A stretch of DNA of 55,232 nt, filler included, from Jimgerdemannia flammicorona (GCA_003990765.1; 2 parts of 2 records of this genome joined end to end with filler, not necessarily neighbours in it); one strand, 5' to 3'. Shown: positions 1-55,232, counted from the whole stretch's first letter. Program-made: numbers and translations. Notes: generated by a model not told the origin, from the letters alone.

Positions 1-180
1 CATCCCCAATCCATACCCTCTCCTGACAGTCTGCCAGTCGAAGGCCCCAGGTCCACCCGACCTAGTACGCATGTCGGCTTGCTTGCTGGTTGACATTGCC
101 TTAGTATCTTTCTCCAATAAATGCTTCAAAAGTGTGTTGAAAAGTGTGTGTAACGTGAATTGTAGTGGAGAGAGATGTAG
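1..180 (-). mobile_element. 5' end (5' UTR and start of ORF1) of a LINE, inserted into the 5' LTR of Gypsy element 1
   Basis: The reverse strand from ATG at 96 reads MSTSKQADMRTRSGGPGAFDWQTVRRGYGLGM. This matches the start of the LINE at 49.6 kb (AFGWQ*VGRRGNGLGM), with a similar upstream leader. LTR homology begins abruptly at about 181. Confidence 0.65.
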
Positions 181-900
181 AGCTAGTCTATGACATAACC
201 CCATGCAAATAAAGCTAGTCTTTGACATAACTTGTCAAGAATCCTAGTTAGTTCCCAGTTGAAGCTGCTGATTCAGGAGAATCCACATCATCTGCCATTT
301 TTAAGTTATCTGTATTCTCAGAAGAACTCTATTCATACCATCTGAGTAGTATTCCCAATTGAAGCTGAATCTGCGATGTCCAAGTTGATTGTCCCCAGTG
401 AGCTTGAGTTATCAAGTTATCTACCACCAGTACAATTCTCAGTGAACCCGCACCCAAATCGAGTTATCTGCCAAATTATCAGAATGACTCGAATAAGGAA
501 TCCACTTATGCTATATAAGATCATCAGAAATTACATAAGGAGAACTGCTAAATTGCCAGACCATCATGTACAGAGATCATCATACTACATAGAAATTACC
601 CACTACTCAAGAAGAAAACTGCTTACACTATACACCAATTCTGTCATTCCCAGTTAACCCAAGAAGGAAACCTATTCACACACACAAATTGCTGCTACAT
701 CCAGAGAACTGTCTCAATTAGGAAATTGACATACAAATTACTTGTAGATATCCAGCTTTGACTATTATACCACTAAACACCAAGAATCTCAAGAATCTTA
801 GAACATTTTATTACTTTTTGACAAAGTAACTGGGGGCTCAAGCCAAACTACATCAACTCTCAACCTTATAATTTGCCTCCATTGAGCCAGGCACATTACA
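181..900 (+). repeat. 5' LTR of element 1 (its first ~510 bp are displaced by the LINE insertion)
   Basis: Aligns nearly gap-free to 9024-9747; ends in ...CATTACA and is followed by the PBS. Confidence 0.9.
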
Positions 901-902
901 TT

Positions 903-919
903 TGGGGACTCAACTGGGA
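903..919 (+). promoter_or_regulatory. Primer binding site, tRNA-Pro-like
   Basis: TGGGGACTCAACTGGGA lies 2 nt after the LTR end and resembles the tRNA-Pro PBS TGGGGGCTCGTCCGGGA. Confidence 0.65.
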
Positions 920-1485
920 ATTTTTTAAAATCAATATGACTTTTTAGCTTACAAGAACCCATAGTCAAACTGGATACATTTGATACAACACCAACCTCTA
1001 TCACTACAGGAGAACTAGTCATCACTAGCATCTGGACAGGAAGAGAAGTAATCACCTCAAGACTTGCCAACTACCCAGCATCAGAAGGATCCCAATCAGA
1101 AGCAGAAGGCAGTACAGCCTAAAATCCCCAACTAGACCAACCAGATCAACCAGACCAACCAGATCAATCAGACAATACAGACAGTCCTGCTAGAGATTTT
1201 GGAGAACTTGCATAAGAACTAGAAGACCTCATCACATAGACCCAATACTTTACAGTCAGACACCCCACACCAGTCCCACCAATCTCACCAATCTCACCCC
1301 TACCACAACCCCTTTCAGAACCAGAAGTAGCTCCTACAAGAATACCTAGGGCTATTCCACTTCATCCAAGATCCAGAACACCATTCTTAGAATACCCAAG
1401 TACCCCCATCTTTAGTGACAGTTCAGAAAGTGAATCAGAATCAGAATCCGAACTTGAACCAGAATTAGAAGAAAGTAATAATGAA

Positions 1486-2600
1486 ATGGCCACCTCATTG
1501 CCAACCTTTGCAGGATATCCAGAGGAAGACCCCAGAGAATTCCTTGATGGAATTAAAGGAATTGCAGCCTTGAGAAATCTCTTAGATGAAAGAAAAATTG
1601 CCATCTATAAAGCTTAGCTCAGAGAACCAGCCAGAGGAATTTTCTATCAAACAGTAAACAACCAAGATTCAGAACTAGCAAGACAGATATAAGCAGCAAT
1701 GTCTGATGAGCTAGAATATGAGGCCATGGTTTACTGACTTATCAAAAAAGTACATGGGAAATGAAACCCACCACAAGGCTCAAGAATCCATTATAGAGAT
1801 GAAAATGAATCTTAGAGAGTCACCCAGAGCCTTCTACAAGAATACAGAAGAGAATGCATGCTGCCAGGTTCAATGCCACCAATCAGGACATCATTGGTCC
1901 AATGACCTTCATGAATGGAATTCCCCCAAACATTGCCCAGCATGTCTGCACCCTAGGCATCAGAAGGTCTGAAGAACAAGTAGATACAGCCTAAGGATTC
2001 TTTAATGTCAGACAAGGAACTACTTAGAGTGATCATGATAGGAAAGAAGATAAAGAAGACATTCTGGTCAAAGCCCTACAAGGACTCCTTCAAGGACAAG
2101 AAAGATCTGAAGAAAGAAGGCCAGCCAAGGAAGAAAAGAAGGATAGAAGTGAAATCCAAGACCTCAGCTCCAAGTTGGACCAATTGATTGGACAGATTGA
2201 AAAACTCACTATACATGAAAATCAGAGCTATCAAGATAATAGAGGATACCCACCACAGAGGAGTCAAGGTTATCTACCAAGAGATAACAGGAATTACCAG
2301 TAAGAAGAAAGAAGGTACCCTGTCCAAGACAGAGCCCAAGTCCAATGTTTCCACTGTAGACAATTTGGACACTATGCCACTGAATGTGACAACAAAAGAA
2401 GTAACCAAAGAGACTCAGAACCACTGAACCAAAGGAATGACACTCAGTACAAGAAGACTGAAGTCCATCCTGTTGAAGATTTCGAGGAAGCAAGTAACAG
2501 TGAAGACTACAGTGACCTAGACTTATACCTCACTAAGGTTACAACCTAGAAAACAGTCTATCCAGCAGAAAAAAGAAAGAGACCTATAGGAAGACCATCC
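1486..2600 (+). pseudogene. gag: gag of element 1 (capsid region and CCHC nucleocapsid)
   Basis: MATSLPTFAGYPEEDPREFLDGI... followed by the CCHC zinc knuckle at 2346-2387; interrupted by stops. End is approximate. Confidence 0.8.
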
Positions 2601-2999
2601 AGGAACATCAGCAGAAGAATTATCCAAGAAGAGGATGAAGAACATAAGGAGGAACAAGTAGAAACACCTCTCCGAACCCCTTCATCTTTTGTCCCTGAGA
2701 CAAATGAGTTGCCATCAGAAGATGAAGAAATGGAACAAGAAGAATGGGAACCCACTGCTCCAAAACCTAAGAAGAAGTACACTCTGAAGACCATACCTAG
2801 AGATATCTACAATGAAGCCTGGCAGAAGATTCAAGAAGCCAAGATGGAAGTCCCTCTCCTGTAGTTCTTGCAACTAATACCAGCTGGGGTCTGAAATAAA
2901 TTACTGAGAACCACCAGGTCTAGCACTGGCCGAGTTCTAATCCCACAGCAAGAACCAGCTTCCATCCCTGTCCAAGCAGCTGAAAGACATATCAGCACC

Positions 3000-5900
3000 T
3001 ATTTACATGGAGATATTGGAGGACAAAAAGTGAAAATCCTCATAGATACAGGAGCAGCTGTCTGTATCATTGCCAAATGATTCTTGGACACCCTCCAATG
3101 GCCCATTGATAGACCATTCAACCTCAGCATCATAGTAGCAGATGGAGCCCAAACTCAACCCCTTGGAGAAGTATGAAATATTACCATCTCTCTTGGACAC
3201 ATTTAGTTCTCCATCCCCAAAGCTGTTGTTACTGAAGCTGTCACCTATGACATAATTCTTGGCACCAACTGGATGAAGGAAATGAATGCAGTTATTGATA
3301 TTGGCCAATAAGTACTCAAGTTTGATTATTGAGACAAGAAGTATAGGGTTAAGATGACCAGCTATGAGCAATCAAAGAAGAAGAAAAAGGTCACTATTTA
3401 GAAAGAATATGCCAGCAGTGAGGAGTCTACTACAGAAGAGGAAGAAGAATCTGAAAATGGAAATGATCCCAGACTCAATCCCTGAATCAACCTGGTGGAT
3501 GACAGATTAGAAGATAATGTGTGGGCCAAGAACACTATCCCTATTACTATAGGAGCTATTGCAGGAGAAGCCAAAGGATGCCCTACATGCCTCAAGAGAC
3601 ACAAGTGTCCCAAGCACTCCTCTAAGATCATGGGAATAAGGAAATTGCCTGGCACAGCCTGCCCAGAATGCAGAAGGAAGAAGAAGAAATGCAGACATAT
3701 TCCAGAAACACCTGCAACTGAAGCTGTAGAAGTATAAGCAATTTGGGGTCAAGGATCACCCGAAGAAGAAGAAACTTCTGACCAAGAAGTTCCTGAACAA
3801 GAAGTACCTGATGAAGAAGAGGTTCCTGAACTCATTCCCTGGGATGACCCTCACTGGACACTATCTGAAGACAATGATCCTTGGAATACAGAAGAAGGAC
3901 TCAGTATAATTACCATTATTCCCAAGAAAGAAACTCACCAAGAAAATGCTTTTCGGCTAGGAAGATGTCCACACCAAATGGTCTTTCACTCTTCCTGAGA
4001 CTACTGCTATCAATGTCATCTGTTGGACCAACAAGAAAGACAGAGACCCCAGAGACCAGAACCCCCAACTACTCTTGCACAGTCCACCATCTTTCAAGAA
4101 GTCACCACAAGATTACAAAGTTGATTTAGGGGACAAGGCTTCTTTACCCAAACAGAAATATACCCCTTGTCTACCCTTCCCCCAACCTATAATCAAGATG
4201 GATACTGATTCCCAAGACAATAAGAGATAAATAGCCAGGAACATTGTTTTCAGGCAATGAGATATTGCAACCATGGGAGATACCCTGACTGCCGAGACTG
4301 CAGATATCAGAAGATTCACCTCAGTCATGATATTGCAGTATATACTTTGAAGAAAGGAGATAACTGAAGCCAGATCTGAAAAAGCCAGATTCAAAAAAGC
4401 CAGACCAAGAAGTCCAGAAAAAGAATCCTCAAGATCTATAATTTGGGAGAAGACATCCTAGCTCTCATCAGACATGCAACTTGCCAAGGATGGGCAGAAG
4501 ATACCACCAACTTCATGTAAGCCCTTGACCCTATAGGAAGGAGGGGAATCAACTACCTCTGAGACCCCTCTACTAGAGCCAGATGGCCACACCTCAACCT
4601 TAGAGCTTGGAGGCTTTCCACTAGTAGAGCTTCAGCCTTAGGAAAGCCCGAACTCAGCAAGGATATTGCCCAGTATGCTCTGCTGCACCCAAAGGCCAAA
4701 CCTCCGACCAAAGCCCACCCAGAGGATGTAGGATATGATCTTCACAGCCTGAAGGATGAATCTATCAAACCTGGAAAAACCTTCATGGTCAGAACCGGAT
4801 TAGCCATACAGCCACCCCAAGGAGCTTATATTCAACTGACCTCAAGGTCTGGACTTGCCAGACAAGGGATAACTGTAGAAAGAGGAACCATTGACTCTGG
4901 ATATATAGGTGAAATCAAGGTTATCCTACAAAACAGCAGTGCAGAATGGCACTGAATCATTAGAGGACAGAAGATTGCCCAAGCAGTCTTCATGAAGGTC
5001 AAGACCCCACAGTTACAGGAAGTCTCTGAACTAACTGAAGGAATAAGACAAGCTAAGGGATTTGGAAGTTCAGACAGGAAGGAGGTACATCTCCTTCAAG
5101 TCAACCACCTCAAGAGGAATATTCCCCAGCAAGTATATCGGCAACTAGTCAGACTGCACAAGAATCTCATCCTGGAGTCCAGAGAACAAACTACCTTCGA
5201 AATCTTTGCACCACCTGACCCCAGAAACCTTTTCTTTGAACCCAAGGAAGATATCCTACACCTGGACATAGAGGGACACACATTCCCTGACAAAATAAAC
5301 CCAGTATACTCCCAAGCAACCAACCAAAGTTAGGAGACCATCATCTTACTGAAAGGAACCATCATAGGACATCTGGTGCCCTTTCTCAACTGAACTCATA
5401 GGGAAGTTTATGAACTAAACCTATTGGAAAATGGCAAAAGGTCCCAGAAGAAAGGAAAGGCCCCTCTGTGACCCAGGAGACAGTGAAGCCTTCCACCAAT
5501 ATTGGAGAAGAATTGACACCCCAACAACAGTAATAACTAGTAGAACTTCTCAGCAAATATCAAGATATCTTCACCACCAATTATGGTAACCTGCCATACA
5601 ACCCATCATATCACCACAGCATAAATACAGGAAGTACAACACCCATCTGGCAGAAATCCTATAGAATACCCCATCACTTGAAAATATTCGAAAAAGAGCA
5701 CATTCAAGAACTCTTAGACAATAGAGTCATCCGACCCTCCACTAGCCCCTGGGCCAGCCCTATACTTATTGTACCAAAGAAAAGAGGATAGAGACTCTGT
5801 GTGGATTACAGAAAACTCAATTCAGTCACTGAGAAGGATACTTATCCTTTGCCCAGAATCAATGACCTTTTGGATCAGCTATAGGATGCCAGATACTTCA

Positions 5901-7975
5901 GCAGTATGGACCTCTTTGCAGGATTCCATGAGATCCCTATGGACCCCAAGGATATTCAAAAGACAGCCTTCCTTGCTCTAGGAAAACTGTTTGAATACCT
6001 CCAAATGCCCTTTGAACTCTGCAATACACCCCCCACCTTTCAGAGGATGATGAATTCAGTCTATGCCCCCTTGATCCACCACTGCCTGATTGTATACATG
6101 GATGATTCCAACATCTATTTAGCGAATTTCAAGGAACACCTGCACTACCTAGAGGAATTCTTCAAGCTTACCCACAAAAATCACTTGAGATTAAATGCAA
6201 GGAAATACTACTTTGGGAAACAGAAACTTGAATTCCTGGGATTCATAGTTTCAAAAGAAGGAACTCATACAGACCCAAAGAAAACCGAGAAGATCAACAA
6301 TTGGCCAGTACTCAAGACTCCAAAGGAAACACTATCATTTTTGATACTAGTATCCTACTACAGAAGATTCATCAAGGACTTTACCCAAATCGCTGCCCCA
6401 ATCTGAATCCTTCTCAAGAAAGGAATACTATTCAAATAGACAGAATCATAGGAAAAAGCCTTCAGAGAACTCAAGAACTGCATAACTACAGCACCAATCC
6501 TTGTGTGCCCCAATCTACAGAAGCCATTCATCTTATATACAGATGCTTCCAAAGATAGCCTAGGAGCAGTTCTAGCCCAAGAAGGACCTGACCAATAGTA
6601 CTATGTGATAGCTTATACAAGCAGAGCTACTAATTAGCAGTAGATGAACTATAGTAGCACCAAACTGGAATGTCTGGCAGTCATATGGATGGTCACCCTG
6701 TTTAAGCATTATCTCATTAGAAAAAGGTTCATCCTGATTACAGATCATGCAGCCCTCAAATGGCTATTCAACCACAAGGAACCTGTCAGAATCCTAGCCT
6801 GCTAGATCCTTATCCTTCAGGATTACAAAATCACAATTATTCACAAAGCAGAGAAAGCCTACAACAATGTTGATGTACTTTTCCACCAGCTCCAATGAAT
6901 CAGAAGAAGGGTGTTCCAAGGAACCACACCCTAAAGAAAGCTCCTCAGACTATCAAGGAACAAGAAGATCTCATCTGACAAGAACATCAGAAAACCCACC
7001 AAGGATAGACAAGTACAGAAGATAAGATTCGAAAACAATATCAATATTGGCCCTATCTCAGAACCCAAGTCCAAGATATCATTCAGAAATGTGATGTCTG
7101 CCAGAAGTACCAAGGAAAAGAAGAACTATCAAGCCCCTCTGCAACTGATTCCCCCACCCACTCACATCTTTCAAAGATGGGAAATAGATGTAATTGGACT
7201 ACTACCAGTTATACCAAGAAGAAACAAATACATTCTTGTATTTGTGGAATATCTGACCAAGTGGCCTGAGGCTTTCCCAATAGAAATTACAGATGCCTTA
7301 ACCATTGTAGGCCTCCTCTACAGACTCACACTCAGATATGGACCCCCAGAAGAACTCATTTCTGACTGAGGCATGGAATTTATCAACACCATAATCACAA
7401 GTTATACCCGAATTCACAAGATCCACCTCAAAAGGACCACATCATACCACCTCCAGACCAATGGCATGACAGAGAGAATGAACCAGACCATCAAGAAAGA
7501 ACTTGCTCAAGTCAATTCTACTAATTGGGACCTCTGCTTACCTGAGATCCTATGGGAAATTCAGAACACCCCTGCTGCCTCCACCAAACAAAAGCCATTC
7601 AAAATAATGTTTGCCAAGAGAACCAGAACTGCTGACCATGAGAATCTTGGAGACCTCTTCAAAAAGGCAGAACAGTTACATAATCAAGCCTGAGGATAGA
7701 TTATTAAAGCCCAAGAAAGACAAAAGAAGTACTATAACCAAAAACAGAAGGATCAGGAGATCAAGATTGGAGATCAAGTACTAGTTTGGAGAAGCATAAT
7801 TGAAATAAATTTTGCCACCAAACTGGAACCCAAATGGGAAGGATCTTATCTTGTACACAACATCAGAGGGACCAGTATCTATTTAAGAAGTATGGATGGA
7901 CAAACCCTCAGAACACCAGTACACATCAATTGTCTCAAGATATACCTTTCTCCACATCATGAATCAGAGAGTTGA
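3000..7975 (+). pseudogene. pol: pol of element 1 (PR, dUTPase, RT, RNase H, integrase)
   Basis: Domain motifs occur in Gypsy order; ORF-track fragments 5906-6406 (RT), 7091-7369 and 7373-7693 (integrase core). Confidence 0.92.
4665..5075 (+). pseudogene. dUTPase domain within pol of element 1 (between PR and RT)
   Basis: All five trimeric dUTPase motifs are in one frame: VGYDL, SRSGL, GTIDSGYIGEI, GQKIAQ, RQAKGFGSS; one TGA. Confidence 0.93.
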
Positions 7976-8459
7976 TAACTGCCTTCAGACTCTTATCCTC
8001 AGCTCATTTCAATCACTGCTGGTCCCTCTATCCCAATTCTGAGAAGTCAATGGGAATACTCTCCAGAAGATCCAGATTCATCAAGAGAATCTTGTCCTGG
8101 CCAGACAATTGCTACAGGTCCGTCAACTTCAGGCCCACTATGCAATTGGGGAATAATTGTAGAACCTCTCAGTCCCAGAACAAACATATATCAGAAATAC
8201 CACAGGACTATTAAGGAGAGATGTTACTGCTGTCAACAGGCTCTACACCCTTTACAAGCAAAACCCTGCAACTCTGATGCAAGTACAATTCTCCTGGTAT
8301 GATACACAAGGAATGAACCTAGCCACCTACTTGAGCATTGTCAATACTGTTGAAATCTTATTTCCTGAAGAAGAAGAACTATCCTTAGAATGGAGTGACC
8401 ATAGTATAGATGATGAAGATGGAACAGGTATTTATGCAGAAGATGCTTACCCACACTAG
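7959..8459 (+). pseudogene. Accessory ORF after pol (~166 codons), unknown function
   Basis: The ATG overlaps the end of integrase. A single frame continues into ORF 8277-8459 with only three stops (TGA/TAA/TAG, each one C>T from CGA/CAA/CAG). Confidence 0.75.
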
Positions 8460-8511
8460 AATGATGACTAAAGGATAGTCTGAGTACAGACCATCCTTTA
8501 GTGGGGGCTGA

Positions 8512-9747
8512 TGTAACAAACCAGAATGTACTACCTAAATTATATCTTAGCCAGATGACATGAACATACAGCATAGTAACCTGCAACCATTGCTGCAGAA
8601 ACTATATAAATAGCCAGACTATCAGATAAGGTATATCTGTGCAGGACCTGTACACCTGTGCCAGACCTGCACACTTATACTGGACCTGCACAACTTGCCA
8701 TAGATAGCAAATCTATAGTTAGCCACATAGCAACCAGATAGTAACCAACTTATATAAATTACCCCAGAGATAAGAGTAAATAAACCTCAGTTTGAAATTG
8801 AATCCAAAAGCAAAAGTCACTACCATACTTCGAGAGGAACTCTACAGCCACTGTTAGGAGATTGTGAGCATTGGTCCCCTTTTTCCACTTCAGTCCACTT
8901 TCTAATATAAAGCTGATTTTGCCACCAAGTTCGAGTAAAGAACTTTGCCACCCTTTGAAAAGAAATCCGCCACTTAAGAAATAAGCTGCCATTTTCAAGT
9001 TATTTGCTGCTATTCTTGCCACAAGTCAGTCTATGATATAACCCTGTACAAATGAAGCCAGTCTTTGATGTAACTTGTCAAGAATCCTAGTTAATTCCCA
9101 GTTGAAGCTGCTGATTTAGGAGAATCCATGTTATCTGCCATTTTCAAGTTATCTGTATTTCCAGAAAAACCCTATTTATGCCATCTGAGTAGTATTCCCA
9201 ATTGAAGCCAAATCTACAATATCCAAGTTGATTGTCCTCAGTGAGCTCAAGTTATCAAGTTATTTACCATCAGTATAATTCCCAGTGAACCTGCACCCAA
9301 ATCGAGTTATCTGTCAAATTATCAGAATGACTTGAATAAGGAATCCACTTGCGCTATACAAGATCATCATGCAGAAATCACATAAGGAGAACTGCTAAAT
9401 TGCCAGACTATTATATATAGAGATCATCATGCTATACAGAAATCACCCACTACTCAAAAAGGAAACTACTCATACTATATACCAATTCTACCATTCCTAG
9501 TTAACTCAAGAAGAAAACCCATTCATACATATAAATTACTGCTACACCCAAAGAACCATCCCAATTAGAAAATTGACATACAAATTACTTGCAGATATCC
9601 AGCTTTGACTATTATACTACTAAATACTAAGGACCTCAGGAATCTTAGAACATTTTGTTGCTTTTTGACAAAGTAACTGAGGGCTCAAGCCAAACTACAT
9701 TAATCTCCAACCTTGTAATTTGCCTCTATTGAACCAGACATGTTACA
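8512..9747 (+). repeat. 3' LTR of element 1 (~1.24 kb), preceded by a PPT
   Basis: TGTAAC...GTTACA inverted termini; purine tract AGTGGGGGCTGA immediately upstream; its 3' part matches 181-900. Confidence 0.9.
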
Positions 9748-10139
9748 GTAGTAATAGATTTCCTTATTAAGAATTTTCTCAATTTTATACTCAATATAGT
9801 CTTTACTAATTATAAGAATAGATAGCTTGAAAATTTAATCAGAATAGAATAGTAACTGGTTTCAGATCTTGAGATAAGATATATAAAAAATTAGATAGAC
9901 TCATAGAGTTTCAGATAACTTGAAATATATAATAAGAGAATATAGAGATTTATTCTATAATCTCAAAGAGTTTAATAAATTTGGTTAAAATTTGTTTAAC
10001 AAGTAGTTAACTTGAAATTATATCTTAAGATTCTTAGTAAATAAAAAAACTTTATTACTAATAATATAGATTTCTTATCAATATTGTCACATAGTGGTTA
10101 CTGAGTCCTTCAAATATGCTAGATTCTCTTCAAGGTATA

Positions 10140-10985
10140 TCTCTTAGTGGCTTGAGGTCATGTTAGCATCAGAGGGATTATTGTCTTCTGCTTCATCATC
10201 ATCAAATTGGATTATATTATAGACATTCTTCATGACATATCCAACTTGGAGCATTTGTAGGATATGGTTATCAGGGTGTAGAAAGGTTTTGTCTATGATT
10301 TGAATATACTCAATATACTTATAGTTGAGTTCTTATATCATGTCATCAATTTGGCTATAAGATAGAGTTGTAACCATTTTGGTGGTAGTAACTCAGAGGT
10401 AGAAAATAAAGAAGCTATACTTATAGAAGAGTTCTTTGTATTTACAGGTGATGAGTTTCTAGTATTGGGACATCTGGATAATGTCAGTGTTGTGGTGGTG
10501 TTTGATCATGTCTTCTAGAAGGCAGCTGATCTGATAGTAGCTTGAGATTTGTCCAATTTAATGGGCCTTACTAAGTATGTTCAGGGTGTTTCATCAGACT
10601 TCCACAAAGTAGAGGAGTGCTAAGCTATGGATATTCATAAGAGGTAGAGAGAGTTTGGCTCAGTTGACAATAGCATTCCAAATGTCAGCACAGATATAGT
10701 TATATATCTCAGTAGTCATATTTATGTGTATATTTAGGAGTTGGGGTTATTTGTTTGTTTTATTGTAGTTCTCTGTTTTAATGTATCTCAGTGCTTAGTA
10801 TATATGCATTTGGTCTTGATTAGTAAGACTCTATTCGTGTAAATCTTGTATTTCATAACTTCAAGTTAACTTAACTTTATATAATATAACTTTAATTTAA
10901 CTCAGCTTTATGATCATATATGTGATTTCCAGATTTATTCAAAGGTTATATATGATTTCGGTGGCTTGGAGGTTGTGTGCTTATA
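10140..10985 (-). repeat. Truncated, more heavily mutated copy of the ORF-containing long LTR (family B)
   Basis: The reverse complement aligns with 30160-31020, including the start T(A/G)TAAGCACACAACCTCCAAG and the LTR-internal ORF (ATG at 10719). Confidence 0.85.
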
Positions 10986-12172
10986 CTAACAGAGAACATA
11001 TTTACTTAAAAGTGGTTTGTGGGTTATTAAATAAGTTTATTCACTATTTATAATATTGCTATACTAGGAGTAGTTATGTAAAGAAATATTATAGAGAAGT
11101 GTTCAGAAGTTGTATTCAAATTGTTCAAGTCTATTCAAGTCTGAGATTCTGAGATCTGGAAGAGGGAGTATTTATATTAGTGAGAGGCTATCTGGACTAG
11201 GCTAGATATGGATGTAGCACTTAGTGCCTTACTGAGTTAGAATATAGTCATATAGTATAAGTATAATCTGATATATCAAGAGATTATCTAACTGCTGAGT
11301 CAGTTTATAGTTATATTATAATAGGCTAATCTAACTATACTAATGACTACTAGGCTATCTATAGATTTAGATATTGTCTGGATAATCTTTGATGACATCA
11401 CTATTGATGACATTATCTATGGTAAAATCTGAACAGTTTTCTGACTTCTGATATCATCAGTTTCAAAGGTATTATTACCTCTATCTCTTGCTGTCCTTAG
11501 TGGTAGTGGTTGTATAAGAATAATAAGTCTTGGTTCTCTTTTTTTTTTTGGACTACTGGTGCATTTGTGAGAACTGGCCATTCTTATCTAGGGTGAGGGC
11601 TCTCATTGTTATAGCTGGGGATTTGAACCTCTCAGAAATGATATTTTCTATAATCTGAGACAATTTCTAGTAGTAATATCTATCACATAAATGGACTTGA
11701 GATTGGTTTCAACAATGTCAGCTTTCTTGAGTTCAGATGAAGCATCCGTCATTCTCTAACAGAGGTGATATAGATAGAGCAAACAGAGTTCTTCAAATGT
11801 ATTTTGCTTCTGCTAAGTGATGAGGTCTTATATGGTTATAGTATATCTTAATCTTGAGTTGATAAGTGTAGTTTATGAACCTTTGATAAATAAGATAGGG
11901 TTCTTCTTGTCTCAGTTTAAGTTTGGTACTTCAGTTTCCTTTTATAATAGTACAGTATACCAAAACTAGTTATAGAGATTCAGGGTCAGTCTTATGATTG
12001 TAGTACTTCTTCTAGTATTCTTATATCTTGGCAGTAGGTTCTCATGCTTGCTGACATATTTTGTGTAATCAGATAATCTCTTCAGTAACTTGTTTTATAG
12101 TCTTGTATATAGTTTCTAGATTTGTTTAGAGGTGATATATGATTTCAGTAACTTGGAGATTGTATGCTTATA
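10986..12172 (-). repeat. Family-B solo LTR variant with a different interior
   Basis: Start at 12172 (TATAAGCATACAATCTCCAAG) matches 30160; 10986-11410 matches 31500-31925; the middle (11420-12060) does not align by eye to the 30.4-31.5 kb ORF. Confidence 0.75.
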
Positions 12173-13346
12173 TAATAATAGCTTGACTTAGACTGTAATA
12201 ATTTTATAGTTATATTTTAGTCTTAGTACTTTTTTGCATTCTTTTGCTAGTCTTTTTTTGTCTTTTCTTATATATTTTACTATATTTCAATATTTTTTAA
12301 ATGCCTAGAAATCTTCTCTTGATACTAAGACTTCACTAGAATATTCTTATCTTTTCTTAGTACTAAGTCTCATGTCTTGGCTAATTATAAAATCTTTGAA
12401 ATAATATAGAATATTATTAGTCATCTTTGCCAAGAACTTATTTCTTGACTTTTCTCTTTTCTGAGATTCTTTTAGATCTTCTTTTAGATTTTATATAAAT
12501 ATTCTTATTCTCTGCTTAAATAAAGCTCAGAATATTTTCTCTCAGAATTCCTTTGAGAATACTTGAACCTATAAGTATCTCTTTGAGCTACTTTAGACCC
12601 ACCAGAATTACTAGTCTTAGCTACTTCCTCTTAAAGAAACTAAAACCATTATATTTGATAGCAGTGGAGTCATTATATCTTGCCTTATTAAGAAATCTTA
12701 TATGAATTTAAAACCAGCCGCAACTAGTTATATAAGTCCAAAATGAGCCATATTAGAGAACTTGTCTACTCTACTATAGAAAAAGTAGAGAGTACCAAAC
12801 TACAAGTTAATTTAGAGGATATAATTATCACTATAGCCTATCAAATCTGATAACTTTAAGTATAACTAGAATATCAGAAGACCAAGACTGCAACTGCATT
12901 ATATCCTACTACTATACTAGTTAGTTTCAAGTTACTTAAGCCAGACATCTTTAATAGTCATTAAGGAGAACTGACTACAGATGCATAGACCTTCTAATTG
13001 GACCAATACTTTGAATTTACAAGAATGAAAGAAGATATGTAAGTCTAATTTGCCATCATACTTCTCTGAGAAAATACAACTATCTGATAGTATAATTATA
13101 TCATAACCACTACTTCCTATTTAAATATAAAAATCCAGATTAAAAATCTTTCAAGGAGACCCTCCACCAGCAGTTCAAGTCTATTAATATTATCAAGCTA
13201 GCCTGAGATAAGCTAGTAAATATCAAGTAACTCAAGTTTATACAAAGTTATAATATATAATTTCTGTTAATTTTACTTAAGCTACTAATAATAGCTAAAA
13301 ATAAAAAGATAGACAACTATATCTAAGGCTTGAAAGGAAATATATA

Positions 13347-14539
13347 TATATATATATATATATATTTTTAACAGACTCAATGTCCTGCAGATTTTTATTG
13401 GAAGAGAACTTAGACTATATAGGCCAAAACCCTCCCCCACCACCCACCAAGTACTACCCCCCCATCAACCTAGACTAGCTATTGTCCAGTAGCTTAACCA
13501 TGCCAGGTACAGTAGGGCCAATGTGGCCCATACCTCATTCTGTGCATCATGCTCTTCCTACCACCAGGGGAAATCCAACTATATACTAATGACCGAAAGC
13601 AGATACCCGAGAACCCAATATATATATAAGGCCACACCCAAGCTAAATAGAATAACCTCTGCCATCCCAAAGAGAATGACAGGCAAAGAAAAACCCTCAT
13701 CAAAGCACAACACAGTGGGTAGGGCCTGGTTCTCCCAGTTGAGATGAGTAGAGGACTTACACATGAGGCAGGAGGAGACCCCCAATACCCCACTACTCAA
13801 GCCTGTGGGCCTTGATCACATTGCCATGTCAGCTCCCGGTTTCAGTTGAGTGTAGTCAAGATATCTGAAATAGGTAGCCTTGGGCCCCCCAACCCCCTCT
13901 GATGACCAGAGCCTAACCCACCAATCTGCCAAAAGAAGCCAAGAGTGTCACCTACCATCTAACTATGCCACACTAATCAAAAGGCCCCACCAAAGCAGCA
14001 CCTGCCCCAGCCCTGATAACTGCCCCCAGCCTGGCACCCTACTAGTTTACTATTATTACCCTTCCTCCTATCTGTGATGGCTATCTCCCCTCCCATCCCA
14101 ACATCACTCAAAAAACAGTTACCTATACCAGAACTGTGCTTACTGGGAAGCTCACTAAAGCCAGAGGGCCCCACCATAGGCACCAAGGATCTGCAAGTAA
14201 CCTACACTGAGCACTTGACACCCAAGATCAGCTGACTCCCTATGTAGCCCAAGATATACTGAGACACCACCTTGTTGGTGACAGCAAAAGGAAGAAGGTG
14301 CCGCACCAAAACAGATGCACTCCAGACATAGCTGAAGGCACCAGAAACTGTGAAAAAGTGGAGAAGACACCGATCTGATACTGAGAAAGGGGCAACTCAT
14401 CACCATTGCCCTCCTCCCACCATACCCATGTAGACATAGTAAACCAACCTGAGATAGAGGGGGTAATAATAGGGGAAAGAGGACTCAAAAGGTTGCCTAC
14501 CAAACCTTGTGACCAGTAAGATAGTAGAGAAAGGAGTCA
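13347..14539 (-). mobile_element. 5'-truncated LINE 3' fragment inserted into gag of element 2
   Basis: Flanked by a 14-bp direct repeat AAAGGAAATATATA (13333-13346 and 14540-14553); (TA)n tail with AATAAA on the minus strand; G-rich minus strand like the 49.5 kb LINE; possible RNase H remnants (ITD.., VIKAH). Confidence 0.75.
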
Positions 14540-14921
14540 AAAGGAAATATATAAGATAAGATCAAGCTAAAAGAGTCACAGATCCTCAATAAAACTATGA
14601 GAATTACTGATAAATTTGATGTTATTATCTTTAATAACTGCTTTGAACCAGAATACTGTAAGAAAAACTACTTCAAGAACTATTACAAGAACTAATCCAA
14701 AGTAGTTGGCCTAGTACTAATAGATTTAGATACTATGAACAAGAAAAATAACAAGCTTATCTTAGAAGAAAAAGACTATCTGAAGAAATCTGGAGCTTAT
14801 TTCTTCTATTACCAAATAAGATATATTATAACTAAATATTCTAAGAAGACCAGTAAACTCTCAAGACTAGTCATTGTATTATCTAAAGATATATCTGTTA
14901 ACTCTACCACTAGTTAATCTA

Positions 14922-15275
14922 AACTCAAGATCAAAAAGCTTTATTCAAGATCTAGATCTCTTAATATCAATTAGAAGAAATCATTGGCCTTGATTTATAT
15001 TCTATCAAATAAGTCACTATTTCAGCCAAAGGCCAAACTCTGGTACCTACTAGAATTATAGATATTATTTAGATATTGGTACTAGTATCATTAATTCAGA
15101 TTATTGAGGATAAGTTCAAGTCTTACTTATCAATTAAAAGAATCAAGACTATATAGTTAAAGAAGGAGACCAAGTTATACAAAGATCCTAGAAAAAGTCA
15201 GTTAATCTAAGATTATGGAAGTCTAAGAACTATTTGAAACCAAGTGAGATCAAAAAGATTTTAGTAGTACTGATC
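14922..15275 (+). pseudogene. dUTPase domain of element 2 (between gag and protease)
   Basis: Eroded motifs IGLDLYS, LVPTRI, SIINSDY*G*VQV, EGDQVIQ and ETK*DQKDFSST correspond to AGLDL, VPTGI, GVIDSDYRG, GDRVAQ and RG..GFGST; motif 2 region is not recognisable. Confidence 0.75.
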
Positions 15276-17844
15276 AAGCAGCAAGTCTTACTAAAAATTG
15301 AGCTTATTTTCAAAAGTCTAATTAAAGAAAAATAAGTTTAAGTACTTATAGACAGTAGAGCTATAGAGAACTTCATCAACTAAAACCTTATCAAAAACCT
15401 CAAGATCCTCATTAAGCCTATACCTAAGAATAATAGTATAGTTACTATAGATATTATACTACATCCTATTGAGTCAATTGCTACCAAATTATCCATCAAG
15501 ATTCAGAAATATTAGGAATAAGTAGACTTTGAGATCATACTACTAAGAGATTATGATTTGATCTTAGAAAAACCCTAGCTCATAAAATATAATCTGAATA
15601 TTAATTAGTATAAGAATGAAGTTACTTTACTTCAAAAAGAAGTCAATATCACTATTAAGATAGATAAGTCTATAAATAAGACCCCAGTTGCAATACTATC
15701 AGTAATATAGTATAAAAAAGTACTCAAGAAGATAGTATATATCTTTATTGTAATAGTTTATTCCAAGAAATAAGACAAGTTGTCAATTAATGAAAGTGTC
15801 AAGTTATTGCTTGAAGAATTCAAAGATATTTTCCCAGACAAGCTATCTAGTTTACCATCTATATGAGAAGTTGATCATAAAATTAAACTAACCCTAGGAG
15901 CTATACTATCTAAGAAATATATATACCATATATATATTACCAAGTAGTCAAGAAAGAACTAGAAGAACTACTTATATGAGAAGCTATTCAATCAAGCAAA
16001 TCTCTCTATAGCTCACCAGTTCTATTTGTCCAAAAATAAGTATAGTACTCTATAAATATATATAGACTACTATGTACTCAACAAGCTTATAGTCAAGAAC
16101 TGATATTTATTACTTTTAATTGATCAAATTTTTGATGCTCTCAAGAATGCCAAGTACTTCACTAAGTTGGACCTTATGTCAGGATATCATTAAATACAAA
16201 TTAAGTCAGAAGATATTTTTAAGACTATATTCATAACTCCCTTTAGACTCTATGAATTTCTAGTTCTAACATTTGATCTTATCAATGCACCCACTATATT
16301 CTAGACCCTCATGAACAAGATATTTAAGAACTAACTATTCATCTTCTTGTTGATATATCTTGATAACATTCTGATCTTTAGTACAACTAAAGAAGAATAT
16401 CTTAAGTATATCTAAATAGTTCTAGAGATCTTGTAAAAATACAAGCTTAATTCAAAGCTCAAAAAGTATAAATTCTTTAAAGAATAAGTTGAATATCTTA
16501 GCCATATTGTCTCTATATAAGAGATTTAAGTAGATCTATATAAGATAGAGATAATTCAAGAATGGCCTATTCTATCAAACCTTACCAGAACTCTGATTCT
16601 TTCTTGATCTAGCTGGCTATTACTATTACTTTATCAGAAACTTCTCTAGTATTACTGAGCCACTAATTAATCTTATGAGAAAGATACTTAACTCTGATTA
16701 TTATATACTTTATACCTGAGACCTCTTTTGTCAACAAGCCTTCTAGAAACTCAAGAACTACCTGACCTATACTCTAGTCTTATATAATACAGATCTAAGT
16801 TTGAAATTCACTATTACTACTGATATATCAAATTTTGTCATTGGAGCAGTTCTGTTATAAGATAATAGCAAAGGACATTGCTCTATTATCTTTGAGTCTT
16901 ATAAGTTAGCTCTAGCTAAGCAAAAGCTAGCCACTCATGAGAAGGAGCTACTGGCAATAATATATACTCTAGACTACTGGTAATACTATCTAGAAAATAT
17001 TGAGTTTGATATCATCACTGATCATTAAGTACTTAAGTATATTAATACCTAATCTACTCTATTATATCTATAAGTTAAGTAGAGTCTTAAGCTTCAAAAC
17101 TTCAATTCAATAATCATCTATAAGCCTAGTAAAATATTTATAATACTAGATACCTTATCTAGATATCCAGACCTTGCTATAATTATGTAAGTTATCTTGA
17201 CATCTAAATTTCTAGACCAAATCAGGCAAGCTTATCAAGACTACTAGAGTTTTCTTGAATAAGCTCAAGAATATATATACCATCAAGAACAATTTGATCT
17301 ACTATTCAGATAAAGTTTATCTACTTAACAATATAAATCTCCACTATAAGATACTATTAAAACACTATAATTTCCTTCTTATCAGTTATCTTAGAATTGA
17401 GAAAACAGTTAAGAACATTTAGTATCACTACTATTGGCTAAGTATAGTCAAGGAAATCAAGAATTATATTGCTAGCTATATATGATCTCTACTAGTACAA
17501 TAAGTCTACTAATTAAGTACTAGCTAGTTTGCTACAACTACTGCTAATTCTGATTAAGAAATTTGAATAAGTTATAATAAACTTTATAACTTAACTACTA
17601 TGAATCCAATCTGATACTAATGCTATCATCATATTTATTGACTATTTGACTAAGACTATGGTTGTTAAACTAATCACTACCAATATTACTATATTCAAGA
17701 TTACAAGAATCTTCTTTAAGTTTATCTTCTGTCACTATAGCCTACTATGAGTAATTTTCAGTAATTATGACCCCAAGTTCACTAGTCACTTTTAGCAAAC
17801 TCTCTTCAAGACTCTAGAAATCTAATTGGCTATATCTACTACCT

Positions 17845-17849
<5 letters not shown>

Positions 17850-17882
<33 letters not shown>
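17850..17882. repeat. poly-T tract at the TE/host-gene boundary
   Basis: A run of about 33 T; integrase homology stops here and CpG-rich sequence begins. Confidence 0.9.
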
Positions 17883-17883
<1 letters not shown>

Positions 17884-18131
17884 GAATCCAGAACCACGTT
17901 CGTATATCACGCTAGAAAGGTTAAATTGTTGAGTATAGGGGTTTTTATTTTATATTTTATATTTTATTTTATTTTTTTGCTGGCATCAGATTGATTGCGC
18001 GAGTGATGGGTGGGCAAATTGTGGATTATGCGAGGGTCGTCACACTGCAGCGCTGTCGACCGAATAAAATCCAACTCCTTGATAAAAGCGCGGTCGTCGC
18101 CATCTGTCTACCAGAAACCACCTTCATTACC

Positions 18132-19997
18132 ATGTCTACAGAAAAACCCTCAACCTCTAGCAAAAAGTCACCAACTTCAACCAATCCCTCTACTACGAAA
18201 CAGAGTGGAAACACCAGTACCATGACTTCTACGTCGACGAGTTCATTTTCCACCACGAGCTCTCGTCCTGTAATCACTACAACTCTATCATTCTCTGGCA
18301 CATCAACTCTATCATTCTCTGGCGCATCGATTCTATCATCCTCCAACACATCGCCATCATCCGTTGTCAGCAGTACATCAACATATTTGATAACGTCCTC
18401 TTTTACGACTTCACTTTTTCCCTTCGTCACCGACAGCTTATCATATAAGATGAGCTTTTTGTCATCACATTGGCCAACAAGCAAAGAGACTTCGTCAAGC
18501 GCGCACATCTCCCCTACAGTTTTGAGCCTGACGCCATCGTCCACATCGCAGTCTGGTTACCCTCCGAATCTCAAACTGATTCTGGGCACCACCATTGTGC
18601 CGATAATCGTGTTGGCTATAACCCTTTTGATCTGCCGAGCATACCTTGCTGCGCGTCAACGCCATTTGAGAGAGGAGCAAACGAACCTTGATCTCGATTT
18701 CATGCAAAACGGACAGGATCACAATATTGGCGCTCCTCATAGCTCCTCCCTCAAATCGAATGCCGGCTTGATGGCGGGAAACACCTACCGGAAATCCGGG
18801 TACGCCTCTTGGCTTCGCGGCTCCACGAAGCAAGGAGAAGACGAATGGATGCATATTGGAGCGGTCCATCCAACCCATTCCAATGCCTACAGCCAGAGCG
18901 AGATGGCAACTCACAGGTCACCATCGAGCAAAGCACCATCGTCGATCACTTCACTGAAATCGGAGCCGATCAGGCATATGCATGAGGTATACGATACTTC
19001 CTCCACCGGCAGCTTCTGGTCCGGCTCTACGACGCTCGTTTCTCGGGAGGAAATTTTGCGTGATTTGCAGAAGAGACATGGAGTAGATCCGATGGATATT
19101 GTTGACAATAACGAGCAAGATAAATCTCCAATCGCATTGGCAAGCACGTTGACGGCCCACGAGCAGCCCTCAGAGGACGATACGCTGAAGTATACAAAAT
19201 TTGCGCAAGTAAAGGCACTATTACCATGGGTATCACGGCCGAAAGAACAAGTGAACTGGACGGGCAGCGAGGGCCAGACAAAACTAATCGTTACACGTTC
19301 GCGAAAAAGTATGGAGGAGTTGGGAAGACTCGGGTACGAAGCTCTGGATTTAGAACTGGGTGCTCAAGAGGCACGCCTGATTAAGGTAGGAAAGGATTGA
19401 TATTCTTATGTTTTTTTTTTCTAAAACGAACTCCCAAAACCTTTTTTTCTTTTTTGCTGCATGCACAACAAGGATCTCGCCTCTCCCCTGAACGATCACA
19501 AAAAATCAAGGGACACACCTTTCTCATCATACCCGCGCATCCACACCCGTGATATACACTTCCCGGTCTCACATCAAACAACGCAGCGTCTCGCAGACGG
19601 TTCAGAGTTTACGGGTTCGCCGTCTTCCAAACTACCCGGACAGAAATACAACAGCGACATCCTGTCTTCGGAAAAACTTGCTGATGGAACATTTGGCACG
19701 CGCGAGTCGCCGACACATCTAGACTCACGCAAGGGCTTCACCCCATCACAACCGTCACCAACTGAGTCTTCTCGGAGTCAGATGAGTCGCGGCTTGTGGG
19801 GAAATGAAAATAATGAGCAGAATCTGGATGAAATCGAAATCTTTACCAATGATGAGGAACCCAATGACGACGAACCCTTGTCGAAACAGAATAACGAAAA
19901 CCGGTTCACGGCTTTGGATCAATATCGAAGGTACAAGCTTGCACAGACGCTGCGGTTGGAAAAGGAAAAGGAGAGAGAGAGGAAATCGGTTGCATGA
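18132..19997 (+). CDS. Ser/Thr-rich single-pass membrane protein (Mid2/cell-surface-sensor-like architecture), 2 exons (18132-19385, 19473-19997)
   Basis: Long S/T-rich tract, one TM helix (LILGTTIVPIIVLAITLLIC) followed by basic residues, and a disordered tail. A phase-0 GT..AG intron (19386-19472) joins ORF 17991-19400 to ORF 19461-19997. Start codon is uncertain. Confidence 0.75.
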
Positions 19998-21504
19998 GAG
20001 AACGTGGACTCGAGTGATTCCAAGTTGGGATTGTGAAAACTGGGCGTAAAGGAAATGTACTATGGAAACATGTCATTCATTGGTTCATTCAAATTGAGAG
20101 GGCGGGATGCTTCTGAGTAATGTTACTCAGGGCGTATAAAAAAAAAAAATAAAAAAAAAATACGTTACAGTCCATAGATATCTCATGTTATCCGGCAATA
20201 TACTTGTACGTATAGCTATTGATCTTTGTAGTCACAATAGTTGCACGTATTTCAAATATGATGAACACCCGAAAGTTGAATATTCTTTTTCAATCTTGGC
20301 ACCGTTTTTCTTTTACGTAAAAAGCAATTGAATGACAAACAATAGCTCTTTTATAGTATTAGCTCTTTTATAGTATTAGCTCTATTCTATCGATTGATAA
20401 ACCAGACGAGGTTGCCTCCAATGTGCTGGAGGTAGTCAACCTCTATCCAATTGCCGCCAATGCTATTTTTTTTTTTTTTTAGTAATCAAGGAGAGTAAAA
20501 GGAACCAATGTGCCGCCAAGTCGGCAATAAGCTACCCTATAATAGCCTCCCGCGTCGTGTGCTTGATTTCCTTTAACGCGATCGCGTTAACACAGGACCC
20601 TAAGATGGCTTGGCGGCGCGCGCAATCCCGAGGGGCCAACCGTTCGCTGTTGCAGCGGAGTTTATGATCAGTCAGCCAGACGAAATAAATTTTTACATGT
20701 CGAGTCTTCATTTAACCTTTTCTTGGCGCCCTTTTTCCAGCACTGCACACGTTAACTGTCGAAGACCATGGCTACGAAGCACAAAAAGCTCGTTTACTTT
20801 GCTGTATCTTTGGCATTGAGAAATATTTTTAAGAACTGCGTATCAAGGACGATTTTAGGTCGGGAGACATGAGATGAAAATTTTTAAAAAGGTACCAATC
20901 CAGATAGGCCATAAGGTACTTTTTAATAAACTTCACCTCATATAATTGAGGGTGGGTCTCGGGAATCGAATGCCAAGCGAGTTACTCCCAAGGTACAAGG
21001 CGGGGTGTACATATATACCGGCTGGCGACCGACGCGTATTATTAATACGATGCACAAGCCTCCTAAAAAAATTTCACACGCTCAGCGAAAGTTGTCGGAA
21101 TCAAAAAAAGGGGGGGGACTGGGGGGGCCGGGGGTAGCGAAGGACCGTGTGCACTATGGTCTGTGCGCTATGGACTGCGAGAAGCGATTACTTCTGGTAT
21201 TTGGACTCTTATCACAGTTTTCGGGCACTTGGAGCTGTTCGCTTGTACACCGAGACACGAATGTGACAGAGTTGACAGAGTTGGTTAGTGTAAAATATTC
21301 GCTCCCTCGGATTTAGAGCGAGAGGTGGCTCAGACCAAGCGCAGCCAATCCAGGGTTCGCTCCGAAATGCCCAAAACGGCTGTGCACCCACGCGTAGTCA
21401 GGAAATTCATTGGTCAGTGTGGTCCATCACGTGTGGCTCGATGAGCCATTATAAAGCCGCACTGTCCAGTCCCGACTTCAAAAACAACACCAAAACCCTC
21501 GCCC

Positions 21505-23174
21505 ATGATAACCATGCCGACTCCGCAAGCAAAAACTTTCATTTCCATATTTCTCATCATAGCTGCGCTTACAAATGGTAGGGCCCACGTTCGTCGTTGA
21601 TTCGAAACTCTTCCTGTTCGTGGCCAATTCAATAGTTCTTACGTTCGTCTTTGATCCGAATACAGTTGCATGGGCGGTGACCGGAGACAAGTGGTGCAAC
21701 AACTACATGTGTGTGATTGTCGCTGTTGAGGACGATGGAACAGCCAATATACAAGTTCAGGGATCATCAAGTGTTGGGTGTGTAATCGGAATATCTCTTG
21801 CTCCAAGTTCTGGTATTTACGCTCGCACAGTGTTTTAACATTGATTTTCCACACGCGCTCATGACAGGTGGCTGGGATTTGGGGTGGGGACTACAATGCT
21901 GACAGGAGGTAACGTATTGCGGTGATGGTTATGCATGAATCTGTTTCGAACCCATTGCAGACGTTCTAATATGCCACTACTACCTCTTTCACATCATTTA
22001 GACTTGACCGTAATGTGGGCAAACTCTGATAACACGTACACTTTGTCGCGTCGCAAGGCGTCAAGTTACGTTATGCCGCAACCTATCTCCAACCAAACAG
22101 CACTAAAACTGGATAGCACCGCTACCGGTCTGATAAGCGGCAAGCTGCAGATAGCGTTTACACGGCCACAGGTTCTCTCCGAATCTAGTGTCAACAGCGA
22201 AGCAACATCATTTTTGTGGGCCTTTTCATCAACAAAACCCTCTGGCACGAGTTACGACGCGACAATCCAGCAGCATGATACCTCCGGGTCGTTCAAGTTG
22301 GATCTAACCAAATCGACGACGGGAACAAACTCTACAAATACAACCCAATCCTTCGATTCTTCAAAGGTTGGATTATCAGACTATGACAAGATGGTGTACT
22401 CTCACGGTAAGCTGCCGTACGCTTAGAATAATTTCGAATATGACTCGGTTTTGTGCAATAATCTAAGCGTTTCGGTCTTCGGCAAACCACAGCCGTCGTC
22501 ATGTTCGTGGCTTGGTGTATTCTGACGCCTCTGGCGTAAGTATACTTTTTCTTGGCAAGATGTAGTCCTATTTTGAATATGCCAAGACTAACGTAATCGA
22601 CATTCCGCACTTGTACATTTTTAGCATATTCATCGCTCGTTTTGGCCGTAACCTGAGTCGTTGGGTCCGCATCCACTACAGCATCCAAGTTTTCGGCACG
22701 GGAACTTTGGTGGTTGCAGGGTTTACGCTTGGATATATACAAAGCAGAGGGTCCCATCTCAAGACGAACCATCAGGTACTATTTTGCGATACCATGTCTT
22801 GGCGAATTTAGTTGCATCATCGGCGACCAAGCAATTTACTTACCAGCGTTCGTGTAACAACTCATTAGATCGTCGGAGTGGCCATTTTCATCGCCACGTT
22901 CCTCCAGATTTTCTTGGGTTATATCATCCATCACTTGTTCAATCCCAACCGCACCCACCGTCCGGTCCGCAACTGGGTACATCGGTTCTTTGGTCCTCTT
23001 ATCCTCATCCTTGCTTTCGTTCAAATTCCCCTCGGGTTCGGCGACTATAATTGCGATATGGCGGTATACATTTTTTATTATGCTTGGCTGGGCTTATTGG
23101 GCCTCATTTTTATCGTCCTGACGATCCGACAATTTTGGATTGAGAGGAATTCCACAAAATCCGAAATGTTCTAA
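21505..23174 (+). CDS. DOMON domain plus cytochrome b561 (CYBDOM) membrane electron-transfer protein, about 7 exons
   Basis: Signal peptide (TFISIFLIIAALT); spliced DOMON motifs GWLGFGVGTTML and DLTVMWAN..LSRR with heme ligands Met and His (IQQHD); b561 His motifs YSH, WVRIHY, NHQ and WVHRFFG; canonical GT-AG introns. Confidence 0.9.
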
Positions 23175-23699
23175 TAACGTCACCTTGTATCGGTATAATC
23201 GGATAAACTCGTTGTTTACTATTCGACTCTTCTTTGTTTGCTTATACTTATGAAAGAATGTTAGTCACATCTATCCCCCCAATGGTCACGTTAGTTTGAA
23301 TTTTATTTCGACTGTCAACGCAATAAACATCCCTTAACTCTGCATTTGGAATCAACTCATTTAAGGAACTTATTTACCTTTCATATCGATCCCGCCGGAT
23401 ACATGTGGCCAGATCGGATGGCTCAAATTCTCGGTGTAGGCTTCAGTACATCAAATCGCATTACTTGACCACTGCGCAGTCCATTTCGCTATTGGAGATA
23501 CCCCTAAGCGATATCAAAAGGGGTTGATTAGTACACAAGTTTGTTAAAAACATAATTTACTATGAACTCATCGAGATGATTTTCGCTAGTTGGCTCGGCA
23601 CCTAATAACTCGCCATTAGCGGAACCTAAATATTTATTTGCAAATACGTTTCACGCACCCAATCACCACACCCGTACCTGACATGAGAGGATATTAAAA

Positions 23700-24858
23700 A
23701 GCGCCTCACGCGTCCTGGAATGTCATAACGCCGTATCCAGCTCGCGTTCGAATTTTGACGGCACTGCTGTAAGAGCAAAAATATCCTCAAATAATTTCAG
23801 CGCTCAAGTCCCATCCCACCACATTACTTCCACACAATGTCAAATAATACTGACCGATTGGATTGGCACAATCGATATGCTCCTCGGCGTTTATCACATT
23901 GACATCGACGCAAGAAAAAATAAATAAATAAATAAAATGTTCTTCAACCTGAAATGGATAAACCTGAGCTGGTTCACCAAAGGTAGCACACTCCAGTCGC
24001 AAACAAAAATTTCGCATCACGAGAAAATGTTAGGTTGTAAGAGAAACAAATTGCCAGGAAACAGAAAGCTGCTGTTATTTAAATATTTCTAAGGTATGGA
24101 ATCCGAACATATTATAATTACATATTTCCGGCCGAAAAATGACGGCGTGGTGCGGGGAAAAAAAAACAAAAACAAAAAAAAAAAAACAAAAAAAAAAAAA
24201 AAAATCTCGACATATTCAAAAAAGTCTTCCAAGTAGACCGAATACGAAGGTAAAGAAATACATGAAATGTACATAGGCCGCGTAAATTCAACATACGTGC
24301 CAGCGCATTGGTGGTTTCAGGTGGACCAGCCATACGAGTAGCAATTAAAAGGGAGGAAAATGCAAGTAATATAAATACATAAATCAGGACGATATGGTTT
24401 TGAATATTGCCCAAATTTTGGCAGGTGATTGATCCAGCACCGATGTCTAGGGGTATAAAGGAATGGAAGCTTTTTGAGTTGGGTATACATCTTTCGATCA
24501 GGATAAACCTGTTGTTAAAGATGTATTGCGGCTGTAGGAATCTACAAATGCCACTGAGAGGGATGGACACCAAAACGAGGGCAATCGTTCTGCAAGCGAA
24601 AAATTGGTCAATGGTCAGCAACGTACTTGATGAACTTGAACATAACTCTCGCGCATCACATTCGATAAAACCTACTTTGTGCTTGGGCATCCATTCGCTA
24701 CAGAGTTCGCATGTAGCGGGGCAAGTAGCCGGCTTGATGAGAGGGTTGAAGAAGAGGGATTCATTGCTGTCTTCATGCTCGGGCTTAAAAGCCGACGTCT
24801 CATTCTCGAAGGAATTGGCGACGACCAACTCGGGGTTGGCTAAAAGATTTTGTTGCAT
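23700..24858 (-). CDS. Possible multi-exon gene of unknown function
   Basis: ATG in a GCCATG context after a UTR-like tract; 246-codon open frame with CPATCELC and hydrophobic stretches; several plausible splice sites. No family recognised; the 3' end is a guess. Confidence 0.35.
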
Positions 24859-26461
24859 GGCGAGGTTTGGTAACGGTGGAGGTGGGGATGTTTTTTTTTT
24901 TTCTGAGGTTCGTCGATGGCCACCAAAAGCATTTTTATACCACCCGCCTTGTCAACTGACTTGCCCGCAGTTTCAAACCAAATCCGGAGTAGCACAGACC
25001 CCCAGAAATGGTAGCTGTCAAAAAAGAAGCTAAACTTGGGTGATCACACACCCACGGCGTACTCTCAAAAGTGCACACACCAACCCCTCGCGCACGTCCG
25101 TAAACATGACTCACTCATTTAGGTCGTATGCAAGGACACAGTGATTGGGTGGCGGTAAAGGGTTCAGCTATTGTTAAAAAAATGGTTAACGGGATGCAGT
25201 TCGCGTGGGACGAAACATGAAACCGGAGATTCCAATTTACGCCCACATTACGACGTTTTGTGTTTGTAGTACAAAAAAATGTGTTTTTGCAGTCCGTTTT
25301 TGAGCGGGATAAAAATAAAAAAAAAAGTCCACTGGGTTTTTAGTTTTTTTAGTTTTTTTTTTTCTTCCTTCTCCTTTCCCCTCATTTACTTGACGTTTAA
25401 TTCTATTCCGCTCCCATTTTAGGTTTAACTATCCGGAAATGTTATTCCGGCACATTATACCCAGACAACGTTGCATCTGTGGTGCACAAGGCAACTGAAT
25501 CTGGGGTATGAGTATATTAATAATGCTGACTTTCCAGAAAATGGGTGACAAGTGCTCAAATGATGTTTATTAAATGACAACTACTTTGCACGAGACAAGT
25601 TACGAGAAGGTGGAAAATCGCATGTCAAAGTGGCGGCGGCCTGAGATAGCATGGGCAGAAGAGTTTCAAAAAATATGATTTTTCACATTACCGATCGTAT
25701 CGTCTTATCGGTGAGCGTTGGGTTGGTTTCACACGAGCACACGAGGATCTCTGTCACTGTCAGCGCTGTGGCGATCTAAGCCGAAAGCGATAAACATCGC
25801 AGTCTTTTTATTTGGGCGCTCTTGGCGTTGAATGCACGTTTGGTGTCAATCATGGAATTTCACATGACTGTTGGAGATTATGCATGTAGACCAACACGCA
25901 TTTCTCGACGCCCATGTGTGGCTTTCCGCCCTTCTCGATAAAACAAACTTTAGGTTGACATGGGATTTTCTTGGTATCACAAAATCCTACATGACCTGAC
26001 TTTACAAGTAGGTAAGTAATCCTATTTGTCCTATTTGTACAACATGCAGTGACTAAGGGGTTGTTACGACCAGTGGAGTTTCATTTTTTTTCTTTTCTTT
26101 CTTTACTGCATTTGCAAACACGAGTGTTTCGGAAAAGTTCCGAAACTAAGAGCCTTACGTCACTTTGGACATTAGGTCATCAGAGTGCGGCTGTGTTCAT
26201 GTCCCGCTGTTCGGTGGGGAAAGACCGAAGACCGAGGAGAGAAAGGGCGGCGGGCGTACTGCGGTTAGTTTGCCTCGTGGGGGTGTGGCTGACATGGTGG
26301 ATGGATGGAAGGAAGGATTGGCGCACGCGATATGACATCAGGCCAAATGGTCACGCGGTCACGCGCCAGGCTGCGCAATGCCAGCGGACAGATGCCCGTG
26401 TGTACGTATTTCCTCTTTCCCTCTTCCCTTCTTTATTGACTCGTTACCCGTGAAAAACGCC

Positions 26462-27440
26462 ATGCCATTCCGCCTCCGCGTTCTCGCAGGACCATCCATC
26501 TCCGATCTTCGTCCCGTCGCAGTCAACAATGATGCTGAGCCCATGACCATCAACACTCCCCACATTATTGGCCGCCTGTGCGTGCGAATCCGCGACTTCA
26601 CCGGGATCCCGAACCCAGGAAGCTCCCGGACGTCGCCTTATTTTCTCCAAAACAATGACCAATATTCCATACAAGTCCAAGCCCGTTTCAAGCGTGTGTG
26701 GTCTGCCGACGATATCGTTTTCGGAAACGAGTTCGAACGCAAGCTCAACCTGCCACCTGGAAGCTCCATCGCGCTGCGATTCGTGCAATGGTTTGATCCA
26801 GGGTTCGAGGCGGACATCTTTAGCGATCGGCCTTGGGCATATAGTCCTTTATTAGTCACCATGAATGCGCTGCGTGTGGACAGAGGAGAGTTGCAGGAAC
26901 ACCCGATCCGCGATACCAACATCGTTCGATCCAGGGAGCTTGGATTGCCTGCATGGCCATCTCTTGATGGTGAACGTGTCGTCGAATCTTGGGAACCATC
27001 TATTCTATCGTTACCGCAGCACGGCGTGCTCAACGATAGCTCCGAACGACGTCGTCACTTCTCGGTACAACCTAACCGCCAGACTTTCGAGATCACCCCG
27101 GAGCATGTTTACGATATGGATTTCTTCAACCCCTATCTCGACTTCAATAATTATGCACTTAGATTGCCGGGCGGCTTTCGTTTTCGCGTTCTTGATTACT
27201 GGGACGGCCAGGTTAGCCAAGCTATCATTTATCGTTCTCGTAAGACGACACTGTTTACAAATTTTTTGATCGGCCGCTTTCACAAATAATGCCCGTAAAT
27301 AGCCTCTTCGCTACGTTGCCAAATCCCGTGACGGATCGGCAGTGTTTTTCGTCGTCGAGTTCCAGCTTATCGATGTGCCAGACACGGACGAACTCCACCA
27401 GGAAGAACAGGAAGTGTTTCGCGGCCGACCAAAAAAATAA
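26462..27440 (+). CDS. DUF1769 (UPF0590-like) domain protein, 2 exons (26462-27211, 27303-27440)
   Basis: Motifs RLRVLAGPS, VRIRDF, SPYF..YSIQ, FGNEFE, DPG..D..SDRPW.YSP, DFFNPYLDF, and spliced YWDGQ|PLRYV. Confidence 0.88.
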
Positions 27441-27577
27441 ATGAGAGGGACGGAAACTTGGACGAGATTGCTTGAGTCCTTGTAAAGCTGCCGCTAGACA
27501 GGGTTACAGCAACGATTAATGCTGCAGTTGTAGACGGGCCTATGGGATGTGGAATTTTTACCTTTTTTTTTTTTTTT

Positions 27578-27677
27578 NNNNNNNNNNNNNNNNNNNNNNN
27601 NNNNNNNNNNNNNNNNNNNNNTTAATTAATTAANNNNNNNNNNNNNNNNNNNNNNNNNNNNNNNNNNNNNNNNNNNN
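27578..27677. other. Assembly gap or contig spacer (44 N + TTAATTAATTAA + 44 N)
   Basis: Exactly 100 nt with an all-frame-stop linker in the middle; not biological sequence. Confidence 0.97.
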
Positions 27678-30159
27678 TACCAAGTGGCCGATGCCCTCAT
27701 GGTATTGGAATGTACTCTTCCCGAATGATTGATGATTGCTTCTCTTGTGTCAACGAACTGGCTCAAAGAAGAACCAACAGAAGAAAGGCTCCTACAACTG
27801 AAATTACCACCATTGGATCAGACAAACTGCTCACCCTTAAGGCTTTTGTCAATGGAGCACCTGTCAAGATTATGATAGACAGTGGTGCCTCAGGCAACTT
27901 CATCAATGAAGAGACAGCCAACAGACTCAAGGTCTTCACCTCCCCAGTACTTCAAGCGGCAAACCCTGCCCTACTATATGAAGTCACCACTGATGCCTCT
28001 GACCTAGCTCTTGGAGCAGTGCTCATGCAAGAAGGACACCCTGTGGTCTATCACTCCTACAAATTCAATGATGCTGAAATCAACTATGCAACTCACGAGA
28101 AGGAAATGCTAGCCATCGTAGACACTCTGATCAAATGGCGACCATATCTAGAAGGAGCACACTTCACTGTATTGACGGACCACAAGTCATTAGTCAACAT
28201 CAAGACACAGGCTACCCTTTCTCGAAAGCAAGCTAGATGGATGAAAGTCCTCACCAACTTTGACTACGAAATCCAGTACCACTCTGGCAAGGAAAATATT
28301 GTTGCCGATGCAATCTCCAGACCACCAATCGAAGAGGTTATCCAAACTCTGACCTTGGTTACCAACACTATTATGGAACAAATCATCACAGCATGTATTG
28401 ATGATAAAGAAGCTCAAGCACTCCAAGAAATCCTAAACAATGATGATACTGACAAATATACCCAGTACAATCAATATCAACTCAAGGATAATGCTATCTA
28501 CTACAAGGACAGATTGTATGTTCCAAACAACTGAGACCTCCGAAGGACTATCCTATTCGAATGTCATGATGCCCCTACAGCTGGACATTTAGGATTTGAC
28601 AAATACTATGAAGTTATCTCCCGAAACTTCTATTGGCCCCGTATGGCAGATCAGCTCAAAACCTACATCACTTCCTGTGATGCCTGCCAACGAAACAAGT
28701 CCTCAATACTAGCAAAACCCGGCTTACTTCACCCTATTCCAGTACCATCTGCAAATTGGGAACAAATCTCTATGGACTTTATTGTACAACTACCCCGAAC
28801 CAAGAACGGGAAAGATGCAATTGTTGTCTTTGTAGACTATCTCAGCAAACAAGCCCACTTTGTGCCTACTACCACTACTGCAACAGCACCAGACATAGCC
28901 ACACTCTTGTTTGATAATATCTTCCGCTATCATGATCTTCCTAAGATCATTGTTAGTGATCGAGATCCAAAATTCACCAGCCACTTTTGGAAAGCCTTCC
29001 ATGCACACCTTGAAACGAAACTTGCACTATCCACAGCCTTTCACCCTGAAACTGATGGCCAAACTGAAAGAATGAACCGAACTCTGGAACAAATGCTAAG
29101 GAACTATGTCTCCTACAGACAAGATGATTGGTATGAACATCTCACCGCAGTCGAGTTTGCCTATAACAACAGCAAGTAAGCCTCTCTTGGAATGACCCCA
29201 TTCTTCGCCAATGCTGGACAAAACCCAACACCCCTTTGACACTTATCCGAACTACTGAAGAACCCTCCACAGTTGAAGCTGTTGAAGAATTCCAACTCCG
29301 AATGCGTAATCTAAGCCAGATCGCAATCGAGAATTTATCACGAGCTCAAGAACAACAGTCACAGTATGTTAACCAACACCACCGAGAAGAAACCTTTGAC
29401 ATTGGAGAAAAAGTTCTACTAGACATCAGAGGATACCGAGTTGACAACCTCAAGCACAGACCATCTACAAAACTGAACAGCAAGTTCATTGGACCATTCG
29501 AAGTCATTGCACAAGTCTCTCCAACCTCCTACAAACTGGCGCTACCAGACACTATTAAGATTCACCCAGTCTTTAATGTTCAATGTCTCAAGTGATATAA
29601 TGACAATGACGACAAGCTATTTCCAAACCGAACCACCAAACCACCTGCACCTGTCATTATTAATGACCAAGAGGAGTATGAAGTTGAACAAATCCTCAAC
29701 AAACATGGCAACAAGAACCATCCCGAGTACCTTGTTAAGTGGAAAGATTACCCGATCCACGATGCAACCTGGGAACCCAAGACCAATCTCCAGAATGCTA
29801 CTGACCTAGTTCAGGAATATGATTCCTTGAACAACTAGAATCAAATACTCTGCACCTATCTATACATACTATATATTACCCTCCTGAACATTATAACTAT
29901 CATGAACCAAGTCAGAACTCAGCAAAATAAGACAAGAATACCGAATCCCTAGAAAAATAGCAAAACTGAAAGCAAGCCTATTCTCCCCATACCACTGGTG
30001 GGAAATGAGGCATAGACACTTAAGAAGATTCCTTAGAGAAAATTCTCCAGCAGTGAATGACATCAGAATCACTTCCGGCATATGGCATTGAACACACGAC
30101 CCTTTAACAACAAATTAGAAGGCCCTGATGAGGATGTCGAAAGCTAAGAAGGGGAGAGT

Positions 30160-31948
30160 TGTAAGCACACAACCTCCAAGCTACCGAAATTACATGTTAC
30201 CCTCTGAACAAGCCACTGAAATCACACGCGACCTCCGAACAAATCTGGAAATCACCTGCTTGATCACGAAGCTGAGTCAAACCAAAGTCACAGTGCACAA
30301 AGCTGAGTCAATACGAAGTCACAGAACACAGGATCTATACAAATGGAATCTTACCAATCAGGACTAAATACATATATATTGAGCACCGAGACGCGTCAAA
30401 TCAGAGAATCAAAACAAACAACAATCACAACTTCCAAACACACAAATATGACCACTGAGATCTACAACTGCATCTGCACTGACATTTGGAATACCATTGT
30501 CAACTGAGCCACACCCCCTCTGCCCCTCATGAATATCCATAGCCTGGCACCCCTCTACTTTGTGGAAGCCCAATGGAATGCCCTGAACATGCTCAGCGAG
30601 ACCCACTGAATCGGACAAATCTCAAGCTACTACCAGATCGGCCGCCTCCTAGAAGACATGGTCGAACACCACCACGATACAGATATTACCCAGATGTCTC
30701 AACACCAGAAGCTCATCGCCTGCAAATATCGAGAACTCTTCTATGAGTACAACACCTTTATTCCCTGCCTCTGAGTTACTATCAGCGGAATGGTTGCTAC
30801 CCTGTCCTATGGTCAAATTGATGACATGATATAAGAACTCAACCACAAGTACCTCGAATACATCCAGACCACAGACAGAACCTTCCTGCACCCTGATGAC
30901 TACATCCTACAAATGCCTCAAGTTGGATACGCCATGAAGGACATCTATGATATAATCCGCTTCGATGAAGACGAAGCAGAAGACAATGATCCCTCTGATA
31001 CCGACATGACCTCTAGCCAAGGATCTCTGCCAACCCTGATCACTCTGCCAACCTTGCCGATAAACTTACAACGGTTCATAACTACATACGAGACTTATTG
31101 GGACAATGACCACTGTCATGAATACCAACCCGTGTTTACCCCCGACTACTTCAACTACAATGAAGAGACCGGAGAACACAACCTATACCTCCAGACAACC
31201 CTCGAGATGGAACCAACCACTCCACCACCCGAGTACGAGCGACATGAACCACAGCCACCAGCATACTATAACCCCGCAACTTATAGTGCTGTAACCTATA
31301 GAAGGTACGCAGACAGTGAATCCAATGAAAGCAAAGACAATACATCCATCCTTCGTCCACCAACACCTTATCCAGCATATGAAACAGATGATGCTATCCT
31401 GTGGGACGGAGATGAAGTCCCAATGTATTACTACCTCAGCCAACAAGGAGAAGTAATCCACGAACCACTCTTCCTAGACGACTACTTCATCAGAGATGAT
31501 GCAATCGATGGTGATGTCATCGAAGACTACCCAGATAGTGTCTAAACCTATAAATAGTCTAGCAGTCATAGTATAGATAGATTAGCCTTGTACGATGTGA
31601 CTGTGAACTGACTCAGCAGTCAGACGATCTCTTGACATATCAGATCACACTTGTACTATGTGACTGTATTCCAACTCAGCAAGGCACTTAGTGCTACATC
31701 CATATTCAGCATAGTCCAGATAGCCCTCACTAGTATAAATACCCCCTCCCCCAGACCTCAGAATCTCAGACTTGAAACAGACTTGAACAATCCGAACACA
31801 ACTCCTGAGCACTTCCCCACAATATCTCTTCATACAACTACTTCTAGTATAGCAATATCATGAATAGCAAATAAACCTATTTAATAACCCACAAACCACT
31901 CTTAAGTAAATCCACTCTCTGTTAGGTCCTACTCCTAACCCCGTCACG
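30160..31948 (+). repeat. Long (~1.8 kb) family-B LTR containing an ORF
   Basis: Starts TGTAAG directly after the PPT; both ends recur in the 10140-12172 region; TATAAA (~31735) and AATAAA (~31870) near its 3' end. Exact end is uncertain. Confidence 0.75.
30448..31545 (+). pseudogene. LTR-internal ORF (~365 codons): conserved helical N-terminal domain and an acidic Pro/Tyr-rich tail
   Basis: ATG 30448 is in frame with ORF 30913-31545; only four stops (3 TGA, 1 TAA), each explicable by C>T. Confidence 0.75.
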
Positions 31949-31957
31949 AAATTTCCT

Positions 31958-32160
31958 AATTGGGTATTGTCTGCAGCGATACGCCAATTCAACTAAGCTG
32001 GTCTTAGTTTCTTGAACTTCCTGAAATACGGAAAATCCTGAACATTCAGAACTAGTCCAAAAAAAGGACTTTGGTTGAGACATCAACCCGATCTTGAAAT
32101 CAATAAGTGTAGAGGACATACTCCATATGAAATTGATCCTGACCATAAGAAAACGGTCTT
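31958..32160 (+). repeat. Fragment of a second LTR family (D)
   Basis: Aligns with the reverse complement of about 48440-48625, the 5' LTR of element 5. Confidence 0.8.
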
Positions 32161-32199
32161 CCAGAACATTCAGAATATCCAGAAAACCTTTCCAGAACT

Positions 32200-34804
32200 A
32201 TGTAATGATTACCCTAAAAAGTAACCCTCTTATAAAGAATGAAGTAGCTGATATACTCTCCTAAAGTACCCAGAAAGATGACCTCATTATAATTAGTAAC
32301 ATTATTATCAGTCTATTTGAAGATGTCATGAAGGAGTATATCAAAGATACAAATGTATAAGAAATCACCAGATAAATCTTTGAAGAAGGCAATAATATTA
32401 TAAAAATAGTCTATAAGAATATATTTGTCCAAAATGGATATATGTATCTTAATAATATAGAAATCTAGGTCCTAGTTATCTCTATCTATTTACAAATCCT
32501 ATAAGAACTATATGATATACCTAGAGTTAGATATATGAGTTTCAATAAGATATATTTATATATTGCTCAAGACTTCTATTAGTCCAAAATGACATCTAAA
32601 ATCAAGAACTACATTATATTCTGCAATATCTGCCAAAGGTATAAGCTCAGCAATTAGGCACTAGCTAGTACCCTACAACTACTACCAATCTCTACTCAGA
32701 ATTGAGTCTATATTGGAATAGACTTTATTGTCTAGTTGCTAAAAACTAGAAAGAAAGAGATGTGATTGTTATTTTCATTAATTATCTCAGCAAGTATACT
32801 TACTTTATTAAAATAATCACTACTGCAACAGTACCAGAAATGATACAACTATTTATTAATAATATATTCTACCTTCATAAACTACTCTCAGCAATTATCT
32901 CAGACCAAGATATAAAGTTTACAAGTAATTTTTAGCAAGTACTCTTCAAGAGCTTAGAAGGGTAATTGAAAATGTCTATAGTATATTATCTGAAAATAGA
33001 TGGCCAGACAGAAAGAACAAATCAAACTCTGAAGCAGATACTTAGTATCTATTATAGCTATAAGTAAAATAATTGGGATGAAAAGCTGACTCTAGCTGAA
33101 TTTACAAATAATAACAGCTCAAGTATAAGTATCAAAATGATATCATTTTACTTAAATTATGGATAATATCCATAAACATCTACAGTCATCATCTGAATTA
33201 TAATACCTGTAGTATAAGGAATCACTGATACCATATAAGGTAATAACTAGTAAGCACAAGATATCCTCATAGAAGTACATAGAATATAAAGATATGTATA
33301 TACTAATAAAAATAAAAAAGAAGTCATCTATAAAATAGGAGAATAAGTATTACTCAGTATTTGGTACCTAACATTGAGTAATATAGGTCTCAAAAAGAAG
33401 CTTAGATCCTACTATATTAGACTATTCAAGATCTTTGAAAAATACAGACCTATTATATATAAGTTGGATCTCCCAGTAATACTAAGAAGAATTCATCCAG
33501 TGTTTCATATATCTCAGCTTCAGCCATATACTTCAAATACCTTTAAAGAAAGAACTATACTATTTTCAGATTTAGTAATTGTTGATCAATAACTAGAATA
33601 TAAAGTTAACTATATTTTAGATTACAAGGATTGCCAATTTAGATGAGCTGCCAAGTCTATCTAATACTATGTATCTCATAAAATGAAAAGAATATCCTGA
33701 ATATAATACCATCTGGAAAATAGAAGATAATTTATTACTAAATACAGAAGAAGCAGTAACTCAATATAGAAATCTGATATAATGAAAATTCTGATAGAAT
33801 TTTCAAAAGACAGTCATATCTCTAAATAATCTTACAAAGAGAAGTATAAATATTCTGAACAATTCTACATAGACCACCCACTCTCCCCCAACATGAGTAC
33901 CCAATAACAATATCTAGAATAAGTTAAAAACAAGATTGCTACCACTGTTTTAAGATCAATTGAATACTAATGAAACTCTACAGACCTACTATCTGTCAAT
34001 ATTCAAAGCTCTGAAGACTTTGATCTAAATAAAGCTCAATAATATCTTGAAAGAATATAATATTTTTGGATTTTTTACTACTAATAAGAACTTAAGAAGT
34101 ACTATAAGATAGAATACCTTATCTATTAACAAGCTATCCTTAGTGCTGCCAAACAACAAGCCTGCCTTTTTATTGATAACCATATCTATATAGTTACTAA
34201 GAGACTCTATATTCATTTCTATATCTGACCTTAAGTCCTCAACCACCTCTATAGAGTATCTTCTGAAAACATTACCAATTTGAGTAATAAATAATAAAGT
34301 AAAATTGTTTTTCAAGTAGTCTAGTATATTGTCCTCTAGTTTAATAAATATCTAGAATTTAGTACTGAGTCTAATGAGTAGGCTTAAGCAAAGTAGAGAA
34401 GAATGTAATGAATTACTATAAGTCTCTGAAATTTCCTATAGAAATTTCTATCTATATATAGACATATCCAGCATATCATATTTAGTCATAGCCTTGAATA
34501 TATATAAATACTCTCTGTTCTGAATATGTTGTAACCTCAGCTCTGCTTTTTCTACATACAAGAATAAAGCAGTATTCTTATTACAAATTCTCAGATCTGA
34601 CTTGTTAATAATTTTGAGCTTAATTAACTTAGAATATAAGCATGGCCATTCCTACCTATTTAAGAATCCAAATGCAATACCTGAACTCTGCCATACTAGA
34701 TAACTTGGAACTCAGTATTTCCTCAAGAACTCAGAACTTAGGGCCAATAGTTACTATTAATTATCTGCAATATATTAATTCTATCAGGATATAGTTTTAT
34801 TACA
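32200..34804 (+). mobile_element. Degenerate 3' half of Gypsy element 4 (end of RNase H, integrase, chromodomain remnant, accessory ORF, 3' LTR 34404-34804)
   Basis: VADILS, CNICQR, IDFIV*LL, SDQDIKFTS, DGQTERTNQ and IHPVFHISQL; purine tract then a TGTAAT...ATTACA LTR. Confidence 0.85.
33893..34381 (+). pseudogene. Accessory ORF after pol of element 4 (heavily eroded)
   Basis: A single frame from ATG 33893 with no frameshift but many TAA/TGA stops; reads ELKKYYKIEYLI...VTKRLYIHF...LNHLYRVSSENITNLS. Confidence 0.6.
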
Positions 34805-35546
34805 ATATTAAAGATTATTGACTTAAAGAGTACAATTACTATAATATTTAATATATACTATTATATTTACATAACAGCAGCAGAATTTGTAAGCCAATCT
34901 GATATAAGAAAAGATAAAAAATTATTAAAAGTCTATAAGCTATTACTGAACATATTCTTTAGGAAGTGACTAGACATCCTGGACCCTTACATGAGAGCTA
35001 GTCTCTTATGTCACTGTCTTATTATGAAACCAATGAAGGGACCCTGTTGTGTTAAGATGTCGATTGTATCTGGCCTGTCTACGCAATCAATTGTTGGGAG
35101 TGATTATTAGCATCGCTGAAAGCTGGGTAAACCAAATCTCAATCGAAAATAGAAGTAAAATTATCAATTGGGCACCAGTATAACAAAGATCTATGTCATA
35201 GTGCCACTCGTCAGCTACAGCGAATTTGTTGATCGGAAAAGCACTATCACATATCATCTAATATACACACCTCTCCAAAGATTTCACTTTTACTGGAAAT
35301 TGTAGTACTGGGAAGAAACGTGTCATATACTCTATATGATTATATTGTAAATTTAAATATATCTAGATTATTACAATCACAACATTAGTTGGCATTCTGA
35401 TAATTGGATTGAAAATCTATTATATTTAATAAATATCACTCCCCTGCTAGCTCTACAATACTACTTCGAAATTGTACAGTTGGAGTACCAGAGCTTATCA
35501 GCAACCACTGCTTCTAGAGTTGCAATATAGGCTTGGGAACACTCTA

Positions 35547-38500
35547 TCAAGGCTTGACCCAAGGGATCTTGTTCTTTACTGTCTCTTGATAACTTTGGAG
35601 CTCATCCGAAGTTGCCTCATAAAAGATGATAGCTGGTAACCAATTTCTATTCATTAGTAGCAAGAAAATAAGAGAATAGGTTATATGGTTAAACTCCCTA
35701 GGATTCAAAAAAGTTCTTGAAATGAAGTCTTCTGGAACTCACCTATTCTGTCGCTGTGATGTGGTAAACATAAACACTTCTACCAATGTAATAAATTCGG
35801 CTCTGTTTAGGACCCATCTCTTATGCGCCTGAGAATGAATGGTATTATACACATTATTCAGGAGTGCAACTGCAAAATAAAGGAAAAAATTAATATGAGG
35901 TAAATATTAATATATCATGAACGAACTTCCCCTACCCCAAAATTTGATAAAATGGCAATCATACTCACTAAATATATTCAGTAGCACAATCGTGCCAATG
36001 AAGGTGAACAGAATCCTCATTATATCCATTGATCGTCCCGCATTCCAGCCGTCAATTGCAACAAAATCGGCGCTTAGAAATTCCCACATTGATTTCAACG
36101 AATTATCAAAGGTCTCAAATGAGTTACCGCTGGCTGGAACTGGTATTTTTGGGCTTGGATTGTGGAGGAGGACCCATAGGGCGTGAGCAAAGGCGAATAT
36201 GATGGCAGTCATTATAGTAATGAGCCAGACAATGCTGTTCAAAATCTCAATCATCACAGTAATAAATAAGCCTAGGCTATGATGTACACAAAACAAAAGT
36301 CAGAGGTTGAACCGTAAAAGTATGAAAGCAAGAGAACGAGAGAAAAATGGGGAAGGGTTAACAACTCACCCTTCGTAGACGCGGAGGTTGAAGACGAGAA
36401 ACACCCATAGCATTAGCACCGTCCATGCTTGAAGGTCGACTGACGGATCATAATCCGGTGAAGTGAGTTTGGTGCTGACAAACACCAGCACCCACGTAGT
36501 ACGGTGAATCCAATGGTAGATGGAAAACCAATAGGACAAGCCAGGCCATTTCATCGTCAGTGGGAAGAGATCGAGAAAAGCCAGAAAGATGACGCTGAGC
36601 ACAAGTAGAGGATACTTCACAAATGGCTCCATGAGATTGTACGGGTCCATCGTAACGGCAATCAGATAGAAAAGTGCATACGAAATATACAGGACGAGAA
36701 GGCAAAGGTAGTATCGCCTTGCAAATGCGTTCCATTTGTATAGGACGACCGCCTGGAATGCTGGCTCGCTTAGCACGGCGCTTTGTCGGAAGACGAGCTT
36801 AGCGAACACGCTGAGCTGAAAATACGGCGTATTCGGATAGTCATTAATGCCGTACAGAGGAGCCATACACAGGCGCACAGGACGAGGTTGTCGCTTCCTT
36901 CCCCACCAAATCAATTGCCATATTCTCCACCATTGCCGCCGCATGTATGTATAAATCGACCCTGGTCCTAGCAACTTGAACTGCCCTACAATTGAGAGCT
37001 GCTCGACTCGGGCGAATACGGTGAAACGGGAGCTTCTCGAGTCGAACTCGGCATCGTCAAACCCCGAAATAAACCGGCTAGGCTGAATATTTGATACATA
37101 TTGCGCAATCCAAGTTGCCAGTAAAGGCTTTGCTCGATCGATGGCCGGCAATGCCGCCAACACAATCGCCACGTAACCAGGTTCCAGTACCGTCACGTCC
37201 ACACCATGTCCAGTCGACATGGACTTCAGGCAATACTTCACAATCTCTTCGACTGCCATGAAATTCCCAGCGTCCAACGCGTCCGTAAGCACACTCTGAT
37301 TCCAAAATTCGTCATCGTAAAAGCGTGGACGACAGGCATTTGCTTCTAACAACGATTGCATCCGTTTGACTGCATCGCTAGGTGGACCTCGTACGATGTG
37401 ACCGAGAGTGGAAGTCTTGCTTTCAAAGTCGATCTCGTTTAACAGGAACCTATCCCTCGGCGATTGCAACGCCTGGTCCAATGCATCTTCATGCTCACGA
37501 GACGGAATGGTCTTTGCAAAGTTCAAGCCTGCAAATTGAAGGTAACGCGCCGCGTGCTTAGGCGAAATAGAAAGCTTTGTGACATCGATGTCGACACACT
37601 CTTCAAGCCGTATCCAATCGCGCACGTACATAAAGACCATTTTCTGAAGGGTAACGCCGTCGTGCGTCTTGACAAGTTTGACACCCTTAATAGTCGCGTC
37701 ATTGGACGGAAGACACCAAGCGAATTCTATCCCGATCCGGTGGTAAGACGCCAAACTAGCGTTTATAATCTGCACGGAATGTCGGCCAACAGCCACGAAC
37801 CGATCGTCGGATATCCAGGAGCATGTGAGAGAGCCGTCATTCCAAGGCTCGGGATTAACAATAACTATATCGATTAGTTATCGCAGGGATCGATAAAAAA
37901 TTGGCAGAAGTCAGCTTTGTATACGTGCGGAGTCCAATCTACAACATGCGAAAACAAATTCGATTCTACCTGGACGCTTTCTGAAACCCGAAATTTGAAC
38001 TTCAGATCCCATTATATCAAGACGTGGTTGTTGTTCTCGGCTATACTGTCCTCCAAACAACAATATAACTGGAGGATTTTCCAGTGGCAAATCTTCGACC
38101 AGAGGAGTTGTACTAGGCGATGTCGACACGCTCCCCACAATCTCCACGACTAAACATGCGACAGTCGCCATGAGTGGTGTTACGACTTTGACGGACGACA
38201 ATCCGGTACTGTTGATGTCGACGTAGGAGTATAGGAATCGATCCGAGAACATATGAATATTGGAGGTTTCTCCCATAACCATCGAGCCGTTCAAAGGGTT
38301 CCAGACGCGAATCATGTATCTCTCATCGCCACCGTCCACCGTCACAAGGCGAGGAGTACCGTCAACCGATACGAACTTGGCGGCGATAACCTTCATCCCG
38401 TTCACGTTCGTACGCTCAGCTTCACATATGGAAATTCCAGTTTGGGCGGTGAAAACCTTCAAGCCATCAAAACTGTAAAATGCGACGAGTTTGTGACGTT

Positions 38501-40309
38501 CGTCATAGTCATACTTGGTACCCGCTTGAAAGGTGAAGCGAAATGTTTGTTTCAAACGGCCGGTAGGTAAATGCCACATCGTCAAGTGGTTGGCGTCGCG
38601 GTGCCATATGAAATGGTTAGGTCCGAACGGTTTCAGCGGGTGTTCCACGTTCACAGATGGTGCGATATGGCGTCCGAGTACAGGCATCGCAGTTACGAGG
38701 TTCAGCTCTTTCTTATCGAACGTCCGCAACAACGATCGCGATTTCATGCTCACTACGAAAAGGTATGCGGCACCAAGAATGAGCAAGCTGTCACCGTCAT
38801 CAAGAATGTGTATGCGACCGGCGATCTTGCTGAGACGGATGGGATTTTGTGTTGCATCGGTGCACCTCGGGAACAGAATCTGGCAGGCGTCCAAAGGTAG
38901 GGCAGCATGGTAGCGGGATAGTGCAAGTATGGGTAAGTCGTCGTTGACAGTGTTCGAAACGGCCAGGGAGATCTGTTTGTGCGGATTTTGGAACAACGGA
39001 TCGTCGGATTCATTGTCCACCTTAAATTTGAAATCAGGAACGGGGATATGTTGAACGAACTCGGGGTTCGATCCACCGAATAGGCGCCACACCGAAAGGA
39101 TTCCGTCCTCTGTACTGAAGCTAGCCGCATAGCGGCGGTCCGGGGAGCATTCAAACAGTCCAACAGGAGTTTGATGTGGACAGCGAGGTCCTTGACGACC
39201 TTCATACTTGAAGGGACCGGTGGAATTAATGGCTAGATCCGGGCTAGGCTGCCTGAGATATATTGCAGGATATAAACTTTCTGGGAGATATCCTTGCCTT
39301 ACGATCTCTATAACATTAAAATAGGAACATTACTTTCGACGCATCGTCACGATATTAAATATTCTTGGTTCACGGTATCCTACCTTTTCCTGGTTCACCA
39401 TCCTTCATATAATAAACAGAAGAATATTGTTCCCCGCCGATTTCGAATCTTGTCACCCCAAAACCAATGGTGATATCGCCGTCCCCGGAGATTGGGTCGT
39501 GTGCATACAATACGCTCCTATACTTCAAAGATCCTGTTAGGAGCTCGTAGCCCCATGCCTCAAGACCTGCAGGGCTTTAGTAAGCATTCCGTATAATGAA
39601 AGAACGACGTAAAATCAGTGTCTCCTACTCACCCGAACCAAATTTGTCAACTTCACTCAACGTGAACCATTCTTCGGAAACAAGCCCGAGCCAAATTGAC
39701 CTTTATGAAAAAAATAAAATAAAATAAAATAACAAAAAGAGGGGGAGGGAGAGTTGGTGCCGATGGATGAAGGGGTTGGTAAAGTATTGAAATGACGCGC
39801 AAATCGAAAATCATACCTTGGATTACACTCACGTTTGAGAGTCACCTCAAAATAGAAGTCATTGGATACCCGAGCAGTACCTTTGAAGTAATAGACTTGT
39901 TCGACACACGCTTCCTCTGAATTTAATCAAAACGTCAACCTACTGTTACGTTTGGAACTTTACAAAATGAAGACAATCGGTGGACTCCAAATTCATGTTT
40001 CAACCAAATGAGCGGACAGTCTTAACGTAGTCTACAAGTAAGCATACCTCGCGCGCCCTCCATAACTGCAGCAACCTCATTTCCCAAGGTAACAAACGAG
40101 ATTTCTGGATCCTCGGTAGTCGGGGTGTGGGGCAGCAGTGATATGGTCGAAGGATTCCGCTCCGGGATGATAAATCTCATGGCAGCCATGTCCATGGGCA
40201 CAATGAAGGAGGGACTGGTCGAGGTATTCGGGAGGGACATTTTGTCCCATTGACAGAAAGGGTTCTCTGGTTTCATAGAGTCGCTGCCGCGCTTCTTAGC
40301 GCCTTTCAT
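35547..40309 (-). CDS. TRP-like cation channel with N-terminal SPRY domain and WD40-like beta-propeller region (about 9 exons, ~1300 aa)
   Basis: Hand-spliced exons (approx. 40309-40048, 39916-39817, 39700-39633, 39568-39384, 39308-37925, 37864-36371, 36271-35970, 35869-35743, 35647-35547). They give SPRY motifs FYFEVT/IWLGL/WGY/GDITIGFGV/YYMKDG/LYPAI/PFKY; WD-like SPDRRYAASFS..LSVW; six TM segments with pore FETFDNSLKSMWEFL; and S6/TRP box LLNIFIALLNNVY..W..RAEFI. Confidence 0.85.
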
Positions 40310-42202
40310 CCCATGATTTAAACACGGGAGAAATAATTTGGATCCTAATTCGGCCCCTGAATCGTTACATTTTTTCGGCGACCTTTCGATGCACAGGCCA
40401 ATTTGTAACACGGATAAATTAAGAATTATCTCAGCAGCACGAGCAAGGTTACACCTTGAGATGAGAATAGAAACACAAATCATATCACGACTTCGTGCAC
40501 TACACACAATGGGGCTGATGACTCCCGGTTACGACGTTCCGATTCTACGGTCTTTGGACACGGTTGCACCAAAAAGCTTCCGAGAGCTTGCAAGGAATTT
40601 GGAATCTTACATGTTTCGTATTGAACACAAATTACGTCAGCATCATGGTCAAAACGGTCAACAAATTAATAATGCTCCGCAACCGCCCGACACCCCCCCC
40701 CCCCTTTTTTTTTTTTAACCTGGAATTACGTGACCTAAAAAATAATATTACTTAGAGAAATTTTTTTATGTATTTTACACAAAAATACAAAATACAATAT
40801 ACGAGATAATTCAATATGATTAGAAGAACCCTCCGCTCGTGTCAGCGCCCTACGGCAGCCATAGGGGACGGAGATTTCCTAAAATCCAAAATCTTGTATC
40901 ACGTTCATTTGTTACGACTGTATATACCAGTATACGACCTTGCCGCACTCATATCTCCGCAGTCGTCCACTTTTGTATCGGTTATTGTATGATCCCCTAC
41001 CTCGCGCCAGATAAGAAGTTGTATACTCCCACCACCCGGCCAAATGTTGTTGTGGCCATGGGCCAAGTCCACGGGTCAAGTGCACGTAGAAGAGAAGACT
41101 ATAAGCCCGTCAGATTTAAATTCACTGTCTGTATTCAGGAAATCAATGCAGTGACATACCCAGACATACTGTCACTACATCTATTATTGGCTATATTAAT
41201 AGCTCAGTATAATACTATATTTTACTAAGTCTCCAATATATGTTGAAATCTGCTACAAAACTTCATACTTAAATTTACTTCTATATAATTATATGGCTCA
41301 TTACGAATAATTTCGGCACATGTAAATATATTGGGTCCTTGTAGAACAGCGGCTCGCCCATTCCCACACTCAAATAAACCCCTTAAAAATATCGTCCAAA
41401 ATAGATCATTGGTAATTGTTTTGTCATTCTCGTATTAATTTATTCCTGAGCCCAAAATCCAACCCACATCCTCTCGTCACGCTACAACTTCTTTCTCTCG
41501 CGAGGACCAAAATGCGGCGGTCGAGGCATTTCTCAACATTATCAAAAATACACTCGACAAATTCCTAACCAATAATCTCCGCTGAGACCGTGAAGGACTT
41601 TACGCCAAACAGCATCTCAACCAGTTGTGACTTTGGCGACACTGATTATTATACTTGAGGTTCGTTAGTGAATATATATATATGAGAAGACATAAGTTTC
41701 TACGGCTTTCCCAAGGTAGACCCTTCAGCGACTTCAAGAATTTTCGGCGCATGGGATTGTCATTGAAGCAAAAGTTCGTTGGAGCCGTCCCCGCACTTCT
41801 GGCGTGCGAACATTTATTTATTACTATTCTGAACACTCGACCACTACGAGATTCATAACACATCCCTGTGTGATTACACTCCGAACCAAGCATTTACAAT
41901 ATCTTTTTATTTCAATGTTTCGATGACACTACTGACTAAACAAATTTGAGCTAGCAGAAGAAGACTAGCTTGAGACACCAAAACGTATTACTGTGTTAAT
42001 GGTGAATTATCAATGGCTATCTTTTCAAGAATTTGACTATGAGATAGAGAAGTTTCTCTGCAAGTGGAAGAGTGTTCATTTTTTTGTGAAAATTCGCAAT
42101 CTCCGCAGAAAATCTGATATTGAAAATATTAGTTTTAGCAGGATGTCGTTCTTTATCGCATGCTAGATGATTAATCCAAAGAGATGTATACTCACTTGGC
42201 CT

Positions 42203-43951
42203 TCAAATGCCGCGGTTGGTGAGCTGATCAGCAAGTAATTCAAGGTTTTTGATTATTTGATCTGCGTCGGCGCGGACTTTCATACTAGTACTACTGGCAG
42301 CTTTGCTCTTCAGGACAGCGACGATGGCATTGAGCTCGTTTACGAAGTTGAAACGCTTGCAGATTCCCTGGAGTTCATGGCAGAGGCTTTCCACCTGTTG
42401 GTATTTGGTTTTCATGGCGGACTCTATCATATTCTTGTCTTGTTGCATCTGGTTTTCTTGATTGATGTACTGGGACTGCAGTTGTAGTTCCCTGTCATGC
42501 TGGGCTTTTTTCATATGGTCTAATGTTTCCTCGATGGAAGGAGTTGTCACTTGCACCGTTTGCTTCACGTGCATGTGTCTGCAGGAAAGTGATGATGACA
42601 ATTAAAAGATAATTAAACAACCTGTGTAGCTTTAAAGCATTTGCAAAACAAATCGGATTTTTACCTATCAGGCCCACAGCCGCATTTGTCGCACCTATTT
42701 CCCGACATGCATGCACAGTCCTTAAAGATAGCTCTATCGCCATTGGGAGTGTATTGGAGAACGCAATTTTCGTGGCAGATTATATTATCATTAACGTGCT
42801 CTCTGCACAAAGTGTTGTGGTGCTCACTTTCAACCATTTCGGTTTTGGTTGAAATCGTAGTAGTTTTGAAGCTCGCGTATTTTTGCTGGTCGGATTTGGA
42901 GTTGCTGAGGCCTATCCTCACTGCATCAAGCTTTTCTTCAACGGCATTGAGATTTCCAATGTCCATCATGATGGCAGTGATCTGGACCATTATCATGTCT
43001 CGCGCCTGCTTCATCTTGTGGAACGACTGTGTGGAAGAGGCTTGAAGAGATGCGATGGTGTCCAGAAGCTTTCGGATGGTACGCTGGGACTTCTGCCAGT
43101 TTATATCAACTTCCTCGCGTAATTCTCCGTCATTTCGCCAAGTAGCCGGGTCCGAGCTGAAAATAGTATTGTTCATATAAAAGACCTCCTGTAGTGTTGA
43201 AAAATGTAAATGAGAAAACATTCACTTGTGAATTATCCATTGATATACCTAAAAACTTACATAAGGTTTGGCGACTTTCATAGCAAAATCCCTCAACGAA
43301 AAGCATGCACCAGTCCTGTCCGTCTTGGTAAGTATCAGGAGCAGGTTCTTGTTGGTTATATCATCAGGCAAATTCCCGGCTAGGAGGACAAGGGTGTTCT
43401 GAACACTAGCAGTCACCCGAGCCTCAGTCCCGCTGGCGACGACGACAATTGCTGAGAGATGGCCGGTTTTCATGGCTGCATGAGTGATTCTATCAATGTT
43501 GATTTTATCCTGGTCGATGCCGCGGGTGTCGCTCAGACCAGGCGTATCGATGAATGTGAACCTGCGGTGGTTTATAGGATCCTTGAATTCGTAATTGTAG
43601 CAGCCGTTGGTGGTGCTGGTGGTGACATTTTCTATGTCATTCTCTGAGTCAGGCCTGTAAAGGTCTAAATGTTTTTTTTTTTTTTTTGTAATGAAAATTG
43701 GAAGATTCAACAAGTGCGGATATGAAATGGTTAAACACAAAATCAAACCTACCTCTTTCGGTCACATTTTTGTAATAATGCGTGGAAATGGCAATCTTGA
43801 TATTATCGACCGTGCCTTGGCGAAAATGATTAACTATAGCGTTGATGAGAGTGGACTTGCCCACGCCAGTTCCACCGACCAAGAGGACTATATGGTTTTT
43901 GTTGGCTCCGTCATTTGCTGATCCAGCAGTGGTCGAAAAGAAAGCAGACAT
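42203..43951 (-). CDS. TRAFAC P-loop GTPase (AIG1/septin-like) with a Cys/His-rich insertion and C-terminal coiled coil, 4 exons
   Basis: G1 GGTGVGKS, G3 IDTPG, G4-like LTKTD. Then HNTLCREH..CHENC..CACM..CDKCGC..HMH and a long helical tail. GT-AG introns join the four ORF-track pieces. Confidence 0.88.
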
Positions 43952-45064
43952 TTTTCGTAAGATTGTATTCGGACTGGAATTGGAGGGTTTTTGTTATGTT
44001 TCCTGAAATGTGTGTGTTGAGTATTGACGCTTCGTATTATGCTGCCGATGAATGTTTCTTGAGTGACCGAGATACGCACATATTTATAGGAACACCGACG
44101 GTGCAAAATCCCAAATGTATAGCGGTTGCTGAATACAAGCACAAACAATAATGATAGCAAAAGCCAACGTGAAAAGTAGACCATGTCGAGTGGATTAAGG
44201 CCTCATCGATCTTTGATGGTATGATAATTAACACGCCGAATGTGGGGAATATAGATGAGAATGATTATCAAAATCCATTTTACGGTTTAAACTAATGAAA
44301 ATGATGAGATATGTTATTTTTGAGCTTTCAGGTCAAATGGAAAGGCGGCGACTGGTATGTAATGAGAATATATTCGGAACATTGGTGATATGTACATGCT
44401 CTGAAAAGTGACTACATCTATATTTTAATATCTATATGGTAGTATATCACCAAGTCACACAGGTATATCGGATAGCAGATACTCGAACAAGCATCGACCA
44501 AGAGATCTGTCGTACAGATTACTTGCGCTTGCCGATCCAACATTTCGAATTTCTTAATGCACCAGTGCGGCGTGATGGCTGAGATGATAAAACGGTCAGA
44601 TAATATTAAATCATGTTCTAAATCTAGAGAAAGAGCGAATGATGTGATACACCATATACCAACACTCCATGTGTTTTACACACATCACATCATAAAATCC
44701 TCTTCTCCTTCGGCTTTAGCCAATAACTATATCTGAGGTGATTGGTTACAACCCCTTAAATTAATTCGTAGCTTTTCCGGAACCGCGGAATACCAATTTT
44801 TTTGATGCTGTTATAATTAGCAGTCTACCCGTGTCCAACGACCTATTAATGCGTTTACTTATGAATAGCTGACAGACATGGTTGCAGCGACCTCTAAACT
44901 CACAACAGTAGACCTACGTTCGTTCCACATAGCGCTACCACTGTTGAGTCACGAAAAACGAAATGAACAATTTAGTAAATTTATCAATGTGATATTTAGC
45001 ACTAAGCCGCTGTTGTACCACGCATTCATCAACTATCGTCAAAAGGATCTGGGACGTACAATAA

Positions 45065-48000
45065 TTGTTAATGGGGTGAAAGGACAAGAATTAAATTTAT
45101 TTTGCCCAGGAATAGTCTTAATTATATAGTCAACTGCTTGTTTGGGTGGTAGACCTTTGGGAAGTTTCTTTGAGAATATATGTCAAAATTTCTGAAGTAG
45201 GGGTCTGACATGATTGTCAACTTTGGAAAAGTCTTCTTCAAGATTCTAAGGTTCTCCTTTGGATGGACATATGGAGATAGCAAAGAGAGGGCATTTCTTT
45301 GCTAATTTCTTGAGTTGTAGTTTGTTGATATGGGTGATCTTTGGGCCAGGGTCACTAGTGCTGAGTAGATTTCTTTCATCTTGCAGTTTGAAATTGTAGT
45401 ATTCTTTACCCAATCTATTATGGAGTTTTCTTGTTTTAACTATGGAGTTCTAAGAATGATATTATTGTCTAAGAGTAGTATAATTTGGAGAGCAATATAT
45501 ACTTAGTAGTTACTAATTCTGAAGAATAGTAGACATCCTTGCTAATAATATATGAGGTTCTATTAACAGTGACAACCACTTGGGTTTGTTATACTGGAGA
45601 GGTCAAGACTTTAAGTCTGTTGGCTGTTTCTTCATTAATGAAATATCCTGAGACACTACTGTCTATCATAATCTTAACAGGAGGTCACTTAACAAAAGCT
45701 TATAGAGTAAGCAATTTATCTGATTCTATAGTGATAATTTTAGTTATAAGCAGCTTCCTTCTATTAGCTCTTTATTGAGCTAATTTATTAATATATAAGA
45801 AGTAATCATCAATTATTCAGCAAGAGTACATTCTAATACATTAAGTACATTGGCCACTAGATATAAATCTATCTTTAATTTTTTTATAGAATTATTCCTT
45901 CTTACATATTTATAATAGATTGTACTGGGGCTTTATTTGATGAGCCAAATCCTTTAGATCCTCAGATAGTATATAGTAGTTCAGAGACTTTCTTGACTAT
46001 TAGTATTAAGTCAATTTTTTCAAATAGAATCTGAGCAATATTGTAACTGATAGAGATTTTAAATAGTATCCAGCCTTAGTTCCTGATGAGGATAATGATT
46101 TTATTTATATAATCTTCATCAATAACTTATCTTTCTATTGAGAGTCTTTTTAATACTAAACTACTATAACAGTATATTCTTCCAATATGTTCTTCAGGAA
46201 TTTGAATACTAATTTCTGTGTAGACTTACTTAACTTCTCAGTTAGAAACTATAACTTCTTTAACTACATATAGATCATATTTAGCTACCTTTTGGCTTTC
46301 TTTAATAGAGGCTGTGATTGTTATTCTTAACTTGATAAAGTCTAGTATTTTGATAGTAATATTGTTGAGGTGATACAGAGTAGTGATAGTTACTTATATT
46401 GTAGTTTGGAGTTTTTAGTTAGAGTAAGTACTGGCTATATATTCTATCTTTTAGTAATAGAAGTATACTCTACTTCTTTGGAGTTCATTTCTTTCTCCTT
46501 CTGTAAGTTTTTTGAAAGTACTCAACTAAGTAGATTCAGAATTGCAGTATGTCTAAGAAGTAGATACAGAGAGAGCTCTGGATGATTTGTGCTTGAGTTC
46601 TTCTTTCTTGTTCTATAATTTTTTCTTATTAGGTCTATAGAATTATTTTTAAGGCAAAATTGGTCCAGTCATTAGAATTTGCTTAATTATGGTCTTAATT
46701 CTAGCTAGGTACCATTATTGATGATCATAACTAACTGGATATTTTTGTTCTTAAATCTTCCTTGTGAGCCATTCTAGTAGTATATTGAATAAATGGTCTA
46801 CTCTTAAACTATTTCAAGCTTCATCATTGGTAATATATCCTAGATCAATAGTGTTCAGAAGTAACTCAAGTTTTGTACAGAAGATTTCATATTCCTCCTT
46901 ACTATATATGTTAAATTTGAGATTGCAGAGTTTAACTTAGGATTCAGCAATTAGAGTTTTGTTATAATATTAGACAATTATAAGTTATTTGAGCCCTAGA
47001 GCCATAGGGTGATCTTTATATCTAAGAGTGTTATTTGTTATATTTTGAGCTATAACTGCAGGTTGAGTGTCCTATTTGAGGGGTTTTTCAGGAAGAGTTT
47101 GCCACCATTCTTTAGCAGATCCTCAGAAGAATATAACAACTCAGTAAACATAAGCTATAGTACTGACAAACAGTTGTTCAATAGTGTGGTCTTAATTATT
47201 CATTAGGAGGTGATCAGCAACTTACTTATTAGTCCATTGATTGGCTTCAAAATTGATATCTACTATACTAATAAAGATTTAGACTTTTTATATAGTACTA
47301 TTAAAGATAAGTAGACTCAGACTTTTAGTTGGCTGGGTCTGTTTAGTTAAAATAATAATAGTTGCTACAATTATAGCTATCTGAGCTATGTGGACTTGAA
47401 TTTGTTAATTTGCTATATTATTTATAAGAGATAGTTGAACTACTTGTAGTAGGGTTACTGATATAACTTGAGGTACTAGTGTAGAGTATGATAGTATTTC
47501 TTGAATTTATGTAAGTTGTTAGAGTAATCACTATAGATCTGAAATAAGGGCCTGATAGATACATAACTATCTGTTATTCTATAGGTATATTTTGCCTTGA
47601 GAGAGCTATATCTTCTTCAGTAGTATATCTAGAATCAAACTCAGTGAGATATTTCTCCTCTTCTTCACTTTGGTCTTAATATAACTAAGTTTGTTCAGTA
47701 TCAAAGTAGATGGTATCAGTTATATATTAAAGTTTAGATAACCTTAAATCAAAAGCTCCTTCAAGATTATTTTCTATTTCTGGTTAGATTTTGAATTTAA
47801 ATAGAGTTCTAGCTAAGTCTACTTTTGACTCAGAGACTGATTATTGATAAAGAGTTCTCTGGCTTCTTCTTTAAGAATATGGCTGACCTTACAATTCTGA
47901 TAATAGTAGTATAGAGCAGTCTTGGTTCTGGTATAGTGATAATCAGTAAAGTTGAGCTACTTAGCTATAGAGGCTTAGACTTTATGAGAAACTAAAATTA

Positions 48001-48629
48001 GAAAGATTGCTACTAGTTATCCTAGATTACTTAGGTTTGTAGAGCTTATAAAACTTTTATTAAGAAGAGTAAAGAAGGCTTCTATAAGACCTTCTTTATC
48101 TTAACTTATTGAGTATAGAGCAAGAAGTTTGATAAATAGAGTTTCACCTATCTGCTAATTTAATTAGAGTACTTTTTTCTTTATATAAAGTTTATCCTAC
48201 TTATTGCAGATATAGCAGTCTAATTTTCCTTATATATTAGGTTCAATTTACTCTGGATTATCTAATAATTTGAAATAAATTTCAGTTCAGTAGTTGGACT
48301 TTATATCAACTAATTGGAATTTCTGCAGAGACTTATAGCTAAGTGAGGAAGTATCTTGAAGTGAAATTGGATTATAAACCACTGCTACTAAGTTATAAGA
48401 GAGTAGTTTGTCAGAGTACTATCATATAGTTCTAATAAGATCAAGATCAATTTTATATAAAGTATATTCTCTATACTTATTGATTTTAAGATTGAGTTGA
48501 TGTCTTAACCAAAGTCCTTTCTTAGACTTATTCTGGATATTTAGAATTCTCTTTATTTCAGAAAGTTCAAGAAACTAAGACCAACTTAGTTAAATTGGCA
48601 TATCACTGCATATAATATCTAATATAACA
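45065..48629 (-). mobile_element. Degenerate 5' half of Gypsy element 5 (LTR D, gag, protease, start of RT)
   Basis: The LTR starts TGTTAT at 48629. Protease KIMIDSSVSGYFINEETANRLK is nearly identical to 27870-27940. The RT-proximal LPKGLPP..VDYIIKTIPG is truncated at about 45070. Confidence 0.8.
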
Positions 48630-48879
48630 GTGATCTCAGAATGATAACATCAGCACAAGAGACAGCAATTCCTTATAAGCCATCAGATTGGAGCACAAGA
48701 AGATTATGTGGTATAACTTATCCAGGCTATAAGATGAGTAATAATAACCAACTATAAGTTATTGGGACCACAATATAAATATCTTGAGGAATATAAAAGA
48801 AGGATCAAGGAACTACAGTAGAAGTAACTCAATAAGACCCACTAATCCTGAAATAGCTCAAAGACTTATTACAAACAAA

Positions 48880-49332
48880 ATGCCTACTACTTGCCAAACC
48901 TCAAGATCAAGGAACCACCAAGGCCTCTCAGTCCAGAAAAAGATGTTCTAAGACAACCAAAGAGTCATAAGGACCTGCACCACAAGGACTCCTAGTGTCA
49001 ACCTAGATACTGGTAACTCTTATCAATATATCCTCTATTACTGCAAGATGGAAACAAGAATCACCATTACTACTGAATACCTTCAGATGTGGCAAGAATA
49101 TGAAATAGAAAACCTCCTCTGCTGGGAATTTCCTCAAGTCAGCCCTCAAGAGTTACAAGATATCACTCTCATGGATATATATGAAATAAGGATAGCCAAG
49201 AAGATTTATCAGATCTTTAGACATATACTATGGTCAATCCCCAACTTGGAGTATATCAGAGTCTCAGACTTCAGGAATCTGTCAGCCTATTGTATCAATA
49301 CACTAAAAGCCATGGTAGCTACAGAGGTCTAG
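48880..49332 (+). pseudogene. Accessory ORF of a further retroelement remnant (element 6, ~48630-49545)
   Basis: ATG 48880 is in frame with ORF 49048-49332 (one TAA); CpG-depleted; shares motifs with the ORFs at 7959, 30448 and 33893; the frame may continue to 49521. Confidence 0.6.
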
Positions 49333-49544
49333 TCCACTATTTCTCTCAATAGTAATGACATAGAAGAGTTCTGGTATTCCATCCTCCAGGTCAATCCAGA
49401 TCAATTCCTGCAAGGATTGATCTCAGTATTCCAAAGCCCAAGCATCCAGATTAGATCTCCTCAAGATCTCATATTTGTTTCTTATTTTGTAGAAGAGAAC
49501 CTCATAGTCATCTTTCACTGATACCATTCAGATAACACAAGACC

Positions 49545-52500
49545 CAGACAACACTTTCTACAATGTTTTTAGTGAAAGAAGACTATTGATATAGATGGCA
49601 ACAATTGCACTAGTGAGTGTGCTGGCCAGGGGGGTAGTAGTGCCTTTGGCTGGCAGTAAGTAGGGAGGAGGGGAAATGGTTTGGGGATGCCAGAGACCAC
49701 TATGGCTGGCCAGGGCACTGGTGGTAGAGGGAGGGGCAGTCTGAGACAAAGAGGAGGGGAGAGGTCAACCTTCACTGATAAGGTCAAGATAGGGAGGATG
49801 GCCTCTGGTCTGGATGGTTGGCTGGGCCTGGGGAAGGTATTGAGGGCTACTGCTGGAGGACTGGGAGGTGCACCCAGGGGAGTATCAAGCAGTAGGGGAG
49901 GGGGGGGAGTAGGGGCTAGAGATGTGACTGTTGATGGAGCCATGACTGGAGATCTGAAAAAAAATCCAGATGTGACAGCAGTTGATGGTTTGGGATAGAG
50001 GGTGGGTATGAGGCCCAGGGATCTGGTGGATGGGGTGATGGGTATGGTGTCAGCACCATTACTCAAAAAATCAAGGTCAGAATTTGCCATCATGTTGTGT
50101 TTCAGGGGCTTGGCAGTAACTGTAAGGATGATCTTGGGGCTGATGGTGTAGGAGATGAAGGGGGCAGCATCAGTGAAGTTTTTGAAGGGAAAAGAAGGGG
50201 TCAAGGTGGGGTTTGAGGAAGAGGAAGCATTGTTGGCTGCCATAGAGAAGGGGGTGATGGTGGGTGGAGTCATAGTCCCTATGATCAGATGCATATGCTG
50301 GGACCCCTGAGTGGTGCAGTTAACAGTATTGAATTTGTCTACAGTATCAAGAGAGAGGACCAGGGAGTTGATTGTGAGGGTGGTCAAGGAGTATGGGGAG
50401 ATTGTAGACATCGGGTTCAAGGTCTGGGAAGGAACAGAGCTCTGGACTAGTGATGTTGATATTCAGGTGAGGCTGGCTAGAAAGGAGAACATAGGGAAGA
50501 TGAGGGATTGGCCAGCGACTCTGAAGTGGGAAATGGTGGAGTGCAAGGTCATGTGGGTGAAGGGGACTCCAGAAGAGGAGGAAGATTTGCTTGAGACTCT
50601 AGAGGACTTGGCAGGAGCAGTCAAGAGGAGGAGATTGGCTTGAAAGGAGTATGAAGTAAAGATGGTGGTGGAAGTAGTCAACGAGAAGAGGACCAGAGTG
50701 GACAAGGTGATCTGGGAGAAGATGCAAGAGAGAGAATGGGTGGCAGTGGGGCTGGTGGCAATACAGAGGATGGGAGAGCAGAATTGCATATGAGTGAGTG
50801 GGCTGGGGAAAGTGGGATGGCCCAAGGTGGGGTCCAGGATAGACCAAGGGAGGAGAGGCAGGACAGTATGAAGGTGGATGCAGAAATAAGCAAAGGTATC
50901 CACCATCAGTATAGTGTCCTGAGTGGGGCAGAGGGTAAGGAGGAATTACTGGATGTTCCGGATGAGGAGTGGGATGAGTCAGTGAGGAGGAGTGCTTTGG
51001 TGGACTTGGGGGTGGGGGGTGATTGGGTTGCCCAGGGTATGGTAGAGGCAGTGGATGAGGAGAAGTGGTTGTAGAAGACTCTGGAAGGAGTGGCAGCAGA
51101 GGAGCTGGGGGGAGAGGACTTCTGGGTTATGGAAGAAAGGCATTGGGAGGAAATCCTTCATGGGGAGAAGGTATGGAAGGTTAGGAATGAGATCCTGGCA
51201 GTACTATTAGAATTGGTTAAATATCAAGTCGATGATTGAAGAGAGGAGGAACTCAGAGAGATTGTGAATAACAGGGCAGCATACTTGTGGGGATTGAGGA
51301 AGAGATTGGAGAAGTAGAGAGTGGTCTGCATGGACTATCAGGCTGAGATAGAAGTGGTGGATGGGGTGGAATATTAAGAAATCTTGGAGGTATTGGATGC
51401 TCAGGCTATAGTGGAGGGGGACTTGGAAGTAGAGCAGTGATTGGATCTAACTGGGGATGAGATGAGCATGAAATATTAGGCTGGGGTATCACATTCAAAC
51501 ATTATTCAATATAAATAGTATAACTAGAATATTCTCTTTAAATGTGAATGGGTTGAGGGGGGTGGCTCAGCAAAGATTCATCTTTGGTTAGCTCAAGAGA
51601 CTAAATGCAAATCTCTTCTTACTGCAGGATGTATATTATGAGGCAGATGTGGACTTCCAGGATTGGACTAGAGAGAGGGGGGGAGTAGCAGTGTGGTTTG
51701 GGTAGGTGGGTATCCTAGTTCAATAGGGAATGGGGGACATTGGTGATATAGGACATTGGGGGAGTTGGTTGGTGTGGAGAGTATAGAAGAGGCCTGGATG
51801 GAGCCCTTTGATAGTTGGGTCATATTATTGCCTGGCAGAGAGGGGGGAGTGGGTGGACTGGATCAGGAATTTGTAAGAGACTAATATCATGGGTGAGGCT
51901 GAGATTGACTGCCTGGGGGGGGGATTTCAACATAGTAAGAGATAATATAGTTGACAGGACTAATGGTGGGAGAGGAATAAGGGGCTGAAGTGGTGGGTTG
52001 GATGATTGAATGGAGATGGAAAGGTTGAGCTCTTTGGTGGACTCAGAGAGACAGTTCTGGGAAGATCAGTGAATTTATACTCACTGAGTGCCTGGGCTGG
52101 GTTCCAGAATTGACTGGATACTGATAGCAGAATGCTGGGGAGTAGATGTCTGGGCCATGCTGGAGGTGATTTGGTGCCCATGGTCTGATCACTAGGGTCT
52201 GCTTGGGGGGGGAGGTTTGGAGGTAGTGAGGATGGGTCTGGACATTGGTGACTAAATTCCTCTTTATTGAAGGATGGCAATCTATGGACTGACTAGAAGA
52301 TGGAGGTTATTGGCAAAATCAGTCAGTGGTAGAAGTGGGGCCTGGCAATTGGAGATCATTGGAGGAGGCTGAAATTGAGTGCTCAGAGATATTAGAGGGA
52401 GGCAGAGAAAGAAAGGAGTGTTCAGTGGTGACAGAGAGTGTACTGGGCCTCACAGCAGCTGGCAGCACTCCTGGGGAGATGGGTAGGAGTGCTAGAAGAT

Positions 52501-55232
52501 AGGTAGGTGATAGATTGGTGTATTGAGAGGATTCAAAAGGAAGTCAGAGAACTTATAGATATATTATAATTGGAGGAAGAGGCTAAATTGAAGAGGATGG
52601 TGGCAAGGTTGAGGTGGCAAGGGTTGGAGGAGGGGGAGAGACCCACTAGGTTTTTATCATAGATATTACAAGCATGGAGAACTAAGCAGCAGTGGGATGG
52701 TCTCTTGGATAAGGATGGAAAGAAGGTGGTGGGGACTCCAGCAATTCTGGGATTGCTAAGGTTCCACTGGGAGGACCTATGGAGTGAGGAAGATGGGAGT
52801 GAAGATGCCTTGGACATTGAATGGCAGTTGGAGAGTTGGCATCCAAACCCAGCAGTGGGTCTGGGACCCAGTGAGAGGAGAGAAAGTTTGCAAGGTGCTG
52901 GCTTCAATGAGCAAGAGGATGGCTCCAGGAGAGAATGGGCTTCTCTGAGATTTTTGGAAAAAGATGGCTAGGGTGGAGGTAGTGTTGGAGGAGTTGACAG
53001 AGATGTGTGATGAAGTTCTTCAGTCTGGAACTTAAATTGGGGGCCAGTGCCTAGGGCTGGTCTCCTTGCTCTTTAAAGATAAGGAGAGAAGGGAAGATTG
53101 GAAGAACTGATACCTAATCATGCTCCTTGATATAGACTGCAAGCTGGTGATAAAGGTCTTGGTGATTAGACTGCAGAGGATCACTCAGCAAGTACTGGGA
53201 GTCAAGCAAAGAGGATTTGTTAGTGGTCAGTTGATTCAAGATGGGACAGCCTGGGTCCATGAAGTGATTGAAGGGGCTCAGGCTGCTGGGATTAATGGCT
53301 GATTGGTGTTTCTGAATCAGGAGAAGGCATATAATACAGTGCAGAGAATCTGGCTAGAGGGGGTGCTGAAGTGGGTGGGCATTTAACTAGAGTTCAGGAG
53401 GTCATTAATCAGTCTTTTGGAAGACAGTCAGGCAGCCTTGGTAGTCAATGGACACAGGGGTGTAACCTTTCCTCTGGGTCATGGGGTGCCTCAGGGAGAT
53501 CTGCTGTTGCCCATCCTGTATGCCCTTTTCTTGAAGCCCCTATTGGACAGAATCAGGCATCAAATTGGGGGTTTGGACATTCTGGGGATTAATTGGAAGG
53601 TGGGGGCCTTTGTGGATGATATGGTGGTTGGATTAGGGTCATTGGTGGATGTGGAGGAATTAGGGCAGACTGTGGAATGGTATGAGAGGGGCTCTGATGC
53701 TAGACTCAACTGGCACAAATGTGAGACTATGATGCTAGGTGGCAGAATAGTTGGTGGCAATATGATTGGGATGGTGGTGCTGGTAGGAGATCCCATTTGC
53801 TATCTGGGGATCTACTTCTCAGTATATGGGTCCTTCCTACCTTGTTCTTGGTGGGAACAGTGGCTCCTAGTGTGGGGGGATGTGCTTTTACAGTGGGGTG
53901 GTCAGCAAATTTCCTTGGCAGGAAGGGTGATGGTACTGAATGTGTATTGGCTACTGAAGCTGTGGTATGTGGGGTACTATCTGGATTTTCCAGCATGAAT
54001 AGTCAGGCACCTTCTGAAGATGGTGAGGACATGGATCTGGGCTAGGCAGCAAAGTCAGATAGGATGGGAGATGCTGACCCTACCTGTGGATGGCAGTGGA
54101 CTAGGCTTGGTGGACTTTTCCAAATGCCTTTATTGCTTGCAAGTATAGTGACTGAAGAGGGCCAGTGAGTTAAGGGGACAGAAGTGAGTACTACTCATGC
54201 AAAGAGTGTGGGAGGCCTGCTATTCTCCCCACAGTATATCTGGTGATCTACTTACAATGGTGGCCCTGGATGAGAGTGAGAGGATGCAATATAAGGGCTT
54301 TTGGTGGAGAGTGGTAGATGGTGCCCAAAGAATTGATCTTCAATGGCAAGGCAATAAAGGTGAGGATGACTGGGGACTGCAGATGTGGAGATGGGACAGG
54401 CTTCTGTTAGGTGGTGCTTTGGTGGAGGAATTTTAACTTGGTGATGGCATAGAGTGCTTGCAGGGCTTAGGGGGGGACCTGTGGCCTATTGTATGGTAGA
54501 GGGTGGGGATTGGCAAGGAGTGGGACTGGAATAGGCTTTGGCCTTGGAGCAAGCAGGTGATGCAGTGGCTTCCTCCAAAGTTCTGGGTGATGTAGTGATG
54601 GTTTCTAAGGCGGAATGTGATGTTGAACTTTTGGTCTGGACACTTAGTGGTGGATGGCCAGTATGAGTGTGAGGAATGTTTAGATGTTGGATAGGAAGGG
54701 GGAGTGATACAAATGCCTGAACATTGGCTTGGTGAGTGTGACATTCTGGGGGTTTTTTGGCATCACATTGCAGACAGATTAGGGCTGTGAGCCCTGGTGA
54801 GAGGGGAAGGGAGGAGATGGGGAGAGCTCCACCACAGATTAGTGGGGGGGATTGGTGATGAATGGCTGACCCTGGGTTAGACTCTGGCAATTTGGATTGG
54901 GCTAGCTGAGCATTGGTTATATGTATTCAAGGAGAGTTGGCAGATTGGGATTGGGGATAGGGTGGCATGGTGGGAATGGCTGTTATTGGACATTTTGAAT
55001 AGCTGGTGGCAGGGGTGGGGACCAAGTGGGGGTAGCCACCAGGGATTGGTGAATTGTATTTGCCAGAAAAGTGGAGGGAGGATTCAGATAGTGGGTGATT
55101 GGGTCATCCTCCAACAGGGAGGGGTAGAGGGGAGTGAGGGAGATCCAAGAGATATAGGTTGAGGGGATGGGAGTAATATTGTATTATTAATATAGATTGA
55201 GGTAATAAAGGGAAGTTCAAGTGACTATAAAA
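49545..55232 (+). mobile_element. Near full-length degenerate LINE (L1/Tx1-like): ORF1, APE endonuclease, RT, C-terminal zinc finger
   Basis: APE motifs SLNVNGL (~51535), GGDFN (~51920), RIDW and SDH (~52185); RT motifs LLDIDCKL, QRGF, QEKAY, GVPQGD and AFVDD; CEEC..H...C (~54670); AATAAA at the window end. Confidence 0.92.

Follow-up and report, generated by a model that had tools for sequence, protein, structure and literature searches.

Gypsy elements of Jimgerdemannia flammicorona that are unalike in DNA may carry distant copies of one small protein gene, possibly that of an element-made regulator

The window analysed here (the whole stretch of DNA from Jimgerdemannia flammicorona, GCA_003990765.1, 55,232 nucleotides with filler included) raises the question whether Gypsy-type elements of different families share one small accessory protein. 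An initial annotation had proposed such a protein for four elements (E1, E3, E4, and E6), placed either at the env position or inside the LTR. The four peptide strings quoted in its favour are present in the frames and at the starts given, and an ATG opens each frame (7959, 30448, 33893, and 48880). The four regions are indeed without similarity at the DNA level, their scores being 31 to 41.5 against shuffle maxima of 40 to 48 with transitions tolerated. From sequence statistics and a common build, we consider it likely that the E1, E3, and E6 ORFs are members of one real protein family. Hence the proposal that Gypsy elements unalike in DNA may carry distant copies of one small protein gene, and that these elements may encode their own regulator, as complex retroviruses do.

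Element E1 (185..9747, plus strand) has LTRs at 185-900 and 9028-9747 that are 87% identical, and encodes a zinc knuckle, a dUTPase domain, RT, and integrase; a chromodomain was not detected in it. Its accessory ORF (7959..8459, plus strand; 166 codons with three in-frame stops) begins 14 nt ahead of the pol stop codon (TGA, 7973-7975) in a different frame, and overlaps the last codons of pol as an internal ORF at the env position. Downstream of it come a G-rich run and TGTAAC (about 8505-8515), and then the 3' LTR.

Element E3 is represented by a pol remnant (27680..29838, plus strand) with protease, RNase H, integrase, SH3-like domain, and chromodomain, from which RT is missing by a deletion at about 27942-27950 (loose ends at 27942 and 27950). 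The polypurine tract AAGAAGGGGAGAG (30146..30158, plus strand) lies immediately upstream of an LTR-like unit of about 1.77 kb (30160..31925, plus strand); the tract is followed by one T and then by the start of the unit, TGTAAGC, an arrangement of polypurine tract and TG start as in Ty3/Gypsy LTRs. One contig joint leads into 30159, just before the unit. A terminal CA was sought in the unit and is absent, the end being ..TGTTAG, and because N runs replace the 5' part of E3, no single-element LTR pair or target-site duplication is visible for E3 in the window. The unit is a discrete repeat apart from pol, its start being found at three places (the further two at 10985 and 12171, minus strand) and its end at two (the further one at 10986). 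The first ca. 860 nt of a second copy (10148..10985, minus strand) abut the last ca. 435 nt of another (10986..11421, minus strand) in a precise end-to-start junction, and a third copy is represented by its first ca. 112 nt (12058..12171, minus strand; 75 matches, 29 transitions, and 4 transversions in 118 columns). The second copy includes the fifth ORF copy reported earlier, at 10150-10719 on the minus strand: it is a decayed copy of the E3 ORF with 73% protein identity. A leader-like segment behind the unit (31959..32232, plus strand) recurs on the minus strand at 48441-48623, at the head of the element that begins there at 48623. One metagenome contig (run X2, 85% likeness) joins the segment to position 28143 in pol.

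The E3 accessory ORF (30448..31545, plus strand; 365 codons with four in-frame stops) lies wholly inside this LTR-like unit, probably in the U3 of the LTR, and consists of a helical N-terminal part and a long acidic tail rich in Tyr and Pro. The signals in the unit are TATATA at 30373, TATAAA at 31549 and 31734, and a single AATAAA at 31870. Since a TATA-like element precedes the ORF, 75 nt before its ATG, and the sole AATAAA lies behind it, each E3-type LTR could be a self-contained expression unit. The two placements of the gene may be due to a shift of the polypurine tract, by which a 3' ORF of the interior came to lie in U3 or an ORF of U3 came to lie in the interior.

The E4 pol remnant (32496..33785, plus strand; integrase, SH3-like domain, and a decayed chromodomain) belongs to a different family from that of E3, with 111 transversions in 716 columns. 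Its candidate ORF (33893..34330, plus strand) is heavily decayed, with 14 stops in 146 codons. E6 is present in the window as a fragment (ca. 48624-49520) between the end of another element and a LINE-like insertion that cuts off its acidic tail; the ORF (48880..49520, plus strand) has an in-frame stop near 48949, is open for 126 codons from 48952, and is decayed thereafter. The 26 nt upstream of the ATG are nearly identical in this copy and in L001, while the proteins are about 42% identical. In E3, E4, E6, and L001 (4/4) no other ATG intervenes between a TATA-like element (TATAAA or TATATA) and the ATG of the ORF; TATA-like words are common in AT-rich DNA. As to placement, the env position holds for E1 and the in-LTR position for E3, but no LTR boundary was found in the window for E4, and E6 shows no readable element context there. 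The ORFs had been said to occur in both chromoviral and non-chromoviral elements; the E3 element has a chromodomain and E1 none that was detected, a distribution with which exchange between lineages and vertical descent are both compatible.

The relatives of these ORFs are intact database proteins, all from metagenomes, and fall into three families, here called E6-, E1-, and E3-type. A full phmmer pass over 1.84 billion representatives, with P0001 as the only query, returned five relatives and one spurious repeat protein; the matches are all unnamed or 'hypothetical' metagenome proteins from contigs of at most 4848 bp, and the likeness that the initial annotation had suggested, to an expanded protein family in arbuscular mycorrhizal fungi, was not borne out. 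The E6-type proteins P0004, P0006/P0011, P0007, and P0008 have open frames of 200-342 aa, 29-46% identity to P0004, and blocks of invariant residues, their conservation being concentrated in the motifs. The E1-type proteins P0012 to P0017 are 50-88% identical to P0012, and two of them are whole (171-172 aa); the intact relatives of the E1 ORF itself are P0012 (171 aa, 80% identity) and P0013 (172 aa). The E3 type has one relative, P0003, a C-terminal stretch of 247 aa without a stop that matches the last 250 aa of the E3 ORF with 66% identity and 82% similarity. The elements of the window are heavily decayed by C>T changes, and reading through the in-frame stops, as was done originally, is justified because the stops tested align with Q or R of intact relatives: three of three in the E1 ORF (R or Q), the one at 49330 in the E6 ORF (Q), and the one E3 stop that P0003 covers (Q). 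Likewise, the suggestion that IE is a mutated IG agrees with YEIG in P0001, P0004, and P0006 (YEIR in P0007 and P0008). Recurring in diverged relatives with open frames and conserved motifs, the ORFs are protein-coding. It is very improbable that they are open frames devoid of protein function, conserved because the regulatory DNA of the LTR or the 3' region is under constraint: databases take only open frames, so that openness of the relatives is partly ascertainment, but frames of 200-342 codons would not stay open in neutral DNA at such low protein identity, the residue classes are conserved (82% positives versus 66% identities) with a concentration in the motifs, and between families the protein motifs remain where DNA similarity is gone.

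The three families have a common layout, in which about 60 residues lead to a helix with YxIG, followed by a helix of the AK(K/R)I type and a strongly acidic tail. Three motifs mark the helical domain: YxIG; A-x-(K/R)-(I/L)-(H/Y)-x-(I/L)-(F/Y); and LS 21 residues downstream. The reported 21 aa from F to LS were recovered in E3, E4, and E6 (three of the four ORFs); the spacing from the Y of YxIG to the basic motif is conserved too, but amounts to 30-33 aa by our indexing and not to 31-34 aa. The proteins range from 170 to 370 aa, and their genes lie 3' of pol (internal in E1, in the LTR-like unit in E3). The C-terminal part has a net charge of -16 to -30 in 7/7 proteins, with D+E making up 18-40% of it, whereas the N-terminal part has a pI of 6-10 in the E6- and E1-type proteins. 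The tail is dotted with aromatic and hydrophobic residues and is probably disordered.

Whether these likenesses amount to common descent is a matter for the cross-family comparisons. We regard it as unlikely that three or four unrelated lineage-specific accessory genes are involved, which are real ORFs but resemble each other by convergence of short helical motifs and acidic tails. Such convergence would fit several results. In-window comparisons by BLASTP (the E1 versus the E3 ORF, and P0001 versus the E1, E3, and E4 ORFs) yielded no E-value below 0.34. Of the 16 E6-by-E1 pairs, 13 were at chance, the real score being reached by more than 19 of 400 shuffles. Profile-profile comparison (hhalign) of the E3 alignment gave P 0.1 with E6 and P 0.079 with E1, and in tests of the N-terminal domain of E3 the real score was reached by 14, 2, and 13 of 100 column shuffles. 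When the entire window was scanned in six frames, the two best matches besides the E6 copy itself were E4 and E3, but at E-values of 0.11-0.74, and a spurious match inside pol scored equally.

Against convergence stands the divergent E1-type protein P0017, which matches both other families in the register of the initial annotation. Its BLASTP match to P0004 (E 0.001, 17/63 identical) keeps the register from YxIG to AKKI, and none of 400 shuffles reached the real Smith-Waterman score; its match to the E3 ORF (E 1e-4, 18/69 identical) runs from ORF residue 4 to YQIGRLLED, thus beginning at the ORFs' own N-termini, and the score was reached by 0/400 shuffles globally and 1/400 locally. These links are the best of several tests, with corrected values of about 0.016 (E1-E6) and 8e-4 (E1-E3), and the connection between families depends largely on this single sequence. 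Profiles point the same way for E1 and E6: hhalign gave P 0.011, with 2/300 column shuffles reaching the score. The E1 HMM score was reached by 0 of 2000 shuffles for P0004, 0 for P0006, 14 for P0007, 2 for the E3 ORF, and 687 for P0008. Profile-profile comparison thus lends support to E1-E6 but leaves E3 at P 0.08-0.1. Also speaking against convergence are the shared charge layout and position 3' of pol, and the identical helix order in independent models: AlphaFold2, run separately on P0004 and P0012, gave the same order with lengths of 37/36, 7/10, 14/14, 6/6, 5/6, and 14/14 residues. Both models are poor (mean pLDDT 48 and 53, respectively), and their agreement is therefore weak evidence. 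On these grounds the E1-type and E6-type proteins appear homologous, as does the E3 ORF to the other families, and the three families may be taken as linked both statistically and by build. Of the original claim of one family in four elements, the part concerning the E1, E3, and E6 proteins is likely to hold by way of database relatives, but the in-window ORFs by themselves are at chance and E4 is borderline.

The E4 ORF is E6-like at a borderline level. The E6 HMM score for it was reached by 2/2000 shuffles, BLASTP against P0007 gave E 0.026, and scoring that allows for C>T decay ranks it 1 or 2 of 738 windows; with the decay-aware E6 profile a meaningless frame at about 46011 scored above it, its E-values in the whole-window scan were 0.16-0.46, and its comparison with E1-type proteins was at chance level.

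What the protein might do is suggested by its composition. The highest 19-residue Kyte-Doolittle mean is 0.59-1.05 in the relatives, and as it is at most 1.05 in 7/7 we conclude that none has a membrane segment; in agreement with the initial annotation, which saw neither a signal peptide nor a TM segment, an identity as Env of errantiviruses or retroviruses, or as Sag, is rejected. Gag or nucleocapsid is rejected as well, no Gag-family Pfam match or CCHC knuckle being found at E up to 1 in 8/8 relatives and the window ORFs. None of the three families has a match in Pfam or PDB, and no DNA-binding fold was recognised in domain, sequence-to-structure, or structural-neighbour comparisons. The acidic C-terminal region contains bulky hydrophobic residues, a feature of acidic transcriptional activators. 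We would guess that the element encodes a transcriptional activator or an anti-silencing factor. In the likeliest mechanism, the protein would be an element-made regulator, with a helical part that attaches either to DNA of the element itself or to a host factor, and with an acidic tail that raises LTR transcription by recruiting the transcription machinery or by counteracting silencing. Taken as a whole, we lean slightly towards one fast-evolving Ty3/Gypsy accessory family acting as an element-made regulator of LTR transcription.

Among the functional alternatives, there is a smaller chance that the family is real but serves as a particle or integration cofactor, the acidic tail binding basic nucleocapsid, integrase, or histones and the helical part oligomerising. 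A coiled coil could be formed by the long helix (36-37 residues), helical-hairpin domains are the closest structural matches to the Atlas model (TM 0.37 or less), and acidic tails are typical of proteins that bind histones or mimic nucleic acids; however, there is no zinc knuckle or Gag family match, and the E3 gene lies outside the gag-pol unit with promoter-like sequence of its own. Somewhat less probable still is an antagonist of host genome defence (RNA silencing, heterochromatin, or repeat-induced mutation), like the suppressors of plant transposons and viruses. The C>T decay, with stops at the Q/R codons of relatives, and the divergence within the E6 type, fast as in an arms race, would suit it, but accessory genes of retroelements normally diverge fast in any case, and no similarity to a known suppressor or domain was found for the family proteins.

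Returning to the element-made regulator of LTR transcription, a bolder extension seems doubtful to us: that a clade of fungal Gypsy elements is 'complex' in the retroviral sense, with a conserved transactivator-like gene, possibly wholly in U3, that in the course of evolution has passed over the border set by the polypurine tract, between the place of an internal ORF3 (E1) and U3 (E3). If true, each LTR, even a solo LTR, would amount to a self-contained gene that has its own promoter, ORF, and polyadenylation signal, and the activator made from such LTR-borne genes would serve every copy of the family in trans.

Known systems offer some parallels. The sag gene of MMTV is a superantigen ORF in the U3 of a retroviral LTR, so that both LTRs carry it, and E3 resembles it in having a complete accessory ORF within the probable U3 part of a long LTR. 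MMTV Sag is a type II membrane glycoprotein, unlike the present proteins, which have no membrane segment and belong to a retrotransposon of a fungal host; the two are likened by description. Foamy virus Tas (Bel1) and HIV nef are 3' accessory genes reaching into U3, comparable to the present family in their position 3' of pol, where they adjoin or cross the border of U3, and in encoding about 200-350 aa. In Tas, the N-terminal part binds DNA and an acidic domain at the C-terminus serves in activation; a folded N-terminal part and an acidic C-terminal tail would be common to both. The present family has no detectable similarity to the sequence of any solved structure. Among fungal elements, brtn is an additional gene of the Boty-like Gypsy elements of Botrytis cinerea (Zhao et al. 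2011, as cited in PMC8365987), and is likewise of unknown function; it is described there as antisense, whereas the present ORFs are on the sense strand, and the two are compared by description only. Full-length fungal Gypsy elements with extra ORFs of unknown function were drawn in 2010 (PMC2864245, Figure 3 legend), and dUTPase-bearing elements, like E1, are reported in the same source; its text gives no family, position, or sequence for those ORFs. Plant Gypsy elements carry extra ORFs such as the env-like ORF of Athila (PMC2864245), and bdelloid rotifer LTR elements have captured ORF3s (PMC5408684). As described in these sources, such ORFs are env-like or enzyme domains of recognisable families, none of which the present family matches, but they have in common with it that accessory ORFs 3' of pol are shared by diverse types of retroelements (PMC2864245, PMC5408684).

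Four plus-strand ORFs, at the loci E1 (7959..8459), E3 (30448..31545), E4 (33893..34330) and E6 (48880..49520), had been taken in the initial annotation as one accessory protein family common to four Gypsy-type elements, lying at the env position or inside the LTR. As judged from sequence comparison, this is supported for three lineages, E1, E3 and E6, which probably constitute a single family, and is borderline for the fourth, E4. What the initial annotation had observed was largely right. Its quoted peptides are present in the frames named, and an ATG opens all four of these where it had been placed; F is separated from LS by 21 aa in three of the four proteins, and the Y of the YxIG helix from the basic motif by 30 to 33 aa. 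The suspected fifth copy (10150-10719) represents the E3 ORF once more, decayed and on the minus strand. Reading through the stops was justified, since relatives have Q or R at the stop positions of the window, and the relatives likewise restore the G of YEIG where IE had been read as a changed IG. The four regions are without DNA similarity, as nothing exceeded shuffles even with transitions scored mildly, and a membrane segment is absent, in agreement with proteins that are not Env-like. The proposed likeness to a family of mycorrhizal fungi found no support either in our HMMER pass or in the records of the relatives.

The ORF of E6 has close relatives in the database proteins P0001 (215 aa) and P0002. 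A HMMER search with P0001 over 1.84 billion representatives returned five true relatives, namely P0004 (247 aa, full length), P0005, P0006, P0007 (342 aa) and P0008 (200 aa), and one spurious repeat protein. Identity to P0004 is 29-46% among the E6-type proteins, which have invariant residues in W-x-x-Y-E-I, A-x-x-x-x-Q, L-S and further blocks; later conserved motifs include W-x-P-x-L-Q-D-N-P-D-Q, F-E-G-P-P-I and a terminal P-x-V-L-N-F. For the E1 ORF there are six relatives (P0012-P0017) with 50-80% identity to it, two of them whole (171-172 aa), and for the E3 ORF a single one, P0003 (66% identity and 82% similarity across the last 250 residues). All relatives found are metagenomic and none carries a functional name: the eight that were checked are all from JGI or ENA metagenome contigs of at most 4848 bp, with "hypothetical protein" as the best name. 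A scan of metagenome contigs gave one locus with such an ORF, L001 (1535 bp), out of 163 pattern matches; two scans of viral contigs gave zero loci. All comparisons reaching outside the window drew on public collections of proteins and contigs.

Within the window, BLASTP was not significant between the E1 and E3 ORFs, nor between P0001 and the ORFs of E1, E3 and E4. Profile-profile comparison of E1 with E6 scored 24.5 (P 0.011; 2 of 300 column shuffles as high), in an alignment that pairs YAIG...AADRLYTLYK with YEIG...AKKIHQIFRH. When profile HMMs were compared to single sequences, each time against 2000 shuffles, the real score of the E1 HMM was reached by no shuffle for P0004 and P0006, by 14 for P0007, 687 for P0008 and 2 for the E3 ORF; for the E6 HMM the numbers were 6 (P0012), 125 (P0013), 49 (P0017), 43 (E3) and 2 (E4). 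Pairwise Smith-Waterman alignment (400 shuffles per pair) of E6-type with E1-type proteins placed one of the 16 pairs, P0004-P0017, above every shuffle (z 5.0) and two others at 7/400 and 19/400, the remaining 13 being at chance. The E3 ORF aligned with P0017 above every global shuffle (z 6.9; 1 of 400 local shuffles as high) and with P0014 at 5/400, its other six comparisons being at chance. BLASTP of P0017 gave E 0.001 with P0004 and E 1e-4 with the E3 ORF; as the best of 16 and of 8 tests, these become about 0.016 and 8e-4 after correction. The second alignment extends from residue 4 of the E3 ORF, and the matching E1-type residue, to YNIGQLLMD / YQIGRLLED. BLASTP of P0012 against P0006 was not significant, and hhalign with the E3 alignment reached only P 0.1 and 0.079, in the correct register.

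The E4 ORF aligned with P0007 (3/400 shuffles) and P0008 (5/400) in the Smith-Waterman tests, and with E1-type proteins at chance. Six-frame scans of the whole window ranked E3 and E4 at the top outside the query's own family, yet with E 0.1-0.7 and one spurious match equal to them. A scoring scheme aware of C>T decay ranked E4 first or second of 738 windows, above a noise floor that is very high (median 56-60 bits); one top match under this scheme, at ~46011, was rejected as meaningless sequence. By these alignments E4 is a fairly likely member of the family, and the chances that all four loci belong together are about even.

The proteins share a common build. MAFFT aligned the E1-type and E6-type proteins collinearly along the entire E1-type length, including a W-(5)-D-N-x-D stretch and a P-Y-(F/W) motif close to the E1-type C-terminus, and two independent AlphaFold2 runs returned six helices in the same order and of near-equal lengths, at low confidence (mean pLDDT 48 and 53). 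N-terminally, both types are neutral to basic (pI 6-10), and some proteins have a basic stretch near the N-terminus. The C-terminal tail contains aromatic and hydrophobic residues and is strongly acidic (net charge -16 to -30) in each of the seven proteins examined. PPxY-like motifs occur in the acidic tails of E3 (PPPEY and PPAY, ~31200-31400) and P0007 (PPAY); they are not kept in P0003. Neither the window ORFs nor eight relatives had a credible Pfam match, the window search covering 102 of the 196 stop-free frames of at least 70 aa (those dropped were mostly overlapping frames on the opposite strand). By sequence, the E6 profile had no match in the PDB; the only matches of the E1 profile, tissue factor (E 0.02-0.5) and a decarboxylase, were taken as chance, tissue factor being a beta-sandwich and the query being predicted helical. 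Foldseek with both low-confidence models found no match at E <= 0.001, and the ESM Atlas contained only unnamed clusters, the structural neighbours of P0012 having TM <= 0.37.

The elements themselves differ in type and preservation, and several of them are AT-rich and stop-filled. E1 has LTRs at 185-900 and 9028-9747 (+), 87% identical, and encodes on the same strand a zinc knuckle, a dUTPase domain, RT and integrase; a chromodomain was not found in it. The dUTPase domain is found at 4563-5330 (+), upstream of RT (Pfam E 1e-17), and PMC2864245 lists dUTPase-bearing Gypsy-type elements from Phanerochaete, Postia and Tuber. The ATG of the E1 ORF (7959) lies 14 nt upstream of the pol stop (7973-7975) in a different frame, and the ORF closes at 8459, short of both a G-rich run with TGTAAC (~8505-8515) and the LTR homology from 9028, so it is an internal ORF at the env position. 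The G-rich run and TGTAAC stand 520 bp upstream of the start of this LTR homology, and TGTAAC is present also at 148-153, just ahead of the 5' LTR homology (185). The full E1 LTR may exceed the 720 bp that align, its 5' copy then having a deletion. E3 is a chromodomain element (+) that lost its 5' part in two 44-base N runs (27578-27621 and 27634-27677); protease and RNase H are fused to each other in it, and contigs of three runs diverge at 27942 and 27950, from which we infer that RT is deleted at ~27942-27950 in this copy. E4 (+) begins within the integrase at 32496 and is heavily decayed; with 111 transversions in 716 columns of integrase DNA relative to E3, it represents a distinct though related family. 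A minus-strand relative of E3 (protease 45595-45858, 5' end 48623) is separated by the E6 ORF fragment of ~900 bp from a LINE-like element (~49590-55232, +; ORF1-like frame, RT 53387-53995), and no Gypsy context for E6 is readable in the window. The strand bias of the LINE-like element is extreme (GC skew up to +0.56), and the element truncates the tail of the E6 ORF. The window looks like fungal DNA, and between its retroelements are blocks of host genes, among them those for Duc1, for a P-loop NTPase and for a cytochrome domain of the cellobiose-dehydrogenase type combined with cytochrome b561; the NTPase (43252-43993, -) adjoins decayed elements and has weak matches to the nSTAND3, NACHT and AIG1 families.

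The E3 pol ends at 29838, and a 13-nt polypurine tract (30146-30158) is followed by TGTAAGC, the start of an LTR-like unit that extends to ..TGTTAG at 31925 and recurs on the minus strand. There the last 435 nt (11421 to 10986) of one unit abut exactly the first 860 nt (10985 to 10148) of another, and a third copy, comprising the first 112 nt, occupies 12171 to 12058 (-). The end-to-start joint at 10985/10986 (-) resembles a two-LTR junction, and directly beyond the third copy (12058-12171) lies a C-terminal piece of an E1-like integrase (12058-11890). Downstream of the E3 unit is a leader-like segment (31959-32232, +) that also heads the minus-strand E3 relative (48441-48623, -), over 190-270 bp; it has many matching contigs across four runs, and one metagenome contig, of weak 85% likeness, joins 32232 to pol at 28143. 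No contigs matched at 32253-32400. Summed contig depth over 30212-32252 exceeded that over pol, but was disregarded, as such depth is no basis for ranking parts. The unit is probably an LTR of 1.77 kb, with two caveats: a single element with both of its LTRs is not seen, and the unit does not end in ..CA.

The E3 ORF is contained entirely in this unit. A TATAAA at 31734 and the sole AATAAA at 31870 suggest that U3 extends to ~31760, which would place the ORF in U3. A TATATA at 30373 precedes an ATG-free leader up to the ATG of the ORF, and the same arrangement of a TATA-like element and ATG-free leader was seen in four of four cases (E3, and TATAAA ahead of the ATGs of E6, E4 and L001). The 26 nt preceding the ATG are almost identical between the E6 copy of the window (48855-48882) and L001 (350-378), with proteins only ~42% identical, which points to a constrained 5' leader. 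These are at most hints of a separate promoter for the gene in the LTR. Should E1 and E3 be homologous, the most parsimonious history would be a shift of the polypurine tract by which an ORF at the internal 3' end became part of U3, or the other way round.

Fungal Gypsy elements have been drawn with extra ORFs of unassigned function (PMC2864245, in the legend of Figure 3), PMC8365987 cites the antisense gene brtn for Boty, and passages of PMC10787394 report variable 5' halves for the LTRs of crapaud and describe no ORF in them. The literature searched, in the form of article texts, contained no account of this accessory family or of an ORF internal to a fungal LTR. Accessory genes of LTR retroelements are a known kind of gene, and the present family appears to be a variant that we did not find described. 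That Gypsy lineages with and without a chromodomain have a conserved protein in common speaks for a role which the elements require, and which could be activation of their own promoter or evasion of fungal genome defence. A gene internal to the LTR would also alter the view of solo LTRs, which might still yield protein. To our knowledge, the accessory genes of fungal retrotransposons are almost unstudied, because repeat masking excludes them from gene sets.

Accessory genes are what distinguishes complex from simple retroviruses. Provided the family is real, its protein might be a transcriptional activator or an anti-silencing factor encoded by the element; this is a tentative proposal, placed first on account of a build and position like those of retroviral transactivators. 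A cofactor of the particle or of integration, and an antagonist of host defence, are placed after it. For an activator or anti-silencing factor the comparison is with Tas, the transactivator of foamy viruses: the likeness consists in a folded N-terminal part with an acidic tail, and in a gene that is situated 3' of pol or in U3.
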